In this document: piece by piece, positions 1 through 64,000 of the stretch
How the letters are laid out: the number at the start of each line of letters is the position of its first letter
How positions within the stretch are numbered: position 1 is the first letter of the stretch
Assembly: GCA_963666115.2 (NCBI GenBank)
Contig: CAXXET010000001.1
Coordinates: forward strand, 1 to 64,000
Source of the DNA: Dehalococcoidia bacterium
GTDB taxonomy: Bacteria > Chloroflexota > Dehalococcoidia > UBA6926
Direction: 5' to 3'
Length of the DNA stretch: 64,000 nucleotides
Program-made: the position numbers and the translations under genes
Notes under the pieces: model-generated
The model's database searches: none
Told to the model about the DNA's origin: nothing
The model's input: the letters and a program-made list of their open reading frames with translations, nothing else

Positions 1-198
1 GGAAGGGAGGATGCCTACCGTGAGGCCGCCGGCGTTGTACGCGCCCTTGCATACGGCCTCCATGACGCCGGTGAGACCGCCGCAGACGACGGCCATGCCG
101 CGCTCGGCGAGCAGCCTGCCGACTTCCTCGGCGGCTTGGAGGGCGGCGGGGGGCGGGGCGGCGCCGCCGATGACGGCGATCAGTTTGGCTCTGTCCAT
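1..198 (-). CDS. LOG/TIGR00725-family Rossmann-fold nucleotide-binding protein (5' part only, runs off window)
   Basis: Manual translation MDRAKLIAVIGGAAPPPAALQAAEEVGRLLAERGMAVVCGGLTGVMEAVCKGAYNAGGLTVGILP; AAGGAG RBS upstream. Confidence 0.85.
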   Translation of the reverse strand, partial: MDRAKLIAVIGGAAPPPAALQAAEEVGRLLAERGMAVVCGGLTGVMEAVCKGAYNAGGLTVGILPS

Positions 199-254
199 GT
201 TGGGCGGGGTTCTCCTTTGATAACGCTATCACGTTTGGGGGGCGGGGCGGACGA

Positions 255-2365
255 TTAGGGCTGCGTGGGCGGGGGTGGCGGGTTTGGGGGGCCTGGGGCA
301 TGACCATGAGGGCGGCGTGGGTGATTTGGCCGTCGGGGTTGTTGAATTGGAGGGCGCCGCGGTTGTTTTGGTCGAGGGGCATTGGGGTGATTTCGGGTTC
401 GCCGTCTGCTGAGAGTGTGATTAGGCGGACGGCGTAGTTTTGTTGGGCAAGGTTGTTGGTGAAATGGAAGCCGTCGGGCGTCCAGCCGCCATCGGGTTCG
501 GGGTGGGTGGTGAGGGCGGCAAGGGGGGCGGGGATGGGGTGGTCGACGGCGGTCCAGCCGTAGTCGGCGGCGGGGAGCCATGCGCCGGCAAGGGATACGC
601 CGTCGAGGCTGATGGATTGATCGGTCAGGTAGAGGAGGCGGAACAGGATTTTTTGGCCGATGAATTGCGAGAGGTCGAGCTCTTCGAGAATCCAGCGGGG
701 CTGCGCGCCTTCGCCGCTTGTTCCGGTGAAACCCGCGTCGAACATCGCGCTGCCTACTGCGATCTCCAACGTGTCCTGCATTGCGGGAGAGCGGAGGACC
801 TGCCACGTTTTGGCCGTCGTCGGTTGAGGCGGCGGCGTAGAGGTAGTCCCAGTTTTCCTCGGTGTCGTGGCGAAGTAGGAGGGTGAGGGCGGCGTCGTCT
901 TCGCGCGTGGCGGAGCGGAGGTCAAACTCTCGTGTGAGGCTGTAGGCGGCGGAGTCTTCGCTGCCGGCGTGCCAGAAGGAGCCTGCGGTTTCGTCGAGGC
1001 CACCCAATAAGAGGGTCGTCGTATCGCCCTTGAAGTCGATGGCGTAGGCGCCGGGTTCGAGGGGGAGAGCGATGTATTCGGCGGCGAATTGGGTGAAGGG
1101 CTTTGCGAGTTTGCCGTTTTCGTCCAGACGCGACACGGGGGACGGGCGGACATCGACATCCCCGGGGAACTCGATACCGAAACGGTCATCGAGATAGTTG
1201 GCGACACCCCAATCGGCCAGGAGTTCATAGACGTCCACGTCCGCGTTCATGTTTCGGAGCCAGGCGTCGACGCCGCGGAGGCCGTTGGCAGGCTCAGCGA
1301 CGAGTCGTCCCAGCGCGCCGCGCGAACCGAGGTAGTTTGTCGCTGATATAGCGCATGAGGAGGCCGGCGGCGGCGTAGTTGCATCCGGCGGCGCCGGGGG
1401 TGGGGGGCCATGCGGTGATCTGCGTTGGGGGGCAGGCGGTCAGGTAGGCGGCGGCGCGGGAGGATGAGCCGGCGATTTCCCCGGCGAGCACGGAGAGGCC
1501 CTCGTTGAGCCAGGTGGATTCATCGGGGTCTGAAAGGTTGTGGATCGCGTGCTGGAGTTCATGGGCGATGAGGGCTTCGTACCCCGGGTTGTGGGGGCTG
1601 CCGGCCTGGCCGCGCGCGGCGTTGAGGTAGAGGGTGTAGCGGCCGGTGGCATAGGGGTTGATGTCCGTCGGGTAGAGGTCTGACGCATCGAAGTAGCCGC
1701 CGAAGCCGGGATGTTTGCGTGGACGATGGCGAGCCTGATGTTTTGCGCGGCGGCGGGGTCGGCGGCGAAGTTGTCGATGACGGACGGGCGGACGATGTTT
1801 TCAATGCGGCGGGTTACGTCTCCGGCGAAAGCGGCGCAGGTGAGGCCGAGGTTTTCGTCGAGGTAGAAGTCGATGGTTTGTGTTGAGCGGCAGAGGACGG
1901 TGTCGCGTTTGACGCGGGTTCTTTCGTCGAGGTTGTAGACGAAGAATGTGCGCGGGGCGCCGATGGCGTCATGGTAGGGGGCGGGGGGCGTCAGGTCGGC
2001 GTTGGGGAGGAATTGGCGGGCCAGGGAGTAGATGTCGAGGGGGGGTGGCTCGGGGAGGGTATCGAAGGTGAGGGTTTGGCCGGTGTGGGTGGGGAGGAGG
2101 CGGATGAGGTTGGGGTTATTCGCGGTGGGAGGAGGGGGGGTGGGGGAGGAGGAAGGGGGGGCTGGGTTCCCGCTTTCGCGGGAAAAAGGAGAGTCAGAGG
2201 GGATGGTTGTTGGGGGTGGTGTGGGGGTGGCGCTGGGGGCTGGGGGTGTTCGGCGGGGGTGGGGGTGTTTTGTTGGGGTTGGCAGGCGGCGGCGATCGTG
2301 AGGGTTAAGAGGAGGAGGGCGATGAATAGGGTGGCAGGGGGCGTCTTGTTTTGATTAGGGCTCAC
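255..2365 (-). CDS. Secreted lipoprotein zinc metallopeptidase (M30/M6-like), multiply frameshifted in this assembly
   Basis: Lipobox-like IAAAC, Pro-rich linker, LIAHELQH (HExxH) at ~1549-1572 followed by DESTWLNEGLS; C-terminal immune-inhibitor-A-like segment (HDTEENWDYLY); frame changes near homopolymers, so the 3' end is approximate. Confidence 0.7.
2164..2188 (+). repeat. REP-like hairpin type A' (GGGTTCCCGCTTTCGCGGGAAAAAG) inside peptidase linker
   Basis: Identical to 16311-16335; dRS3-like TTCCCGC-TTTC-GCGGGAA palindrome. Confidence 0.85.
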
Positions 2366-2402
2366 AGTTGGGAATTATAGCGGGGTTGGGGGGGTGGGTG
2401 GG

Positions 2403-2804
2403 CTAAATGCGCGGTGGTGTGACGATCTCGCAGCGGAGGCCTGGAACATTGCTCAAGCGCTCGTCTCCAGTGACGAGACGACAGTCATTTCGTTCCGCAA
2501 TGGCCACGTACCAGGCGTCATATGGCGTGGCGTTGTGGCGCAGTTCCCAGACACGCCGGACGTATGGTTCGAAACCGCGCAGATCAATATCAAGGCCGAG
2601 GATGTCTCGAAGCGCCGATTCGGCATCGTCCGCAGAAATAGCCCGCTGAAACTCCATTCTTCGCAGCGCATTCCCCACCTCTGCGCGCACCAACGCAGGG
2701 CCGATCAACCCGCCCTCATGGATCAGCCGACTCGCCCAGTCCCCCTGCACACCGTGATCAGTGTGCATCAGCACCAGCGCGGATGCGTCGATGACCTGCG
2801 TCAC
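2403..2804 (-). CDS. vapC: VapC-family PIN-domain toxin
   Basis: VIDASA...AEVGNALRR...YDAWYVAIAE...LVTGD PIN motifs; overlaps upstream antitoxin by 4 nt. Confidence 0.9.
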   Translation of the reverse strand: MTQVIDASALVLMHTDHGVQGDWASRLIHEGGLIGPALVRAEVGNALRRMEFQRAISADDAESALRDILGLDIDLRGFEPYVRRVWELRHNATPYDAWYVAIAERNDCRLVTGDERLSNVPGLRCEIVTPPRI

Positions 2805-3070
2805 CGGCGGTCTTGGTGGATCGCTTCGACGATGGTCTCAGCCGATACGTACGTCGGGTTCTTTTCCAGACGCGCCCGCGCCTTTTCCACGGCTTCGTGA
2901 GCGGGAACCCAGCCCGTGTGCCAGCCGCCGTCGGCAATCGAATTCAGCTGGAGCAGGACGTATTCCTCCAGCGATTCGTTGCGCTTTGCCGCGTGCTCCA
3001 GGAGCTTTTCCCGCGTTTCGTCCGGAACGTCAGGGATCGTGATGGTGTGTTTTTTGCTCTTCTTGACCAT
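2801..3070 (-). CDS. FitA/VapB-like ribbon-helix-helix antitoxin
   Basis: ITIPDVPDETREKLLEHAAKRNESLEEY RHH pattern; coupled to PIN gene. Confidence 0.8.
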   Translation of the reverse strand: MVKKSKKHTITIPDVPDETREKLLEHAAKRNESLEEYVLLQLNSIADGGWHTGWVPAHEAVEKARARLEKNPTYVSAETIVEAIHQDRR

Positions 3071-3106
3071 GGGGGTATTTTAGCAGTGTTGTGCGGGGGC
3101 GCCCAA

Positions 3107-3133
3107 CCCTTCGACGAAGCTCAGGGTGAACGG
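3107..3133 (+). repeat. REP-like hairpin type C (CCCTTCGACGAAGCTCAGGGTGAACGG)
   Basis: Near-identical copies at 15619, 16192, 38230, 40312. Confidence 0.85.
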
Positions 3134-3179
3134 GGGTGGGGGAAGAAGGGGGGCAGGGTTGGAAGCGGTGTTCGGCGGG

Positions 3180-4479
3180 CTAGCTTCCTCCTACTGAGCG
3201 GAGTTCGGCTTCGATTCTCAGGACGGCGAGTTGGGCTTCTTTGAGGCTTTCCTGGACTCCCTGGATCTTGCCGATGTCTGTTTCGCCGACAGCCTGGTCG
3301 AATTCCTCGACGGTGTTCTTGAAATTGGTCAGGGCGTCATTTAGTTCCCGCATCCGGCTCCCGATCGTATCGCTCCTTTGGATGCTAAATCCCCTGAACA
3401 TGAGGTTCAGGTCATCCCTAACCTTGTCTGCGCGACCTGAAAAGTCGCGAACCGACTCGCGCAGTTCGGCCATCTCCCGCATACTGAGGTTCTCGTCCGC
3501 CTTCCCGACCGTGTCAACAGCTTCTGTGACGAAATCCTTGACGCCTAATTTCTCGAATTCGGCGGCAAAAACGCTGCTTGATCGGGGCCGCAGCGTCCGC
3601 CGGGAGATCTGCTGGCTGCCGGAAACGCAGCAGTTCTTGGCCGTCGATTTCCGCCGATACTGAGAGTTCAAACGAAAGAAGGCGTGCCTCCGGCATATCG
3701 AAGTTAGCTTCGGCTGTTTCGCCCGGCCGTAAATCGTTGATACCTTGCTCACCAACGCCCGCGCCAATGACACTTACGTTCCTGAAGACCACGCTGGGCC
3801 AGTCGGGACTTTCGGGTGCGATGTTGGTCACCTTGACGGATATATGAGCATTCCTTACACGATTATCTTCCGCAATGGTGACATCGCGCTCCACTTGCAG
3901 ATAGGATTGCAGTCGCCTCCAACTCTCCACCGGCTCGGTCGGCGGCTGCATGACGATCTCCGGTTCGTTCTCAGGGTCTGTTGCTTCTTCGATGGGTTCC
4001 CGGGTGATTTCTGTCATTGAATCTGCCATCGCGTCCTTGGTCATCCTTTCGATCTCAAGCGCCTCCTGCCGATTCAACGCCGCCAGGATGTCCTGCATGA
4101 TGTCGGCGGCTTGCCTGTACCGGCCCGGGGAAATCTGCTGCACGTGAGCCCAATCGTTGCGAACCGTGGTCAGCTGTCCGAACTGCCTGAATGCCCTGAG
4201 TGAGTTCGGGAATGATCGGGCGAATACGGCCTCGTGGTTCTTTCTGACGATATAACCGAAGTGGCGATTCTCCAAGAGAAGGTGGCGTTCACCTGCTTCG
4301 TTCTTCTCCCCTTCGGCGGCGATTTGTTCTCGCGGCTGTCCCCAGAATGACGGTAAGATGCCCTGCTCCCACCATTGCTCTCCATAGTGGGATTCCAGCA
4401 GGTCACGGATGGCGGTTCGCACGCCGTACAAGTAGATTCTGTGGGATTTCCCGAAAAGATCGAAGGCGTCTAGTTCCAT
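3180..4479 (-). CDS. Swt1-like HEPN-domain protein with central beta/Ig-like and C-terminal helical domains (frameshift ~3570)
   Basis: GEQWWEQG, RNDWAH (RxxxxH); ORFs 3514-4479 and 3180-3773 join into one plausible protein. Confidence 0.7.
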
Positions 4480-4640
4480 CGGCGTACTCCGTCTTGCGGC
4501 TTATGTTTGTGTCTGAGTTTGTCAGTATAGCGGTATCCCGATTGTACGGCGATTATTTGGCGGAGAGACGCTGGGGGGTTCGCGGTTTGGGGGGCGGCCA
4601 CGCCTGTGGGGGGGGGGTGTGGCCCTTGGGGCCACGGGGT

Positions 4641-4666
4641 GGATTCCGGCCTACGCCGGAATGACG
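4641..4666 (+). repeat. REP-like hairpin type A (GGATTCCGGCCTACGCCGGAATGACG); supplies the MATE stop codon
   Basis: Copies at 16274, 18278, 21579, 40616. Confidence 0.85.
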
Positions 4667-6054
4667 GAGGGGGGGCCGGGGTGACGGGGATGGGGGGGTG
4701 GAGTGACGGAGGGCGGGCTGCTGTCGTCTGGGGTTAGGGCGCGGCGGAGGAAGTAGAGGGTTAGGGCGGTGTCGACTAGGATTCCCAGGGCGAAGAGGAC
4801 CATGATTCCGATGTAGGTGACTTGCCAGATGTTGGTGACGTATAGGAGGAATGCGATGACGTATACGGTGCCGTTCGTGAGAATCGATTGGTAGGCCATG
4901 TATTGGGTTTTGCCGAGGCCGTAGAATACGGCGTCCGTCACGGTGTTGAAGCAGAACATGATGTAGGGCACGAAGAGGATCGCGAATGCGACCAGGGCGG
5001 CGTTTACGATGTCCGGATCGTCGGACAGGGCGTTGGCGAACGTGGAGAGCCAGGGGGTGAGGGCTATCCAGACGATCATCATTGCGCCGGTGATGAGCAT
5101 CGACGACCGCCATAGCAGTCGCACTCGCTCCAGATTGGCGGAGTCCTGCGCGACGAGGGCCTTTGAGGAGTCGGCGAACGCCAGGATCGGCACGAGCATG
5201 AAGCTCCAGAGTATCTGGATCGCGACGTAGTAGCCGCTGATTTCAGTCGTGCCGATGGTGTTGACCAGCCGGATGATCATGATGAAGTAGGCGGCGTTCC
5301 TGACCGCGCTGTCCACGCCGCTGCCCAGGCCGACGCGCAGGTAGACGCGCATATCGGCGAAGGATGGCAGGGTTGTCAGGTAGCCGCTCGGCATGCGGCG
5401 GGAGGCGAGCAAGAGTCCGATGCCGACGGCAAAGAGGATTGCGCTCGACAGCAGGGTGGACCATCCGACGCCGACGACACCGGCGTCGAGCGAGAAGCCG
5501 TGTCCGCCAAAGAGCAGGCTGTCCAGGGCGAACAGCAGCAGCACGTTGAGGATGGCCAACGCGAATACAATTTTGCGCATCCCCAGCGCCTGGAAGAGGA
5601 CGACGATGGCGGCGGAAAGCAGGGTGAAGGGGATGCTGAACACGTTGACAGCAAGGAAGGCGCTTGTTTGAGCGCGGATTTCGTCCGGCGTGTCAATGAG
5701 GTCGACGAATGCGCCTCGGAAGAGGAAGACAGCAATCGCAAAGAGGAATGACGCGCCGAAGATGAACGTCATGACGCTCTTGGCGCGGTCAAGCTGGACG
5801 TCGGCGCCGGAGCGAATCTGTGAGCCGAGGAAGAAGAAGACGGCGAGAACCGTCGCCTCCTGGAAAATCTCGACGATCAGGCCGACGAATTGCCATTGGG
5901 CGACGATGGCCAGGCTGCCCGTGTCCGGGATTTCGTTGCCGATGAGGCTGACGCGGTAGAGGTTGTAGAGGTTGGGGAGGGAGAGGAAGAGGAGGATGGC
6001 CGCGAAGAGGCGGTAGTCCCATTGGCGGAGGTGGTGTGTTAGTTGATTAAGCAT
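4651..6054 (-). CDS. MATE-family efflux transporter
   Basis: 467 aa, ~12 hydrophobic segments, two-fold MATE-like repeat (FQALG / FYGLGKT). Confidence 0.8.
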   Translation of the reverse strand: MLNQLTHHLRQWDYRLFAAILLFLSLPNLYNLYRVSLIGNEIPDTGSLAIVAQWQFVGLIVEIFQEATVLAVFFFLGSQIRSGADVQLDRAKSVMTFIFGASFLFAIAVFLFRGAFVDLIDTPDEIRAQTSAFLAVNVFSIPFTLLSAAIVVLFQALGMRKIVFALAILNVLLLFALDSLLFGGHGFSLDAGVVGVGWSTLLSSAILFAVGIGLLLASRRMPSGYLTTLPSFADMRVYLRVGLGSGVDSAVRNAAYFIMIIRLVNTIGTTEISGYYVAIQILWSFMLVPILAFADSSKALVAQDSANLERVRLLWRSSMLITGAMMIVWIALTPWLSTFANALSDDPDIVNAALVAFAILFVPYIMFCFNTVTDAVFYGLGKTQYMAYQSILTNGTVYVIAFLLYVTNIWQVTYIGIMVLFALGILVDTALTLYFLRRALTPDDSSPPSVTPPPHPRHPGPPSVIPA

Positions 6055-6083
6055 TTTGGTGTTCGCTATCGATTAGGGCGAAT

Positions 6084-6127
6084 GGGGGTTCCACCCCGCG
6101 CTTAGTGTCGCACGGGATGGAACCCCC
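6084..6127. terminator. GC-rich stem-loop downstream of small ORF
   Basis: GGGGGTTCCACCCCG...CGGGATGGAACCCCC inverted repeat. Confidence 0.5.
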
Positions 6128-6137
6128 AGGCTGCCGG

Positions 6138-6308
6138 TTAGCTCTTGCCAGAGCCTCCCTTGCCGGCCTGATCCGCAGCGGGCTGATCCCCTTCGGCGCG
6201 GTCCTCCCAATCGTCCGGGCGCTCATCGTAGCCGCGCCCCGACCAGTAGGCGTCGTTGTTGGGGTTCAACTGGTTGGCGTGATTGTCCATGTCACTCTGT
6301 CTGCTCAC
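6138..6308 (-). CDS. Small hydrophilic hypothetical protein (DNHANQLNPNNDAYW motif), 56 aa
   Basis: AAGGAG RBS 7 nt before GTG at 6308; MSRQSDMDNHANQLNPNNDAYWSGRGYDERPDDWE. Confidence 0.7.
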   Translation of the reverse strand: MSRQSDMDNHANQLNPNNDAYWSGRGYDERPDDWEDRAEGDQPAADQAGKGGSGKS

Positions 6309-6576
6309 GACTATACTCCTTGTGTCGCTGTCCTGAATTGGCGTGGCTGAACGCGAGACGGCGGCCACGATGGGCTGGCGGCCTCGCGCTGTGAGTCTAT
6401 AGGCGTTCCCTCCACTCCTAACCCACGTTGTGGGACGCCAGTCTCGTGGTGAAGACCGTCGCGGCGGCCCGGGTTCCCGTTTGTCCACTCGACCCATAAT
6501 CCGGCCACCAGTCTCGCGGACAAGACCTTGAGGTGGCCAGAGGTCTACTGCGATTTTACGGGTTGGGGTGAGGGTG

Positions 6577-7224
6577 TCAAGGGGGGGTGGGCCCCAACCC
6601 GTTGAACTGGTTCATGGCTTCGTCTATGTCCTGGCGGATTAGGGTTTCTATGCAGTCTGTGGCCCGTTCAAGGGCGGATTCCAGTTGGCGTTGTTCGTCG
6701 GGGCGGAAGCGGGATAGGACGTGTTTTATGGGGTCTGCGGCGTCGCGGTTAGGGTTGTTGGCGGCGCGCGGGCCGGTGGAGGACTGCGGGTTGTTGGTGG
6801 TGGGGGTTTGGGGGCGGCCTACTCCTATTCTTAGGCGGGGGAAGGCGTCGGCGCCGAGGGATTCTATTATTGATTTCATGCCGTTGTGGCCTCCTGCGCT
6901 GCCGTAGGGGCGGAGGCGGATTGTGCCCAGGGGGAGGTCCATTTCGTCTATGACTATGAGGATGGAATCGAGGCGGCGGCCGAAGCGTCGGACTATGGGG
7001 GCGACTACCTGGCCGCTGTTGTTCATGTATGTGCCGGGGAGGATTAGGCGGACGTCTCTGCCCCAGAGGTCTGCGCGTCCTATTACTGTGCCGTTGGATC
7101 TTTGTTGGAAGTCGATGCCGTGGCGTTTGGCGAGGCGCTGGACGACCATCGCGCCGGCGTTGTGGCGGGTGTTGGCGTAGCGCGCGGTGGGGTTGCGGAG
7201 GCCGAAGATGAGGAGGGGGGTCAC
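6577..7224 (-). CDS. pth: Peptidyl-tRNA hydrolase
   Basis: GLRNP..YANTRHNAG, TYMNNSG, GSAGGHNG, RLRIGVGRP. Confidence 0.97.
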   Translation of the reverse strand: MTPLLIFGLRNPTARYANTRHNAGAMVVQRLAKRHGIDFQQRSNGTVIGRADLWGRDVRLILPGTYMNNSGQVVAPIVRRFGRRLDSILIVIDEMDLPLGTIRLRPYGSAGGHNGMKSIIESLGADAFPRLRIGVGRPQTPTTNNPQSSTGPRAANNPNRDAADPIKHVLSRFRPDEQRQLESALERATDCIETLIRQDIDEAMNQFNGLGPTPP

Positions 7225-9230
7225 GCGCGGGCCTCATTTACGCGGTGGAGGAATTCTTGTTCGTTGATTATGGGGGTTTGGAGTCGTTGGGCTTTTTCCA
7301 GTTTGGAGCCGGCTTCTTCGCCTGCTACTACGAGGGTGGTCTTTTTTGTGACTGTGCGGCCTGCCTTGCCGCCGAGGCTGCGGACGATTTCCTCGGCCTG
7401 GGGGCGGGAGAGTTCGGTTAGGCGGCCTGTTAGGACGATCTCCTCGCCTGTCCAGGGGAGGTCGCCGGCGGGGCGGGTGATTTCTTCTCTCATGCGGACG
7501 CCGGCTTCGCGGAGTTTTTGGACGAGGCGCAGGTTTTCGTCGTCGCGGAACCAAGTGAAGACGCTTTCAGCGACGACGCTGCCGATGGTGTAGATGTCCG
7601 TGAGTTCTTCCTGCGATGCGGCGGCGAGGGCGTCCATATCGCCGTAGCGTTCAGCAAGGATGCGGGCGGTTTCCTCGCCGACGTGGCGGATGCCGAGCCC
7701 GAAGATGACGTTGGCAAGGGGGCGTTCCTTCGACTGGGCGATGGCGTCGATGGCGTTCCGGGCGGATTTCTCAGCCATGCGGTCAAGGTCGGCAAGCTGC
7801 TCGACGGTGAGGGTGTAGAGGTCTGCGGAGTCGCGGATGAGACCGGCGTCCAGGCACTGCTTGACGAGGGCTTCGCCGACACCATCGATGTCCATGGCGG
7901 GGCGGCTGACGTAGTGCCGGATGAGTTCATAGCCCTGGGCGGGGCAGGCGGGGTCGAGGCAGCGGTGGACGGCCTCGCCCTCCCGGCGGACGACGGGGGC
8001 GTCGCACTCCGGGCAGGCGGCGGGCATGGTGAACAGGCGCTCCGCGCCGGTGCGGGCCTCCGCGACGGGGCCGAGGACTTTGGGGATGACCTCACCGGCG
8101 CGCTGGATGGTGACGATATCGCCGATGCGGATGTCGCGTTCGCGGATGTAGTCCTCGTTGTGGAGGGTCGCCATCTTGACAGTGACGCCGCTGACCTGGA
8201 CGGGTTCGAGGACGGCGTAGGGGTTCAGGGCGCCGGTTCGACCGACGTTGACGCCGATGTCGTTGAGGCGGGTGGTTGCCTGCTCTGCGGGGTACTTGTA
8301 GGCGATGGCCCATCGCGGCTCGCGGCCCACGTCGCCGAGCAGGCGCTGGAGGCGGAACGAGTTGACCTTGATGACGACGCCGTCCGTGCCGTAGTTGAGA
8401 GATTCGCGCTGCTCCAGGGCATCGCGGTAGAACGTCGCGGCTTCGGCGAGCGTTTCGGCGCGGCGGTTGCCGGGGTTGACCTTGAAGCCGAGTTGGCTGA
8501 GCCAGTCAAGGGTTTCGGACTGGGTTCCGGGGGCGTCGCCGTCCGCCCAGCCGAGCGAGTAGACGTAGAGTTCAAGCGGGCGGGCGGCGGTGATCTGCGG
8601 GTCGAGCTGGCGGACGGAGCCGGCGGCGGTGTTGCGGGGATTGGCGTAGGTCCGCTCGCCGCGCTCCTCGCGTTCGCGGTTCAGCTCCTCGAACTTGTCG
8701 TTGGGGAAGAGGATTTCGCCGCGCACCTCAAAGCGGGGCGGGACGTTGTCGCCGGAGACCCGGAGGGGGATGCTGCGGACGGTGCGTAGGTTGGGGGTGA
8801 CGTCCTCGCCTTCGACGCCGGTGCCGCGCGTCGCGCCGCGCGTGAGGACGCCGTTCTCATAGGTGAGGGCGACGGCAAGGCCGTCGTATTTCAGTTCGCA
8901 GTAGTAGTCGATGGCCTCGCCGGGGATGAGGGCCGCGGCGCGGCGCTCCCATGCCTCAAGCTCCTCATCGTCAAAGACGTTGCCAAGGCTGAGGAGGGGG
9001 ACGGGGTGGCGGACGGTCTGGAATCGCTCGGAGGGTTCGCCGGAGACGCGCTGGGTGGGGGAGTCTGGGGTTATTAGGTCAGGGTGGAGTTCTTCGAGGC
9101 GGCGGAGTTCACGGAGGAGGCCGTCATATTCGCCGTCGGAGATCTCGGGGGCGTCCTGGACGTAGTAGAGGCGGTCATGGCGGCGGATTAGGGCGCGGAG
9201 TTTTCCGGCCTGTTCCTGCGCGTTGTCCAT
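7221..9230 (-). CDS. ligA: NAD-dependent DNA ligase
   Basis: ELKYDG adenylation motif, C4 zinc finger, HhH and BRCT (GSKLEKA). Confidence 0.99.
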   Translation of the reverse strand: MDNAQEQAGKLRALIRRHDRLYYVQDAPEISDGEYDGLLRELRRLEELHPDLITPDSPTQRVSGEPSERFQTVRHPVPLLSLGNVFDDEELEAWERRAAALIPGEAIDYYCELKYDGLAVALTYENGVLTRGATRGTGVEGEDVTPNLRTVRSIPLRVSGDNVPPRFEVRGEILFPNDKFEELNREREERGERTYANPRNTAAGSVRQLDPQITAARPLELYVYSLGWADGDAPGTQSETLDWLSQLGFKVNPGNRRAETLAEAATFYRDALEQRESLNYGTDGVVIKVNSFRLQRLLGDVGREPRWAIAYKYPAEQATTRLNDIGVNVGRTGALNPYAVLEPVQVSGVTVKMATLHNEDYIRERDIRIGDIVTIQRAGEVIPKVLGPVAEARTGAERLFTMPAACPECDAPVVRREGEAVHRCLDPACPAQGYELIRHYVSRPAMDIDGVGEALVKQCLDAGLIRDSADLYTLTVEQLADLDRMAEKSARNAIDAIAQSKERPLANVIFGLGIRHVGEETARILAERYGDMDALAAASQEELTDIYTIGSVVAESVFTWFRDDENLRLVQKLREAGVRMREEITRPAGDLPWTGEEIVLTGRLTELSRPQAEEIVRSLGGKAGRTVTKKTTLVVAGEEAGSKLEKAQRLQTPIINEQEFLHRVNEARA

Positions 9231-9253
9231 TGCGGCGCGTTTTGTGCGAGGGT

Positions 9254-11053
9254 CTAGGAAGAGGGGTCGCCAGGCTTGTCGTCGTAGTAGCGCGACATGA
9301 ACAGCAGGCCGTCATGGCGCACTGCCCAGGTATGCGCGTACAGGGTCTCTGAGGATCGGACGTTGGGGAAGATGTAATTGATCCAGATGCCCTCGTCCGT
9401 GGCGGCCGCCATCTCTGCCCCGATATTCCGGTTTTGAAGCGCCACGTTGCTGAGGTTCACGCCGATGAGATGTTGGGCAAGAGGAGCGACCAGGAGAATG
9501 TCATTCGCATCGGCCAGGGTGAGTCCCCATTGACCGTCAAGGCTGTCACCATCGTTGTAGCGGGCGACTGTCGCATCCAGTCCATTGCTGTCGTAGTACT
9601 CGATGGCCTCCTGCACGTAGGAGATCGTGCGGGCCGCGGGGTCGTCAACGCGCTCGTAGTAGCCTGAGGCGAAGAGCATTCCGTCGCGCCGGACCGCGTA
9701 GGAGATCTTGGGGACTTCCTTGAGGGTGACCGGATGGGGCCAGAGGTATTCCACCCAGACTCCCTCCTCGGTGGCCTTGGCGAGTTCCACGCCCAGTTCG
9801 TAGCCGTCAGAACCCTTTACATCCTTGATGTCAGTGCCGATCAACTGGGGCAAGAGGGGGTGGACGTGATAGATGTCATTGGCGTCAGTGGCGAAGAGAT
9901 ACCATTCGCCCTCGAAACTGGCGACGCTGTTGTAGTAGTTGAGCATCGAGTCAAGGCCGTCGCGCTCATACCGTTCGATCGCCGCATTCACGAACGTGAC
10001 CGTGTACTCCTGCGGGTCGGCGTCACGCCACGCGGGGGGGCCGGTCTCCGGCTCGCCGGCGTAGTATCCGGAGGCGAAGATCAGTCCATCGTGGCGGAGG
10101 GCCCAGGTGACCTTTTGCTGTTCCCTGCGGGAAACGGGATGGGGCCAGAGGTATTCCACCCATACGCCGTCCACGGTGGCCTGCGCTATCTCATCGCCGA
10201 GCCTCTGCCCGTCTGAGCCGACGACGTCCTTGATGTCTGTGCCGATGAGGTGTGGGAAGATGGGGTGCGCCAGGTACAGGTCGTCGGCGCCAATGAGGAA
10301 CAAGTACAGCTGTCCGTCCAGGCTGGCCAGGTCGTTGTAGCGGGTTATGACGGCGTCCAAGCCCTCGTCTTCGTAAACGGCGACGGCCTTATTCACATAA
10401 TCCTTGACGGAAGCCGCCACGTCTTCCACGAGGGCGGAATGGCTTGCGGAGAATACCAGGCCGTCATAGAGGACAACAAGAACCCGCCGTGGCTCCTCCT
10501 GCTTGGTGAGCGGGTTGATGCCCTGGCTAATGCTCCACTGACCCTCTTCGCCGGCGTTGTCGATCATGCGAGTGAGGGAGGAATATGACGACCCCGGGCC
10601 AACGTACTGACCTTCCAGGGCAGGTATGTTGCGGTAGACCAACAAATCGCCTTCGACCGTGTCGATGAGGATCAGCGTTCGCCCATTCTCCGTGCTGGCC
10701 TGGGACCGGTAGAACGCGAGCGTGGCGTCCAGGCCGTTCTGCACGTAGTACTCGATTGCCTTCGCTACGTAGGCTTGCGTTATGGCGTCGTCATCCACCA
10801 TGCCGAGTCCCGGGTCCGTATCCGGGGATGCGGTGGCCCCGGGTTCAAGTGTGGCCTCCGGCATTGGGGTGGCGACGGAGTCCGGGGCTGTGGTCGCAGC
10901 GGGAACGGGGGTTGGGGTGGCGTCATCGCCGCAGGCAACGGCGAAGGCTGTGAGGGAAGCGACGATCAGCAACAAGAGCAACGGGCGGGCGATGCCCGAC
11001 ATTCGCCGACCCCTCAAAACTGTCATTGCGCTTTTCGCCGCGGTTCGCATCAT
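9254..11053 (-). CDS. Lipoprotein with four tandem single-Cache-like domains, no output domain
   Basis: GGGAGG RBS; lipobox FAVAC; PT linker; four repeats YV..AI.YY...GLDA....YN / WVEYLWPHP / DGLIFASGYY. Confidence 0.85.
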   Translation of the reverse strand: MMRTAAKSAMTVLRGRRMSGIARPLLLLLIVASLTAFAVACGDDATPTPVPAATTAPDSVATPMPEATLEPGATASPDTDPGLGMVDDDAITQAYVAKAIEYYVQNGLDATLAFYRSQASTENGRTLILIDTVEGDLLVYRNIPALEGQYVGPGSSYSSLTRMIDNAGEEGQWSISQGINPLTKQEEPRRVLVVLYDGLVFSASHSALVEDVAASVKDYVNKAVAVYEDEGLDAVITRYNDLASLDGQLYLFLIGADDLYLAHPIFPHLIGTDIKDVVGSDGQRLGDEIAQATVDGVWVEYLWPHPVSRREQQKVTWALRHDGLIFASGYYAGEPETGPPAWRDADPQEYTVTFVNAAIERYERDGLDSMLNYYNSVASFEGEWYLFATDANDIYHVHPLLPQLIGTDIKDVKGSDGYELGVELAKATEEGVWVEYLWPHPVTLKEVPKISYAVRRDGMLFASGYYERVDDPAARTISYVQEAIEYYDSNGLDATVARYNDGDSLDGQWGLTLADANDILLVAPLAQHLIGVNLSNVALQNRNIGAEMAAATDEGIWINYIFPNVRSSETLYAHTWAVRHDGLLFMSRYYDDKPGDPSS

Positions 11054-11115
11054 GCCCTGGTTTCCTCCCTGTTCTCTCAATCGATATTACGTTGGCGGGG
11101 TACAATACACAAGAT

Positions 11116-12861
11116 ATGTTCAGGAAAACCCAGGGGCGCTCCACAGTCGATTATGAGCCGGATGAGAAGTGTCCGCCTGCGGTGGCGATCACATCCGCCT
11201 TACAGATATTCGTTCCCAATACCATCAGCCTGATCATGCTGGCAGCGCTGGTTGTGCGCGCATCCGGCGAATCGGCAGCCTATATGTCATGGGTGACGTT
11301 CACCATCCTGGTCGTGACGGGAGCGGGCATGATCTTCCAGACTCTCCGGCTGCGTTACCTGGGTTCGGGCCGCCTGGTTGTGGCGAATTTCAATGTTCCG
11401 TTCCTGGCAGTTTCCGCGCTGGCGCTCTCGGTCGGCGGCCCCGGTTTGCTGGCTGCCCTCATCGTGGCGTCCACACTCGTGCAGACTGCATTGACGCTGC
11501 GGCTGGCGTCGCTCCGGCGCATATTCACCCCGACAGTGAACGGGGTGATCATCATGCTGGTGGCAGTTTCCGCCGTGCCGTTCATCGTCAGCAGGGCGGT
11601 CATTGCGCCTGAGGGCGAGCCAATTCTGCTGTTCCTGGCGCCGGGCCTGATTGCGCTGGCCGCCGGTCTGCTGATGTCCCTACAGTATAAACCCCTCTGG
11701 CGGATGTGGATCTTGCCGGCAACCGTGGCAGTGGGCCTGATTGTGGCCGTGCCACTGGGCTATTACGACTCAGACCTAGTACTCGCGACCCCGTGGGCAC
11801 GGCTGCCGGAGTTCGGATGGCCGGGGTTGGACCTGACCTTTGGCGTGGATTTCTGGGCGCTGCTGCCGGTCTTCGTGCTCGTGAATCTCACGGCCTTTCT
11901 GAAGGCCGTGGGGGACCTCTCCGTCATTCACCGCGCCTCATACCGGAATGAAGCGGCCATCGACTACCGCACGGTTCAGGGGGGGTTGAATGTGTACGGG
12001 GCGGGCACGCTTGTTTCGGGACTCCTGGGAACCGTGCCTGTTGCCGCGCCGTGGTCGGCCACCGCAGTCTACATTGGCTTTACCGGGGTCGCCGCGAGGA
12101 CTGTGGGGATATACCTCGGAGTGTTTACGCTGCTGGTCGCCCCGTTTTCCAAGCTGCTTGCCATCGTGGTCGCTATCCCGAGCCCAGTGGTCGGCGCGGT
12201 GTACGTGATCATCTTTGGGATGCTCTTCATCGAGGGGGCCAGGACGGCATTTGCCGGACAGATCGACCAGAAGAAGGCCGCGATCATCGGGGTGTCCATG
12301 GTCATGGGGCTCTCCGCCAGCATTTTCGGCGGATTCTTCGAAGGGGCATCGGGTTATCTTGTGGGCAATACGATTGTCAGCGGAGGCCTGGTGGCGGTCG
12401 CCATGACGGCATACAGCGAATTATCGGGTTTTCGCGCCAGGAAGCTGCGGATTGACTTGTCCGAGTCTTCGGCGCCTGCCGTCGATGAATTTCTCTCAGA
12501 GTTCGCGGACAAACATTCCTGGCCGGAAGAGGCGAAGAACCGCCTGCGCCTGGTAGGAGAAGAAGTGGTTGTGAGCCTCCTGGGGGAGGAAAAAGAGGAT
12601 CCTGCCAAGCGGAATCGGAGACTGGCGGCTACAATCCGGCCTGAGAGCGGCTCGGCGGAGCTTGAAATCGTGGTGGCTTCGGATGATGCCATCCAGGGCA
12701 ATATCGAGAATCGCATCGCCTACCTGGGACAGGAACAGACGCAGGAGGACGAACAGGAATTGTCGCTCCGCATCCTGCGCCACTACGCCTCATCCGTCCA
12801 CCACCGCAAGTACTACGGCCTGGACATCATCAGCTGCCACGTGGAGAGGCAGGGCCGATAA
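11116..12861 (+). CDS. NCS2 (xanthine/uracil) permease-family protein with C-terminal degenerate HATPase_c (RsbW-like) domain
   Basis: YEPDEKCP N-terminus, FTPTVNG, IPSPVVGA; C-terminal LRLVGEEVVVSL...ELSLRILRHYASSVHHRKY. Confidence 0.8.
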   Translation: MFRKTQGRSTVDYEPDEKCPPAVAITSALQIFVPNTISLIMLAALVVRASGESAAYMSWVTFTILVVTGAGMIFQTLRLRYLGSGRLVVANFNVPFLAVSALALSVGGPGLLAALIVASTLVQTALTLRLASLRRIFTPTVNGVIIMLVAVSAVPFIVSRAVIAPEGEPILLFLAPGLIALAAGLLMSLQYKPLWRMWILPATVAVGLIVAVPLGYYDSDLVLATPWARLPEFGWPGLDLTFGVDFWALLPVFVLVNLTAFLKAVGDLSVIHRASYRNEAAIDYRTVQGGLNVYGAGTLVSGLLGTVPVAAPWSATAVYIGFTGVAARTVGIYLGVFTLLVAPFSKLLAIVVAIPSPVVGAVYVIIFGMLFIEGARTAFAGQIDQKKAAIIGVSMVMGLSASIFGGFFEGASGYLVGNTIVSGGLVAVAMTAYSELSGFRARKLRIDLSESSAPAVDEFLSEFADKHSWPEEAKNRLRLVGEEVVVSLLGEEKEDPAKRNRRLAATIRPESGSAELEIVVASDDAIQGNIENRIAYLGQEQTQEDEQELSLRILRHYASSVHHRKYYGLDIISCHVERQGR

Positions 12862-12865
12862 GGGT

Positions 12866-14449
12866 CTAGAGGTTCACGACGCGGACGGTGTCTACGCCGT
12901 CGATTCCGAGAATGGCGTCGACGTGTTGGGGTTCGGGGGGCTCATCGACGTTGACGACCGTGAGGGCGGGGCCCCTGACGGACTCACGGCTGACGTGGAG
13001 GGAGGCGATGTTGATGTTGTTGGCGCCTGTGACGGTGCCGATTGCGCCCAACATGCCGGGGCGGTCCGTGTGGCTGATGATCATCCAGTGGCCGCCTGTG
13101 GGGATGATGCCGACGAGGTAGCCGTTGACCTGGATGATCTCCGTCTGGCCGCGCTCCGTGAGGGTTGCGCCGACGGCGGTTTCGCCGGTGGAGGTCTGCA
13201 CGTCCAGGCTGAGGAGGTTGGAGTAGGGCGGGGTTTGGTCGGCGTCCTTGCGCTGCTGGACGTGGATGCCGCGGCGCTGGGCCTCCGCGGCGGCGTTGAC
13301 GATGTTGATGCGCCCGCCCGCGCCGGTCTGGAGGAAGCCGCTGAGGACGGTGGCGGCGAGAATGTCCGTGGCGAGTTCGGCTATGGCACCGTGGAATGAG
13401 ATGGACAGGCGCTCCGGCTGGCCGTCCGCGAGCTGGGATGCGAGCCGCCCGACGACGAGGGCAAGGGGGATATAGGGGGCGAGTTCGGCGGCGGTTTCGG
13501 GGGGGACGAGGGGGGCGTTGACGGCGTAGCGGGGGGCGCGGCCTTCGAATACGTCGATCATCTGCTCCGCGACTTCACGGGCGACGTTGGATTGGGCTTC
13601 CTCCGTGGAGGCGCCAAGGTGGGGGGTGACGACGACGTTGGGGTGTCGGAAGAGGGGGCTGTCCTCCGGCGGCTCCGTGATGAAAACGTCAAGGGCCGCG
13701 CCGCCGATCCGGCCGCTTTCGACGGCCTCGCGCAGGGCGTCTTCGTCCACGAGGCCGCCTCGCGCGACGTTGACGAGGATTGCGCCGGGCTTCATTTGGG
13801 CAAGCTCAGACGCGCCGATCAGGCTGCGGGTGGAATCGGTCATGGGGGTGTGGAGGGTTATCACGTCGGACTGTTCAAAGATGGCGGGGAGGGTGACGAT
13901 TTCCGCGCCGAGATGGCGTCCGTGCTCCTCGGCAACAAACGGGTCGTAGCCGATGATCCGCATTTCAAAGGCGGCGGCGCGGCGGGCGACCTCCGAACCG
14001 ATGCGGCCAAGGCCGATGATGCCCAGGGTCTTGCCGCGCAGTTCCGCGCCCAGGAATTTTCTACGGTTCCATTCGCCGCCCGCGAGGGAGGAGTGGGCCT
14101 GTGGGACGTGGCGGGCGACGGACAGCATCATGGCCAGGGTGTGCTCAGCGGCGGAGATGGTGTTGGAGGAGGGGGCGTTGACGACGATGACGCCGTGGTT
14201 GGTGGCGGCATCGATGTTGATGTTGTCGTAGCCGACGCCGGCGCGGCCAACGACCTGGAGTTTTTTGGCGGCTTCAAAGACGGGCGGGGTGACCTGCGTT
14301 TCGCTGCGGACGATCAGGCCGTCGTAGTCGGGGATGGCGGCGACAAGCTCGTCCTCCTTGAGGCCAAGCCGGGTATCGGCGTTGACGCCGGCGGCGGCGA
14401 GGATTTCCGCGCCGTCGGGGGCGATGGGGTCGGCAATGAGGACACGCAT
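12866..14449 (-). CDS. serA: D-3-phosphoglycerate dehydrogenase with ACT domain
   Basis: MRVLIADP start, GRAGVGYDN, GLGRIG, TPHLGAST, DRPGMLG. Confidence 0.97.
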   Translation of the reverse strand: MRVLIADPIAPDGAEILAAAGVNADTRLGLKEDELVAAIPDYDGLIVRSETQVTPPVFEAAKKLQVVGRAGVGYDNINIDAATNHGVIVVNAPSSNTISAAEHTLAMMLSVARHVPQAHSSLAGGEWNRRKFLGAELRGKTLGIIGLGRIGSEVARRAAAFEMRIIGYDPFVAEEHGRHLGAEIVTLPAIFEQSDVITLHTPMTDSTRSLIGASELAQMKPGAILVNVARGGLVDEDALREAVESGRIGGAALDVFITEPPEDSPLFRHPNVVVTPHLGASTEEAQSNVAREVAEQMIDVFEGRAPRYAVNAPLVPPETAAELAPYIPLALVVGRLASQLADGQPERLSISFHGAIAELATDILAATVLSGFLQTGAGGRINIVNAAAEAQRRGIHVQQRKDADQTPPYSNLLSLDVQTSTGETAVGATLTERGQTEIIQVNGYLVGIIPTGGHWMIISHTDRPGMLGAIGTVTGANNINIASLHVSRESVRGPALTVVNVDEPPEPQHVDAILGIDGVDTVRVVNL

Positions 14450-14456
14450 TTTTTGC

Positions 14457-15557
14457 TTACACCGATGCTGCCGCAGGGGTGAACCCCACCTGTTGGAGGG
14501 CACGGCCCAGCACGTCGAGCGCCTCGTCCAGCTCGTCGTCCGGCATGTGGCCAAGGTGGCCGATGCGGAAGATGGAGTTGGAGAGCCTGGCCTGGCCGCC
14601 GGCGAGCACGACGCCCATGTCCGCGGCGGCCTTGCGAATGTCCGCGACGGCGATGCCGTCCGGGCAGTTGATGGCGGTGACGGTGTTGGAGGCGTATGCC
14701 TCGTTGTCCGGGAACAGGGTGAGGCCGAGGGATTTCACGCCGGCGCGGACGCGGTCGCCGGCGGCCTGGTGGCGGGCGTGGATGTTTTCCAAGCCCTCAT
14801 CGAGGAGCTGGGCAAGGGAGGCATCGAGGGCGTAGAAGGCGGGGATGGCGGGGGTCCAGGGGGTCTGGCTGCGGGCAGAGTAGTCGCGGGCGGCGGACAG
14901 ATCGAAGTAGAACTTCGGCATCGTGGACTGTTCGACGGCCTGCCAGCCGCGCGGGCTGAGGGTGACCATGGCAAGGCCGGGGGGCGCCATCCAGCCCTTT
15001 TGGGAGCCGGTGACGACGACATCGAGGCCCCATTCGTCGACGGGGCAGGGGATGGAGCCGAGGCTTGAGACGGCATCGACGACCAGGAGCTTGTCGCGCT
15101 GCTTGACGATTTGGGCGATTTCCGCAAGGGGATTGGTGACGCCGGTGGAGGTCTCGTTGTGGGTGATGAGGACGGCGGTCACGTCCGGGTTGGCATCGAG
15201 GGAGGCGGCGACGGAATCGGGGGTTGCGGCCTCCCCCCATTCGACGCGCTGCCAGCGGACGTCCGCGCCGAATGTTTCGGCGATGCGGCCGATGCGCGCG
15301 CCGAACGCGCCGATTTCGACGGCGAGAACGGGCTCGCCGGGGGAGAGGGTGTTGACGATGGCGGCTTCCAAACCGCCAGTGCCGGAGGAGGTGAGGATGA
15401 AGACATCGTTTTGTGTTTCGAATAGGGTCTTGAGCCGCGTGGTGACGCGGTCGTAGATGTCGCGGAAGATCGGGCCGCGGTGGTCGATCATGGGGCCGGA
15501 GAGGGCGTCGAGGATGTGCTGGGGTATGGGTGTGGGGCCTGGGGTTCTGAGGTTCAC
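14457..15557 (-). CDS. Class V PLP aminotransferase (alanine-glyoxylate / serine-pyruvate family; probable SerC substitute)
   Basis: TPGPT, HNETSTG, DAVSS, GSQK, FRIGHLG; directly upstream of serA. Confidence 0.92.
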   Translation of the reverse strand: MNLRTPGPTPIPQHILDALSGPMIDHRGPIFRDIYDRVTTRLKTLFETQNDVFILTSSGTGGLEAAIVNTLSPGEPVLAVEIGAFGARIGRIAETFGADVRWQRVEWGEAATPDSVAASLDANPDVTAVLITHNETSTGVTNPLAEIAQIVKQRDKLLVVDAVSSLGSIPCPVDEWGLDVVVTGSQKGWMAPPGLAMVTLSPRGWQAVEQSTMPKFYFDLSAARDYSARSQTPWTPAIPAFYALDASLAQLLDEGLENIHARHQAAGDRVRAGVKSLGLTLFPDNEAYASNTVTAINCPDGIAVADIRKAAADMGVVLAGGQARLSNSIFRIGHLGHMPDDELDEALDVLGRALQQVGFTPAAASV

Positions 15558-15618
15558 GTGGGCGCTCCTGGTTGTTTGATGTTTTGAGTATAGGGGAATA
15601 GGGGGTGGAATGGGGGCG

Positions 15619-15644
15619 CCCTTTGACAGGCTCAGGGTGAGCGG
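15619..15644 (+). repeat. REP-like hairpin type C
   Basis: CCCTTTGACAGGCTCAGGGTGAGCGG. Confidence 0.8.
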
Positions 15645-15645
15645 A

Positions 15646-15890
15646 CTACTCCATGCGCCGCTCCACCAGTGCGCGCGCTGGCGCGGCTACGTCAGGGGCG
15701 CCTTGCAGGATGGCGTTATCCGGCGTCAGTTCTGCCCCCGCACAAAGCCCAGGAGGACGTTGCGCAGCTCACTGACCAGGATGCCGGGCGCGGCCCATTC
15801 GGCGTCATGCTCCAGCAGGGCCGCTGAATCGGCCCCGTCGTCTCCTCCCACCACAAGGCGCGCCATGACGTTGGTGTCGACTACTATCAT
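15646..15890 (-). pseudogene. VapC PIN toxin remnant with internal deletion
   Basis: MIVVDTNVMARL...WAAPGILVSELRNVL then stop; C-terminal-like LTPDNAILQGAPDVA in another frame; only 245 nt in total. Confidence 0.75.
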
Positions 15891-16129
15891 GGGCGGCCGG
15901 AGTCCTTCATCTCTCGCAAGGCGTTGTCGCTCAGATCGATGCGGCCTATGCCTTCGCGCCTGAGTCGTATTCGTTCCAGGAGGGCCTGCAGGTCCACCGG
16001 CTCGGCGCTGAACGAGGCGGCCAGCCTGGCAAGTATCTCGCCGTTGAGGCTGCGATGGTTGCGGCTCGCGGCTGATTTCAGTTCTCGATGAAGGTGGTCG
16101 GGGATGCTTCGGAGCGCGAGGTCAGGCAT
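15887..16129 (-). CDS. FitA/Arc-like RHH antitoxin
   Basis: LALRSIPDHLHRELKSAASRNHRSLNGEI, ends GRP; GGGAGG RBS. Confidence 0.88.
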   Translation of the reverse strand: MPDLALRSIPDHLHRELKSAASRNHRSLNGEILARLAASFSAEPVDLQALLERIRLRREGIGRIDLSDNALREMKDSGRP

Positions 16130-16191
16130 GCGACCCTCCCTGGGCGGCTCATGCCGTATTGATGTTGTTATGGTATCACGACAGCCGGTCG

Positions 16192-16335
16192 CCCTTCGAC
16201 GGGGTCAGGGTGAGCGGGGGCTGCGCACTTGAGGCTTTGGATTCTTCGCTGCGCTCAGAATGACATGGGCGATGGATTCCGGCCTTCGCCGGAATGACGG
16301 AGGGGGGGCTGGGTTCCCGCTTTCGCGGGAAAAAG
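16192..16335 (+). repeat. Composite REP array C-B-A-A' (BIME-like)
   Basis: C 16192-16217, B (GGATTCTTCGCTGCGCTCAGAATGACA) 16239-16265, A 16274-16299, A' 16311-16335. Confidence 0.9.
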
Positions 16336-16372
16336 AGGGGGGGAGGGTGGAGGCATTGGTGGGCTTGGATTT

Positions 16373-16523
16373 TTAGTTGCCCAGCAGGCGCCGCAGGCCT
16401 GCGGAACCCAGTCCTGTCTGTTTTGGGCCGAGTATTTGCCCGAGCGTGGTTTGCGGGATGATTTCGCGCGTGTCCATCATTCAGCAGCAATCGAATGAGT
16501 CTGCGTCCGGTGATCCTAGGCAT
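16373..16523 (-). pseudogene. HicA-like toxin remnant with internal deletion
   Basis: MPRITGRRLIRLLLNDG N-terminus and TTLGQILGPKQTGLGSAGLRRLLGN* in another frame; central strand region with catalytic His missing. Confidence 0.6.
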
Positions 16524-16866
16524 GAACCGCAGCTTCTTCCGGAAGCGCGATTCGGAAGAGTCCGGGTTGGAAGAATGGCCCGATCTCTTCGCGCGGCAAG
16601 TCGATTGACGGGATCGGTATCGTCTGTGGCTCCGGTTTCACGGAATGGAACCTGATTCCGTGCTCTTCAAAGAACCGTGCCCGTTCTCCTGCTTCATCCA
16701 GAAGATCCAGATGCTCAATGACCAATCGGGGCAGTGTGGACTGCACTTGTTCAAGCGTCTTGGCGTAGGTGCTGGTGCTCAGTTCCAGGCAGACGCCGAC
16801 CCACTGCCCACCCTCGCGTTCATATTTGAGCGTGAGTTCCACGTAGCCCGCAGTTGCCGTGTTCAT
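16516..16866 (-). CDS. HicB-like antitoxin
   Basis: YEREGGQWVGVCLELSTSTYAKTLEQV HicB-type fold pattern; GGAGG RBS. Confidence 0.75.
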   Translation of the reverse strand: MNTATAGYVELTLKYEREGGQWVGVCLELSTSTYAKTLEQVQSTLPRLVIEHLDLLDEAGERARFFEEHGIRFHSVKPEPQTIPIPSIDLPREEIGPFFQPGLFRIALPEEAAVHA

Positions 16867-16962
16867 CGCATGCGCCTCCGCGCCCATTATCGCACAGGCA
16901 AACACGCAGAAGAGGTGACCCTTAACTGGTAACAGGCCCGCGCCTGCTGGATTCCCGCTTTC

Positions 16963-18183
16963 GGAGACCTTTGCGCAACTGCGGCCTTGTCTGTTTTGGG
17001 GACGCAGGTGGCGAGAAGGCGTGCGCTCTGTCGAGAATCGACGGTGCTTGACCGGCTGTCTGGTCGGCTAGATGAGCGCGATTTCAGTGGTCTGGCGGTA
17101 TCCGGCTCTCGGATTGTAGGGTCGTGCCCGCTTAGGCCGGGGCGGGGACGAGGTGAATCATCTTCCTGAGGTTGTAGGCCATCAGCTTCAGGTACATCTC
17201 CACCCTGTTGCGTCGCAAGCCCCGGTAGCGCACACGACTGTAGCCGTAGCTCCGTTTGAGCGTCCCAAAGACCTTCTCGACCGGGGAGCGGCGCGGCGCA
17301 ATCAGGTCATTCCGCAATTGGAGTCGCGGCGGCAGCACCCGCTGATGCTTGTTCGCCCGATGCATGATCCTGTCCTTGATGCCCATCTCCTTCAGCCGCC
17401 GTCGCCGCGCTTTCGATTCGTAGGCGCGGTCGCCGTACACCGCTCGCTCATCCCCGCTGATCAATTCGTCCGCCACCTCGCTCTCATACACCACGGCCGA
17501 TGTGAATTCCGCCTGGCGCACGATGCCCGTCCCCTCGTCCACCCCGGCGTGCGCCTTGTAGCCGAAGTGCGTTCGTGACCCGCGGCCGGTGCGGCTCCAG
17601 CCCGCGTCCGGGTCCGTCTCGCTCCGCGCGCCAGGCCCCGCGCTCATCGGAGGGCGTTTGACCTGCGCCTCCACCAGCGTGGCGTCCATCAATGTCCCCG
17701 ACTTGACGAGCAATCCCCGCTTGTCCAGCTGCGCGCCCAACTCCTGGAAGAGCGTCTCCGCCAAACCGCGCCGCCCCAGCTCCGTGCGGAAACGGCTGAT
17801 CGTCGAGTGATCCGGCGCGTCATCCTCAAGTCCCAGCCCCACGAAGCGGCGGAACGAGATGCGGTCCGTCAGCGCCTCCTCCATCTGGGGGTCCGAGGCG
17901 TTGTACCACTGCTGCAACAGGAGGACCTTCACCATCGTCAGCGGCGGGTAGCTGGGGCGACCCTCCGACGCCGAATAGATGTCATCCACCAACGTGGCGA
18001 ATCGATCCCAATCGATCTCTGCGCCGATGCGCTCCAGGCGCGTATTCCTGCCGAGCTTCTCCGGCAACAACGTCTCCGCCAGTGACGGCTGCCCCATCTG
18101 ACGATGCATCGCTCACCCTCCTCTCTCTCCATCCGCGCTCACCCCAATTTTGGCTTGAGTGAGAGAGTTATGCAAAGGTCTCC
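16963..18183 (-). mobile_element. IS5-family (IS1106-like) insertion sequence, 1221 bp
   Basis: 18-bp TIRs GGAGACCTTTGC(GC/AT)AACT; TTTC direct repeats at 16959-16962 and 18184-18187. Confidence 0.95.
17132..18109 (-). CDS. IS5-family DDE transposase
   Basis: GRPSYP, LQQWYNASD, PDHSTISRFR, MDAT, FGYKAH, YGDRAY, RSPVEKVFGTLKR. Confidence 0.97.
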   Translation of the reverse strand: MHRQMGQPSLAETLLPEKLGRNTRLERIGAEIDWDRFATLVDDIYSASEGRPSYPPLTMVKVLLLQQWYNASDPQMEEALTDRISFRRFVGLGLEDDAPDHSTISRFRTELGRRGLAETLFQELGAQLDKRGLLVKSGTLMDATLVEAQVKRPPMSAGPGARSETDPDAGWSRTGRGSRTHFGYKAHAGVDEGTGIVRQAEFTSAVVYESEVADELISGDERAVYGDRAYESKARRRRLKEMGIKDRIMHRANKHQRVLPPRLQLRNDLIAPRRSPVEKVFGTLKRSYGYSRVRYRGLRRNRVEMYLKLMAYNLRKMIHLVPAPA

Positions 18184-18326
18184 TTTCGCGGGAAAAAGGG
18201 AGGGGGGTGCGTTACGGGGTTTGGGTGCGTGATTGAGGCTTTGGATTCTTCGCTGCGCTCAGAATGACATGGGGGGTGGATTCCGGCCTTCGCCGGAATG
18301 ACGGACGTTGTGGGGTGGAATGACGG
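18184..18326 (+). repeat. Composite REP array (right half of A', B, A, partial A)
   Basis: B 18243-18269, A 18278-18303, extra GGAATGACGG ~18317-18326. Confidence 0.85.
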
Positions 18327-18342
18327 AGGGGGCGGGGGGGGG

Positions 18343-19266
18343 TTAGGGGGAGAAGTGGGCGCGGGTTTGTTGGAGGTCTTTTTGCATTTGGTCGATTAGG
18401 GCTTCTACTGTGGTGTATTCGATTTCGGCTCGGAGGCGTTTTAGGAAGTCTACGGTGATTGTTTGGCCGTAGATGTCTTCGTCGAAATCGAGGACGTGGG
18501 TCTCTATCATGCGCTCCTCATCGTGGAAGGTGGGGTTGTCGCCGACGTTGGTGACGGATTCGAGGAGGCGGCCGCCCAAGCGGGCGCGTGTGACGTAGAC
18601 GCCGTCGGCAGGGACGGCGCGGCGGGCGGGGACGGAGATGTTGGCGGTGGGGAAACCGAGGTCCTTGCCGCGGTGGTGGCCGTGGACGACCTGGCCGGAG
18701 ATGGAGTAGGGGCGGGCGAGCATTTCGTTGGCGGCGGCGACGTCGCCGTCTTCGATCAGCAGGCGGCGTATGACGGAGCTCCTGACGCGCTCGCCGTCGT
18801 CTCGCACCTCATCAAGGGGTATGACGGTGAAGCCAAGCTCCTGCCCGATTTGTTCCAGGACGGGGATGGTTCCCTCGCGGCGGCGTCCCATTGCGAAATC
18901 GGGGCCGACGACGAGGCGGCGCATTCCGAGGGCATCGACGAGCTTTTGGGCGAAGTCGCGGGCGGTGACACCCGCCAACTCACGGTCAAAGGTGACGGGG
19001 ACGACGAATTGCGCGCCTGCTTCCTTAAGGAGGACGATGCGCTCGTCGATGGCGGAGAGGTTGGCGACGGGGGCGTCGGGCTGAAAGACCTCGCGGGGGG
19101 TTGTGGTGAAGGTGACGATGCCAGACTGGAGGCCATGTTCGCGGGCTTCCTGCGCGACGCGGGCGATGACATGGCGGTGGCCGCGGTGGACGCCGTCAAA
19201 GGTGCCGATGGTGAGAACGGCGCCGGACGTTGTGCGGGCGCGTTCGATTTCCTCAAAGGCTTTCAT
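18343..19266 (-). CDS. ribF: Bifunctional riboflavin kinase / FAD synthetase
   Basis: IGTFDGVHRGH, GFPTAN, ETHVLDF. Confidence 0.97.
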   Translation of the reverse strand: MKAFEEIERARTTSGAVLTIGTFDGVHRGHRHVIARVAQEAREHGLQSGIVTFTTTPREVFQPDAPVANLSAIDERIVLLKEAGAQFVVPVTFDRELAGVTARDFAQKLVDALGMRRLVVGPDFAMGRRREGTIPVLEQIGQELGFTVIPLDEVRDDGERVRSSVIRRLLIEDGDVAAANEMLARPYSISGQVVHGHHRGKDLGFPTANISVPARRAVPADGVYVTRARLGGRLLESVTNVGDNPTFHDEERMIETHVLDFDEDIYGQTITVDFLKRLRAEIEYTTVEALIDQMQKDLQQTRAHFSP

Positions 19267-19278
19267 GGGGGCGGGTTC

Positions 19279-19659
19279 TCAGTCGTTCTCCTGATCGGTT
19301 CCACGGAAGCGGAGGTTGCCGGTGCCGCGCAGGTAGACGAATTTCATCTCGTCCTGGCGCTTGTCCGTGTTGACGTGGATGAGGACGCGGATGCAGCGCT
19401 CGTCAGCGCCGGGCGCGGTTATTTCCATTGCGCCCATGAGGGCGGCGTGGGCCCATCCAAGGCGGACGCGGGCGGCCTCCGCGGGGAAGGCGGCGGTCAG
19501 GTCCGGGGTGGTGGTAAACAGGGCGGAGGCGACGTCGTCGGGGTCGATCTGATTTTGGTCACGCAGTTCGATGAGGAGTTCTTCGGTGGCGTCGAGGATC
19601 TCATCGCGCGTGTCGGCCTCGATTTTGGTTGCTCCACGGATACCGCGAACGGCAGTCAT
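19279..19659 (-). CDS. aroH: AroH-type chorismate mutase
   Basis: VRGIRGAT, TPDLTAAFPA, CIRVLIH, VYLRG. Confidence 0.95.
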   Translation of the reverse strand: MTAVRGIRGATKIEADTRDEILDATEELLIELRDQNQIDPDDVASALFTTTPDLTAAFPAEAARVRLGWAHAALMGAMEITAPGADERCIRVLIHVNTDKRQDEMKFVYLRGTGNLRFRGTDQEND

Positions 19660-20468
19660 ACGCTTCCTCCGGTTGAACGTGCGGCTTGTACAAGGCTCCG
19701 CACATAGTTTTCCACACTTTGCGTCCGTTCAGCAGGGGGGGCGCCGCCCATGAGGTTGACCATGGCGCTGCCGATGACGACGCCGTCCACGATGGGGGCG
19801 ACCGAGGCGACGTGGCGGGGCTGGGAGATGCCGAACCCGAGGGCGAGGGGGATGTTCGTTCGGGCGCGGACGCGTTGGATGAGAGAAGGGACGGCGTCGG
19901 AGACGGAATCACGCGCGCCGGTGACGCCGGTGAGGCTGACGCAGTAGATGAAGCCGCGGGCGCGTTGGGCGATGGCCTCAATGCGCTCATCGGGGCTTGT
20001 GGGGGCGATCATATAGATGAGGTCAAGGGCGTGGGCGGCGATGACGTCATCGAGGGGGCCGGATTCCTCGGGAGGGAGGTCGGGGACGATGAGGCCGTCG
20101 ATGCCAGCGGCGGCGGCGTCTTTGGCCAGCCGCCCGGTTCCGTATTGGAGGAAGGGGTTGTAGTAGCCCATGAGGAAGATTGGGGTATCGGGGAAGTCGG
20201 CGCGGATCTGTTTCGTCGCTTCCAGGCAGGTTTGAAGGGTGACGTTGTTGTCCAGGGCGGCGGTGGAGCTTTTCTGGATGGTCGCGCCGTCGGCGAGAGG
20301 ATCGCTGAAGGGGACGCCAAGCTCAATGAGGTCTGCGCCGGCGCGGACGGCGGCGCGAATGCCCTCAAGCGTGGCGGCAAGGTCCGGGTAGCCGACGGTG
20401 AAGTAGGGGGCGATTGCGGCGCGCTGCTGCTGGCGGGCGCGCCGGAACGCCGCTTCTATGCGCCCCAT
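19656..20468 (-). CDS. trpA: Tryptophan synthase alpha subunit
   Basis: ELGVPFSDPLADG, MGYYNP, GVTG, GFGIS. Confidence 0.97.
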   Translation of the reverse strand: MGRIEAAFRRARQQQRAAIAPYFTVGYPDLAATLEGIRAAVRAGADLIELGVPFSDPLADGATIQKSSTAALDNNVTLQTCLEATKQIRADFPDTPIFLMGYYNPFLQYGTGRLAKDAAAAGIDGLIVPDLPPEESGPLDDVIAAHALDLIYMIAPTSPDERIEAIAQRARGFIYCVSLTGVTGARDSVSDAVPSLIQRVRARTNIPLALGFGISQPRHVASVAPIVDGVVIGSAMVNLMGGAPPAERTQSVENYVRSLVQAARSTGGSV

Positions 20469-21166
20469 GTTCGCACTGCCAGCGCCGCGACGGCGATTGT
20501 GTTGTAGCCCGCGTGTGTGATGATGCTGCTCCAAAGATTGCCCGTCCAACGGTATATGCCCAAGAGAATGATACCCACAATCGCAATGGGAATCATGACG
20601 GCGGGGTCAACGTGGGCGACACCGAAGGCGATCCCGGTGAGGATGACGGCGGGCCAGAGGGGCATTGAGCGGCGGAGGGCCTGATACATGAAGCCTCGGA
20701 AGAATATTTCCTCAACGAGGGGGGCGATGACGATGGCGGAGACGGCGATGACGGCGAAGGAGACGGCATTGATGTCCCAGGACTCGAAGGGGTCGGCGGG
20801 GATGAGGGCATCGAGGCCGAGGGCGGTGACGATCAGGACGTAGGCGATGACGAGGGTTTGGCAGAGGGTTGTTCCTGCTATGGCGATCAGGGTTGTTGAG
20901 ATGGGCCTGATGCGGCGGAATCCGAGGAGGGACCATCGCCCGTGGATGGGTCGGACGGCAAAATGCCAGACGCTGAGGGCCATGATTGCTTGCAGGAGGA
21001 GCGTCGCGGCGAGCAGGAGGACGTGCTGTCCCCACCTGGTGAGGTCTATGACGTTGATGATGCCGGCGATGCTGCCGATGACGATTGCGAAGGCGAGGGC
21101 GATGACGGCGAGGGAGATGAGGACGTGGCGGGTTGTCCAGGGGAGGGGAGGGGTCTCAGCGTCCAT
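20456..21166 (-). CDS. CPBP/CAAX intramembrane metalloprotease
   Basis: EEIFFRG, FGVAH, HAGYN motifs. Confidence 0.93.
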   Translation of the reverse strand: MDAETPPLPWTTRHVLISLAVIALAFAIVIGSIAGIINVIDLTRWGQHVLLLAATLLLQAIMALSVWHFAVRPIHGRWSLLGFRRIRPISTTLIAIAGTTLCQTLVIAYVLIVTALGLDALIPADPFESWDINAVSFAVIAVSAIVIAPLVEEIFFRGFMYQALRRSMPLWPAVILTGIAFGVAHVDPAVMIPIAIVGIILLGIYRWTGNLWSSIITHAGYNTIAVAALAVRTWGA

Positions 21167-21539
21167 CTGGGCCGCTGGGGTAGAGGCGCCGGTATTCGTT
21201 GAGGAGTTTGGCGATTAGGCCGGCGCGGTCGGCGAGGGCGAGGGCGTCCTGGTAGAGGAGCTGGCGGCCCTCATCGGTGATTTGGTAGGAGCGGCGGGAG
21301 GGGCCGGGGCCGTCCTGCCGGACCCATTCGGAGGTGACGGCGCCGGATTTTTCGAGACGGCGGAGGCCGCGATAGAGGTTGCCGACGTCCGCCTTGCCGG
21401 GGAGGTAACCGCGCTCCTGGAGGGCTTCAAGGAGGGCGTAGCCGTGCTGCGGCCCTTCTGAGAGGATCAGGAGGACGGCGGGCTGGACGAGTCCCCACAT
21501 GGGGGAGGTTTTTGTTTCGCTTTCAGACGATGCGGTCAT
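21156..21539 (-). CDS. PadR-family transcriptional regulator
   Basis: HGYALL, LYRGLRRLEKSG, RRSYQITDEG. Confidence 0.93.
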   Translation of the reverse strand: MTASSESETKTSPMWGLVQPAVLLILSEGPQHGYALLEALQERGYLPGKADVGNLYRGLRRLEKSGAVTSEWVRQDGPGPSRRSYQITDEGRQLLYQDALALADRAGLIAKLLNEYRRLYPSGPDGR

Positions 21540-21578
21540 GGGGGGATTTTACCGCATTCGGCGGGGGAGGGGGGCGAT

Positions 21579-21604
21579 GGATTCCGGCCTTCGCCGGAAT
21601 GACG
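21579..21604 (+). repeat. REP-like hairpin type A
   Basis: GGATTCCGGCCTTCGCCGGAATGACG. Confidence 0.88.
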
Positions 21605-21653
21605 GAGGGGGGCGCGGGCTTGGTGGGGGTGGGGGCGGGGGAGGAGGAGGGGG

Positions 21654-23363
21654 TTAGGGGAGGAGGGCGCGGGCTTGGTGGGGGGCGTTTTCTATGGGGA
21701 CTATGGTGGCGGAGTCACGGTTGGCGGCGCGGAGTTTTAGTTCTGTGTTGCGGCCGTCTCGCATGGAGCGGCGGCTTACGGTGGCGCGGAGGGGCATACC
21801 GAGGAGGTCTGCGTCGCTGAATTTTATTCCGGCGGATTCGTCGCGGTCGTCGTAGAGGACTTCAAGGCCGGCGGCGGTTAGCAGCGCGTAGAGATCGTCG
21901 GCGGCCTGCGTGATTTCGTCGTCGCCGGGGTTGAGGGAGACGAGGTGGACATCGTAGGGGGCGATGGTGGCGGGGAAGATGATGCCGTCGTCATCGCGGC
22001 TGCTTTCGATGACCGCGCCGAGGAGGCGACCGACGCCGATGCCGTAGCAACCCATGAACATGGGCTTTTCCTCGCCGTCCTGGGTGACGTAGTTCGCGCC
22101 GAACGCTTCGCTGAATTTCGTGCCGAGCTTGAAGACGTGGCCGACTTCAATGCCGCGCGAGAGGGTGAGCGCGCCATCGTCGCAGTCCGCGCAGCCGTGG
22201 TCTTGCTCCGCCCTGGCGATGTCAATGACATCATCAAAGTCAAAATCGCGACCGTAGTTGACGTTGCGGAAGTGCTTGTGGGGGGCATTTGCGCCGGCGA
22301 CGTAGTTCGCGCCCTGCGTGGCGGAGACGTCACCGATTTTGCGGACGTTTTCGATGCCGACGGGGGAGGCGGAACCGGCGACGATGCCTGCCGCCGCGAC
22401 TTCTTCATCGGTTGCGAGGCGGAGTTCGCCGCCGCCCAGCGCGTTGGCCAGCTTTACTTCGTTCACGTCAAGGTCGCCGCGGATGGCGACGAAGATGAAC
22501 TCGCCATCGTGGACGTAGAAGACGGCCTTGAGGGTTTGGCTTTCCTCGATGGAGAGGAACCCGGCGAGTTCGGCGATGGTGGTCATGTCAGGGGTGTCGA
22601 TTATTTCGATGTCGAGAGGCTCGCCGGCGTCGGGGGCGGGGGCGTAGCGGGAGCGTGCGCGCTCAACGTTGGCGGCGTAGCCGCAGGCGGCGCAGGTGAC
22701 CAGTTCGTCCTCGCCGGTGTCGGCGAGAAGCATGTATTCCTGCGAGTCGCTGCCGCCCATCGCGCCGCTGTCGGCTTCGACCGCAACAACATCAAGTCCA
22801 CAGCGTCGGAAGATGTTCCAGTACGCCTGCACCATCTTTTCGTAGGAGGCGTCCAGGCCGGCCTGATCGACGTCGAAGGAGTAGGCGTCCTTCATGTGGA
22901 ACTCGCGGACGCGGATGAGGCCGGCGCGGGGGCGGGCCTCGTCGCGCAGCTTGGTCTGGATCTGGTAGAGGTTGACGGGGAGGTCGCGGTAGCTGTGAAC
23001 GTGGCGGCGGGCAAGGTCGGTGACGGCTTCCTCGTGGGTGGGGGCGAGAACCATGGGGCGGTCGCGGCGGTCGTGGAGGTGGAAGAGGGTGGGGCCGAAC
23101 GCCTCCTCACGTCCGCTCTGCCGCCAGAGTTCGACGGGCTGGATGACGGGCATGAGGACTTCCTGGGCGCCGGCGGCGTTCATTTCCTCGCGGATGACGG
23201 TTTCGATTTTGCGCATGGAGCGGAGGGCCATGGGGAGGTAGGAATAGACGCCGGCGGCGACCTGGGAGACGAGGCCGGCGCGGATAAGGAGGCGGTGGCC
23301 GGCGGTGTCCGCGTCGGACGGGTCATCCCGCAGGGTCTTGCCGAATAGTTGGGACATGCGCAT
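21654..23363 (-). CDS. proS: Proline-tRNA ligase with editing domain
   Basis: LAPTHEE, RDEARPR, MKDAYSF, EVGHVFKLG, MGCYGIG. Confidence 0.99.
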   Translation of the reverse strand: MRMSQLFGKTLRDDPSDADTAGHRLLIRAGLVSQVAAGVYSYLPMALRSMRKIETVIREEMNAAGAQEVLMPVIQPVELWRQSGREEAFGPTLFHLHDRRDRPMVLAPTHEEAVTDLARRHVHSYRDLPVNLYQIQTKLRDEARPRAGLIRVREFHMKDAYSFDVDQAGLDASYEKMVQAYWNIFRRCGLDVVAVEADSGAMGGSDSQEYMLLADTGEDELVTCAACGYAANVERARSRYAPAPDAGEPLDIEIIDTPDMTTIAELAGFLSIEESQTLKAVFYVHDGEFIFVAIRGDLDVNEVKLANALGGGELRLATDEEVAAAGIVAGSASPVGIENVRKIGDVSATQGANYVAGANAPHKHFRNVNYGRDFDFDDVIDIARAEQDHGCADCDDGALTLSRGIEVGHVFKLGTKFSEAFGANYVTQDGEEKPMFMGCYGIGVGRLLGAVIESSRDDDGIIFPATIAPYDVHLVSLNPGDDEITQAADDLYALLTAAGLEVLYDDRDESAGIKFSDADLLGMPLRATVSRRSMRDGRNTELKLRAANRDSATIVPIENAPHQARALLP

Positions 23364-23366
23364 GGG

Positions 23367-23963
23367 TTAATGATAGCGCGTGGCCTTCTCCATGTGGTGT
23401 ACGACATCGTCGCCCGTCACCCAACGGATCATGCGGCCCTTCTGGGATTTGGTTACGCGGTAGCCGAGCCTCTCATAGAGACGGCGCGCCGCCTCGTTTT
23501 CGCCAATCACGCCGAGGGACATGAGGTTCTTGCCGCGCTCTCGGGCAAGCTCCTCCGCAGCGTTCATCAACCTGGTTCCGACGCCCAGCCCGCGCGCCGC
23601 TGCGCTTACCGAGATTGTGGATACGATGAACTCATCGGGCTTAGCCGATTCGTTCAGGAGGAGGAGGTTCAGCAGCATGAGCAGCGCCCGCCACGGCCAG
23701 AAGCGCCCAAAGAGCGCGCCCAGGCGCAGTTGAAAGAACTCGCCCCGCGTTGTCTGGTGCGTGAGGATGCCCAGCAGCTCGTCGCCTTGCAGCGCGACGA
23801 TACAGTTGTCGGGATTGATGGAATCGTGGAAGAGACGGCGGACCTGTTCGGCATTGCTGAAACCGATGCGGAACTTGCGGGCGAAAGCCTCATGGAAGAT
23901 GTCCAGCGCGCGGTTGACGTGGCGCTCATCAAGGGTGTGGGCGATTTTGAGTTCTTGAGTCAT
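23367..23963 (-). CDS. GNAT acetyltransferase
   Basis: ARGLGVGTRL, NEAARRLYERLGY. Confidence 0.9.
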   Translation of the reverse strand: MTQELKIAHTLDERHVNRALDIFHEAFARKFRIGFSNAEQVRRLFHDSINPDNCIVALQGDELLGILTHQTTRGEFFQLRLGALFGRFWPWRALLMLLNLLLLNESAKPDEFIVSTISVSAAARGLGVGTRLMNAAEELARERGKNLMSLGVIGENEAARRLYERLGYRVTKSQKGRMIRWVTGDDVVHHMEKATRYH

Positions 23964-24119
23964 TCGTCGATAGTACTAGAGACGTTCTCCGAGGCGCTAT
24001 TGCTGAGTGGGCCGCTCCGGCAACAACGAAAGGAATACTTGTATGACACGTACTACATGTTTACAATGGCAGCCAGAGCCGCTAATCAATTTCCATTTTC
24101 TTGTGACAGGGAGGCAGGC

Positions 24120-24347
24120 ATGACAGTTTCCATTCGTTTGGATGCCGAGACGGAAGGGCGTCTCAACCGCCTTTCTGAACAGACCGGACGAACCAAGTCG
24201 TACTACCTGCGGCAACTCATCGAAGACGGCCTCGATGACCTTGAGGACTATTACCTGGCCATGGAGATCCTTGAGCGTGTCCGCAAGGGCGAGGAACCCG
24301 TCTATTCGCTCGACGAAGTGAAGGCACATCTTGGCTTGGAGGATTGA
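24120..24347 (+). CDS. RelB/StbD-like RHH antitoxin
   Basis: MTVSIRLDAETEGRLNRLSEQTGRTKSYY...DLEDYYLA; GGAGG RBS. Confidence 0.9.
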   Translation: MTVSIRLDAETEGRLNRLSEQTGRTKSYYLRQLIEDGLDDLEDYYLAMEILERVRKGEEPVYSLDEVKAHLGLED

Positions 24348-24603
24348 GTTTACCCGTCGAGCCGAGAGGGACTTGGGGAGGCTCGGCCTAATCCCTTCAC
24401 GCAGGATAGTCAGTTTTTTGGAGACACGACTCCAATCATCTGAGGACCCGCGAAGCTACGGGAAGGCCCTGGCCGGTCCGCTCAGCGGACTCTGGTCGTA
24501 CAGGGTGGGAGATTATCGAATCCTAGCTGAGATACAGGACAACGTCATGACTGTTCTTGTTGTCCAGGTTGGTCATCGCGGGAGTATCTTCAGCAGGCCG
24601 TGA
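24331..24603 (+). CDS. relE: RelE/StbE-family toxin
   Basis: DPRSYGKAL.G.LSGLWSYRVGDYRI, VGHRG. Confidence 0.92.
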   Translation: MAWRIEFTRRAERDLGRLGLIPSRRIVSFLETRLQSSEDPRSYGKALAGPLSGLWSYRVGDYRILAEIQDNVMTVLVVQVGHRGSIFSRP

Positions 24604-24687
24604 ATCCATGCTGCCCTCGCTGTTGAGTGGGGTTCTTGCGGCGTGCTAGAATCAACGCACTCATTTAGGGGAGGCGAGCGCGGGGGT

Positions 24688-26397
24688 ATGCGCCAACACG
24701 AGGTTGTTATTATCGGCGGCGGGCTTGCGGGGATGCGGGCCGCGCAGAAGGCACAGGAGATGGGCGCGGACGTCGCCATGATCTCCAAGATTTATCCGAC
24801 ACGCAGCCACTCCGCCGCGGCGCAGGGCGGCGTGCAGGCAGCAGTGAGCGAGGGGGATTCCTGGGAGTCCCACGCCTACGACACGGTCAAGGGGAGCGAT
24901 TACCTCGGCGACCAGGACGCCATCGAGATCCTGTGCTACGAGGCGCCCGGCGACATCTATGCCCTTGAGCGGATGGGCGTCATCTTCAACCGGAACGACG
25001 ACGGGACGATCGACGCGCGCGCTTTCGGCGGCACGTCGGTCAACCGGACGTGCTTTGTGGCGGACCAGACGGGGCAGGTTCTCCTGCACGTCATGTGGGA
25101 GCAGCTCCTCAAGAGCGGGCTGACAACGTATTCGGAGTGGTTCGTGACAAAGCTGCTGGTCGAGGACAACAAGGTCGCGGGGTGCGTCGCGCTGGAGATT
25201 CCGACGGGGCGCGTGGAGGTCTTTCGCGCAAAGGCCATCGTGCTGGCGACGGGCGGAATCGGGCAGGTGTACAACCCGACGACGAACGGGCTTGTCGTGA
25301 CGGCGGACGGGCAGGCGCTGGCGTACCAGGCGGGCGCGACGCTGATGGACATGGAGTCCGTGCAGCACCATCCGACGACGATGAAGGCGAATGGCGTGCT
25401 GATCACGGAGGGGGCGCGCGGCGAGGGGGCGTACCTGCTGAACTCCAACGGCGAGCGGTTCATGGAGAAGTACGCGCCGAACATGAAGGAACTGGCGTCG
25501 CGCGACGTGGTGTCCCGCGCTGAGACGATGGAGATACGGGAGGGGCGGGGCGTGGACGGGTGCGTGCTGCTCGATCTCCGGCACCTTGGGCGCGACCTAA
25601 TCATGACCAAACTGGCGCAGATCTATGAGTTGGCGCGCGACTACGCGAGCACGAACATCCTCGAAGCGCCGGTGCCGATTCAGCCCGGCCACCACTACAT
25701 CATGGGCGGCATCAAGACGGATGTTGACGGCCGCACGTGGGACGCGACGGGGGAGAATCGCTGGGCAGGCGTCGAGGGGCTGTTCGCGGCGGGGGAATGC
25801 GCGAACGTGAGCGTTCACGGCGGCAACCGGCTGGGCGGCAACTCGCTGCTAGACACGATCGTGTTCGGCAAGAGGTCGGGCGCGGGGGCGACGGAGTACG
25901 CGAATTCAACGGACTGGGCGGCAATCAACGAGGATGCCGCGCTGGCCGACCAAGAGGCGTCCACCAAGGCGCTCTTCGACCGCCCGGCGGACGGGCTCCG
26001 CTCGTCGGCGTTGCGATTCGAGATGGGGAACACGATGAACGACGGGATCGCGGTGTTCCGCACCGAGGAGGGGATGACACAGGCGCTCAACACGGTGCGC
26101 GACATCAAGCAGCGTTTCCCGAACGTGTCCGTGCAGAACAAGGGGCGCGTGTTCAATACGGATCTGCTGTCCGTGCTGGAGCTGGGCTACATGCTCGACG
26201 TGGCGGAGGTCATCGCGGTCAGCGCGATCAATCGCAAGGAGAGCCGGGGCGCCCATGCGCGGGAGGACTACCCGGACCGCAACGACGAGGAGTATCTCAA
26301 GCACACCATCGTTCACCGCAGCACAGACGGCGATCCCGTCCTGGACTACCTGCCGGTGACGATGACGAAATGGGAACCACAGGTGAGGTCCTACTGA
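24688..26397 (+). CDS. sdhA: Succinate dehydrogenase/fumarate reductase flavoprotein
   Basis: GGGLAG, RSHSAAAQGG, HPT, EGARGEG, HYIMGG, HGGNRLGGNSL. Confidence 0.97.
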   Translation: MRQHEVVIIGGGLAGMRAAQKAQEMGADVAMISKIYPTRSHSAAAQGGVQAAVSEGDSWESHAYDTVKGSDYLGDQDAIEILCYEAPGDIYALERMGVIFNRNDDGTIDARAFGGTSVNRTCFVADQTGQVLLHVMWEQLLKSGLTTYSEWFVTKLLVEDNKVAGCVALEIPTGRVEVFRAKAIVLATGGIGQVYNPTTNGLVVTADGQALAYQAGATLMDMESVQHHPTTMKANGVLITEGARGEGAYLLNSNGERFMEKYAPNMKELASRDVVSRAETMEIREGRGVDGCVLLDLRHLGRDLIMTKLAQIYELARDYASTNILEAPVPIQPGHHYIMGGIKTDVDGRTWDATGENRWAGVEGLFAAGECANVSVHGGNRLGGNSLLDTIVFGKRSGAGATEYANSTDWAAINEDAALADQEASTKALFDRPADGLRSSALRFEMGNTMNDGIAVFRTEEGMTQALNTVRDIKQRFPNVSVQNKGRVFNTDLLSVLELGYMLDVAEVIAVSAINRKESRGAHAREDYPDRNDEEYLKHTIVHRSTDGDPVLDYLPVTMTKWEPQVRSY

Positions 26398-27338
26398 TGG
26401 ATGTAACTCTGAAGGTAAAGCGGTACGACCCGGAGACGGACGAGGCGGCGCACTTCGAGGAATACCAGGTGGACTTGCCGGAGTACGGCGCGGTCCTGGA
26501 CGGGCTGCTGGCGATACGCGACGAGCAGGACGGCTCGCTGTCCATGCGCTGCTCGTGCCGGAGCGCGATCTGCGGCTCCTGCGCGATGAAGATCAACGGC
26601 AAGTCGCGCCTCGCCTGCAAGACGATGGTGTCGCAGCTCAAGGAGCTTGAGGGGGACGTGATCTCCGTCGAGCCGATGGGCAACCAGCCGGTCATCAAGG
26701 ACCTCGTCGTGAACATGGACATGTTCTGGGACAAGGTCAACGCGGTTCAACCGTACCTGCGCCCCGAGGGGCCGGTGCCGGACAAGGAATACCTGGTCTC
26801 AAACGAGTCCATGATGGAACTCGCGGTCGCCATGAACTGCATCATGTGCGGGGCGTGCGTGTCCGACTGCACGGTGCTGGAGGTGGACAAGGGATTTTTG
26901 GGGCCTGCGGCGCTCGCCAAGGCGTTCCGATTCGCGGGCGATCCTCGCGACGGGCACAAGGAGGAGCGGCTCCAGTTGTACACGGAGCCGAACGGGGTGT
27001 GGGACTGCACGCGGTGCTTCATGTGCGTTTCGGCGTGTCCGAAGGACGTCGCGCCGATGGAACGGATCATGGACGTGCGGGCGATGGCGATGGAGGCCGG
27101 GTTGACGAATACGCGTGGGGCGCGGCACGTGGATGCGTTCGCGTCGAGCGTCAAGCACAGCGGCCGCCTCGATGAGCTTCGCCTCGCGATGAAGACGTTT
27201 GGCATGGTGCGGGCGGGAATCGAGCTTGCGCCGATGGGGATTCGGCGGCTGTTCAAGCGCCGGATGCCGCCGCTGATGCACAAGAAGATATCGACGGCGA
27301 AGAACATCACTCGCCTATTCAACAAGCTGGGAGTATAG
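26397..27338 (+). CDS. sdhB: Succinate dehydrogenase Fe-S subunit (long form)
   Basis: SCRSAICGSC, CIMCGACVSDC, CTRCFMCVSACP; ATG overlaps sdhA stop. Confidence 0.96.
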   Translation: MDVTLKVKRYDPETDEAAHFEEYQVDLPEYGAVLDGLLAIRDEQDGSLSMRCSCRSAICGSCAMKINGKSRLACKTMVSQLKELEGDVISVEPMGNQPVIKDLVVNMDMFWDKVNAVQPYLRPEGPVPDKEYLVSNESMMELAVAMNCIMCGACVSDCTVLEVDKGFLGPAALAKAFRFAGDPRDGHKEERLQLYTEPNGVWDCTRCFMCVSACPKDVAPMERIMDVRAMAMEAGLTNTRGARHVDAFASSVKHSGRLDELRLAMKTFGMVRAGIELAPMGIRRLFKRRMPPLMHKKISTAKNITRLFNKLGV

Positions 27339-27344
27339 AGAATC

Positions 27345-28238
27345 ATGCGCTACGCCTTTTGGCCCGGCTGCGTTTCCCGCGCGGGCACGCCCGAACTGTA
27401 TCCGGCAGCGACGGCGGTTGCCGAGAAGATCGGCATGGAGTTGATCGAACTCGAGCAGGCGAGCTGCACGGGCGCGGGGGTGCTGGGGGAACGGAACGAG
27501 GAGCTTGTCGACACGCTGAACGCGCGCAATTTCGCGCTGGCCGAGCAGATGGGGCTGGATACGCTGCTAACGATCTGCTCGACGTGCCAGGGCGTGATGA
27601 GCGGGGTGAATTACAAGCTGCGTGAGAAGCCGGAGTACCTGGCGAAGATCAATGAGAACCTTGCGGACGAGGGGCTGGAGTACAAGGGCGGCGTCCGCGT
27701 GACGCACATGATGTGGGCGGTCGTGGAGGAGCTTGGGCTCAGCAACCTCAAGGAGATGGTGGTGCGGCCGCTGAACGGCCTCAAGATCGCGCCGTTCTAT
27801 GGCTGCTATATTCTCCGTCCCCGGTACGTGCTCGGCATGAACGAGGAGCACGCGCACCGCGATCAGTACCTGGAATACATCATCGAGGCGCTTGGCGGTG
27901 AGCCGATCGACTACGAGGGCAAGCTGCGGTGCTGCGGCTTCCCAATTATGACCATCAATGAACCCAACGGCCTCAAGATGGTGAGCAACCATACGCTGGA
28001 GGCGAAGGGCATGGGGGCGCACGCGCTGGTGACGCCGTGCCCGCTGTGCCACCTGAACCTCGATGAGTTCCAGCCCAAGGCGGCCAAGAGCGCGGGCAAG
28101 CCCATCAATATGCCGGTGCTGCACCTGCCGCAGATGATCGGGACGGCGCTGGGGTTCAGCGTGCGGGACATGGGCTTGCAGAGGCACATCGTTTCGACTG
28201 AGCCTTTTATTGAGCTTTCGGGGATGCCGCGGAGGTAG
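27345..28238 (+). CDS. CCG-domain HdrB/SdhE-like subunit (type-E SQOR anchor)
   Basis: WPGC, CSTC, FYGC, RCCG, TPCPLC. Confidence 0.9.
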   Translation: MRYAFWPGCVSRAGTPELYPAATAVAEKIGMELIELEQASCTGAGVLGERNEELVDTLNARNFALAEQMGLDTLLTICSTCQGVMSGVNYKLREKPEYLAKINENLADEGLEYKGGVRVTHMMWAVVEELGLSNLKEMVVRPLNGLKIAPFYGCYILRPRYVLGMNEEHAHRDQYLEYIIEALGGEPIDYEGKLRCCGFPIMTINEPNGLKMVSNHTLEAKGMGAHALVTPCPLCHLNLDEFQPKAAKSAGKPINMPVLHLPQMIGTALGFSVRDMGLQRHIVSTEPFIELSGMPRR

Positions 28239-28314
28239 GGGGGCGCGCTCCGAGGGCTCTTGGGGCGTGGGTGGGTGTCCGTTCGTATGAGGCAAGGCAA
28301 AAGGACGATATTCT

Positions 28315-28713
28315 ATGTCAGCGATTGAAGACACCAGGCCCGGCACAATCCCGCTTGAGCAATGGAAGGTAGCCGTTGCAGAGGCGCGGCATATTCTGAT
28401 CAGTCGTGCGATAGCCTATGAATATACGCAGCGTGACATGCACTATGCCGACTTCGCAGAGGTGTTCTCGACATTCCGATTGGCTCCGCCAAGGTTCACT
28501 AACCTGCCTAGGTTGTTGGAAGCTGTGTCCCGATCAGAACACGAACTGGGTAGGCCGATGCTGTCCATCCTTGTCGTTAGGCAACAGGATGAGAGGCCGG
28601 GAGAGGGATTCTACGGTCTGGCTCGTGATCTGGGTTGGCGTGTTGACGACGAGGAGCAGTTCTTCGCAAATGAGCACCGACGAGTCACGGAATACTGGAA
28701 GGCACAGTCTTAG
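28315..28713 (+). CDS. Hypothetical protein, probable winged-helix-like
   Basis: 132-aa ORF with GRPMLSILVV...PGEGFY motif, lower GC than the backbone. Confidence 0.7.
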   Translation: MSAIEDTRPGTIPLEQWKVAVAEARHILISRAIAYEYTQRDMHYADFAEVFSTFRLAPPRFTNLPRLLEAVSRSEHELGRPMLSILVVRQQDERPGEGFYGLARDLGWRVDDEEQFFANEHRRVTEYWKAQS

Positions 28714-28845
28714 AGGCGATCACGCCTCAACCCGGCTCTCTTCTTGAGGTGAAGGGGCCTTTGTCCGTAAATTCTTCTTGCTTGCCAGATGCCAAAGTGA
28801 AATAGGCAAGGAGGCAAGGCAGTAGGCGAAGAAAGGACGAGGGAC

Positions 28846-29778
28846 ATGGCGATTCAGACTCTCCGCAAGCTTCGCGACCTGTTTGTGGAACAGTCGACAG
28901 ATATTTCGAAGCGATTGGGTTATGTTCGAGAGTCGCATAGAAGTGGCGTCGACTGGGGTTCAATGAGACTCGGTGAGGAGGCGATTACAAACTTGCTGCT
29001 GCTGGATCTCTTTGAGCAAGGGAGTACGGTGCTCCACTTCACGCAAGCATCCAGGCGTCATGAATCTGTTTCAGGGGTCGATTTCGAGTTGTGGATTGGT
29101 TCCGAAAGTACGGGGTGGTTCCGATTCGCAATTCAGGCAAAGAAGATCGACCCGAAAGCGAACACCGGCAGATACTCTTCTCTACGACATGAAACTCCAA
29201 CAGGGAATCAGCAGATTGACCTCCTGGAAGACTATGCGCGAGTCAAACAGGCCGCTCCCATCTATTTCCTTTACAACCACACCGCCGATGCCGGGGCTGA
29301 ACACTGGCACTGCTGTACCAAGGAGCCCGCCGACATTACGCTTGCCGACCTCCAAGAGCTTGGCTGCACCATGACGCCTTCAATCAACATCCGCAATGCC
29401 ATAGACAAACGGGGCACCAGGACTTTCGATAGTATTCACAAGAACGAGGACACCCTTCCGCTGAAGTGTTTATTGTGCCCAGAGGTCTTGAAATCAGCCG
29501 GTTTCACGTCGGCGAGTGATTCCACGGAACAGGAGAGGGATATGCCCACCCTTTCCAACCCAAGGTCCTACTATCACAGGACGATCCCACGCGCGCTTCT
29601 TGAGAAACCCAAGGATGCTGTCGAGAACGAGCGCGGAGGTTCACGCATTTCCCTGTCAGGGGATAACTGGGACGCAGATGACGGGGCGATGGATGGCCCC
29701 AGTCTTCAAGCTCGCAGTGGAGTAGGGCGGCCGAAAGCGGTGGCGGTGATAGAGGTGGACGAGCTGGGGAGTGTATGA
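28846..29778 (+). CDS. PD-(D/E)XK-like protein (DUF6615-like)
   Basis: EEAIT...ESVSGVDFELW...FAIQAKK restriction-fold pattern; GAGG RBS. Confidence 0.7.
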   Translation: MAIQTLRKLRDLFVEQSTDISKRLGYVRESHRSGVDWGSMRLGEEAITNLLLLDLFEQGSTVLHFTQASRRHESVSGVDFELWIGSESTGWFRFAIQAKKIDPKANTGRYSSLRHETPTGNQQIDLLEDYARVKQAAPIYFLYNHTADAGAEHWHCCTKEPADITLADLQELGCTMTPSINIRNAIDKRGTRTFDSIHKNEDTLPLKCLLCPEVLKSAGFTSASDSTEQERDMPTLSNPRSYYHRTIPRALLEKPKDAVENERGGSRISLSGDNWDADDGAMDGPSLQARSGVGRPKAVAVIEVDELGSV

Positions 29779-29830
29779 TTTCCTCTCGCCTCAGATGCTA
29801 CGGGGCGTCTTGCAGTCTCATCGCGCCTTT

Positions 29831-29857
29831 GGATTCTTCGCTGCGCTCAGAATGACA
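29831..29857 (+). repeat. REP-like hairpin type B
   Basis: GGATTCTTCGCTGCGCTCAGAATGACA, identical to 16239 and 18243. Confidence 0.88.
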
Positions 29858-29893
29858 TTGGGGCGCTGGACGTTTCCCTTAGGGAGAGGGGCG

Positions 29894-30781
29894 TTAGGAC
29901 AAGTCCCAGACGCGGGCTTTGCCGTCTGCTGCTGTTACGGCCAGGAGGTTGGCGTCCGGGGTGAAGGCGGCCAGGTGGACGCCCTTGATGGATAGCGGGT
30001 ATTCGGCTACGGATTCGAGCGAGGGCAGGGTTAGTACGCGGACGCGTTTTTCTTCGAGGACGGCTAGTCGGGTGCCGTTGGGGGAGAGTCTTACGGAGCG
30101 GGGGGCTTTTGAGCCGATGTCAAAGGTCTGCGTTAGTGACCAGTCTGTAGTCGACCACATATGAATCTGACCGTCGAATGCCTGCGTCATGACGGAAGAG
30201 CCATCTTGGGTGAGTTGCATGGCCCGGGCGGATTGGGCGTGGCCGGGGAGGGTTGCGGTGATTTCGGCGGTGTTGATGTTCCATATCAGGGCTTCGTCTC
30301 CGCCGCCTGCTGAGATTAGGGTTTTGGCGTCGGGGAGGAACTCTACGGCGGCGCTGATGCGGTATGGGGGTTTTAGGGTGGCGGGCTTGGCGTCCGGGGT
30401 GCTTGGGTTCCAGATTCGGATCGTGGTGTCGGTGGCGGCGGATGCGAGGCGGCTGCCGTCCGGCGACCATGACAGGCCCATGACGGTGTTGCGGTGGCCT
30501 TTGAGGATGGCGGCGGGTTCTTGCGAGCCGGCGCGCCAGATGCTGATTGTGCGGTCGGATGAGGAGACGGCGAAGGTGTCGTTGTCCGGGGCGAAGGCTA
30601 TGTGGTTCGTGCTCTTTTCGTGGTGGACGTACTGGCCGACTTCATGCCAGGAAGCGGTGTCATAGACTCGGATGAGGCCGCCGAATCCACCGACGAGCAG
30701 ACGCTTGCCGTCCGGCGAGAACGCGACGGCGTAGGCGTGGCCCTCAAAGGCGTCCAGTTCTGCTATGAGTTGTCCGGTCAC
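29894..30781 (-). CDS. WD40-repeat beta-propeller protein
   Basis: About 7 GH...SPDG...IRIW/VWD repeats; AGGAG RBS before GTG 30781. Confidence 0.92.
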   Translation of the reverse strand: MTGQLIAELDAFEGHAYAVAFSPDGKRLLVGGFGGLIRVYDTASWHEVGQYVHHEKSTNHIAFAPDNDTFAVSSSDRTISIWRAGSQEPAAILKGHRNTVMGLSWSPDGSRLASAATDTTIRIWNPSTPDAKPATLKPPYRISAAVEFLPDAKTLISAGGGDEALIWNINTAEITATLPGHAQSARAMQLTQDGSSVMTQAFDGQIHMWSTTDWSLTQTFDIGSKAPRSVRLSPNGTRLAVLEEKRVRVLTLPSLESVAEYPLSIKGVHLAAFTPDANLLAVTAADGKARVWDLS

Positions 30782-30890
30782 GGTCGGTCTCCTGCTGCTG
30801 CCTGTGAATGGAGGATAGTTTCGCACTACAGGATAGCGATTCGCGGCGCGCGGGGAAACAGAGCGGGCTGATTGCAACTACACTGGGGCT

Positions 30891-31601
30891 ATGGTCAAGA
30901 AAGACGCCGATGACGGCAGCGAGCACGTGAGCGTGAATGGGCTGAGCGAGCAGTTCGGCACGGGCTATTCGTCGTCGCAGTTGTCCGGATACCGGAAGAA
31001 CGGGCTGGGACAGCGGGCGTTGGCGGTTATCGAGTTCCTGCAGGAGCGCGGGCTGGAGGGGAAATCGGTGCTGGACATCGGCAGCGGGATCGGCGCGCTG
31101 CACATGGAACTGGTGTTGGCGGGGGCCGAGAGAGCGACGGGGGTGGATGCTTCACCAACGAATATCGCGGCGGCGCTGGAATTGGCCGCGGACCTGAATT
31201 TGGCGGACAGGGTAGAGGAGCGGCAGGGTGATTTCGTCCAGCTGCAAGACTCCGTTCCCGAGGCCGATATCGTGACGCTTGACCGCGCGATTTGATGCTA
31301 TCCGTCCGTCCAGCAGTTGCTGGCTGCTTCCGGGGCGCACTCTCGCGAGTACGTGGCGTTGACGATGCCGCGGCGGACGGTGTTGATGCGAGTGGGGATC
31401 CGGGTTATCAATTTGTTGCTGGGAGTGGCGCGGAAGAAGTTCCGTGTCTATGACCATTCGCCGGCGGTCATTGATGAGACACTTCGGGGGGCGGGGTTTC
31501 GGAAGGTTTTGGAGCGGCCGGCGGGGTTGTGGGAGGCGCGGGTTTATGAGCGGGAGGGGCGGGCGGGGGTTAAGGACGCCGGCGCTGGACCTGGTTCATG
31601 A
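30891..31601 (+). CDS. Class I SAM methyltransferase with in-frame TGA (candidate selenocysteine)
   Basis: VLDIGSGIG, GVDAS, GDF; DRAI-TGA-CYP at 31293-31295; downstream ORF is in the same frame. Confidence 0.8.
31308..31324 (+). promoter_or_regulatory. Candidate bacterial SECIS hairpin
   Basis: G(T)CCAGC-AGTT-GCTGGC; apical loop begins 19 nt after the UGA. Confidence 0.5.
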
Positions 31602-32163
31602 AGGCTTGGTCGATTTCGTGGCGCATATCAACTAAATCCCACAGTTCGTTCGAATAGCCGCTGACAGCCGACCGATACGGACCGTGGAACAACCAGATGG
31701 AAACGCCTTCTTCTCGAGCCATGGCGACTGCGGGAATGAGGTCACTATCGCCCGTGATAATTGCGAAATGCGTTACGACTTGCTTGGCGCTAAGCCGCAC
31801 AATATCCGAGGCAATCTGGACGTCCACTTGCTTCTGTTCGAGGTTCAGTCTTCCTGCCTCGTCAGTACCGCGCAGAACCAGCCTGCCAAGCCGCACTTCA
31901 AATCTGGGCAGCCGCCTCAACCGCTCGATAAATCTGGCAGCACGAGCATAGCGGGAAGCTTCCTCAGGCGTAGGGGGTTCACTCCGAAACGGAAGCGCGG
32001 TGTAGTAATACGTCCGGAACAGCCGCACCGGCTCGTCTTCGGAAGAACGAACAATCCCCTGAATAGCCTCGCTCAATGCCCGATAGTCGACCCTGACATG
32101 GAATTCTTCTTGCGCCACCTTGTCAAGGTAGCCTCCGTCGATGAGGATTGCGAGCGAAGCCAT
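31570..32163 (-). CDS. NYN (LabA/DUF88) domain PIN-like nuclease
   Basis: ILIDGGY, YYY, QKQVDV, TGDSDLIP. Confidence 0.92.
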   Translation of the reverse strand: MASLAILIDGGYLDKVAQEEFHVRVDYRALSEAIQGIVRSSEDEPVRLFRTYYYTALPFRSEPPTPEEASRYARAARFIERLRRLPRFEVRLGRLVLRGTDEAGRLNLEQKQVDVQIASDIVRLSAKQVVTHFAIITGDSDLIPAVAMAREEGVSIWLFHGPYRSAVSGYSNELWDLVDMRHEIDQAFMNQVQRRRP

Positions 32164-32352
32164 TGAGTACCCTCTCAGAAAAAAAGACGGAGGGCCGGTC
32201 AGACCGACTCTCCGCCTAAACTCAACTTGACGTCCTTTTCCACTCGTAGTGGTAGGACCCCAAGGGTCATACTGCCCTCAACTGTACAGCCATAACGACC
32301 ACGCGTCAACGGCGTGAGATCTGAAGTGCGCACGATCCTGTTCCCGCTGCGC

Positions 32353-33331
<979 letters not shown>

Positions 33332-33343
33332 TTAGCGCGCGTC

Positions 33344-34439
33344 TCAGGAGCGCTTGCCGGCTTGCATCTTCTGGATGATGGCGTCTGCCATTTCCTGCGT
33401 GCCGACGGCGGTGGGGTCGTTGCGGTCCGTCTTGAAATCGTACGTGACGTCCTTGCCTTCGCGTATGACCTCGGCAACCGCGCCCTCGACGCGCTCGGCG
33501 GCTTCCTGCTCATTGAGGTAGCGGAGCATGAGCGCGCCGGTGAGGACCGTGGCCGTTGGATTTACGCGATTTTGGCCGGTGTAGCGGGGGGCGGAGCCGT
33601 GGACAGGCTCAAAGACCGCGCCGCTCTCGCCGATGTTGCCACCGGGGGCGAGGCCGAGGCCGCCGACCAGACCGGCGCAGAGGTCGGAAACGATGTCGCC
33701 GTAGAGATTGGGCAGTACGAGAACGTCATACTCCTCCGGGCGGGAGACCATTTGCATACTGAGGTTATCCACGATGCGGTCGTTGAACTCAATATCGGGA
33801 TAGTCCTTGGCGACGTTCTGGGCGACTTCAAGGAAAAGGCCGTCCGAGAACTTCATGATGTTGGCCTTGTGGACGGCGGTGACGAGCTTGCGGTTGTTGG
33901 CCTTGGCGTATTCAAAAGCGAACCTGACGATGCGCTCGCTGCCGGTGACGGAGATGGGCTTGATGGAGATGGCGGAATCGTCGCGGATGGGCTGGCCGGA
34001 GGCGTTGCGGAGGAACTCTATGACTTCCGACGTGCCCCTCGGCGTCCTTTTCAAATTCGACGCCGGCGTACAGGTCTTCCGTGTTTTCCCGGACGACAAC
34101 GATGTCCACGTTGGTGTAGCGGGATCGGACGCCTGGGTAGCTCTTGGACGGGCGCAGGTTGGCATAGAGGTCCAGGGCCTTGCGGAGGGCTACGTTTGCG
34201 CTGCGGAATCCCGTGCCGACGGGCGTCGTGAGGGGACCCTTGATGCCGACTCCATTCTTTCGAATAGACTCCAGGACTCGATCGGGGATCAATTCTCCCT
34301 CGCGTTCAAGGACGGCCTCGCCGGCCTCCTGGACATCCCAGTTGAATTCGATGCCCGTCGCTTCGATAACGCGGCGCATTGCGCCGGATACTTCGGGCCC
34401 AATTCCGTCGCCCGGAATGAATGTGACGTCATACGCCAT
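33344..34439 (-). CDS. icd: Isocitrate dehydrogenase (NAD-type IDH/IPMDH family; frameshift ~34035)
   Basis: [44 protein letters not shown]. Confidence 0.88.
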
Positions 34440-34462
34440 CGTGCTATCTCCTCCTCTGCGAT

Positions 34463-36364
34463 CTACTCAGGCGGGCCAATGACGGCCAGGATGTCGCCGC
34501 GGGCGACGCGGTCGCCGGCGGCGCGGGGCAGTTCAAGGATGACGCCGTCCACCGGGGACGGGAGCATGTTCTGCATCTTCATCGCCTCAATCACGATGAC
34601 GGTGTCGCCGGCCTTGACGGCCTGGCCGACCTCCACCTCATGGCGAATGACGAGGCCGGGCATGGGGGATGTGAGAAGCGCGCCTCCCTCGGGGGCGTTC
34701 TGCGTGGACGGGGCAGGGGTGTCCGGGGCGGGGGGCGGAGGCTGCGGCGTCCGGAGGCCGCCGGGGCGGGGGGCCATTGGGCGCACGCGCGGGTTTGCCT
34801 GGCCGTCTGCGGGATCGACGATGACCTGGAACCGCTCCGCGCCGACATGGACATTAAAGGTGCGGGCGGCGGGGCTGAGGTCCTCGGGCGGCGCCGCCGT
34901 CGCGGGCGCGCCCTCGGCAGGCGGGCGGTAGTCGGGGCCGACCTCGGGCGGCGGCTCTTCGAGGCCGTACTTCCAGCGGAGGAAGCGGAGGCCGGTGACG
35001 GGGTAGAGGGCATAGATGAGGACATCGCCGTCGTCCTTCGCCACATCTTTGGTGGCCTCGCGGGCGGCGTCCATCTCAGGGTCAAGGATGTCGGCGGGGC
35101 GTCCCTTGGTGGGCCGGCTGCCGCGCTCATAGCCCTTGAGGGCGGTTCGCTGGACGGCCTTGTCCATGGGGAGGGGGGGCTGGCCGTAGAGGCCGTAGGC
35201 GTAGTCCTTGACCTGCTGGCTGACCAGTTCGTAGCGTCCAAAGAGGACGTTCTGGACGGCCTGGATTCCCACGATCTGGCTTGTCGGGGTGACGAGGGGC
35301 GGGTAGCCGAGGTCCTTGCGGGTCTGCGGCAGCTCTTCGAGCACCTCGGGCAGGCGGTCGAGGGCGTCGGCCTCGGCGAGCTGGGACATGAGGTTGGAGG
35401 TCATGCCGCCCGGCACCTGGTGCGTGAGGACGCTGGTGTCGATGATGCTGAACTTCTTGGTGTCCAGCAGGTGCATGTATTTCTCTTGAAGGATCTCTTC
35501 AAGCCGGTCGCTGGCCTGGATGAGGCGGTTGAGGTCGATTCCGGGGTCGCGCGGCGTGCCCTCAAGCGCGACGACGAGCGGCTCAGTGGCGGGGTGGGCG
35601 GTGCGGAGGGCAAGGGGGGAGAGATCGGTATCGACGATATCGACGCCGGCCTCGATGGCCTTGAGCTGCGTCATCTGTCCAAGGCCGGACGTGTAGTGCG
35701 TATGCAGGTGGATGGGGATATCGACAGCGTCCTTGAGGGCGCTTATCAGGTCGTAGGCGTCATAGGGAGCGAGCAGGGCGGCCATGTCCTTGACGCAGAG
35801 GGAATGGGCGCCCATCTTCTCGATCTCTTTGGCCTTGTCAACGAAGTAGTCGCGCGTGAAAACGGGCCCGCCCATGTGGCGGTCAGTGACGGAGTAGCAG
35901 ACGGTGCCCTGGATGTGCTTGCCACTGTCCGCGACGGCCTGGAATGCGGTTTCAAAGTTGCGCGTGTCATTGAGGGCGTCAAAGACGCGGAAGATATCGA
36001 CGCCGACCTCCGCAGACTGGCGGACGAACGCGTGGACGACATCATCCGGGTAGTTGCGGTAGCCGACGAGGTTCTGGCCGCGGAGGAGCATCATGAAGGG
36101 GGTCTTGGGGGCGGCGGACTTGAGGAGCCGCACGCGCTCCCAGGGGTCTTCATTAAGGAAGCGGGTCATGACGTCAAAGGTCGCGCCGCCCCACACCTCA
36201 AATGCGTGGAAGCCGACATCATCCAACATGCCGATGATTTCAAGGATGTCCGGCGTCCTCATGCGGGTGGCGAGGATGGACTGGTGGCCGTCACGGAGGG
36301 TGATGTCCGCGATGCGGACGGGCGTGGCGTCGGCGGCGAATGGGCTTGCGCCGTTTGTCGTCAT
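34463..36364 (-). CDS. Pyruvate/oxaloacetate carboxyltransferase with C-terminal biotin carrier (PycB/OadA/5S-1.3S-like)
   Basis: [35 protein letters not shown]. Confidence 0.93.
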
Positions 36365-36594
36365 CAGGTTGTTCTCCCAGGGAGCCGGGACGCGGCGCGC
36401 CGGCGGAAGGGGAGGGCGGGCAGGGTTCGCCCGGTGGCGTACCGCATGCTCATCGCCACGTGCCGGCCCCGCAAGCGCCACGAATCCGTGGACGAGGAGG
36501 CAAGGTCGTGCCTGGGCATTTCGTCCTGCTCGTAGGCTTCGATGGCCGCGATGATCGCGGCGCGCAGGCTTTCGCTTATGTCGTTCGTGGTCAT
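36364..36594 (-). CDS. Small acyl-CoA carboxylase epsilon-like subunit
   Basis: AAIIAAIEAY...SWRLRGR; translationally coupled on both sides. Confidence 0.65.
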   Translation of the reverse strand: MTTNDISESLRAAIIAAIEAYEQDEMPRHDLASSSTDSWRLRGRHVAMSMRYATGRTLPALPFRRRAASRLPGRTT

Positions 36595-38174
36595 AGGGGG
36601 ATGTTCCCGTGCTTGCGCGGGGGCATTGTATCGCGTTTGTTGCGCAGCATATCAAGAGCGCGGATGATGAGCTTGCGCGTGTCGGCGGGATCGATCACGT
36701 CCTCGATGTAGCCGCGCGCGGCGGCGATATAGGGGTTCAGGAACTGGTCGTTGTACTCCTCGATGGCGCGCTGCCGCTCCTCATCGGGGTTCTCCGCGCT
36801 GCGGATGCGGTCACGGAAGATGATGTCCGCCGCGCCCTCGGAGCCCATGACGGCCATCTCGGCGCCGGGCCAGGCGTAGCCGATGTCGCCGCGCAGCATC
36901 TGGGAGGACATGACGAGGAACGCGCCGCCGTAGGACTTGCGGGTGACGACGCTGACCTTGGGGACGGTGGCCTCGGCGTAGGCGTAGAGGAGTTTCGCGC
37001 CGTGCATGATGATGCCGTTGTGCTCCTGCTCGACGCCGGGGAGGTAGCCGGGGACATCCGTGAGGGTGACGATGGGGATGTTGAAGGCATCGCAGAATCG
37101 GACGAACCGGGCGGCCTTGATGGCGGCGTTGATGTCCAGGGTGCCGGCGAGAACCATCGGCTGCTGGGAGACAATGCCGACCGACCGACCGTTGAAGCGG
37201 GCAAAGCCGACGACGATGTTTGCGGCCCACCGGGAATGGACTTCGAGGAACTCGCCGTTATCGACGATGGCCTGGATGACATCGCGGACGTCATAGGGCT
37301 CGTTGGGGTTGACGGGCACAAGATCGCGGAGCTCGGGGCAGAGTCGATCCGGAGGGTCGTCGACGCCGAACTCGGGGGGATCGTCCTCGTTGTTGGAGGG
37401 CAGGTAGCTGAGGAGCTGGCGGGCGAGATCGAGGCACTCGTCCTCACCGGGGGCGGCAAAGTGGGCGACGCCGCTCTGCGTCGTGTGGGGCGTCGCGCCG
37501 CCAAGCTGCTCGTGGGTGACGACCTCGCCTGTGACGGCGCGGATGACGTCCGGCCCGGTGATGTACATCTGGCCGACGCCCTCCTCCATGATGATGAAGT
37601 CGGTGATGGCGGGGCTGTAGACGGCGCCGCCGGCGGAGGGGCCCATGATGAGGCTGATCTGGGGGATGACGCCGGATGCGAGGACGTTTCGGACGAAGAC
37701 GTTGCCGTAGCCGGCGAGGCTGTCCACGCCCTCCTGGATGCGCGCGCCGCCGGAGTCCATGATGCCGACGATGGGCGCGCCGGTCTTGGCGGCCATGTCC
37801 TGCACCTTGTTGATCTTGCGGGCGGCGGTGAGGGAGAGGGTGCCGCCGAGGACGGTGAAGTCAAAGGCGTAGATGAAGACGGTCCGGCCGTCCACCGTAC
37901 CGTAGCCCGTGACGACGGAGTCGCCGGGGACGCGGCGGTCAGCGAGGCCGAATTCAAGGACGTTGTGCGCGGTGAGGGCGTCAAGCTCAACAAAGGAATC
38001 CGGGTCAAAGAGTCGTTCGACGCGCTCATGCGCGGTGAGCTTGCCGCGGGCGTGCTGGCGCTCAACGGCTGCGGCGCCGCCACCGGCGCGGGAGGCCTCG
38101 TGGCGTTCGGCAAGCTCCTGGAGCTTATCCTGCATGGTCATGGGCTGTGCGATTCCACCCCCAGATTTGCTCAT
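36591..38174 (-). CDS. Acyl-CoA carboxyltransferase beta (PccB/MmdA/12S family)
   Basis: GKLTAHER, SGGARIQEG, GGAVYSPA, DVPGYLPG, KHGNIPL. Confidence 0.96.
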   Translation of the reverse strand: MSKSGGGIAQPMTMQDKLQELAERHEASRAGGGAAAVERQHARGKLTAHERVERLFDPDSFVELDALTAHNVLEFGLADRRVPGDSVVTGYGTVDGRTVFIYAFDFTVLGGTLSLTAARKINKVQDMAAKTGAPIVGIMDSGGARIQEGVDSLAGYGNVFVRNVLASGVIPQISLIMGPSAGGAVYSPAITDFIIMEEGVGQMYITGPDVIRAVTGEVVTHEQLGGATPHTTQSGVAHFAAPGEDECLDLARQLLSYLPSNNEDDPPEFGVDDPPDRLCPELRDLVPVNPNEPYDVRDVIQAIVDNGEFLEVHSRWAANIVVGFARFNGRSVGIVSQQPMVLAGTLDINAAIKAARFVRFCDAFNIPIVTLTDVPGYLPGVEQEHNGIIMHGAKLLYAYAEATVPKVSVVTRKSYGGAFLVMSSQMLRGDIGYAWPGAEMAVMGSEGAADIIFRDRIRSAENPDEERQRAIEEYNDQFLNPYIAAARGYIEDVIDPADTRKLIIRALDMLRNKRDTMPPRKHGNIPL

Positions 38175-38229
38175 TCAAGCGTGGGATTATGCTAGCAGAG
38201 CGCGGGGCGCGCGTATAGTGCGGGGGGCG

Positions 38230-38256
38230 CCCTTCGACGGGGCTCAGGGTGAACGG
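38230..38256 (+). repeat. REP-like hairpin type C
   Basis: CCCTTCGACGGGGCTCAGGGTGAACGG, identical to 40312-40338. Confidence 0.9.
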
Positions 38257-38260
38257 GAGG

Positions 38261-39091
38261 CTAGCCGGAGAGGGCCGCTAGTAGGTCCTGGGTAAGTGCA
38301 ACACTCGATTCAACGATGAATTCGGGATTCTCTTCAAGAGTACCGACGGCTCTGACCAAAAGCGCCGTACCTGTGCCTGATCGGGATCCGAAGAGATTTT
38401 GGAACGCCGACAGCGCCCCGGAGGTCACACTGCTCGAAATTGTATGCGCGCGCAAGCGACGGAATTCTGAGGCCAGTTCTGCTGTATCGATTGCGCGTAG
38501 GAGCCGATAGATATCGAAAGCATCTTTCTGGAGTGGCAGTCGACGACGATCATCGGGATCGTCTAAACGCTCATCTATCTTGTGCACTTTCGATACCAGC
38601 AGCGCCCCGGGGCCAGCCACCTTGAGGATGGTCGAGCGGCTGGAGGCGGGAACAAGAGACGTTATTTGCCTCTTTGTGTGGCTTACAAGGGCGCCTTCCA
38701 GTCCGTGAACTTTCATGGCCGCCCTGTTGCCGTGTGGACCAAGTCGGGCGGCTCTGCGGCCAGGTCCACCTGCGGCTTCCGGCACGAGCAAATCAACCTT
38801 CGCCGAATCATTTCTCGTGTAGAGTCCCGGTTGGTCTCCAAGCTCGAACCCTGCCCGGCCCATTGCTTCGACTATCGTAGGTTTGTCCTGCAGCAGGCCT
38901 GGGTCCAGAACGAGGTCCGCATCGTAGGTAAAGGGAGAAATGGCAAAGTCAGCATCAGCTTTTTCTGTGTGGACGTATATGGCCTGGGCGCCCACCAGGA
39001 TGACAGCATCGCGGTGAGGTTCCACTGCCTGGACGGCGTCCAGCAGGGTTTCCCGCGCTGCTATGTAGTCTTGTTCAGGGAGAGTTTCCAT
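38261..39091 (-). CDS. Nucleotidyltransferase-fold protein (AbiEii-like toxin)
   Basis: LVGAQAIY, TYDAD, K...R...KDAFD motifs. Confidence 0.8.
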   Translation of the reverse strand: METLPEQDYIAARETLLDAVQAVEPHRDAVILVGAQAIYVHTEKADADFAISPFTYDADLVLDPGLLQDKPTIVEAMGRAGFELGDQPGLYTRNDSAKVDLLVPEAAGGPGRRAARLGPHGNRAAMKVHGLEGALVSHTKRQITSLVPASSRSTILKVAGPGALLVSKVHKIDERLDDPDDRRRLPLQKDAFDIYRLLRAIDTAELASEFRRLRAHTISSSVTSGALSAFQNLFGSRSGTGTALLVRAVGTLEENPEFIVESSVALTQDLLAALSG

Positions 39092-40191
39092 GTGTCCTCA
39101 TTGTCCCGCATCCATTCCACCAAGGCATCCGCTTCCTGCGGAGCCCGCCCAGGGCCCGTCATCTGATCCAGCAAGACCTGGGTTACGCGGGCATACGTGA
39201 TGCCGCCGTCGTTTTCGACGCGCTCCAGCGCCACCGGGTCGAACGGGACTACGAGGAGGACGTTTCCTCCGGCGCCCGCCGGGCGCAAGCCCAAGGATTC
39301 GACAGCGGTCTCAGGGTCATCGACGTAGAGAGCTGCAAGGCGTGGCTCCGCAATTGGCGCGATGCGGGATGCAGCGAAGGAACCGGTCACGGCATAACGG
39401 AGTTTACTGTCGCGAAGACGGTTGAGCAGCGCTTCCGTCCCTCTTGGCTCAAGCCACGTCGTCACGGTGTTGGACGAGGTGAAGTCATAATCTGCGGCCC
39501 ATCGACGAGCCAGGGACTGCCAATCCACGGAGACGAACCGTCCTCTTGGGCCATCCTTCGTGACGATCTCATCCGGCTCCAGCAGGCTTGAGACCCTCGA
39601 AATCATGGCCGCAGAGGTCTCTGTTTCTGCGGCGAGCTCCCGGGTGCCAAAGGGAGTGCGGTAGTCCAGAAGACCCCGTACGACGCGCGCGGCGCGGCCT
39701 CCTTTGAGCGATCGGAGTGGCCGCTCCTCTCTATCCGGGTTCCTGTCGGCCCCTTGCGCCTCGATGTAAACCGCGGGGCGATCAGTCGTGAATCTGATGT
39801 TTCCGGTTGAGTCGGCGTAGCCTATCCCCACTTCCGCCAGGCGCTCCCTCGTGGCCGGGCTCAAGTAGGCGGATACGATCAGGATGGCGGGCGTCCTGCC
39901 GTCTTGGTCGCGCAACGCATTTGATGTCTCCTTCAACATGGCCGCCAGTTCTCTGACCATCCTCGGCTCGACGAGGTTCCGCTTGACCTCTACGATGATT
40001 TCGGACGAGATGCCATCAGGGTCACGGACTTGCCAGATTGCGTCGACCCGGCGGCGGGATTCCTGATTAAGTGGGACGCTACCTTCCTCATCCCGGTGGA
40101 GGAGCGCCCACTGCGACGGAAGACGCGAAGCGATTTGTTTGGCCGCCATCTCCAGAGGTTTTGTTTCTAATATGGGACTGTTTCGCATCAT
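39061..40191 (-). CDS. AbiEi-like antitoxin / wHTH regulator with N-terminal PD-(D/E)XK-like domain
   Basis: VDA...VEVKR, YADSTGN, HTH TRELAAET, YAVTGSFAA, Q..LD...GPGR..EA. Confidence 0.78.
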   Translation of the reverse strand: MMRNSPILETKPLEMAAKQIASRLPSQWALLHRDEEGSVPLNQESRRRVDAIWQVRDPDGISSEIIVEVKRNLVEPRMVRELAAMLKETSNALRDQDGRTPAILIVSAYLSPATRERLAEVGIGYADSTGNIRFTTDRPAVYIEAQGADRNPDREERPLRSLKGGRAARVVRGLLDYRTPFGTRELAAETETSAAMISRVSSLLEPDEIVTKDGPRGRFVSVDWQSLARRWAADYDFTSSNTVTTWLEPRGTEALLNRLRDSKLRYAVTGSFAASRIAPIAEPRLAALYVDDPETAVESLGLRPAGAGGNVLLVVPFDPVALERVENDGGITYARVTQVLLDQMTGPGRAPQEADALVEWMRDNEDTWKLSLNKTT

Positions 40192-40311
40192 GTGAAACAT
40201 GCTAATCGTTGCAACAATACCTGTCAAGGTCGGGGCTGTATGACCGGTAAGGGCAGACTTCGACTACCCCGGTTCCACGTGGGCGGGGGTATGATTTGGG
40301 GAGGGGGGGCA

Positions 40312-40338
40312 CCCTTCGACGGGGCTCAGGGTGAACGG
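40312..40338 (+). repeat. REP-like hairpin type C
   Basis: Direct repeat of 38230-38256. Confidence 0.9.
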
Positions 40339-40347
40339 GGGTGGCGG

Positions 40348-41275
40348 GTGTTTGAGTGGGGGCGGCGGACGTTTGTGATGGGGATTGTGAATGTTTCGCC
40401 GGAGTCGTTTTCGGGGGACGGGGTGGCTGACGTGGATGCGGCCGTCTCGTTGGCGCTTCGCTTTGTAGAGGAGGGGGCGGATATTTTGGACGTTGGGGGG
40501 CAGTCTACGCGGCCGCGGTATTCGGCGGCGGTGGAGGCGGGCCGCCCTGATGGGCGGCGTGGGCCCCCGCCTACGCGGGGGATTCGGAATGATGCGGGGG
40601 GGAGGGGGGGGCGATGGATTCCGGCCTTCGCCGGAATGACGGGAAGGGAATCGGGTACGAGGAGTTGTCTGTTGAGGAGGAGATTGGGCGGGTTGTGCCT
40701 GTGATTCGTGCTATTAGGGGGCGGGTGGAGACGCCGATTAGCGTGGATACTTATAAGGGGGGGGGGTGGCGGAGGCGGGGATTGAGGCGGGGGCTTCGAT
40801 TGTGAATGATGTTTGGGGGTTGAAGCGGGATGCTTCGCTGGCGGGGGTTGTGGCGCGGCATGGGGCGTCGCTGGTCTTGATGCACAATCAGTTGGAGCCC
40901 GGGTATACGCGGTTGGTTCCGGATATTGTGGCTAGTTTGCGGTGGAGTGTTGCGGCGGCTTTGGCGGCGGGGGTTTCGCGGGACCGGATCATTGTCGATC
41001 CGGGGTTTGGGTTTGGGAAGACGGTGTCGCACAACCTTGAGGTCCTGCGGCGGCTTGGGGAGATCAAGTCGGCTTTGGGGCTGCCTTTGCTCTTGGGGAC
41101 TAGCCGGAAATCGACCATCGGGCATGTGTTGGGGCTGCCGGTGAGTGAGCGTTTGGAGGGGACTGGGGCTACGGTGGCGCTGGGGATCGGGCAGGGGGCA
41201 GATATTGTGCGGGTGCATGACGTTAAGGAGATGGGGAGGGTGGTTAGGATGGCGGATGCGGTGGTGCGGGGGTAG
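40348..41275 (+). CDS. folP: Dihydropteroate synthase with repeat insertion; frameshifts in G-runs
   Basis: MGIVNVSPESFSGDG, GGQSTRP, SVDTYK, NDVWG, DPGFGFGK, GTSRKS, RVHDV. Confidence 0.9.
40616..40641 (+). repeat. REP-like hairpin type A inside folP
   Basis: GGATTCCGGCCTTCGCCGGAATGACG. Confidence 0.88.
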
Positions 41276-41300
41276 ATTCTTCGCTGCGCTCAGAATGACA
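41274..41300 (+). repeat. REP-like hairpin type B overlapping folP stop
   Basis: AGATTCTTCGCTGCGCTCAGAATGACA followed by two GGGCTGGGTGACATG units. Confidence 0.85.
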
Positions 41301-41376
41301 TGAGGGCTGGGTGACATGGGGGCTGGGTGACATGGGGGTTCAGGTGGAGAGGGATTCTTGCGGAGGAATTGGCGGG

Positions 41377-42538
41377 ATGGCGGTTGCTTATTTGGGGTTG
41401 GGGGGGAACCTGGGGGATCGGGAGGGGACGATTCGCTGGGCGATAGGGGAGTTGGGGGCGGCGTCCGAGTTGGGGGGGCGGGGGGGAGGTTGCGGCGGTT
41501 TCGTCTTTGTATGAGACGGAGCCTGTTGGGTATTTGGAGCAGCCGCTTTTCCTCAATGGGTGCGTGGTTTTGCGGACGGGGTTGGCGCCTGAGGCGTTGT
41601 TGGAGTTCGTCAAGGGACTGGAGTCGCGGGCGGGGCGCGTTGAGAGTTTTCGGAATGCGCCACGGCCGCTGGATATCGATATTCTCTTCTACGTGGACGA
41701 TGGCGGGGAGCACGTGGTGATGGAGTCGGAGCGGCTGACGATTCCGCATCCGCGGATGCATGAGCGGGGATTCGTGCTGGTTCCGCTGGCTGAGATTGCG
41801 GGTGATGCGCGGCATCCTGTGTTGGGGCGGACGGTGGGGGAGCTGCGGGCGTCGCTCCGGCTGCGGGAGGTCTATGAGCGGCTCTTGGGGGCGTATGGGC
41901 AACAGGGGTGGTGGCCCGGCGATACTCCGTTCGAGGTGATGGTTGGGGCGGTCCTGACGCAGAATACGGCGTGGACGAACGTGGAGAAGGCGATTGCCGC
42001 GCTGCGGGAGGCGGACGCGCTGAACCCGCCGGCGCTGCGGACGCGGCCTTTGGATGAGCTTGCCGCGCTGATCCGGCCGTCGGGCTATTTCAATGCCAAG
42101 GCGCGCAAGCTGCGGGCTCTGGGCGAGTACCTGGGCGAGCATGGGGACGACGTCGAGGCGCTGTTTTCATCGCGGCCAATGGATGAGCTGCGGGAGGAGC
42201 TGCGGGGGCTGCACGGCGTTGGGCCGGAGACGGCGGACTCCATGCTGCTGTATGCGGGGAATCTGCCGTCGTTCGTGATCGATGCGTACACAATCCGCAT
42301 ATTGACCCGCTTGGGCATCCTCAACGTGGACAGCAAGCCGTCATACGCGGACGCGCAGGCTATGTTCCATGAGGCTTTGCCGCGCGACGCCGCGCTTTTC
42401 AACGAGTATCATGCGCTGTTCGTGGCGCATGGGAAGGACGTGTGCAGGGCGCGGAGGCCGTTGTGCGGGGAGTGTGTGCTGGCGGCGGAGTGCGAGTTTG
42501 GGCTCTCGCCGCCGCAGCAGGCAGCGGGAGAGTTCTAA
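41377..42538 (+). CDS. folK: FolK (HPPK) fused to HhH-GPD endonuclease III-like domain; frameshift in G-run ~41475
   Basis: YLGLGGNLGD, YETEP, PRPLDIDIL, PHPRMHERGFV, then in frame WWP, GAVLTQNT, GVGPETAD, C-X6-C-X2-C-X5-C. Confidence 0.85.
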
Positions 42539-43047
42539 CCCGTGAGCAGGAACGCGGCGACCGCAGCAACCAGCGCGGTGGTAATGCTGATGGCCGCGCC
42601 GATCATGATGTTGCGGATAAGGGTGATGTCTTTGCGGATGGCGCTAATTTCATCGTGAAGACGCTCGTTATCAGCCCGCGCCTCATCGCGAACACGCTGG
42701 TTATCAGCGCGCATCTCATCACGAATCCGCTGGCGGTCGGCCTGCGCCTCATCGCGGTATTCGCGCATCTCATCGCGGATGCGCTGCCGGTCCGCCTGTG
42801 CCTCATCCCGGTATTCGCGCATCTCATCACGGATCCGCTGGCGGTCGGCCTGCGCTTCGTCACGGATGCGGTGCCGGTCCGCCTGCGCCTCATCCCGAAT
42901 CCGCTGCCTATCCGCCTGCGCCTCGCTCCGAAACGCGCGCTGATCCTCCTGGATGTCCCCCAAGCGCTCATTCTGCTGCGTGAACGCGCCCTCGAGACGC
43001 CCAACTCGCGTCTCTTCCGTGTCCGGCCGTGGGGTTTCTGTCGTCAC
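42535..43047 (-). CDS. Coiled-coil tandem-repeat protein with C-terminal TM anchor
   Basis: DEAQADRQRIR / DEMREYR repeats; hydrophobic tail; GGGAG RBS. Confidence 0.8.
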   Translation of the reverse strand: MTTETPRPDTEETRVGRLEGAFTQQNERLGDIQEDQRAFRSEAQADRQRIRDEAQADRHRIRDEAQADRQRIRDEMREYRDEAQADRQRIRDEMREYRDEAQADRQRIRDEMRADNQRVRDEARADNERLHDEISAIRKDITLIRNIMIGAAISITTALVAAVAAFLLTG

Positions 43048-43186
43048 GTCTCCGCTCCCTTGCCTGCACCCCTAGTGTAACAGGCGCCCCTCATCCCGCA
43101 GCCGCACACTCGAACACGACTGCGGCGCGCCGGAGAGGATTATCCCCTCCCGCGCGCCGCAGCGCCAGTTTTCCTGTGGGCCCAAA

Positions 43187-46100
43187 CTACGTCGCGGTCA
43201 CCTGGAGCCACAGCGAACGGCCACTGAGGCCGCCCCAGTAGTTGCCGGTGTTGACCCTGCCCTCGTTCGCGATCGACCAGCCGTTGTTGGACGGGCTCGT
43301 GGCCTCGTTGTCCGAGGGGGTCAAGCGCGCCCGGTAGTAGTTCCATCCGCTTGCGTTGGAAACGCTGATCACGACGAAGTAGGTGGCGCTCGCGCTCAGC
43401 GTGCAGGTGCCGGAACAGGTGTAGCTGTAGTCCCCCGCGGTGGCCGGGTTGCTTCCGGTGAGCGTCAGGTTGGCGATGGCGGTCGCCGCCGGGTTCGCGC
43501 TGTTGTTGGCATCGGCGGCGTGTATCGCCACGGTCAAGTTCCCGGGGCTGCCCGCGTCGTTGCCGAACCGTGCCGTGACGCTGTGCAGTGTGTAGCCGCC
43601 GCTCTTGGACCCGGTCGTGAACGCCTGGGCGACCGTGGGTTTGGCGCCCCCCTGGCTTCCGACGGCCTGAGTTCCTGAGCCCGTTTCGCCAAGGTTGCTC
43701 ACGGTGATGCCGGGTGAGAACGTCTCGCTGGCTATCTCCGTCGTGCACGCGGAGTCGCTGTACGCCTTGTACGTGTATGTCGTCCCAACCGTCAGGCTGC
43801 TCAGGTTGTGCGTCGTCGTGCTGATGGCGGCAGAGCACGTGCCTGCGGGCGCGGGGCGCTGTCCTCTTCAGGTGCCAGTTGCCCGTATGCCCCGCCAGCG
43901 TCAGCGTGGCCGTCGTCGCCGTGACGCTGCCCACGGTCAGGGAGGCCGGCGTCGTGAACGCCGCCGCCGTCGCCACCAGGTTCGCCGTCGTGCAGGTCGA
44001 ATCGGAGTACGCCTTATACGTGTACGTCGTGCCTGCGCTCAAACTCGCGAGGTTCTTCGTCGTGCCGCTCACAGGCCCCTGGCACGTGTTGTCCGGCGCC
44101 GCGTCCGCCTTGTAGTGCCAACTGCCGATGTGGTTGGCGATGGTCAACGTGGCCGTCGTTGACGTCACGCTGCTCGCCGTGAGCGTGATGGGCAGTGGAT
44201 CTATGGCTGCGGAGACCTGCCAGTCCCATGCGAACCCCAGCGCGTTCTTCCCCTTCGCGCGCACCTGGTACGTCAGCGCGCTGTTGTAGTTGTCCAGGTT
44301 GTTGACGACGGCGTTGAAGGTTGAGCCGGGGACGGGGATCTGTGTCTGCGCGTTGGAGCAGTTGAACCAGCCGGACCACGTCGTTCCGCCGTCGGAACTC
44401 GTGCGGCAGTCCACCTGTATCCGGTTGGTGGTGTAGCCCCCGTTGTTCGCGGGCGCCGTCATCGTCAGCGTCATGGTGGTCGTGGTGCGCGTCGCCGTGA
44501 CCCTCGCGATCTGCTCGGGCACCGCCTGCCACACCGTCATCCGCGTCCACTCGCCGTTGCCGCTCGTGTTCTTGCCCCGCACCGCGAACACGTATTCCCG
44601 CCTGTCGTTGACGGGGTTCATCCGCTTGGCAGTCGCGTTGTAGATCTGCGTGAAGGTGGCCGACCTGTTGGTGTCGGTCAGGCCCGTCTGGCAGACCTCC
44701 CAGATGTTGCCGGCGAACACGCTGCAGGCCACGTCGTAGGTCGCGGCCCCTGCGGCGGCGTCCCACGTCCACGGTGATGGAGCCCTTGCCGCGCGTCGCC
44801 GCCAGGTTCGCCGGCGCGGGCGGCAGCGGGATCGCGTAGCTGATGGCGGAGGTTGTCCACCCGCTCGTCCCCGCGCTGTTCACCGCCTGCACGCCGATCA
44901 CGTAGTCAGTCGACCCGTCGACGGTCAGCGCCTTGGTCGTTCCCGTCTCGGAAGTCGCCGCGCCCCAGGTGAGGCCCTTGTCCGTGCTGGTCCGCAGGTT
45001 GTAGCTCGTCGCGCCCGTCACGGCGCTCCATGAGACGTTCAGCGTGGTCGCGGTGCGCGTGCCGAGGGTGACTGCGGCAGGCGCGGCAGGCCCCGGCGCG
45101 TTCACGGACGATTCCGTCCAGCCGCTCGTCCCCGCGCTGTTCTTCGTCCGAACGCGAACCATGTAGCTCGCGCTCGTGGTGATGCCGGTCTTTGTCCAGT
45201 TGACCGGCGCGCCGCCGCCGGTTGAGCCTGTGCCCGGCAAGTCAACCACGCCCCCGTCCCACGTGCTGCCGTTGTCGGCGCTCGTCTGGACGTTGAAGTA
45301 CGTTGAGCCCACCACGGCGGGCCATCTCGCCGCCAGCGTCGTGCCGGAGCGTGAAACGCTGACCGAGTCGGGCGCGATGGGCGGCGACGTCGATGTCCCC
45401 GCCGGCGCCGATTCGACCCGCACCGTGTGGCCGTAGTCGGTTGCCGCCCACACCACGACCGTGTAGTTCAGGCTGTCGTTCCTGCCCGTCAACGTCACGC
45501 TGTTGGTGGTCACGGCGGCTTCAGACGTGAAGGTCTTCCAGTCGTTGCCGCTGTTGGAGCTGGAGACGAAGTACTTCCATGCGCCGGGAACCGCCGTCCA
45601 CGTCGCCGTCAGCGTCCCCCCGTGCCGCGTGACGCGATGGCCAGGTTCTCCGGCCCCGCCAGCCTCGCCGGCACGTGCACCGATACCTGCGTTCCCCGGC
45701 TCGCCCCGCCCGCGTTCAACGCCTGGATGTTGAACTGGTACGTCGTCCCCCCGGGCAGCTGGCCGGTCGTGTGCGAGGTCGTTCCCGCGCCGCTCCCGCC
45801 GATCTGCGTCTGCGCTCCCCACGCGCCGCCCTGCTGCTTCTGCTGGTACTGGTACCCGTTGATAGAGTCGTCGTTCGGATTCGTCCACGTGATGGTCACG
45901 CTGCCGTTATTCTCCGTGGCCTGAACCCCGCCGGGCGGATCCGGCGGATCGATCCGCGGCGTGGCGGAAACGTGCCACGGGCTCGCCGCCGGCGCCGGGC
46001 GGCTAGTCCCAACCGCGTTCACCGCGCGCAGCTTGAACCGGTACTCAGCCCCGTTCGTCAAACCCGTGACCGTGTGCGACGTCGTGCCCGAATCACTCCC

Positions 46101-47288
46101 GGAGATCGACGTCCACTCGCCCCAGCCGGAAAGGTTGCCCGTGCTCGTATCGTTGTGGTTCACCGCGTATTCGTACCGCGTGATCGGCTCGATGGAGACG
46201 TTGGGCGCGGCGTTCCAGGAGAGAGTCACGCTTTCATCGCCCGCCGCCGCCGCCAGCCCCGTTGGGCGCGCCGGCGCGACGTAGGGCCTGACGGGCGCGG
46301 AATCGAGCCATTCGCTGTCGCCGCTGTCGTTGATGGACAGCACGCTCACCATGTACGGCAGGGTGTTGTTAACGCTGAACGTGATGCTGGTCTCCGTGTA
46401 GAAGGCTGCCTGCCGGAACCAGCTCTCCCCCAGGTTCGAGCTGGAGGCGACGTGGTAGCTGTCCGCCTCGCTGACGGCGGGCCACGTGACGGTCATGGAG
46501 CCGTCGGACCGCGTGATCGTCATGGACGTGGGCGGCGGTGGCGGCGAGATGCCCGCCGGCGGCTTGTATGTTGGCGCCAGCGGCGAGTTCCGCCAGCTCC
46601 CCCAGCCCGCGCTGTTCTTCGCCCGCACTCCCACGATGTACGTCTCCCCGTTGTCGACGTCGATCGTGATGGTCCCCGCGCTCGTCCCTGCGCGCGGATG
46701 GTTCAGCGCGGCAAGCTCCCAGCTTGACCCGCCGTTGGACGTGTACGTGATGTGATAGCTCGTCGCGCCCGCCGCGTGATCCCACGTGGCCGTCAGCGTG
46801 CCGTCCGCGCGCATTGTTGACACGGAAGGAACCGTGCCCGGCGGCGAGATTGGGGCAGGGGTGTTTGTGGGGACAGCGGTTGGCGTGGCGGTCGGTGGCG
46901 GCGTGTACGGCCCGCTGGACGCGGAATTGCGCCAGCCGCTGCCCCCGGACTCATTCTTCGCCCGCACCCCGACGATATACGTCTCGCTGTTCGTGACGCT
47001 GATCGTGATGCTCACGTCGCTGGTGCCGCCGGCGGGATGATCGAGGGCTGCGAGCTGCCAGCTTGACCCGCCGGTGGAGCTGTACGTGACGTGATAGCTC
47101 GTCGCGTTCGTCACGGCGGGCCAACTCGCCGTCAGCGTGCCGTCCGCCCGCGATGTTGACACGGATGACGGCGTTCCCGGCGCCTGTGACGCCGCAACCT
47201 GGCCCGCCGCCACGAAGACCGCGGCAATGCCCAGGGCGATCAGAACGCCCCGGATCGCGATTCCGGCCCGGCTTGCTGTCCTCGTCAT
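43187..47288 (-). CDS. Large secreted fibronectin type III repeat protein, paralog 3 (about 3 frameshifts)
   Basis: Signal peptide; FN3 motifs (W..., Y.VGVRA.N..G); joins ORFs 45609-47288, 44014-, 43140- and 43187-3702-equivalent tail 43187-43702. Confidence 0.8.
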
Positions 47289-47307
47289 TACCCCGCCTCC
47301 CGTGTCA

Positions 47308-50300
47308 TCAACCGTTCTTGATCACGCCCCAGCCGCTCACCACGCCGTCCACCACCGACCGAACCCGGATCGACCAGTACGTCGTGCTCAGGCTGTGCCG
47401 TATGTTCGCGTCGGTCGTCTCGTCCTTGGTGAGGCACACAACCCAGTTGGTGTTGCTCTGCCGGCACTGGACCTCGTAGCCCACGGCCCCGCTCGGGCTG
47501 GTCGGCTTGTCCCAGCTCACCTCGTGCCTGATGTTCGGCGGGCCGAGGCGTTGATAGCTCATGTTCGTCGGCACGCCCGGCGCCGTCCCGGACGGCACGT
47601 CCGATTCCACCCACGGGGTGGTTGAGGACCCCCAACGTTCCCCGCACGCGCACCCGCGTGACGCCCGTCGTGCTGACCGTCGCCATCGCGCTCGCGTTCG
47701 TCGTGGCGGCGACGGCGCCGCAGGCCGACGTCCACGTGTACGGCGCGCTCGCGCTCGTGCTGCAATCCACCGTGTAGGAGAACGAGTCCGTGGCCGCCGC
47801 CCAGGTTGGCTTCTTCCACCAGACCTGCAGCTTGTTGTCGGACGCGACGAGCCGGTTCTTGTTGACGTCCCGCACCTGCGCGCCAACGCTGTCCGGCCCG
47901 CTCACCGTCACCGTCAGGCTGGCGATCTCGCTCCCGCTGGCGCAGGTGCCCAAGCTGTACGCCTTGAAGGTGTAGGACGTGCCGCCGGTCACCGTTATGT
48001 TGCCCGACTGCTGGTTGCTCCTGGGGAAGGAGCACGTTCCGCCGGTCGGGACGGTGTACTTGTAGTACCAGATGCCGTCCTTGCCCGCGCCCTGACCCGC
48101 AGCCCAGCCGGACAGCGTCAGCTTCGCAATGATGTCGCTGCCTGAGCTGGAGAAGGCGACGCTCAGGCTCGGGTTGCCGGTGGTGAACTCGGAGGCAGCG
48201 GCAATCACCGCCGTGCACGCCCCGTCGCTGTACGCCGTGTAGGTGTAGGACGTGTTCACGCTCAGCCCCGTGAGGTTGAGGGTCGTCGTTCCGGCGGCCA
48301 CGGGCGCGCAGACCCCGTCGCTGTTGCCGTGCTTGTAGGACCACACGCCGTTCCAGTTGGCGAGGGTCAGCGTGTTCTTGCTGGCGGAGGGCGTGCCCGC
48401 CGTGAGCGTCGGCGCGGAGCCGGCGGTGAAGGCCGCCGCCGCCGCGATCTCGTCCGCGCTGGCGCAGGCGCTCGTGTCATACGCCTTGTAGGTGTACGAC
48501 GTGCCGCTCGTCAGGCTGCTCAGCGTCGCCGTCGTCGTTCCTGCGGCGACGGGCGCGCAGGAGGCGTTGGCCTGGCTGCCCTTGTGCCACCACGCGCCGC
48601 CAGTGTAGTGCGAAAGCGTCAGCGTCGCCCCCGTGGCCGTGATGGACGAGACGGTCAGGCTTGGATCCGCCGCCGCCGCCACCTTGATCTTCCTGGGATC
48701 GCTTGTATTCTGCCAAATGCCCGCGTACTGATAGTGGGGCGAGAGAATGAACCAGCCGTTGTCGGAGGGCTCCTGGACTGCGGTGTACGTGTCCACGCTA
48801 GTCCACACGTACTTGCCGTTGCCGGTGGTGTTCGGCGCCGTGAGCACCACGTGGTACTCCGTCGCCGGGGAGAGGGAGCAGTTGGCGTTGGCGGGGCAGG
48901 TGAAGGTGAACGTCCCCGCGCCCGTGGGGCTGCTCCCGCTCAGCGTCGCCTGCGACGTGCCCGGCTTGCCGTTGCTCGCGCTCGTGTAGAGGGCGACGGT
49001 GAGATCCCCTGACGCGTTGCCGGTCGTATTGGTGACGGAGGTGATGTTCACGTCGACGGACTCGATCGTGTAGCCGCCCGCGTTGCCGCCCGTGACGAAC
49101 CTGGAGGACTCCCCGCTGGAGCTGTCGACGTTCGCAGTGCCGGGGCCGCCAGTGGTGAGGTTGCTGAGCGTGACGAGGGTGGCGAAGGTCTCGCTCGCTA
49201 GCGCCGTCGCGCACGCGGAGTCGCTGTACGCCGTGTACGTGAGGACCGCGCCCGCCGCCAGGCTGGTCAGATCGTGCGAGAAGTCGGCCTCGCCCGCCGC
49301 GCACGCGCCGGTTGACGGCGCGGTCTCCCGGAGCCACCAGTTGCCCGTGCGGTTGGCCAGGGTCAGCGTCGCCGATGTCGCCGTCACGTCGCTCGCGGTC
49401 AGCGTCGCGGTCGCCGCCGTCGTGAACGTCTCTGACGCCACTTCGTTCGCGGTCGCGCACGTGGACGCGGAATACGCCGTATACGTGTAGCTCGTGCTCG
49501 CGGTCAGGCTGCTCAGCGCGTGCGAGAAGTCCGCCTCGCCCGACGCGCACGCGCCGGTGTCCGGCGACGTCTCCTTCAGCCACCAGTTGCCCGTCCGCCC
49601 CGCCAGCGTCAGCGTCGCCGTCGTATCGGTGATTGCGCTGGCGGTCAGCGACGCGCTCGTTGTGAACGTTGTCGTATCCAGGAGGTTCCCCGTTGTGCAA
49701 GACGAATCCGAGTACGCCCCGTACGTGTATGCCGTGCCCGGCGTCAGGCTGCTGAGCGCGTGGGTCGTTCCGGTGATCGCCGCCGAGCACGTCCCGGTCC
49801 CCGGCGCGGTCTCCTGCGCGTGCCAGTTGCCGCTGTGCCCCGTGATCGTCAGCGTTGCGCCCGTCGCGGTGATGCTGCCTGCGGACAGGCTGACCGTCGT
49901 AAACTGCGCCGATGCAATCGAATCCGCGCAGGCGGAGTCGCTGTACGCCGTGTACGTGTAGGTTGTCCCGCTCGTCAGGCTGCTCAGCGCGTGCGAGAAG
50001 TCCGCCTCGCCCGCCGCGCACGCGCCGGTGGCCGGCGACGTCTCCTTCAGCCACCAATTGCCCGTGTGTCCGGCAAGCGTCACCGTTGCCGTGGTCGTCG
50101 TCAGGCTGCTCGGAGTCAGGGAAACGCCCGCTGTGAACGTCACCGTCGCCAGTTCGTGCGAGGACGGGCAGCCGTTCAAGGAGTACGCCTTGTACGTGTA
50201 CGTCGTTGCGGCGGTCAGGCTGCTGAGGTCCGTGCTCCTGCTGGCGCCCACGTTCGCCGAGCACGCGCCGCTCGTCGGCGCGGTCCGCTTGATGTACCAA

Positions 50301-52147
50301 TCGTAGGGATGGTTCCCGATGGTGAGCGTCGCCGTGGTCGTCGTCACGCTGCTCGCCGTCAGCGTGTACTGCCGGTTCGGCCACACGTCATCCGACGCCT
50401 GCGACCATGGGCCCCAGCTTGTGCCGTTGTGGTCGCCGTTGCCCGCGCGCACGCGCATCTGGTAGCGCACGCCGTTGCTCAGCCCGGTGAGCGTCACGGA
50501 GGGTGAACGTTGTGGTCGTCATGCCGCTGGTCTTGCCTTCGAGGTAGTAGCGCGTCGTCTCGGTCCACTCGGTCCAGGCGTATATCGCCCTGCGATTGGG
50601 GTTGCTGGGCGGAAGATCATAGGTGATGCAGGGGTTGCTGCGCCCGCCAAAGGTGATCTGGCACGGGCGCCACTGGACCTGGTAGACCGTGGCCGTGCCC
50701 GTTGGCGCATCCCATGAGACGTCTGCCCCAAAGTCCCGCGGATTTGCCGTCGGCTTCGCTACCTGCCCCGGCGCGGCCGGCAGCGTGCTGAACTGCGCCC
50801 CCTTGCGCGATGGTCGCGCCGCCGCAGAAGCCGTTGCCGTAGACGTTGATCGTGTAATTCGTGTTCGGATCCAGGCCCGTGACCGTCGTCTCCGTGCCGT
50901 TCACCGGCCCGTTGCACGTTGTCGTCTGCCCGCTCGCGCCGAACGCTCCGCCGCCTGCTCCGCCTGCTCCGCCGCCGCCCCCGCCCTGGTTCGCGTTCGC
51001 GCTGTAATACCACTCCCCGTCCCAGTTGCCCAGGTTGATCGTCGCCCCGTTGGCCGTCTCGCCGTTCACCACAACCGTCACGTCGGTCGGCGTCGCGGCG
51101 ATGTACCACGGCAGGGCGGCGGGCGCGGCGGCGCTGCTCCCCGCGGCGTTCACCGCGCGGAGCTTGAAGCGGTATTCCGTCCCGTTCGCCAGCCCCGTCA
51201 CCGCGAATGACGTGGTGTCCGCGCCGCTGTTCGCCATGCTTGTCCACTCGCCCCAGCCGGGGGCGGGCGGCGCCTGCCGGAATTGGTACTCATATCCCGT
51301 GATGCCGGAGTTCGACGGGTTGTCCCACGCCAGCGTCACGCTCTCGTCGCCCGCTGTCGCCGTCAGCCCCGTTGGGCGGGCCGGTGGGTTGGGCGCGGCT
51401 GTTGGCGTCGGCTCAGGCGTGGGTTCGGGCGTGGACGTGGGCGGCGTGAACGGCCCGCTGGACGGCGAGTTCCGCCATCCGCTGCCGCCGCCGCTGTTCT
51501 TCGCCCGCGCCCCGACGATATACGTGTTGCCGTTCTCGACGTCGAACGTGATGCTCTCGCTGCTGCCGCCGCTCGCCGGATGATCGAGCGCGGCGAGGCT
51601 CCAGCTTGAGCCGCCGTTGGACGTGTATGTGACGTGGTAGCTCGTCGCCCCGGAGACCGCATTCCAACTCGCGGTCAGCGTCCCCGTCCGCCCGCGTCAC
51701 CGAGACGGATGACGGCGTGCCGGGCGGCGAGGGCGGGGCAGGGGTGGGCGTCAGTGTTGGCGTGTACGGCCCGGCCGGCGGCGAGTTGCGCCAGCCGCTG
51801 CCGCCCGCCGTATTCTTCGCGCGCACGCCAACGATATAGGTATCGCTGTTGGAAACGCTGAACGTGATGCTCTCGCCGCTGCTCCCGCTCGCGGGATGAT
51901 CCAGCGCGGCAAGCTCCCAGCTTGCGCCCCCGGTCGAACTATAGGTGACGTGGTAGGTCTCGGCGCCGGACGGGGCCGACCACGAGGCCGTCAGCGTGCC
52001 GTCCGCCCGCGATGTTGACACGGACGAGGGCGTGGCGGGCGCGGACGATGCCGCGACCGGCCCCGCCGCCAGGAAGATGGCCGCAACCCCAAGGGCGATC
52101 AGCATCGCGCGAATCGCCATGCCCGCCCGGCCTGCTGTCCTGCTCAT
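47308..52147 (-). CDS. Large secreted fibronectin type III repeat protein, paralog 2 (about 4 frameshifts)
   Basis: GGGAGG RBS, MSRTAGRAG signal peptide; FN3 domains plus about 8 TLTL..W..C..YTYTAYSDSAC modules. Confidence 0.8.
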
Positions 52148-52203
52148 CTTCCCGCCTCCCATGCCGGTTCGTTCTCCCTACAGTCCTGTGTTGGCCCTGT
52201 CCG

Positions 52204-55200
52204 CTACGTTCCGTACTGCGTCTTCTGGATCACCCAGGCGCTGTACACGCCGTTCTTCACCGTCCGCACACGGACGTAATAGAACAGGCCGGCGGCGAAG
52301 CCGTGACTCACGGTCTGGCTCATGTTCGTGTTTGCCGTGCTGGTGATGTTGTGGGTGCCGCAGGAGTTCCAGATGTTGGTTGTCCTGACGCCCTGGTCGG
52401 TGCACTGGAGCTGGTAGGCGAACGTGTCGCTTGCCTGGGTGTTGGCAGGCTTCTGCCAGCTCACCGGATAGGTCCTGATATGCCCGGTGAAACTGGAGTT
52501 GCCCACGCTCACGCTTGTCGGAACGCCCGGCGGCGTCGCGAACGCCGCCGACCCTATCGCCTTCCCCGTCGTGCACGCCGAATCGCTGTACGCCGTGTAG
52601 GTGTACTGCGTGCCGGCCGTGAGGCTGCTCAGCGCGTGCGAGAAGTCGCTCTCGCCCGACACGCACGTCCCGCTCGACGCCTTCAGCCACCAGTCGCCAA
52701 CGTGGCCCACTAGCGTCAGCGTCGCCGTCGTCCCCGTCACGCTCCCAGCCTCAAGCCCGGGCTGCGGCGCGGCAGTCACCAGCATCTGGATCACGTTGGA
52801 GAGGGACAGCCAGGAGGTGGTTGTCAGCAGCACGGTGCCGCTCCTGCCATCGTTCACGATCGACCAGCCGTTGCCGGACGGCGTGTTGGTTTCGTTGTTG
52901 GAAGACGTGGTCTTGAGGGTGTAGCGGTTGCCGCTGCCCGTGGCGTTGGGGGCGCTGACACGAATGAAGTACGTCGTGCCGGCGTCCAGGTCGCACGTAT
53001 TCGTGGGATCGGCAGCGCACGTGAATGTGCCATTCGTATTGCTTGCGGGGTTGGCGCCGGTGAGCGTGGCGCGCGCCGACGAGGCCGGGTTGAGGCTGTT
53101 GGCGGTGTCCGCCGTGTGGAGCGTTACCACCACGTCGCCCGGCGAGCCGAACGTCTGGTGGAATGCGATGGTGATGCTGTCAAGCGTGTAGCCGCCCGCG
53201 TTCGACCCGGTGGTGAATGCCTGCGCCGCCGTGTCGAGCGAGTGGCTGAACTGCCTTCCGACACTGGCGGTCGAGTTATTCGTCTCGGCCAGGTTGCCAA
53301 CCGTCCCGGCGGTGGAGAACGCCACGGCGCCGATCTCGTTCGCCGTCGTGCAGGTCGAGTCGGAGTACGCCTTGTAGGTGTACCACGTTCCGGCGGTGAG
53401 GCTGCTCAGGTTGTGCGTCGTCGTGCTGATGGCGCTTGAGCACGTTCCGCCGGACGGCGCGGTCTTCTTTGCGTACCAGCTCCCGCTGTGGTTGGCGAGC
53501 GTCAGCGTCGCCGAATTCGTCGTCACGCTCCCCGCCGTCAGCGTGATTTCCAGCGTCGTGAACGCGGAGGCCGTCGCCAGCAGGTTCGCCGCCGCGCAGG
53601 TCGAATCGCTGTACGCCTTGTACGTGTACGTCGTCCCTGCCGTCAAACCCGTCAGTGTCTTGGTCGTGCCGGTCACCGGCCCCTGGCACAACGCGCTGTC
53701 CGGCCCCGTGTCCGCCTTGTAGTACCAGGAGGAGGAATGGTTGTTGGCGATGGTCAGCGTCGCGCCCGTCACGGTGACGGCGCTCGCCGCCAGGCTCGGC
53801 TTCGGCCAGTACGCGCGATCGCTCTCGTAGACGTTGCTGACCGTGATGGCGATCTGCGAGGTCGCGTTCGTGCAGTTCGGCCGGAGGAGCAGCGACGTGA
53901 GATGGGACGTCTGTCCGATAGGAACGGTTAGCCCGTCGACCGCCTTGGACCAGGTTCCGGCGGCGGTTGCGCGGCAGTACACGTTGTAGGTCAGCGCGTT
54001 TGAGCCGCTCCCGGTATCGGACGGCTGGCTCCAGGACAGGATGTTGCTCACGTAGTTGTTGATGGTGGGAACGCCGGGGATGCTGTGGAACGTTGGGGAC
54101 TGCCGCCAGTCCCACGCGTGCGACAGCGCGCTCCACGCCCGCGCGCGAGCCTGGTAGGCCAGCGCGCTGTCGTAGTTGTCCAGGTTGTTGACGACGGCGT
54201 TGAAGGTTGCGCCGGGTGTGGGGGTCTGCGTCTCTGCGTTGCTACAGGCGAACCAGCCGGACCACGTCGTTCCGCCGTCGGAGCTCGTGCGGCAGTCCAC
54301 CTGTATCCGGTCGGTGGTGTATCCCCCGTTGTTCGGGGGCGCCGTCATGGTCAGCGTCATGGTGGTCGTGGTGCGGGTCGCCGTGATGCTCGCGATCTGC
54401 TCCGGCACGGCGGGCCACACCGTCAGCCGCGTCCACTCGCCGTTGCCGCTCGCGTTCTTGCCCCGCACCGCGAACAGGTAATCCCGCTTGTCGTAGATGA
54501 CGCTCATCCTCTGGGCCGTCTTGTTGTACATCTGCGTGATGGTCGCCGACCTGTTGGCGTCGGTCAGGCCCGTCTTGCAGACCTCCCACATGCCCGGGTT
54601 GCCGGCGAAAGTGCTGCAGGCGAGGTCATAGGTATCGGCCCCTGCGGCGGCGTCCCACGTCAGCGTGATCGATCCCTTGCCGCGCGTCGCCGCCAGGTTC
54701 GCCGGCGCGGGCGGCAGCGGGATCGCATAGCTGATGGCGGACACCGTCCAGCCGCTCGTCCCCGCGCTGTTGACCGCCTGCACCCCGACCACGTAGTCGC
54801 TCGACCCGTTGACGGTCAGCGCTTTGGTCGTGCCCGTCTCGGAGGACGCCGAGCCCCAGGTGACGCCGCTGTCCGTGCTGGTTCGCACGTTGTAGCTCGT
54901 CGCGTTCGACACCGCCGACCATGACACGTTCAGCGTGTTTGAGGTGCGCGTGCCGAGCGTCACCGACGCGGGCGCCGGCGGCGCGGGGGTGCTGACGGAC
55001 GATTCCGTCCAGCCGCTCGTCCCCGTGCTGTTCTTCGACTGGACGCGAACCGCGTAGCTCTTCGTCGCGTCGATGCTGCTCTTCGTCCAGGTCGTCGTCG
55101 TAAGCGCCGTCGCCTGCCCGACCCACGTGCTGCCGCCGTCGCTGCTGAGGTCAACGTTGTAATTCGCTGCGCCGACGACGGCGGGCCAGGTCGCGGTCAG

Positions 55201-56607
55201 CGTCGTGCCGGAGCGCGACAGGCTGACGGACTGGGGCGTGATGGGCGGCGAGGTTGACGTGCCCGCCGGCGCCGATTCGACCCGCAGTGTGTGGCCGTAG
55301 TCGGTTGACGCCCAGACCAGGACGGTGTAGTTCAGGCTGTCGTTGCGGTTGTTCAGGGTGATGCTCGTGCCGGTCAGGCTGTCCTCAGGCGTGAAGTTCT
55401 TCCAGCTGTCGCCGCTGTTGGAGCTGGAGACGAAGTACATCCATGCGCCGGGAACCGCCGTCCACGTCGCCGTCAGCGTCCCCGTGCCGCGCGACGTGAT
55501 GGTCACCGTTTCAGGCCCGGGCAGGGTCGCGGGCACGTGGACCGACACCTGCGTTCCCCGGCTCGCCCCGCCCGCGTTCAACGCCTGCAGGTTGAACTGG
55601 TAGGTCGTTCCGCCGGGCAGCTGGCCGATCTGGTGCGAGGTCGTTCCCGCCCCGCTCCCGCCGATCTGCGTCTGCGCTCCCCACGCGCCGCCCTGCTGCT
55701 TCTGCTGGTACTGGTACCCGTTGATAGAGTCGTCGTTCGGATTCGTCCACGTGATCGTCACGCTGCCGTTATTCTCCGTGGCCTGAACCCCGCCGGGCGG
55801 ATCCGGCGGATCGATCCGCGGCGTGGCGGAAACGTACCACGGCGCCGCCGCCGGGGCGGGCTTGCTCCCGCTTCCCAGGTTGACCGCCCGGATCTTGAAG
55901 CGGTACTCAGCCCCGTTCGCCAGCCCGGTGAGACTGTGCGACGTGGTCGTGGAATCGCTGCCGGAGACCGCCGTCCACGCCCCCCAGCCGGAGAGATTCC
56001 CCGTGCTCGTGTCATTGTGGTTCACCCGGTACTCGTACCCGGTGATCGGGACGAGGGTGACGTCGGGAGCGGCGTCCCAGGAGAGGATCACGCTTTCATC
56101 GCCCGCCGCCGCTGCCAAACCCGTGGGGCGCGCCGGCGGCTTGGGCGCGGGTGTGGAAATAGGCGTGGGTTCGGGTGTCGGCGCAGGCGTGGGTGTGGGC
56201 GCCGGCGGCTTGTACGGATCGCTGGGCGGCGAGTTGCGCCAGCCGCCCCAGCCGCCGTCGCCGCGCCCGCGAACTCCGACGAGATACGTGTTGCCGTTGT
56301 CGACGTCGAACGTGATGCTCTCAGTGGCGCCGCCGCTTGCGGGGTGGGTGAGCGCGGCAAGCTCCCAGCTCGCCCCGCCCGTCGAACTATAGGTGACGTG
56401 GTAGCTCGTCGCGCCCGCGATGGCGGACCAACTCGCAGTCAGCGTGCCGTCCGCCCGTGATGTTGAGACGGATGAGGGCGTGGCGGGCGCCTGGGACGCT
56501 GCGACTGTATCGTAAACGCCAAGCAACGCCACAGTCGCCAGGGCGACCACGAGGACGATCATGCTTACGGCGGGCTTTCGTTGCGTAAGCGGTCGTGCTC
56601 CTGCCAT
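52204..56607 (-). CDS. Large secreted fibronectin type III repeat protein, paralog 1 (1467 aa, intact)
   Basis: AAGGAG RBS, signal peptide, multiple FN3 domains, Cys-pair modules, C-terminal FN3. Confidence 0.92.
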   Translation of the reverse strand: MAGARPLTQRKPAVSMIVLVVALATVALLGVYDTVAASQAPATPSSVSTSRADGTLTASWSAIAGATSYHVTYSSTGGASWELAALTHPASGGATESITFDVDNGNTYLVGVRGRGDGGWGGWRNSPPSDPYKPPAPTPTPAPTPEPTPISTPAPKPPARPTGLAAAAGDESVILSWDAAPDVTLVPITGYEYRVNHNDTSTGNLSGWGAWTAVSGSDSTTTSHSLTGLANGAEYRFKIRAVNLGSGSKPAPAAAPWYVSATPRIDPPDPPGGVQATENNGSVTITWTNPNDDSINGYQYQQKQQGGAWGAQTQIGGSGAGTTSHQIGQLPGGTTYQFNLQALNAGGASRGTQVSVHVPATLPGPETVTITSRGTGTLTATWTAVPGAWMYFVSSSNSGDSWKNFTPEDSLTGTSITLNNRNDSLNYTVLVWASTDYGHTLRVESAPAGTSTSPPITPQSVSLSRSGTTLTATWPAVVGAANYNVDLSSDGGSTWVGQATALTTTTWTKSSIDATKSYAVRVQSKNSTGTSGWTESSVSTPAPPAPASVTLGTRTSNTLNVSWSAVSNATSYNVRTSTDSGVTWGSASSETGTTKALTVNGSSDYVVGVQAVNSAGTSGWTVSAISYAIPLPPAPANLAATRGKGSITLTWDAAAGADTYDLACSTFAGNPGMWEVCKTGLTDANRSATITQMYNKTAQRMSVIYDKRDYLFAVRGKNASGNGEWTRLTVWPAVPEQIASITATRTTTTMTLTMTAPPNNGGYTTDRIQVDCRTSSDGGTTWSGWFACSNAETQTPTPGATFNAVVNNLDNYDSALAYQARARAWSALSHAWDWRQSPTFHSIPGVPTINNYVSNILSWSQPSDTGSGSNALTYNVYCRATAAGTWSKAVDGLTVPIGQTSHLTSLLLRPNCTNATSQIAITVSNVYESDRAYWPKPSLAASAVTVTGATLTIANNHSSSWYYKADTGPDSALCQGPVTGTTKTLTGLTAGTTYTYKAYSDSTCAAANLLATASAFTTLEITLTAGSVTTNSATLTLANHSGSWYAKKTAPSGGTCSSAISTTTHNLSSLTAGTWYTYKAYSDSTCTTANEIGAVAFSTAGTVGNLAETNNSTASVGRQFSHSLDTAAQAFTTGSNAGGYTLDSITIAFHQTFGSPGDVVVTLHTADTANSLNPASSARATLTGANPASNTNGTFTCAADPTNTCDLDAGTTYFIRVSAPNATGSGNRYTLKTTSSNNETNTPSGNGWSIVNDGRSGTVLLTTTSWLSLSNVIQMLVTAAPQPGLEAGSVTGTTATLTLVGHVGDWWLKASSGTCVSGESDFSHALSSLTAGTQYTYTAYSDSACTTGKAIGSAAFATPPGVPTSVSVGNSSFTGHIRTYPVSWQKPANTQASDTFAYQLQCTDQGVRTTNIWNSCGTHNITSTANTNMSQTVSHGFAAGLFYYVRVRTVKNGVYSAWVIQKTQYGT

Positions 56608-56802
56608 GCGCGCGCTCCTTTGGTTTCCTCAATATTACACGAAAGAGGCAGAGCGGCAAGCTAATAGTCATTGTTTTTTCATTGTTCTTACAAGGCACGG
56701 AAACGGCGCGCGGCGCAAGCGGACATAGCGGACAGGGCGGGGGAGGGACAGGACGGGGAACGCGGACGAGAGCCGCGAACGCGGAAACTAGTCGGTGCGG
56801 CG

Positions 56803-57690
56803 CTAGTCGGTGCGGCGATCGTCGCCGATGGGATAGACGTCCGTCAGGAACTGGTAGAAGTCCGAATCGAGCGGCACAACCAGCGTCGTGCCGTCGGTTA
56901 GTGATTTCTCATAGGCTTCGAGGGTTCTGACGAAGTTGTAGAATTCGCGGTCGATGTCGATGGCCTGGCCCTGGATCGTGATCGCCTGCGCTTCGCCCTC
57001 GCCGCGAATGGTCTGGGCGCGCTCATTGGCTTCCGCGAGAATCTGGGCGCGCTCAAGGTCGGCCTCGGCCTCGATCTTTGCCTTTTCCTCGTCACCCTCC
57101 GCGCGGAAGCGGTTGGCGATACGGGTTCGCTCCGAGCGCATCCGGTCGTAAGACGCTGGTGGCAACCTCGGGCGGGAAGTCCGCGCCCACGATCCGGACG
57201 TCCACGACGGACATGCCGAACTCGCGCGCCTTGACGTCGCTGCGCTCCGTCACGTTCCGCATGAGGGATTCGCGGTTGTCGCGGATGACCTCGATCTGGT
57301 CGTGCGTGGCCACTTTCCTCGCGGATCTCCGATGAGATGATGGCCTCCAGCCTGCGCGCGCGCCAAGCTCGGTACGGACAACCTCGAAGAACTGCCGCGC
57401 GTTGATGATGCGGTAGCGGGCATAGGAGTCGATGATCAGCGCCTTCTTCTCGGCGGTCAGGAACTCGGACGGCTCGGAGTCGAAGCGCAGGAGGCGCTTT
57501 TCAATGGTGTGCGTCGATTCGATGAAGGGCGCCTTGAGCTTCAGGCCCGGCTCCGTTGCCTCGCGCCGGTACTCGCCGAGGCGCGTGATGATGACCTGCT
57601 CCGTCTCGTCAACGACGTACAGCTCTGCGTCATGAGGATGAGGCCGGCGATGGCCGCGAAGAGGACGGCGAATCCGATGAGTCGTTCCAT
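56803..57690 (-). CDS. hflC: HflC protease modulator (several frameshifts)
   Basis: N-terminal TM; YDRMRSER.RIANRFRAEG, IRGEGEA, FYNFVRTLEAY; follows hflK. Confidence 0.88.
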
Positions 57691-57692
57691 GC

Positions 57693-58808
57693 CTAGCCCC
57701 CCGATCCCTGTTGGTCGGTCAGCGGCAGGAACGGCAGGACGTTGGAGCCGATGTCATCATCCACCACGATGACTTCGACCCTGGGCAGGATGCGCTCCAT
57801 CATCTCAAGATAGAGGCGGTAGCGGGTTGCCTCCGGGTGGTTGCGGTACTCCCGCAGGCGCTCCAGGAACCGGCTGGCCTCGCCTGTGGCGGTGCGGACG
57901 CGCTCTACCTTAAAGGCCTCGGCGGCCTGGACGATGCGGGCGGCGTCACCGCGCGCCTTCGGAACGATGTCCTCGCGGTACGCCTCGCCCTCGTTGATGA
58001 AGCGGGCGCGGTCCTCGCGCGCGCTGATCACATCCTTGAATGACTCCTGCACTTCGTCAGGGGGCTGCACGTCCTGGAGCTGCACGTTGACCACCATCAG
58101 GCCGGTGCCGTAGTCGTCCAACAGCCGCTGGAGGAGCTGCTGCGTTTCAACCTGCACCACTTCCTTGCCCGTTGTCAGCACGTCGTCGATGGGGCGCTGC
58201 CCGACAACCTGCCTCAATGCCGAGGCAGTGGCGTCACGCAGCGTGAATCCGTCGGGGCGTCCGCTCTCGGACGGGTCTTTGACGTTGAAGAGGAACGCGC
58301 CCGCGTCGCGAATGCGGTACTGGACGACAAGCTGCACGTCCACCAGGTTCTCATCGCCGGTGATCATGCGCGACTCGGTCGGCCTCTGCACGAGGCCCTC
58401 GCCTGAGCCGATCTCGCCAACGCTCCTGAAACCCAGCTCCAGGTTCTGGACGCGCTGGATGCTCAGGACGTCCTGCCGCTCGACGGGCCAGGGAATATGC
58501 CAATGCAGCCCCTCTGTCTGCTGATCGCCGTTCCAGTTGCCGAATGTTCGGACGACGGCCACCTCGCCGGGGTTGACGATGTAGATGCCGGAGCCGAGCC
58601 AGACGAGGGCGATGACTGCCGCGATGATGCCGGCGATGCGCCCAATGGGCAGGGGAGGGCCTTGCCCCTCTCCTCCGCCGGGAGGCCGCGCGTTGCCCTG
58701 GTCGTTGCCCGATCCGCCGCGCAAGCGTCCGAAGAGCTCGCGCACGGGGCGCAGGAGCTCATCGAGCTCGCTGTCGCCCTCCCTGCGGGGTTGTCGCTGG
58801 TAACTCAT
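57693..58808 (-). CDS. hflK: HflK protease modulator
   Basis: GLHWHIPWP, MITGDENLV, DVQPP..V..SF.DV, PKARG.A, RLYLEMME. Confidence 0.96.
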   Translation of the reverse strand: MSYQRQPRREGDSELDELLRPVRELFGRLRGGSGNDQGNARPPGGGEGQGPPLPIGRIAGIIAAVIALVWLGSGIYIVNPGEVAVVRTFGNWNGDQQTEGLHWHIPWPVERQDVLSIQRVQNLELGFRSVGEIGSGEGLVQRPTESRMITGDENLVDVQLVVQYRIRDAGAFLFNVKDPSESGRPDGFTLRDATASALRQVVGQRPIDDVLTTGKEVVQVETQQLLQRLLDDYGTGLMVVNVQLQDVQPPDEVQESFKDVISAREDRARFINEGEAYREDIVPKARGDAARIVQAAEAFKVERVRTATGEASRFLERLREYRNHPEATRYRLYLEMMERILPRVEVIVVDDDIGSNVLPFLPLTDQQGSGG

Positions 58809-60931
58809 ACAGACTCAGTATAAATGGTTTGGGCGATCATCTCCGAGAGATCAAGCACCTGCATGGTTTCGTCCTGCCCCGTCACGCGCACGCCGTCCTC
58901 AAACATCTGCGCGCAGAAGGGGCACGCGACGGCGATGGTGTCCGCGCCCGCGTCGATGGCGTGATGGGTGCGGCGGTGGTTGATCTTCTCATGGCCGGGG
59001 CCGTCCTCCATCCACATGTGCCCGCCGCCCGCCCCGCAGCAGAATGCCCGGTTGCGGTTCATCTCCATCTCCACTCTGTCAACCCCGGGTATGGCGTCCG
59101 CAACGTTGCGCGGCGCGTCATACACGCCGTTGTGCCTGCCGAGGTAGCACGGGTCGTGGTACGTGACGGTGCCGAACGTTGGGCCTTTCCGGCTCTTGTC
59201 CAGCGTCAGGCGTCCCTCCGCCACGAGGCTTTGCAGGTACTGCGTGTGGTGCATCACCTGATAGTTGCCGCCGAACTGCGGGTATTCGTTTGCGAGGGTG
59301 TTGAAGCAGTGCGGGCAGGTAGTCACGATTGTCTTGACGCCGTAGCGGTCCAGCGTCTCGACGTTCTGCATCGCCTGGAGCTGGAACAGGTACTCCATGC
59401 CGATTCGGCGGGCGGGGTCGCCCGTGCAGGACTCCTCGTCGCCGAGAATGGCGAACTTGATTCCGGCGTTGATGAGGATGCGGCCGGTGGCGCGGGCGAT
59501 TCGCATGGAGCGGTCTTCCATGGACGCCGCGCAGCCAACCCAGTACAGGACTTCCAGTTCCTCCGGATTCTCAACCTCGGAGATGAGGGGCACGTCCAGC
59601 CCCTCCGCCCATTCCGTGCGCGCGCGGCTCATGCCGCTCCACGGGTGCCCGCGCGTTTCCAGGCTGCGCAGCGCGGCCTCCGCCGTTTCGGGCATCCGCC
59701 CTTCGTTCATCACGAGGGCGCGCCGCATCTCAACGATGGTCGGCACGTGTTCGATGAAGACGGGGCAGGCCTCCATGCACGCGCCGCACGTGACGCACGA
59801 CCACAGGTCTTCCTCGTCCACAACCTCCCCGGCCGGGGCCATGACCAGGCGCTCCTCCACCCTGGACTCGTCGCCGCCCGCCTTGTAGAGCGCATTGCCG
59901 TAGGAGCCGACGTAGCTCTTGAGGTCCTGGATGACCATCATCGGCGAGAGGGTCTTGCCGGTGATGTTGGCAGGGCAGTTGTCCGTGCAGCGGCTGCACC
60001 GCGTGCAGGCGTCGCCGTCCATGAGCTGCTTCCACGTGAAGTCCGTCAGCGTCGCCGCGCCGAACGTCTCGCGCGTTTCAAGGTTGGGGATGGCCTGGAG
60101 CTTGCCGCGCGGCTCAAGGTTGCGGAAGAACCAGTTGGCCGGGGAAATCCACGTGTGGCTGAACTTGGAAAGCGTGGCGGCGGCGTAGAGCAGGGCGCCG
60201 AGCACCGTCGCGGAGTGGAACCACCACATGCCGCGGTAGATCGTCTCCGCCGTATCGGCTCGCACGCCAAGAACCTCGTAGAAGAACGCGGCAAACGCAA
60301 AACCGCCGGGCGACCAGATCGCCCAGTCCGGGTGGTCGAGATACTCGATGCCGAACTTGGTGTCGCCAAGCTGCCGCAGGCCCTCCAGCGCGAACCCCTG
60401 GAAGATCAGGATGATGGCGAGCGTGAGGATGATCTTGTCGTCCAGCAGCCCCGGCGAGTGCGGCTTGCCGATGGCTGAGCGCCGGAAGATGGCCATGGTG
60501 AGCCCGGCGAGCGCCATGAGCCCGCCCAGGTCCCACGCGAGAGACGAGTAGAGATACCAGTTGCCGATGGGCCACTCCAACACGCCCCGGTGTTTGAGCG
60601 GGTAGAGGAACTCTTCTTCGATGGTGCCGACGGTGGTGCCGAGGAAGAGCATGGACGCGCCCCAGAAGATGAGCAGGTGCATGAGGCCGCCGTAGCGGTC
60701 CCGCATGAACTTCTCATGGCCGTAGCCCTGCGTGACGAGGAGGCGGGTAAAGGCGATGCCGCGCGTTATGGGGTTGCCGAGGCGGTCTGCGGGCTGGCCG
60801 AGCTTCCAGAGCTGGGCGCGCTCATACAGCCGGTAGAAGATGTACGCGACCGTCAGGCCGGCAAGCGCGAAGAGTATCCACTTGAGGTCGCCTATCGTCC
60901 ACAGAAATTCCTTCTCCGGAACCACTGTCAC
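58805..60931 (-). CDS. Membrane heme-b/Fe-S oxidoreductase (FadF/HdrED-like; NarI-like + 2x[4Fe-4S] + CCG)
   Basis: MHLLIFWG, CTRCSRCTDNCP, CVTCGACMEACP, CPHC, YHDPCYLGR, FCCGAGGG. Confidence 0.92.
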   Translation of the reverse strand: MTVVPEKEFLWTIGDLKWILFALAGLTVAYIFYRLYERAQLWKLGQPADRLGNPITRGIAFTRLLVTQGYGHEKFMRDRYGGLMHLLIFWGASMLFLGTTVGTIEEEFLYPLKHRGVLEWPIGNWYLYSSLAWDLGGLMALAGLTMAIFRRSAIGKPHSPGLLDDKIILTLAIILIFQGFALEGLRQLGDTKFGIEYLDHPDWAIWSPGGFAFAAFFYEVLGVRADTAETIYRGMWWFHSATVLGALLYAAATLSKFSHTWISPANWFFRNLEPRGKLQAIPNLETRETFGAATLTDFTWKQLMDGDACTRCSRCTDNCPANITGKTLSPMMVIQDLKSYVGSYGNALYKAGGDESRVEERLVMAPAGEVVDEEDLWSCVTCGACMEACPVFIEHVPTIVEMRRALVMNEGRMPETAEAALRSLETRGHPWSGMSRARTEWAEGLDVPLISEVENPEELEVLYWVGCAASMEDRSMRIARATGRILINAGIKFAILGDEESCTGDPARRIGMEYLFQLQAMQNVETLDRYGVKTIVTTCPHCFNTLANEYPQFGGNYQVMHHTQYLQSLVAEGRLTLDKSRKGPTFGTVTYHDPCYLGRHNGVYDAPRNVADAIPGVDRVEMEMNRNRAFCCGAGGGHMWMEDGPGHEKINHRRTHHAIDAGADTIAVACPFCAQMFEDGVRVTGQDETMQVLDLSEMIAQTIYTESV

Positions 60932-61048
60932 GCCCCTCCCGCCCAGTTTTCGGCTGCTCCAAACGCCGTTCGGGGCAGTATAGCACGGGGCAGGGGAAAC
61001 CCGCGCCCAAAACCGCCGTCCGCGCCGCGCCCGCGCCGTTTGTGCAAT

Positions 61049-61078
61049 TTGACACTATTCGGCGCGGAATGCTATACA
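61049..61078 (+). promoter_or_regulatory. sigma70-type promoter of etfBA
   Basis: TTGACA-18 nt-TATACA with TGn extension; divergent TGCTATACT on the minus strand at ~60977-60985. Confidence 0.6.
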
Positions 61079-61136
61079 GATAGTGCCCCCAGACGCGGGG
61101 GCGTTTCCTTGTAAGACGGGTTTTTTGGGGGTATGA

Positions 61137-61928
61137 ATGCGCATCATCGTTACCGTTAAACAGGTGCCCGATCCGGAGGCGCCGCAAAGCTCTTTCACGG
61201 CGGACCGGGCGGCCAAGCGAGTGGCCGTCGCGTCCAGCGTTCCCGCAGCCGTGAGCGACTACGACAACTATGCCGCGGAAGCGGCGCTCCGCATTAAGGA
61301 CGCAGGCGGCGACACGACCGTCAGCGTCGTCAGCCTCGGCGAGAGCCACGTCCTTGACGTCATCAAGCGGCCCCTGGCGATGGGCGCCGATGACCTCTTC
61401 CTCGTGCAAGACCCCGACCTGCCAAACGGCGATCCCGTAACGGTCGCCGCCGCGCTGGCAGCGGCGATTCGCAAGATCAGCGATTTCGACCTGATCCTGT
61501 CCGGCAGGCAGTCATCCGACCTCGACCAGGGAATCGTCGCGACAGCCCTCGCCGCCATCCTGGACATTCCCGTCCTCACAAACGCCATCGCCGTTGAGGT
61601 CAGCGGAGACGAAGTGCAGATCGACCGCATCGTGGATGACGGCATCGACACGGTGGCCGCGCGGCTGCCCGCATTGGTGACCGTCTCAAACGAACTCGGC
61701 CAGCCGCGCTACGCGACGATGCGCGGCATCATGGCAGCGCGGCGCGTGGACCCAACGGTGTGGGGCAAGGGAGACCTCGACGCGATGGACGCGGCGGATC
61801 CGTTCACGGAGGTCGTTGATCTGTTCGCCCCCGAGAAATCGTCCAACGTCGAAATGATCGAGGGCGAGACGCCGGCAGAGGCGGCGAAGGCGTTGGCCCT
61901 GCGGCTGCGCGAAGAGCGCCTTATCTAG
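61137..61928 (+). CDS. etfB: Electron transfer flavoprotein beta
   Basis: VKQVPD, LAMGAD, GRQSSD, PRYAT. Confidence 0.96.
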   Translation: MRIIVTVKQVPDPEAPQSSFTADRAAKRVAVASSVPAAVSDYDNYAAEAALRIKDAGGDTTVSVVSLGESHVLDVIKRPLAMGADDLFLVQDPDLPNGDPVTVAAALAAAIRKISDFDLILSGRQSSDLDQGIVATALAAILDIPVLTNAIAVEVSGDEVQIDRIVDDGIDTVAARLPALVTVSNELGQPRYATMRGIMAARRVDPTVWGKGDLDAMDAADPFTEVVDLFAPEKSSNVEMIEGETPAEAAKALALRLREERLI

Positions 61929-61999
61929 GCCTTAAACGGCCTTATCTGGCCTTAGCGAAGCCTACATTGTGAATTAAGTAGCGAGGAGGTAGATACGAA

Positions 62000-62998
62000 A
62001 TGGCCGGTGAAAACGGCATCCTGATAGTAGCTGAGACCGGAGCCGACGGCTCCCTGGGCAGCATCACAAACGAGTTGATGTCCGCCGCCAACAGCTTGTC
62101 CGCAGATTTGGGCGAGCCTGTTTCGGCAGCGCTGATTGGCAACGGAATCGGCGCCCGCGCGCAGGACATCATCGACCTGGGCGCGGACACCGTGTACCTG
62201 GTGGACGGCGACCAGTTCGCCAGCTACCTGAACGAGACGTACACCCCGGCGGTTATCGCCATTGCCCAGCAGGCAAACCCGCGCATCATTTTGATTGGCC
62301 ACACGCCAAACGGACGCGACCTTGGACCGTACCTGGCAGTGCGCCTCCAGACCGGCATCGCCTCCGACACGTCCGGCCTGAGCATTGCGGACGGGCAGCT
62401 GCAGGCGGCGCGGTCCGTGGCGGGCGGCCTGTTCCGGCAGGTTGTCTCCTTCCCGAAGATGCCTGCAATCGCGACGGTTCACATGAAGGCGTATGACGGC
62501 GCGGAACCGCAGAGCGGCCGCTCCGGCAACGTGGTGAACGTGGACGTCGGGCTGGACGCCTCATCCGTGCGCTCCCGTTTCGTCAAGCACGAGGACGCGC
62601 AGGTTGAGGGAATCCGCATGGAGGACGCGGCGATCGTCGTGACCGGCGGGCGCGGCATGGGTGACGAGGCGGGCTTCAACGAGTTGTACAAGCTCCAGGA
62701 CCTGCTGCCGCAGTCCGCAGTTGGCGCGACGCGCGCGGCGACGGACTCCGGCTTCTGCGACCAGGACCTGATGATCGGCATCACGGGGCGGGTTGTCTCG
62801 CCGGACGTGTACTTTGCCATTGCGCTGTCCGGCGCAAGCCAGCACATGGCGGGCTGCTCCGGCTCGAAGAACATCGTGGCGATCAACCGCGACCCGGAGG
62901 CCAACATCTTCAGCGAGTCGCGCTTTGGCGTCGTCGGCGACTACAAGCAGGTGCTGCCGGCGCTCATCGAAGAAGTCCAGAAGTTGATGCAAGGCTAG
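62000..62998 (+). CDS. etfA: Electron transfer flavoprotein alpha
   Basis: GGRGMG, GATRAA, IGITG, SGASQH.AG, AINRDPEANIF. Confidence 0.96.
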   Translation: MAGENGILIVAETGADGSLGSITNELMSAANSLSADLGEPVSAALIGNGIGARAQDIIDLGADTVYLVDGDQFASYLNETYTPAVIAIAQQANPRIILIGHTPNGRDLGPYLAVRLQTGIASDTSGLSIADGQLQAARSVAGGLFRQVVSFPKMPAIATVHMKAYDGAEPQSGRSGNVVNVDVGLDASSVRSRFVKHEDAQVEGIRMEDAAIVVTGGRGMGDEAGFNELYKLQDLLPQSAVGATRAATDSGFCDQDLMIGITGRVVSPDVYFAIALSGASQHMAGCSGSKNIVAINRDPEANIFSESRFGVVGDYKQVLPALIEEVQKLMQG

Positions 62999-63028
62999 CG
63001 TCTGGCAGTCTTCGCAAGAAGCAGACAA

Positions 63029-63060
63029 ACGTAGGGGCGGTTCGCGAACCGCCCCTACGT
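63029..63060. terminator. Perfect 32-bp palindrome (GTAG-type REP-like / bidirectional terminator)
   Basis: ACGTAGGGGCGGTTCG-CGAACCGCCCCTACGT between convergent etfA and fusA. Confidence 0.75.
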
Positions 63061-63082
63061 CCGTTTTGTCGGCAGGTTGCCG

Positions 63083-64000
63083 CTAGGACTCTCCGCTGCC
63101 GTCGATGATCTTTTGGGCCAGGTGCTGCGGCACCTCCTCGTAGTGGGAGAAGCGCATGGTGTATGAGGCTCGGCCCTGTGTCATCGAGCGGAGCTCCGTC
63201 GAATAGCGGAGCACCTCAGCCATTGGGGCCTCGGCCTGCACCGTCGTCACCTCATTCTCCGTCGTCATGCCCTGCACGTGGGCGCGCTTGGAGTTGAGGT
63301 TGCCGATCACGTCGCCGGTGAAGTCGTCCGGCGTGACCACTTCGAGAGTCATGACCGGCTCGAGGAGGACCGGCTGCGCCTGCTGGATGCCCTGCTTGAG
63401 GGCAGTGGACGCCGCGATCTTGAACGCCATTTCAGATGAGTCGACGGAGTGGAAGCTGCCGTCAACGAGGACGGCGCGCACGTCCACGATGGGGAAGTGG
63501 GCCACCGCGCCCTCCGGCAGGGTGTCGCGGATGCCTTTCTCCACGGCAGGAATGAAATTCTTTGGCACCGCGCCGCCGACGACCTTCTCGCCGAATTCAA
63601 AACCCTCGCCGCGGCTCAGCGGCTCCAGTTGCAGCACGACGTGGCCGTACTGCCCGTGGCCGCCGGTCTGCTTCTTGTGCTTGTACTCGGCGCGCGTTGA
63701 GATGCGGATCGTCTCGCGGTAGGGCACCTTGGGCGTGCCGGTCTCCACTTCCACGCCGAACTTGCGCGCCAGCTTGTGAACGGCAACATCGATGTGTGAA
63801 TCGCCAAGGCCGGACACGATGACCTCATGCGTATCGCTCTCGCGGGTCATCGTGAGGCTTGGGTCCTCTTCAAGCAGCCGGGCAAGCGCCGGCCCCATCT
63901 TGTCCTGGTCGGCCTTGGTCCTGGCCTCGACGGCCACACTGAAGATCGGCTCCGGGAATTGGATGGCCGGCAGGGCAATGCCGGCCTCACGCGTTGAGAG
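63083..64000 (-). CDS. fusA: Elongation factor G (probably EF-G2 paralog), C-terminal part
   Basis: EEDPSL, PKVPYRETI, KKQTGGHGQYG, GSFHSVDSSEMAFK, LLEP, LRSMTQG. Confidence 0.93.
   Translation of the reverse strand, partial: LSTREAGIALPAIQFPEPIFSVAVEARTKADQDKMGPALARLLEEDPSLTMTRESDTHEVIVSGLGDSHIDVAVHKLARKFGVEVETGTPKVPYRETIRISTRAEYKHKKQTGGHGQYGHVVLQLEPLSRGEGFEFGEKVVGGAVPKNFIPAVEKGIRDTLPEGAVAHFPIVDVRAVLVDGSFHSVDSSEMAFKIAASTALKQGIQQAQPVLLEPVMTLEVVTPDDFTGDVIGNLNSKRAHVQGMTTENEVTTVQAEAPMAEVLRYSTELRSMTQGRASYTMRFSHYEEVPQHLAQKIIDGSGES

Follow-up and report, generated by a model that had tools for sequence, protein, structure and literature searches.

Local G+T-rich halos around oriented hairpin repeats in the genome of an uncultured bacterium

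Genes, repeats and halos in the window

The window analysed here is a stretch of 64,000 nucleotides from the genome of an uncultured bacterium (G000). Its first 42 kb hold core genes accompanied by short hairpin repeats, and the + strand of this part is strongly biased overall towards G over C and T over A, with additional peaks of 150–300 bp in sliding windows. Keto skew (G+T-A-C on the + strand; 150-bp windows, step 50) exceeds the cut-off of 0.33 at 151–550, 1851–2450, 4501–4800, 6551–6900, 7101–7400, 15401–15650, 18201–18500, 21501–21800, 30201–30500, 31401–31600 and 40251–41950; the maximum, 0.63, lies at 1851–2450, where C makes up 9–10% of the bases. The features concerned are the following.

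2164–2188, + strand: hairpin repeat of the GGGTTCCCGC-TTTC-GCGGGAA type, within a 600-bp G-rich, C-poor tract (1851–2450)
4641–4665, + strand: hairpin repeat GGATTCCGGC-CTAC-GCCGGAATGAC of family D17, overlapping the MATE stop and followed by G runs
4666–4900, no strand assigned: halo at the 3' end of the MATE gene (4651–6054, minus strand; Pfam MatE)
6551–7520, no strand assigned: halo over the whole of pth (6577–7224, minus) and the 3' end of ligA (7221–9230, minus)
15401–15650, no strand assigned: halo at the 5' end of a class-V aminotransferase gene (14457–15557, minus), with an R4-type repeat at 15619–15644
16192–16335, + strand: array of four hairpins (R4, R2, R1-type, R3-type), all in + orientation, with G runs at its end
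16964–18182, minus strand: IS5-family insertion sequence inside a hairpin-repeat loop, with CTTTCG on either side
18243–18302, + strand: two hairpin repeats (R2 and R1), followed by a G tract at 18328–18342 with a 9-G run
18343–18470, no strand assigned: halo at the 3' end of ribF (18343–19266, minus)
21579–21653, + strand: R1 hairpin (21579–21603) and G tract with two G4-type motifs, immediately 3' of the proS stop
21654–21840, no strand assigned: halo at the 3' end of proS (21654–23363, minus)
29831–30100, no strand assigned: R2 hairpin (29831–29856, +) and halo at the 3' end of a WD40 gene (29894–30877, minus)
32353–32470, no strand assigned: borderline halo at the 3' end of mdh (minus, split ORF), adjoining an unskewed NYN-domain gene
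40250–41950, no strand assigned: 1.7-kb halo over folP and folK, both on the plus strand

The earlier note had described local strand-specific G+T halos at the ends of core genes. The window peaks bear this out, as does a comparison of third codon positions in each named interval with the remainder of the same gene (Fisher test), in which five of eight intervals are significant, one is borderline and two fail. Third-position keto skew is raised at MATE 4700–4900 (0.73 versus 0.41 elsewhere in the gene, p=0.003), at the ligA 3' end, 7221–7520 (0.76 versus 0.52, p=0.004), at ribF 18343–18470 (0.95 versus 0.58, p=0.0009; third-position T 0.42 versus 0.10), at proS 21654–21840 (0.87 versus 0.51, p=0.0004; four-fold sites 0.86 versus 0.62) and at WD40 29894–30100 (0.74 versus 0.50, p=0.02). 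The mdh end at 32353–32470 is borderline (0.65 versus 0.37, p=0.053; third-position T 0.47 versus 0.12) and has no annotated repeat. Two further ends named in the note show no third-position excess: the 5' end of ligA at 8930–9230 (0.54 versus 0.56 in the rest of the gene) and the methyltransferase 3' end at 31150–31295 (0.22 versus 0.26). The genes pth, folP and folK, also listed there, are indeed G/T-skewed, over their whole length (0.76 for pth, 0.51 and 0.79 for the two pieces of folP, 0.53 for folK).

Both gene orientations display the halo, in agreement with the claim that its polarity is set by the DNA strand and not by transcription. The supposed return of gene interiors to normal usage does not hold, as core minus-strand genes of the window keep a third-position skew of 0.4–0.6 along their entire length. 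The halo is a surplus above a strong regional bias.

The hairpins and G tracts accompany the halos in various combinations. The pth/ligA halo contains a G tract (6560–6587) and no annotated hairpin; the folP/folK halo has an R1 hairpin within folP (40616–40640), an intergenic R2 (41274–41299) and, near 40310, a copy resembling R4, together with 7–10-nt runs of G. Two hairpins of the array at 16200–16360 are predicted to fold as single-stranded DNA. The IS5-family element lies outside the halo, with a skew of -0.18, and its position in a hairpin-repeat loop indicates that the repeats serve as insertion targets.

Could the halos be random maxima of normal leading-strand skew? The whole 1–42 kb region is GC-skewed (0.1–0.4 per kb), two of the eight tested intervals do not differ from their own genes, and genome-wide the four-fold skew is nearly uniform along repeat-free genes, all of which would suit such a reading. 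The dispersion does not: in non-overlapping 150-bp windows the standard deviation of keto skew at 1–42000 is 0.139 against a binomial 0.081 (1.7 times), with 13 of 279 windows at 0.4 or above, whereas at 42001–64000 it equals the binomial (0.084 versus 0.082) and none of 146 windows reaches that value. We consider this explanation very improbable, also in view of the genome-wide data below.

Skew and distance from the repeats

Genome-wide, keto skew at four-fold sites was signed by repeat orientation around 232 repeat clusters (185 in a first version); the 232-cluster version used confident genes only, excluded the first 120 nt of each gene and was binned by 50 bp. Repeats were annotated without gaps at up to 4 mismatches to 5–6 motifs, and the resulting list is incomplete (the copy near 40310, for example, is missed). 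The polarised skew is about 0.6 within 100 bp of repeats and decays to a background of about 0.3 by some 300 bp, a gradient of the kind the earlier note had proposed to look for. Bins of 100 bp on either side of the 185 clusters gave 0.61, 0.45 and 0.35–0.40, then about 0.29 out to 2.5 kb. Around the 232 clusters, successive bins read 0.59/0.58/0.51/0.45/0.43/0.44 on the 5' side and 0.61/0.66/0.50/0.42/0.39/0.29 on the 3' side, with 0.27–0.38 further out. Near-minus-far skew is positive in 48 of 59 flanks 5' of the repeats and in 72 of 83 flanks 3' of them (Wilcoxon p=5e-7 and 8e-11).

The excess is thereby tied to repeat distance, being neither uniform along genes nor unrelated to repeats. 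Gene 3' ends whose nearest repeat is more than 1 kb away are flat at 0.27–0.36 (350 genes), while those with a repeat within 150 nt run 0.72/0.68/0.58/0.62/0.49 for genes on the C-rich strand (35 genes) and 0.54/0.63/0.56/0.56/0.52 for genes on the G-rich strand (19 genes). Spacer length does not account for the end skew: repeat-free ends with spacers of at least 150 nt stand at 0.35 versus 0.27 (75 genes), ends with a repeat at 0.62 versus 0.35 (60 genes). Of 100 extreme 150-bp windows, 54 have an annotated repeat at most 400 bp away, a 4.7-fold enrichment (54% against 11.6%). The repeat gradient, the flat repeat-free ends and this enrichment refute replichore bias with chance as the sole explanation; the skew maps of G000 and of two further species of the same genus, G008 (closed) and G013, are moreover patchworks and not two replichores.

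Near repeats the shift is about +0.35 at four-fold sites and between about +0.1 and +0.15 at codon positions 1–2. In genes of the G-rich strand glycine is commoner (12.9 versus 9.4%) and proline rarer (3.5 versus 5.6%), with the reverse on the other strand, and amino acids are conserved at aligned C-termini. The larger shift at synonymous sites fits mutation pressure filtered by selection. It also bears on whether poor consensus near repeats, such as strand-specific read errors or poly-G artefacts, has produced the halos. Several core genes (folP, folK, mdh, icd) are split in or close to long runs of G, a pattern that homopolymer length errors typically leave; the strongest halos are those of G000; and in run X6 the longest exact-match contigs among the matches listed start at 18550 and 21893, just past two halos. 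Errors, however, would strike all codon positions equally, and the same gradient is found in two separately assembled genomes. On the 3' side of repeats the G008 values are 0.48/0.56/0.50 over a background of about 0.3; 53 of 66 flanks are positive there, and 19 of 25 in G013. A contig from a different study's run, belonging to a strain about 96% identical, covers 21659–22169 with 19 differences in 511 nt and carries the proS halo, which argues against an assembly artefact. We regard an artefactual origin as highly unlikely.

The elements themselves are hairpins of 20–26 nt, usually with a G tract on the 3' side that fits a G-quadruplex motif. Within 100 nt 3' of the repeat and on its strand, each cluster has on average 0.37 G4-type motifs, against 0.01–0.04 elsewhere and about 0 on the opposite strand, and the 3'-side concentration is seen in two species. 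In G000, 253 of 327 elements are oriented in accordance with the sign of the GC skew over 20 kb, 12 are oriented against it and 62 fall in neutral stretches; the corresponding counts are 185, 6 and 20 in G008 and 89, 6 and 22 in the first 1.0 Mb of G013. These properties raise the possibility of selection on the DNA, in which hairpin and G tract form functional polar elements, for instance one-strand structure signals, and the flanks are held G-rich and C-poor for structure formation or for a dense strand-specific motif. The near-invariant orientation, the presence of elements at orthologous sites in several species and the context of the shift would be consistent with it: G after a 5' G goes from 0.43 to 0.70 near repeats, the largest change of any context, extending G runs. 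The costs speak against it. The bias enters conserved proteins and alters amino acids, as in folP, where Ala-Ala of G008 corresponds to Gly-Gly-Gly of G000, and the halo accompanies split frames at the folP and folK G runs. Furthermore, it decays smoothly with distance without stopping at the element boundary, and selection for G tracts does not predict the doubling of T (0.08 to 0.16) found 3' of repeats. Selection of this kind appears improbable to us.

Orthologous gene ends and the substitution spectrum

Fifteen genes have a repeat at the end only in G000. Their last 60 codons and interiors show skews of 0.70 and 0.36 in G000, 0.18 and 0.11 in G008, and 0.18 and 0.10 in G013, so that the end-minus-interior excess is +0.34 in G000 against +0.07 and +0.08 in the other two species (last-60-codon skew, G000 versus G008, p=4e-21). 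Likewise, folP–folK is far more skewed in G000, with three repeats, than in G008, with none.

These data weigh upon the idea that repeats enter, or survive best in, a strand that is already C-poor and G-rich, or that both follow from a lasting property of the site or domain, such as an often single-stranded strand that mutates asymmetrically and hosts single-strand transposition. Since the fifteen ends are nearly halo-free in the other two species, a strong pre-existing halo is not required for insertion. Several observations nevertheless favour it. At 25 gene ends with a repeat only in G008, G000 still shows a halo (0.62 versus 0.35); also at ends free of repeats in both, the halo excess of G000 correlates with that of G008 (rho 0.33, p=9e-7); ten of 23 strong G000 halos lack an annotated repeat in both genomes; and barely over half of the extreme windows lie near an annotated repeat. 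The close strain lacks 21562–21658, the 97 nt with repeat and G tract by proS, yet keeps the halo sequence, and it also counts against causation by the repeats that the proS halo does not track repeat presence in 19 loci of relatives (12 distinct). The skew also follows the repeats on the domain scale: four-fold GC skew is 0.45 for repeat gaps below 4 kb, 0.26 for 16–32 kb and about 0.05 above 32 kb, and within a gap it is flat beyond 300 bp, which fits a common cause as well as causation by the repeats. Repeat-free halos, on the other hand, can be relics because repeats come and go at the same sites, and the repeat list is incomplete. We treat this as a serious rival, possible if on balance unlikely.

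The substitutions at the fifteen ends have a definite direction. On the G000 branch, C>T affects 14 of 70 sites against 19 of 531 in interiors of the same genes (5-fold up, p=3e-6), and C is lost by any route at 47 of 70 against 231 of 531 (1.5-fold, p=2e-4); G>C is depleted (3 of 126 versus 58 of 765, p=0.03). The C>T excess postulated in the earlier note is thus recovered. Its A>G counterpart has just 5 of 6 halo-class sites behind it, and no net change is larger than C>G (33 of 70). In the G008-to-G000 comparison, C>G likewise stands at 62 against 22 for G>C. As the composition shifts towards purines, transitions alone are insufficient. C drops in all sequence contexts, most after a 5' G, and the halo C loss shows no enzyme-typical context, with no TC or CC preference, which counts against a mutational footprint. 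So does four-fold divergence, which is not clearly raised in halos (0.47 versus 0.41 in one class, equal in others).

A possible footprint and its relation to known systems

The halos are local intensifications, over 150–300 bp, of a strand-asymmetric bias present throughout skewed domains, in which the G-rich strand loses C and gains G and T. They are centred on small REP-like elements that nearly always have the same orientation on that strand, and they may mark sites at which it is frequently exposed. That they represent a repeat-linked, strand-specific mutational footprint we put at about even odds (probability near 0.5), and the interpretation of the earlier note is in this sense partly supported. 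The repeat-targeting machinery suggested there finds no support, no Y1 transposase having been found in G000.

Under the footprint reading, the element, or its recurrent arrival and loss at one spot, would most likely add strand-specific damage or error-prone copying nearby, and purifying selection would then filter the outcome, so that synonymous sites change most and proteins remain recognisable. As the cause we infer that the G-rich strand is single-stranded for long periods or repeatedly. One possible route is folding of hairpin and G tract on the lagging-strand template, slowing its copying; C>T and C>G could arise when cytosines are deaminated and the lesions so formed are bypassed. A hairpin blocking the lagging strand would, however, expose template on its own 5' side, and the halo in G008 and G013 lies mainly on the repeat's 3' side. 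The G000 halos at ends with a repeat only in G008 and the proS halo of the repeat-less strain both speak against reading the halo simply as the mark of the copy now in place. Also on the opposing side, ends with a repeat only in G013 (n=11) have nearly no halo in any genome (+0.07), and G000 carries open genes for uracil-DNA glycosylase and endonuclease V, as do its relatives.

As far as the partial accounts used here describe them, REP/BIME/REPIN elements resemble the repeats in being short imperfect palindromes in hundreds of copies and mixed arrays, mostly just 3' of genes, and they are mobilised by RAYT (Y1) transposases (PMC2817692, PMC3733652, PMC3116915). The present repeats are likewise abundant, with arrays mixing sub-families, occur genus-wide and come and go at the same intergenic positions. 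Unlike RAYT-mobilised REPs, they reside in a genome, G000, in which no Y1 transposase (Y1_Tnp) gene was found; no GTAG or CGTC tag is visible by eye at their ends, array copies share one orientation instead of alternating, and a G-tract tail is present. Within the portions of the literature reached by a search, no report of compositional halos around REPs was found.

Orientation biased with replication direction is described for the single-strand transposons IS200/IS605 in the available part of one account (PMC3971601). Here, element orientation is coupled near-perfectly to the G-excess strand, as defined by skew and not by replication direction; no such transposase was detected, and the cases in that account concern orientation and not a mutational gradient in the flanks. 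For IS608, Ton-Hoang and colleagues have reportedly described such an orientation bias of single-strand transposons with replication direction.

Non-B DNA mutagenesis and single-strand cytosine deamination produce strand-coordinated C>T plus C>G, according to the sections drawn on here (PMC10715669, PMC12887540). The halos similarly surround a motif able to form structure (hairpin, G4), and their flanks lose C to T and G. Unlike the deamination signatures covered in those sections they implicate no deaminase, and unlike the somatic clusters they concern an evolutionary equilibrium in bacterial coding DNA, with a flank substitution rate that is not clearly raised.

Replication strand asymmetry is the remaining parallel: G exceeds C and T exceeds A on one strand whatever the direction of transcription, most strongly at four-fold sites (GC skew about 0.35–0.4) and visibly in amino acids. 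Unlike replichore skew, the bias here is arranged in domains of 50–300 kb conserved between species, with orientation relative to local skew kept in 262 of 274 orthologs, and it is non-uniform, peaking less than 300 bp from oriented repeats and scaling, domain by domain, with repeat density. No sign change of the skew occurs at the position of dnaA. The genes for ribosomal protein L2 and 16S rRNA both lie on the G-rich strand (two of two informative loci).

Skew peaks and oriented hairpin repeats

On the + strand of the window, GC skew is mostly 0.1-0.4 per kb from 1 to 42 kb, where AT skew is negative, and is about 0 past 42 kb. Sharp peaks of keto skew (G+T-A-C) stand over this regional bias: 150-bp windows exceed 0.33 at 151-550, 1851-2450, 4501-4800, 6551-6900, 7101-7400, 15401-15650, 18201-18500, 21501-21800, 30201-30500, 31401-31600 and 40251-41950. 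The standard deviation between windows is 0.139 against a binomial value of 0.081 at 1-42 kb, and 0.084 against 0.082 at 42-64 kb. These peaks confirm, overall, the G/T-rich halos that an earlier note had seen by eye at core-gene ends beside repeats and insertion spots, with the baseline corrected and two of its subsidiary claims failing. Pfam agrees with the gene names used there, as listed with the accessory-looking genes of the window:

4651-6054, minus strand, MATE (Pfam)
6577-7224, minus strand, pth (Pfam)
7221-9230, minus strand, ligA (Pfam)
18343-19266, minus strand, ribF (Pfam)
21654-23363, minus strand, proS (Pfam)
29894-30877, minus strand, WD40 gene (Pfam)
32353-32994 and 32897-33289, minus strand, mdh in two overlapping ORFs (Pfam)
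40192-40704 and 40766-41275, plus strand, folP in two pieces (Pfam)
from 41507, plus strand, folK, continuing into an HhH-GPD domain (Pfam)
3514-4479, HEPN gene, accessory-looking
17132-18109, IS5-family transposase, accessory-looking
28846-29778, DUF6615 gene, accessory-looking
31570-32163, NYN gene, accessory-looking

At third codon positions the shift relative to the rest of the gene is significant in five of the eight intervals tested (the 3' ends of MATE, ligA, ribF, proS and the WD40 gene), borderline at the mdh 3' end (p=0.053) and absent at the ligA 5' end and the methyltransferase 3' end. The reported switch to A-ending codons (T on the + strand) at the ends of minus-strand genes holds, at 0.42 vs 0.10 in ribF, 0.47 vs 0.12 in mdh and 0.33 vs 0.08 at the ligA 3' end. 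The pth, folP and folK genes are skewed from end to end, and accessory genes are unskewed (IS -0.18, NYN -0.08, HEPN +0.07). What has to be given up is the reversion of gene interiors to normal usage: core minus-strand interiors are still at 0.4-0.6, and there is therefore no return to a 'normal' state. All 23 homopolymer runs of at least 7 nt in the window (2039-41486) are G on the + strand and none is C, and the 27 G4-type motifs of 1-42 kb are all on the + strand, with none on the - strand.

Beside the halos stand small hairpin repeats of the kinds GGATTCCGGC-CTTC-GCCGGAATGAC, GGATTCTTCGCTGCGCTCAGAATGAC, GG(A/G)TTCCCGC-TTTC-GCGGGAA and CCCTTCGACAGGCTCAGGGTGA(A/G)CGG, often arrayed, and followed by G runs. 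The stems TTCCGGC/GCCGGAA and TTCCCGC/GCGGGAA are predicted in single-stranded DNA for two hairpins of the array at 16200-16360. Annotated copies in the window all share one orientation (13/13). The source genome (2,067,757 bp in 9 contigs, 64% G+C, 100% complete, its contig C1 beginning with the window) holds 327 elements in 232 clusters over 2.07 Mb; 253 of the elements point with the sign of the 20-kb GC skew, 12 point against it and 62 are in neutral regions (209, 6 and 49 with a narrower motif set). They typically lie within 150 nt downstream of stop codons, with one copy inside folP. G4-type motifs occur at 0.37 per cluster in the first 100 nt on the 3' side and the same strand (0.29 in G008, a second species of the genus), compared with 0.01-0.04 away from that zone and about 0 on the other strand. 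A search of the window matched the repeats to no Rfam family.

An IS5-family element (DDE_Tnp_1 + DUF772) has three copies in the genome (window 16964-18182; 405631-406849 and 173963-175182 of contig C6), all three at the same loop position of a GGATTCCCGC-TTTCG-CGGGAA hairpin and bordered on each side by CTTTCG; it looks as if this IS targets the hairpin repeats, for which IS1397 and ISKpn1 provide a precedent. Between two copies of the R4 repeat type (15619-16217) lie small unskewed minus-strand ORFs, 15726-15890 and 15887-16129, a toxin-antitoxin-like pair by size and overlap only; the whole looks like an accessory cassette within the repeat array.

The gradient around repeats and the underlying changes

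The decay of four-fold keto skew with distance from repeats that the earlier note had predicted is seen genome-wide. With bases read on the repeat's strand at four-fold degenerate sites of called genes, skew is 0.61 at 0-100 bp, 0.45 at 100-200, 0.35-0.40 at 200-300 and about 0.29 out to 2.5 kb, on both sides; 50-bp bins with confident genes only, and with the first 120 nt of genes removed, show the same decay. Taken flank by flank, skew close to the repeat exceeds that farther away in 48 of 59 cases 5' of the clusters and in 72 of 83 cases 3' of them (Wilcoxon p=5e-7 and 8e-11). Close to repeats the share of C drops from about 0.27 to 0.12 and that of G climbs from about 0.58 to 0.66-0.70; on the 3' side T goes up from 0.08 to 0.16. 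An annotated repeat is found within 400 bp of 54 of 100 extreme 150-bp windows in skewed domains, compared with 11.6% of windows overall.

In genes on the C-rich strand whose 3' end has a repeat at most 150 nt away (n=35), skew runs through 0.72, 0.68, 0.58, 0.62 and 0.49 across the last 300 nt, and in such genes on the G-rich strand (n=19) through 0.54, 0.63, 0.56, 0.56 and 0.52, whereas 3' ends without a repeat within 1 kb (n=350) are flat at 0.27-0.36. Long spacers without repeats produce no such effect (0.35 vs 0.27, 75 genes). Skew uniform along genes, the pattern that would have spoken for ordinary replichore bias, is thus confined to places where repeats are distant; beside repeats the last 300 nt stand at 0.5-0.7. 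The polarity follows the DNA strand and not transcription, as had been claimed: four-fold G is 0.55-0.60 and C 0.24-0.30 in both gene orientations (429 and 382 genes).

Near repeats the first and second codon positions shift in the same direction by about 0.1-0.15, and the synonymous shift is about three times as large. In genes on the G-rich strand Gly, Val and Phe are up and Pro, Thr and His down, with the mirror image on the other strand. The larger synonymous shift, together with amino acids that follow the strand, is the pattern of a mutational bias under purifying selection and not of random consensus errors. Selection for G-rich flanks fits the data less well and seems improbable. An assembly or sequencing artefact, which also fits less well, is scarcely credible: a contig from another study (run X1), from a strain about 95-96% identical, spans 21659-22169 with 19 differences in 511 nt, so that the proS halo sequence exists independently of this assembly. 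In another run (X6), the exact-match pieces among the matches listed start at 18550 and 21893 and do not cover two of the halos, which speaks neither for nor against an artefact.

The direction of change was read on the G-rich strand at four-fold sites, taking as the earlier state those sites where G008 and a third species of the genus, G013, agree and scoring changes on the branch to the source genome (G000). At 15 gene ends with a repeat private to G000, C>G is found at 33/70 sites, C>T at 14/70, and G>C and G>A each at 3/126; the interiors of the same 15 genes have C>G 200/531, C>T 19/531 and G>C 58/765, and ends without repeats C>G 254/868, C>T 55/868 and G>C 93/1404. The private-repeat ends exceed the interiors about 5-fold in C>T (p=3e-6) and by 0.67 to 0.44 in total C loss (p=2e-4), and fall below them in G>C (p=0.03); A>G, at 5/6 vs 37/86, has too few sites to carry weight. 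Without polarisation, net flow from G008 to G000 within halos is +40 for C>G, +32 for A>G, +15 for T>G and +6 for C>T. The C>T excess proposed in the earlier note is therefore the most specifically enriched change (14/70 vs 19/531), but the bulk of the composition shift goes to G. Between G000 and G008 the overall four-fold difference comes to 0.47 vs 0.41 with the repeat in G000 only; the other repeat classes give 0.37 vs 0.39 and 0.36 vs 0.37, and the sites are near saturation.

Whichever base precedes it, C in halos is reduced to 0.43-0.63 of its background level, with the lowest ratios after G and A; depletion is strongest after a 5' G, and G runs are thereby lengthened. Among the four contexts no deaminase-type signature (5'-TC) appears. 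Loss of uracil-DNA glycosylase or endonuclease V was considered as a cause of the G000 bias and rejected, both genes being present and open (20/20 and 18/20 genomes).

Skew domains, and whether repeat or halo comes first

In the contigs of G000, in the closed chromosome of G008 and over the first 1.0 Mb of the G013 sequence, GC skew is a patchwork of 50-300-kb domains that are positive, negative or neutral. In none of the three does it take the form of two replichores with one sign change each at origin and terminus; sign changes are many, and dnaA (position 66200 of contig C8) does not lie at one. The pattern resembles replication-type skew in that G exceeds C and T exceeds A on one strand whatever the gene orientation, but it differs in the absence of two replichores and in not being uniform along genes near repeats; plain replichore bias fits the data less well and is highly improbable. 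Gene orientation relative to local skew is kept in 262 of 274 orthologs of G000 and G008. Read in the orientation of the nearest repeat, four-fold GC skew declines from 0.49 to about 0 at distances over 16 kb; a kb-scale decay from the repeats themselves was rejected as an effect of the domains, since gaps between same-oriented repeats are flat beyond 300 bp. The skew level of a domain is higher where oriented repeats are denser. The usual rule makes the G-rich strand the leading one, the template for lagging-strand synthesis. The L2 ribosomal protein and 16S rRNA genes lie on the locally G-rich strand (rpoC is in a neutral stretch), which weakly fits that rule.

Relatives allow repeat and halo to be compared at orthologous sites. 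The comparison set comprises at least 19 further genomes of the genus, several of them closed, and ProS identity is 78-90% in relatives (Dehalococcoidia / Chloroflexota MAGs). G008 has a median protein identity to G000 of 89% over 767 ortholog pairs, and carries 211 elements, of which 185 agree with local skew and 6 oppose it. Its halo is one-sided, at 0.48, 0.56 and 0.50 in the first 150 nt 3' of the repeat against about 0.3; on the 5' side there is none, with 16/30 flanks positive vs 53/66 on the 3' side. The first 1.0 Mb of G013 behaves alike, with 89 elements in agreement, 6 opposed and 19/25 flanks positive on the 3' side. General skew is strongest in G000, where halos are two-sided and long G/C runs about twice as many.

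Skew at gene ends and interiors by presence of a repeat (values are end/interior; the end is the last 60 codons of aligned, conserved C-termini)
Repeat in; n; G000; G008; G013
Two genomes (274 usable orthologs)
Neither; 218; 0.33/0.30; 0.22/0.22; -
G000 only; 18; 0.65/0.35; 0.28/0.18; -
G008 only; 25; 0.62/0.35; 0.51/0.32; -
Both; 13; 0.55/0.45; 0.47/0.37; -
Three genomes (193 triples, because G013 was covered to 1.0 of 1.85 Mb)
G000 only; 15; 0.70/0.36; 0.18/0.11; 0.18/0.10
G008 only; 9; 0.51/0.29; 0.35/0.21; 0.27/0.15
G013 only; 11; 0.39/0.37; 0.34/0.30; 0.33/0.26

Insertions private to G000 come with halos that only G000 has, which favours the view that the repeat brings the halo. The same observation stands against the main rival possibility, that elements insert preferentially into DNA that is skewed beforehand or last longer there, or that repeat and halo both arise from one property of the site. 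This possibility draws on halos present in G000 at sites occupied in G008 only, on an end-minus-interior excess correlated between the two genomes even without a repeat in either (rho 0.33), and on the 10 of 23 strong halos that lack an annotated repeat in both; we regard it as rather unlikely. Repeats are gained and lost at the same sites, as filled and empty orthologous sites and the X1 strain that lacks one element attest, and it is therefore plausible that halos without a repeat are relics of lost repeats. In the X1 strain 'GA' replaces the 97 nt at 21562-21658 (hairpin and G tract downstream of proS), which shows a recent gain or loss of an element. Five relatives have an R1 repeat 8-27 nt away from the proS stop, and in the other loci it is absent; across 19 relatives' proS loci (12 distinct), with about 40 sites per gene, repeat presence and halo are unrelated. 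A scan of metagenome contigs for close strains with which to polarise substitutions returned nothing above 51% ProS identity.

We put at about one half the probability that the halos are the outcome of a repeat-linked, strand-specific mutational process, a reading in which the interpretation of the earlier note is partly supported. Under this reading, hairpin and G tract, which can fold only while their own strand is unpaired, sit in fixed orientation on a strand already marked by asymmetric cytosine loss, and around them that loss (C>T, C>G) is intensified over 150-300 nt and then filtered by selection. The G-rich strand would be single-stranded for prolonged or repeated periods, perhaps in lagging-strand synthesis, gap repair or the gain and loss of elements. 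Such exposure would account for the polarity, for the length of the halos and for the C kept in the stems. The simplest picture of a polymerase blocked by the hairpin is a poor fit, given that in G008 and G013 the halo lies 3' of the hairpin, at the G tract.

The halos appear as a variant on known kinds of phenomena, namely strand skew, REP-like repeats and mutagenesis at structured DNA. Work on IS608 has reportedly described an orientation rule for single-strand transposons. The rule of the elements here is similar, going by an excerpt of PMC3971601. Strand-coordinated C>T and C>G recall the signatures of single-strand deamination in an excerpt of PMC10715669, but the halos have no context preference. 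As in REP/BIME sequences, the elements are short (20-40 nt) imperfect palindromes with predicted hairpins, in high copy number and mostly extragenic. REP elements carry a conserved GTAG or CGTC tetranucleotide at one end (excerpt of PMC3733652), a tag lacking here, where the ends read GGATTC... and ...GAATGAC (complement GTCATTC). A further difference is the lack of a RAYT gene: the Y1 transposase profile PF01797 has 0 matches in G000 and is positive in 6/14 reference genomes. A limited search of the literature, in sources available in part, found no description of synonymous-site skew gradients around REP-like repeats, and is a weak guide to novelty.

Strand skew is usually taken as smooth and replichore-wide, while here it has a fine structure that peaks within a few hundred bases of oriented hairpin repeats, reaches into essential genes and scales in domain strength with repeat density. 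If the repeats are causal, they offer a natural genome-wide read-out of strand-specific mutagenesis at structure-forming DNA in bacteria, and REP-like elements put a measurable mutational cost on adjacent genes. If they home instead, the halos map sites of unusual one-strand exposure and bear on the movement of elements without a recognisable transposase. Either case yields testable predictions on replication direction, priming and repair in an uncultured Chloroflexota lineage. A broader conjecture, speculative and unlikely, is that oriented hairpin and G-tract elements mark or create places of recurrent single-stranded processing (for example preferred sites of lagging-strand priming or restart, or single-strand transposition with an unrecognised enzyme), and that this process, rather than two-replichore replication, writes the 300-bp halos and the conserved skew patchwork, up to the growth of poly-G that breaks folate genes.

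Split genes and gene calling in the window

The folP gene is interrupted at a run of 10 G (40757-40766). A hairpin repeat with its G tract, about 100 nt that are missing from G008, is inserted in frame in the gene, and inside a run of 10 G it encodes Gly-Gly-Gly where G008 has Ala-Ala. The N-terminus of folK is out of frame near G7CG7 (41472-41486), and the icd ORF (33344-34439 region) covers profile positions 148-348 only. The split folP, folK, mdh and icd genes may reflect either genuine decay from the growth of G runs or homopolymer assembly errors.

Because the strand bias distorts codon statistics, codon-usage gene calling with two callers placed trpA and a carboxyltransferase gene (19656-20549 and 36591-38174) on the opposite strand, the true strand being decided by Pfam. 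A third caller recovered 24 of the 31 Pfam-supported ORFs of the window, the 7 missed being overlapping or weak-scoring, and retained the wrong-strand trpA call with a score of 19. As wrong-strand and weak calls persist, statistics were limited to gene scores of at least 50 or 60, with looser cut-offs of at least 40 for four-fold composition by orientation and at least 25 for the repeat gradient in 100-bp bins. That simple codon models took the wrong strand calls for caution with codon-usage-based gene finding in such genomes. Further along the window, 42500-57200 is occupied by very large minus-strand ORFs (1069 and 1467 aa, and others) made of repeats of about 240-300 nt, with GC skew of about 0, AT skew of -0.17 to -0.29 and no hairpin repeats.

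Follow-up and report, generated by a model that had tools for sequence, protein, structure and literature searches.

Positions 30891–31601 of the window (the whole stretch of 64,000 nucleotides analysed, taken from a Dehalococcoidia bacterium) hold a single reading frame that is interrupted once, by an in-frame TGA at codon 135 (Table 1). This is the only internal TGA of the gene, and the local reading around it is D-R-A-I-TGA-C-Y-P. The open reading frames and the read-through translation bear out the original prediction that both halves lie in one frame and are separated by the TGA alone. The orthologues from 22 genomes align without gaps across 206 codons, and beyond YERE their C-terminal tails vary in both length and sequence. 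With selenocysteine (Sec, U) at the TGA, the tryptic peptide across residue 135 would read AI-U-CYPSVQQLLAASGAHSR.

Table 1. Features of the methyltransferase gene and of its putative Sec-insertion element (positions in the window).
Feature	Position	Strand	Basis or remark
Predicted selenoprotein gene, complete	30891–31601	+	Open reading frames and read-through translation; 236 codons plus terminal TGA
ATG start	30891	+	Frame open to the TGA at 31293–31295, then the same frame to 31599–31601
N-terminal segment, residues 1–16, without the family Cys cluster	30891–30938	+	Cys counts compared with homologues
SAM-binding motif I, VLDIGSGIG, residues 60–68	31068–31094	+	Pfam methyltransferase matches begin here
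In-frame UGA, read as Sec135	31293–31295	+	Shares a column with the first residue of the invariant CC
Cys136 codon, vicinal partner of Sec135	31296–31298	+	Cys invariant in all alignments
SECIS-like hairpin core: G, bulged U, CCAGC/GCUGG 5-bp stem, loop AGUU, closing C	31308–31324	+
CCAGC, 5' stem arm	31310–31314	+
AGTT, loop	31315–31318	+
GCTGG, 3' stem arm	31319–31323	+
Terminal TGA stop	31599–31601	+	Read-through translation

The translated product is a class I SAM methyltransferase, with a Rossmann-like fold and a recognizable motif I. Three Pfam methyltransferase profiles match above their cut-offs [Methyltransf_31, 36.7 bits (cut-off 27); Methyltransf_25, 34.1 bits (27); Methyltransf_11, 29.2 bits (21.2)], and Gly64, Gly66 and Gly68 are invariant in 97 aligned sequences. 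A search with the AlphaFold2 model (mean pLDDT 92.8) gave methyltransferases as the only fold matches. The best solved structural match was ChlM (PDB code 4qdk; TM 0.69–0.74, 21% identity), and a profile search likewise returned ChlM (PDB code 4qdj; E 2.2e-8, near full length) as the solved structure closest in sequence. In the model, a strand comprising residues 125–131 is followed by a loop (residues 132–139). An 'LD..xxYP' loop after strand β4 is common to ChlM/BchM (PDB codes 4QDJ/4QDK) and the present enzyme, with Ile-His in ChlM replaced here by Sec-Cys: the profile alignment places Sec135 at ChlM Ile138 and Cys136 at ChlM His139, within the ChlM 'LIHYP' loop. The product is not itself a ChlM/BchM, as its TIGR02021 score of 37.2 bits falls short of the cut-off of 158.9, and Cys136 stands in the place of the loop histidine, His139. 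A catalytic role is reportedly played by the histidine of this loop in ChlM. ChlM also lacks the N-terminal Cys cluster belonging to the family of 'CC' methyltransferases described below, and the host here is of a non-phototrophic-type Dehalococcoidia lineage, unlike the setting of ChlM.

The DRVICCYP motif given in the original prediction exists in relatives, where the family consensus around the site is LDRVVCCYP. Its CC pair is retained by each of 18 homologues collected without regard to the motif, and the TGA shares a column with the first Cys of the pair. Both of the groups that were looked for, homologues with Cys aligned to the TGA and relatives sharing the TGA, were found. At the DNA level, a Cys codon occupies the site in each of nine Cys-form orthologues. 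Within the genus, 19 of 22 genomes have TGA at the position of codon 135 (Sec forms) and the remaining three have TGC or TGT, as do six orthologues more distant than the genus. No TGA was found at this site outside the genus among 401 genomes of the class, 26 of which contain an orthologue (E of 1e-20 or better). A degenerate DNA pattern gave four hits over JGI metagenome contigs, only one of which was a real match (L137); it comes from the same genus-level clade and has the TGA. In a phylogenetic tree, the three Cys forms of the genus adjoin one Sec form (support 94/81) inside a polytomy, and a single Sec clade is not rejected by an AU test (p 0.54) from which the long-branch outgroup rows L045, L047 and L048 were omitted.

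The Cys forms are uncharacterized methyltransferases of about 215 residues found in Chloroflexota, Gemmatimonadota, Gammaproteobacteria, Balneolaceae and other groups; genomes sampled at one per species contain at least 584 loci. They are 30–68% identical to the methyltransferase described here and agree with it in length, fold and motifs; they differ in having TGC or TGT for the TGA, in lacking the hairpin and in keeping the N-terminal cysteines. Their names are generic, public sources name none of the clusters that were looked up and a search of the ESM Atlas with one Cys homologue (P0002) gave only generic methyltransferase clusters. One 128-residue protein (P0176; 39% identity) ends exactly ahead of the CC position; its nearest relatives, ten matches in 401 genomes of the phylum, are full-length and have no internal stop. 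Another protein, P0046, is 89% identical to the Cys form P0003 but likewise stops ahead of the Sec position.

Substitution patterns in the 19 Sec forms were compared on the two sides of the TGA. The dN/dS ratio is 0.082 upstream and 0.114 downstream, at a mean pairwise dS of 1.13 and 0.92, respectively, and the downstream 86 codons contain no further stop or frameshift. The four codons directly after the TGA (Cys-Tyr-Pro-Ser, +1 to +4) show synonymous changes only in 18 of the 19 Sec forms (TGC/TGT, TAT/TAC, CCN and TCN); such variation at the Cys136 codon indicates that this codon is translated. The locus thus presents what is expected of a selenoprotein gene, a UGA flanked on both sides by coding sequence under selection. 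Since codons +1 to +4 vary synonymously and the downstream half is, by comparison of 19 species, under purifying selection, this comparative evidence shows that the ribosome reads through the UGA.

The hairpin that follows has all of the properties given in the original prediction, namely the sequence CCAGC-AGTT-GCTGG, a loop beginning 19 nt past the A of the TGA, G at loop position 2 and a possible bulged U. In the RNAalifold consensus of 19 sequences, G31308 is able to pair with C31324, leaving U31309 bulged. Conservation in relatives, which was also looked for, is pronounced: the hairpin codons +5 to +9 (31308–31322) show no synonymous change in 19 species, and nowhere else in the gene are five successive codons invariant in this way (permutation P of 4.4e-4 for a run of at least five, with 17 of 198 eligible codons invariant across the 19 species). 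The one change seen in the hairpin, A to G in a single species, converts an A:U pair to G:U. No compensatory double change occurs among the 19 Sec forms, so that the structure rests on invariance and not on covariation. Nine Cys forms have a different sequence at this site and no hairpin.

The hairpin also agrees with all four bSECIS criteria quoted in a 2026 review (PMC13188914): the loop is 4 nt (model, 3–9 nt) and the stem 5 bp plus one (upper stem, 4–16 bp), the loop has G at position 2 followed by U (G in positions 1–2), the spacing is 19 nt (16–37 nt from the UGA) and the energy is −7.8 kcal/mol, a small margin below the limit of −7.5 kcal/mol. Folding energy was rejected as support for the hairpin, as the 48 nt past the TGA fold no better than shuffled sequences (z of −0.10; equal or better folding in 87 of 200 shuffles). 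The minimum-energy fold in this genome alone is another, 7-bp register that is not conserved in relatives. Rfam gave no match for the window at the gathering threshold, nor for positions 31200–31450 at E values of up to 10.

The genome contains the Sec machinery in full: a tRNA-Sec (selC; 68 bits against a cut-off of 47, anticodon TCA), selA (539 bits), selB (330 bits) and a Sec-type selD (387 bits) with an in-frame TGA of its own. selA is present in five of five relatives tested, including the three Cys-form genomes of the genus. Three Prx-like genes of the genome also have in-frame TGA codons, two of them at UxxC. Elements similar to the methyltransferase hairpin occur in known selenoprotein genes of this genome; one Prx-like UxxC gene has the loop AGUUG at nucleotides 20–24 past its UGA, the neighbouring gene has AUUUG and selD has GUC. 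A genome-wide codon-usage scan for TGA-interrupted genes was too noisy, giving 71 and then 1046 candidates and missing both the methyltransferase gene and selD. With canonical bacterial selenoprotein genes, such as fdhF of Escherichia coli, the present gene shares a UGA at a Cys position in a genome that has selA, selB, selC and selD, a hairpin that starts 12 nt past the UGA, a small G-U loop at 19 nt and a bulged U. The fdhF SECIS has the loop GGUC on a 4-bp stem, compared with the loop AGUU and 5-bp upper stem found here. The host protein differs from the canonical ones in being a SAM methyltransferase rather than an oxidoreductase, and its element is known from sequence alone. SelB with Sec-tRNA(Sec) would be recruited by the hairpin 12 nt downstream, resulting in the insertion of Sec at the UGA.

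The shared TGA, the Cys alignment, the conserved hairpin and the Sec machinery all support the Sec-containing methyltransferase that was originally predicted. We propose that the gene very probably encodes one 236-residue class I SAM methyltransferase with the UGA at codon 135 decoded as selenocysteine, and that the apparent mid-gene stop is almost certainly a selenocysteine at the methyltransferase active site.

Several other explanations of the TGA were weighed. A nonsense mutation could have truncated the methyltransferase at residue 134 and left a decaying frame downstream, as might be suspected from the products of 130–163 residues ending at the TGA that public gene callers give and from the presence in the window of at least one other gene, mdh, split by a frameshift. 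A decaying frame would drift toward a dN/dS of 1 and gather indels, whereas 19 species share this TGA at a dS of about 1 and the 86 codons after it are intact, with the low downstream dN/dS given above; a pseudogene is thus extremely improbable. The chance that the true codon is TGC or TGT and was misread or misassembled is negligible. The assembly is of metagenome type, in nine contigs. TGA stands at the site in 18 other genomes of the genus and in the JGI contig L137, and a public contig of a related strain, which comes from another sequencing run and provides an independent check on the sequence, spans 31182–31378 with 13 differences, none of them listed at the TGA or the hairpin. No RNA run was listed among the sequencing runs that contain the sequence.

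Two further possibilities accept a functional downstream half. Translation might stop at the UGA and restart at the TTG at 31317 to give two chains that assemble, in which case the invariant block would be an initiation signal; this TTG (codon +8) is invariant in 19 of 19 Sec forms, and the downstream open reading frame has no earlier start codon. The codons that lie between the UGA and the TTG, +1 to +4, are nevertheless conserved as amino acids and synonymously variable, and are therefore translated, no purine-rich ribosome-binding sequence precedes the TTG, and the Cys-form homologues are all single chains in which Cys136, Tyr137 and Pro138 show little or no variation. The prospect of a split enzyme is accordingly slender in the extreme. 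Insertion of a standard amino acid, whether Trp, Cys or Arg by near-cognate decoding or through a suppressor tRNA, with the hairpin merely stimulating read-through, would fit the small size of the hairpin and a stability that does not exceed that of shuffled sequence, the Sec reading being drawn from sequence. It is very unlikely given a complete Sec system that is used at textbook positions (selD and the three Prx-like genes), a UGA on a Cys position, which is the signature of Sec/Cys pairs, and a hairpin that agrees with the bSECIS model and resembles the Prx-like loop of the same genome. Long open frames in this genome moreover end in TGA more often than in any other stop codon (653 of 1489), and there has therefore been no global reassignment.

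The N-terminal region of the family shows a second difference in cysteine content. Two to five cysteines lie N-terminal of the Phe22 column in 94 of 96 Cys-form homologues, compared with none in the methyltransferase described here. Among Sec forms the loss of the N-terminal Cys pair is partial, with CC found in one of 19 genomes and in 15 of 41 metagenomic clusters. The cluster of the Cys forms may have a helper or resolving function that a Sec-containing enzyme can do without, and its relaxation in the Sec forms offers a natural experiment on the role of helper cysteines.

In the predicted fold, Sec135 and Cys136 lie in the loop right after strand β4 and probably border the methyl-transfer pocket. 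From this position, and from the alignment of the pair with Ile138-His139 of ChlM, we infer that it acts at the catalytic centre. Among the functional readings, we tentatively prefer a mechanism in which the selenolate–thiolate pair, much like the cysteines of ArsM, would position a soft and thiophilic substrate next to the methyl group of SAM; this could be a metalloid, a chalcogen or a species bound to a thiol. The thiol or metalloid substrates suggested in the original prediction are plausible candidates. It is possible, if somewhat unlikely, that the pair instead forms a redox switch (a selenenylsulfide gate) or takes up the methyl group first in a relay, and that the substrate is an ordinary organic one such as a carboxylate. 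The fold and the whole-length similarity to the O-methyltransferase ChlM are in keeping with this, as is the position of two close Cys-form orthologues (L051 and L052) directly downstream of a gene for a CCG-domain protein (HdrB-like disulfide reductase type); most catalogued selenoproteins are also redox proteins, according to the review (PMC13188914, section 7). Weighing against a switch or relay, the pair replaces Ile-His of the ChlM active-site loop rather than occupying a peripheral site, the N-terminal Cys cluster (94 of 96 members) is no less consistent with a multi-thiolate binding site and the CCG neighbour occurs at only two of 80 loci.

The neighbourhoods of these 80 Cys-form loci are heterogeneous, with no partner gene or pathway common to them. 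The 79 same-strand neighbours scanned include seven acetyl-CoA-synthetase-like proteins, five ABC-2 permeases, three proteins of FGE-sulfatase type, the two CCG-domain proteins, one YeeE/YedE and one SulP. In the window, the neighbouring WD40, NYN, DUF6615 and mdh genes gave no functional clue.

Selenoproteins with a methyltransferase domain are already catalogued: Table 1 of the review lists ArsM (NF008823, UxxG), ArsM/AhpD (NF041537), ArsM/DUF2284 (NF041536), methyltransferase/UXPK-star (NF047649) and MduS (PF13649, CxxU, two Sec) (PMC13188914). They share with the present enzyme a class I SAM domain, a Sec replacing a conserved Cys, plausible binding of soft substrates and genes that are routinely truncated by gene callers. 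The motif here is U-C (AIUCYP) with one Sec, in contrast to UxxG or CxxU with two or three Sec in the catalogued rows, and by fold the enzyme is closer to ChlM than to ArsM. The ArsM selenoprotein form NF041537 was rejected (14.1 bits against 510; UCYP rather than UxxG), and neither NF008823 nor NF041536 was among the best 25 of 34 weak NCBIfam matches, none of which, among those 25, reached the cut-off of its model. MduS, compared by its row in the review table, was rejected on the grounds of one internal TGA rather than two Sec and of an Arg three positions ahead of the Sec; PF13649, the domain of that row, does match the methyltransferase.

A single-Sec 'UC' ChlM-like methyltransferase was not found in the 2026 review (PMC13188914), which covers 119 selenoprotein families, and literature searches gave no description of a CC/UC methyltransferase family. 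The word 'methyltransferase' is absent from the available text of the BSepDB supplement, the family table of which, together with the lists of Deng et al. (2026), could bear on novelty. As a member of a family not found in that catalogue, and matched by no NCBIfam model in the comparison above, the gene would extend the bacterial selenoproteome into a non-oxidoreductase enzyme class.

The gene is cut at the UGA by gene callers in public records, where 41 of 41 short clusters end exactly one residue ahead of the TGA, and the whole enzyme is consequently missing from the annotations of these genomes. On a more speculative and distinctly doubtful reading, the CC/UC methyltransferases would be an unrecognized class, unrelated to ArsM, that methylates a soft inorganic substrate, for which As, Sb, Se, Te, Hg and sulfide or selenide may be candidates, while a vicinal thiolate pair in the active-site loop holds it. 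If so, a single selenolate would make the N-terminal helper cysteines redundant, and marine Dehalococcoidia would gain a way of volatilizing metalloids or chalcogens that has not been seen before. Selenocysteine almost always marks a catalytic residue, and its presence here suggests that the enzymes of a large and unstudied methyltransferase family work through their vicinal Cys pair.

The methyltransferase gene (30891–31601, + strand) opens at ATG 30891, runs to an in-frame TGA at 31293–31295 (codon 135; local translation D-R-A-I-TGA-C-Y-P) and stays open to a second TGA at 31599–31601, with a predicted read-through product of 236 residues. The coordinates and sequence features of the original prediction (frame, TGA and hairpin) were all correct on re-inspection. 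The read-through product matches Methyltransf_31 (36.7 bits), Methyltransf_25 (34.1) and Methyltransf_11 (29.2) above the Pfam cut-offs, all generic class I SAM-methyltransferase families. No NCBIfam model attains its cut-off with this product; the top score is for BchM/ChlM (37.2 bits versus a cut-off of 158.9), whose nearest selenoprotein counterpart in name, ArsM/AhpD, is matched at 14.1 bits versus 510. The neighbours in the window (WD40, NYN, DUF6615 and mdh) are uninformative on function. The 3' end of the NYN gene overlaps the last 32 nt of the methyltransferase gene, and the malate/lactate dehydrogenase gene (mdh; 32353–33289, − strand) consists of two overlapping ORFs in different frames, a split resembling a frameshift near 32897–32994 that may reflect an indel in the assembly or a genuine gene defect.

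Coordinates of the hairpin, the neighbouring genes and other genes of the source genome with an in-frame TGA (C6 and C7 are contigs of that genome; other positions refer to the window)
Feature	Position	Strand	Remark
Hairpin element	31308–31324	+	G31308, U31309, CCAGC 31310–31314, AGTT 31315–31318, GCTGG 31319–31323, C31324
DUF6615 protein gene	28846–29778	+	Flanks methyltransferase gene
WD40 beta-propeller protein gene	29894–30877	−	Flanking, divergently transcribed
NYN-domain protein gene	31570–32163	−	Flanking, convergent
mdh ORF	32353–32994	−	Ldh_1_C and end of Ldh_1_N
mdh ORF	32897–33289	−	Start of Ldh_1_N
AhpC/TSA-type gene	C6:445029–445403	+	In-frame TGA
AhpC/TSA-type gene	C7:157096–157452	−	In-frame TGA
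AhpC/TSA-type gene	C7:156421–156777	−	In-frame TGA
selD	C6:420976–421899	+	In-frame TGA

The expectation that relatives would share the TGA, and would show it to fall on a cysteine, was borne out. A search of 61 related genomes with stops read through, in which every orthologue was then checked at the DNA level, placed TGA at the same codon in 19 of the 22 genomes of the genus, source genome included (the Sec forms). The remaining three (G016, G009 and G001) have TGC or TGT at codon 135, as do six more distant orthologues from the same family or order; 'TGA' or 'TAA' counted inside some of these Cys forms are terminal stops, and the translations show CC at the motif. All 18 full-length homologues retrieved by similarity alone (30–68% identity) carry Cys-Cys, the TGA aligning with the first cysteine. 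The pair is also invariant in a larger alignment of 97 rows, 80 of which were fetched by a CC-demanding pattern and so deepen the alignment without being independent evidence.

Over 206 codons the alignment of the 22 genes from the genus is gap-free. Among the 19 Sec forms, pairwise dS averages 1.13 upstream of the TGA and 0.92 beyond it, and dN/dS is 0.082 and 0.114, respectively (0.119 downstream without the 14 codons following the TGA). Changes at codons +1 to +4 are for the most part synonymous (Cys TGC/TGT, Tyr TAT/TAC, Pro CCN, Ser TCN), so these codons are translated. With the codons directly past the TGA translated, both a pseudogene and a stop followed by restart at the TTG eight codons downstream are ruled out; a reassigned genetic code is excluded because TGA is the commonest stop, ending 653 of the 1489 open frames of at least 300 codons. 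Public collections contain 41 short related protein clusters, every one of which ends exactly at the residue before the TGA, where gene callers halt. A pattern scan of JGI metagenome contigs yielded a single genuine relative, which shares the TGA and hairpin, besides three chance matches, and a contig of another public run (∼93% alike) spanning 31182–31378 has 13 differences, none of them listed at the TGA or hairpin.

The source genome (2.07 Mb in 9 contigs) contains the selenocysteine machinery that the original prediction called for: a tRNA-Sec (68 bits versus a cut-off of 47; tRNA-SeC with anticodon TCA according to ARAGORN), selA (539 bits), selB (330 bits) and selD (387 bits). In selD the single in-frame TGA occupies the position where SelD usually has Sec, and three AhpC/TSA-type (Prx-like) genes have one each, with W/T-U-P-x-C in two of them. 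The two with the U-P-x-C motif adjoin each other and have near-identical hairpins (loops AGUUG and AUUUG) 16 nt past the UGA.

The hairpin proposed as a SECIS-like element begins twelve nt past the TGA and was recovered by RNAalifold from the 19 Sec forms, with a further G:C pair beyond the bulged U. Codons +5 to +9 (GTC CAG CAG TTG CTG, 31308–31322) show no synonymous change over the 19 species, although silent substitutions are possible in Val, Gln and Leu codons. Only 17 of the 198 codons able to vary in this way are invariant, five of them forming this consecutive run (permutation P = 4.4e-4 for a run of at least five); nowhere else in the gene is synonymous diversity as low as in this window. 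The sole change in the hairpin, CAG to CGG in one species, turns an A:U pair into G:U, and the nine Cys forms have a different sequence at the site and no equivalent hairpin. The published bacterial SECIS model, in the form quoted in a 2026 review (PMC13188914), comprises a loop of 3–9 nt that has a G among its first two positions and G or U next to it on the 3' side, an upper stem of 4–16 bp, a distance of 16–37 nt from the UGA and an energy of at most −7.5 kcal/mol. The hairpin lies within all four limits as quoted there (loop of 4 nt, A-G-U-U; stem of 5 plus 1 bp; 19 nt; −7.8 kcal/mol). The loop lies at nt 23–26 past the UGA, compared with AGUUG and AUUUG at nt 20–24 in the Prx-like selenoprotein genes and GUC at nt 37–39 in selD of the same genome. 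The stretch is no more stable than shuffled sequence (z −0.10), and the minimum-energy fold in the source genome alone is a 7-bp register dependent on two Ala codons that are variable in relatives. No compensatory covariation was found in the hairpin among the 19 Sec forms, and Rfam gave no match. We infer with high confidence that this hairpin directs SelB-dependent selenocysteine insertion by the canonical bacterial mechanism. Taken as comparative sequence evidence, these data demonstrate read-through of a conserved UGA at a cysteine position in a genome with a Sec system, and indicate a genuine selenoprotein gene.

An AlphaFold2 model (mean pLDDT 92.8, pTM 0.88) places Sec135 and Cys136 on loop 132–139, directly after strand 125–131; in class I methyltransferases the loop that follows strand 4 lies alongside the site of methyl transfer. 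The best solved structural match is ChlM of Synechocystis (PDB code 4qdk; TM 0.69–0.74, 21% identity). The family profile matches ChlM 4qdj over nearly its full length (E 2.2e-8) with 'LDrvvCCYP' over 'LD-VLIHYP', so that Sec135 and Cys136 stand in place of Ile138 and His139, the latter reportedly catalytic in ChlM. Family members, at least 584 loci in one-per-species genomes, bear generic names only and occur mostly in Chloroflexota but also in Gemmatimonadota, Gammaproteobacteria, Balneolaceae and others.

A selenolate–thiolate pair in the active-site loop might bind a soft substrate next to the methyl group of SAM. We give this proposal moderate to low confidence; it is modelled on ArsM, in which As(III) is held by paired cysteines and N-terminal cysteines are auxiliary. 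The pair could alternatively be a redox switch or a methyl relay, or the substrate could be an ordinary organic molecule, and gene neighbourhoods do not discriminate among these readings: no common partner was found among 79 same-strand neighbours of 80 Cys-form loci. Some neighbours are specific to a lineage: an acetyl-CoA-synthetase-like gene lies directly upstream in seven Anaerolineales-type loci (L056, L104, L109, L112, L117, L118 and L124), an ABC-2 permease adjoins the gene in five loci (L060, L062, L068, L071 and L098; four upstream, one downstream) and the two closest Dehalococcoidia outgroups (L051 and L052) have a two-CCG-domain (HdrB-like) gene upstream.

Before the F22 column, 94 of 96 Cys-form homologues have two to five cysteines (CC, CxxC, CCxC and others) and the window protein has none. 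The N-terminal CC is kept in one of 19 Sec-form genomes (G021) and in 15 of 41 metagenomic clusters, and single-Cys intermediates occur. This patchy retention indicates that constraint on the helper cluster relaxes in the presence of Sec, without the cluster always being lost. selA is present in all five genomes tested, including the three Cys-form genomes of the genus, where cysteine is thus not a by-product of machinery loss. In the tree the Cys clade of the genus is nested beside one Sec form (support 94/81) with many open forks, and an AU test does not reject a single Sec clade (p 0.54). The metagenomic cluster P0046 (134 aa) ends right before the Sec position, keeps the N-terminal CC and shares 89% identity with the Cys form P0003 and no more than 80% with any Sec form, hinting at a second Sec/Cys switch inside the genus. 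A distant family member, P0176 (128 aa; 39% identity with the N-terminal half), ends at '...TLDRVV', just ahead of the CC position, and could be an independent Sec form of a different lineage or the product of a gene cut off where its contig ends; the closest relatives of P0176 among 401 genomes of the phylum are Cys forms of full length. In the collections searched, no Sec form turned up outside one genus-level clade of Dehalococcoidia.

Of the 119 prokaryotic selenoprotein families in Table 1 of the 2026 review, none is a single-Sec 'UC' enzyme of ChlM-like type. The methyltransferase-type entries in that table are ArsM (UxxG), methylated-DNA-protein-cysteine methyltransferase, MduS (PF13649, CxxU, two Sec), methyltransferase/UXPK-star, ArsM/DUF2284 and ArsM/AhpD; the table descriptions set MduS and the ArsM types apart from the window protein, with its one Sec in 'UC'. 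The word 'methyltransferase' does not occur in the available text of the deep-Sep paper, and full-text literature searches returned no description of the family, which we provisionally regard as uncatalogued. Selenoprotein-rich Dehalococcoidia were already known, according to the BSepDB paper. Selenocysteine in the active-site loop of a SAM methyltransferase, together with apparently relaxed helper cysteines, would provide a handle on a widespread enzyme family.
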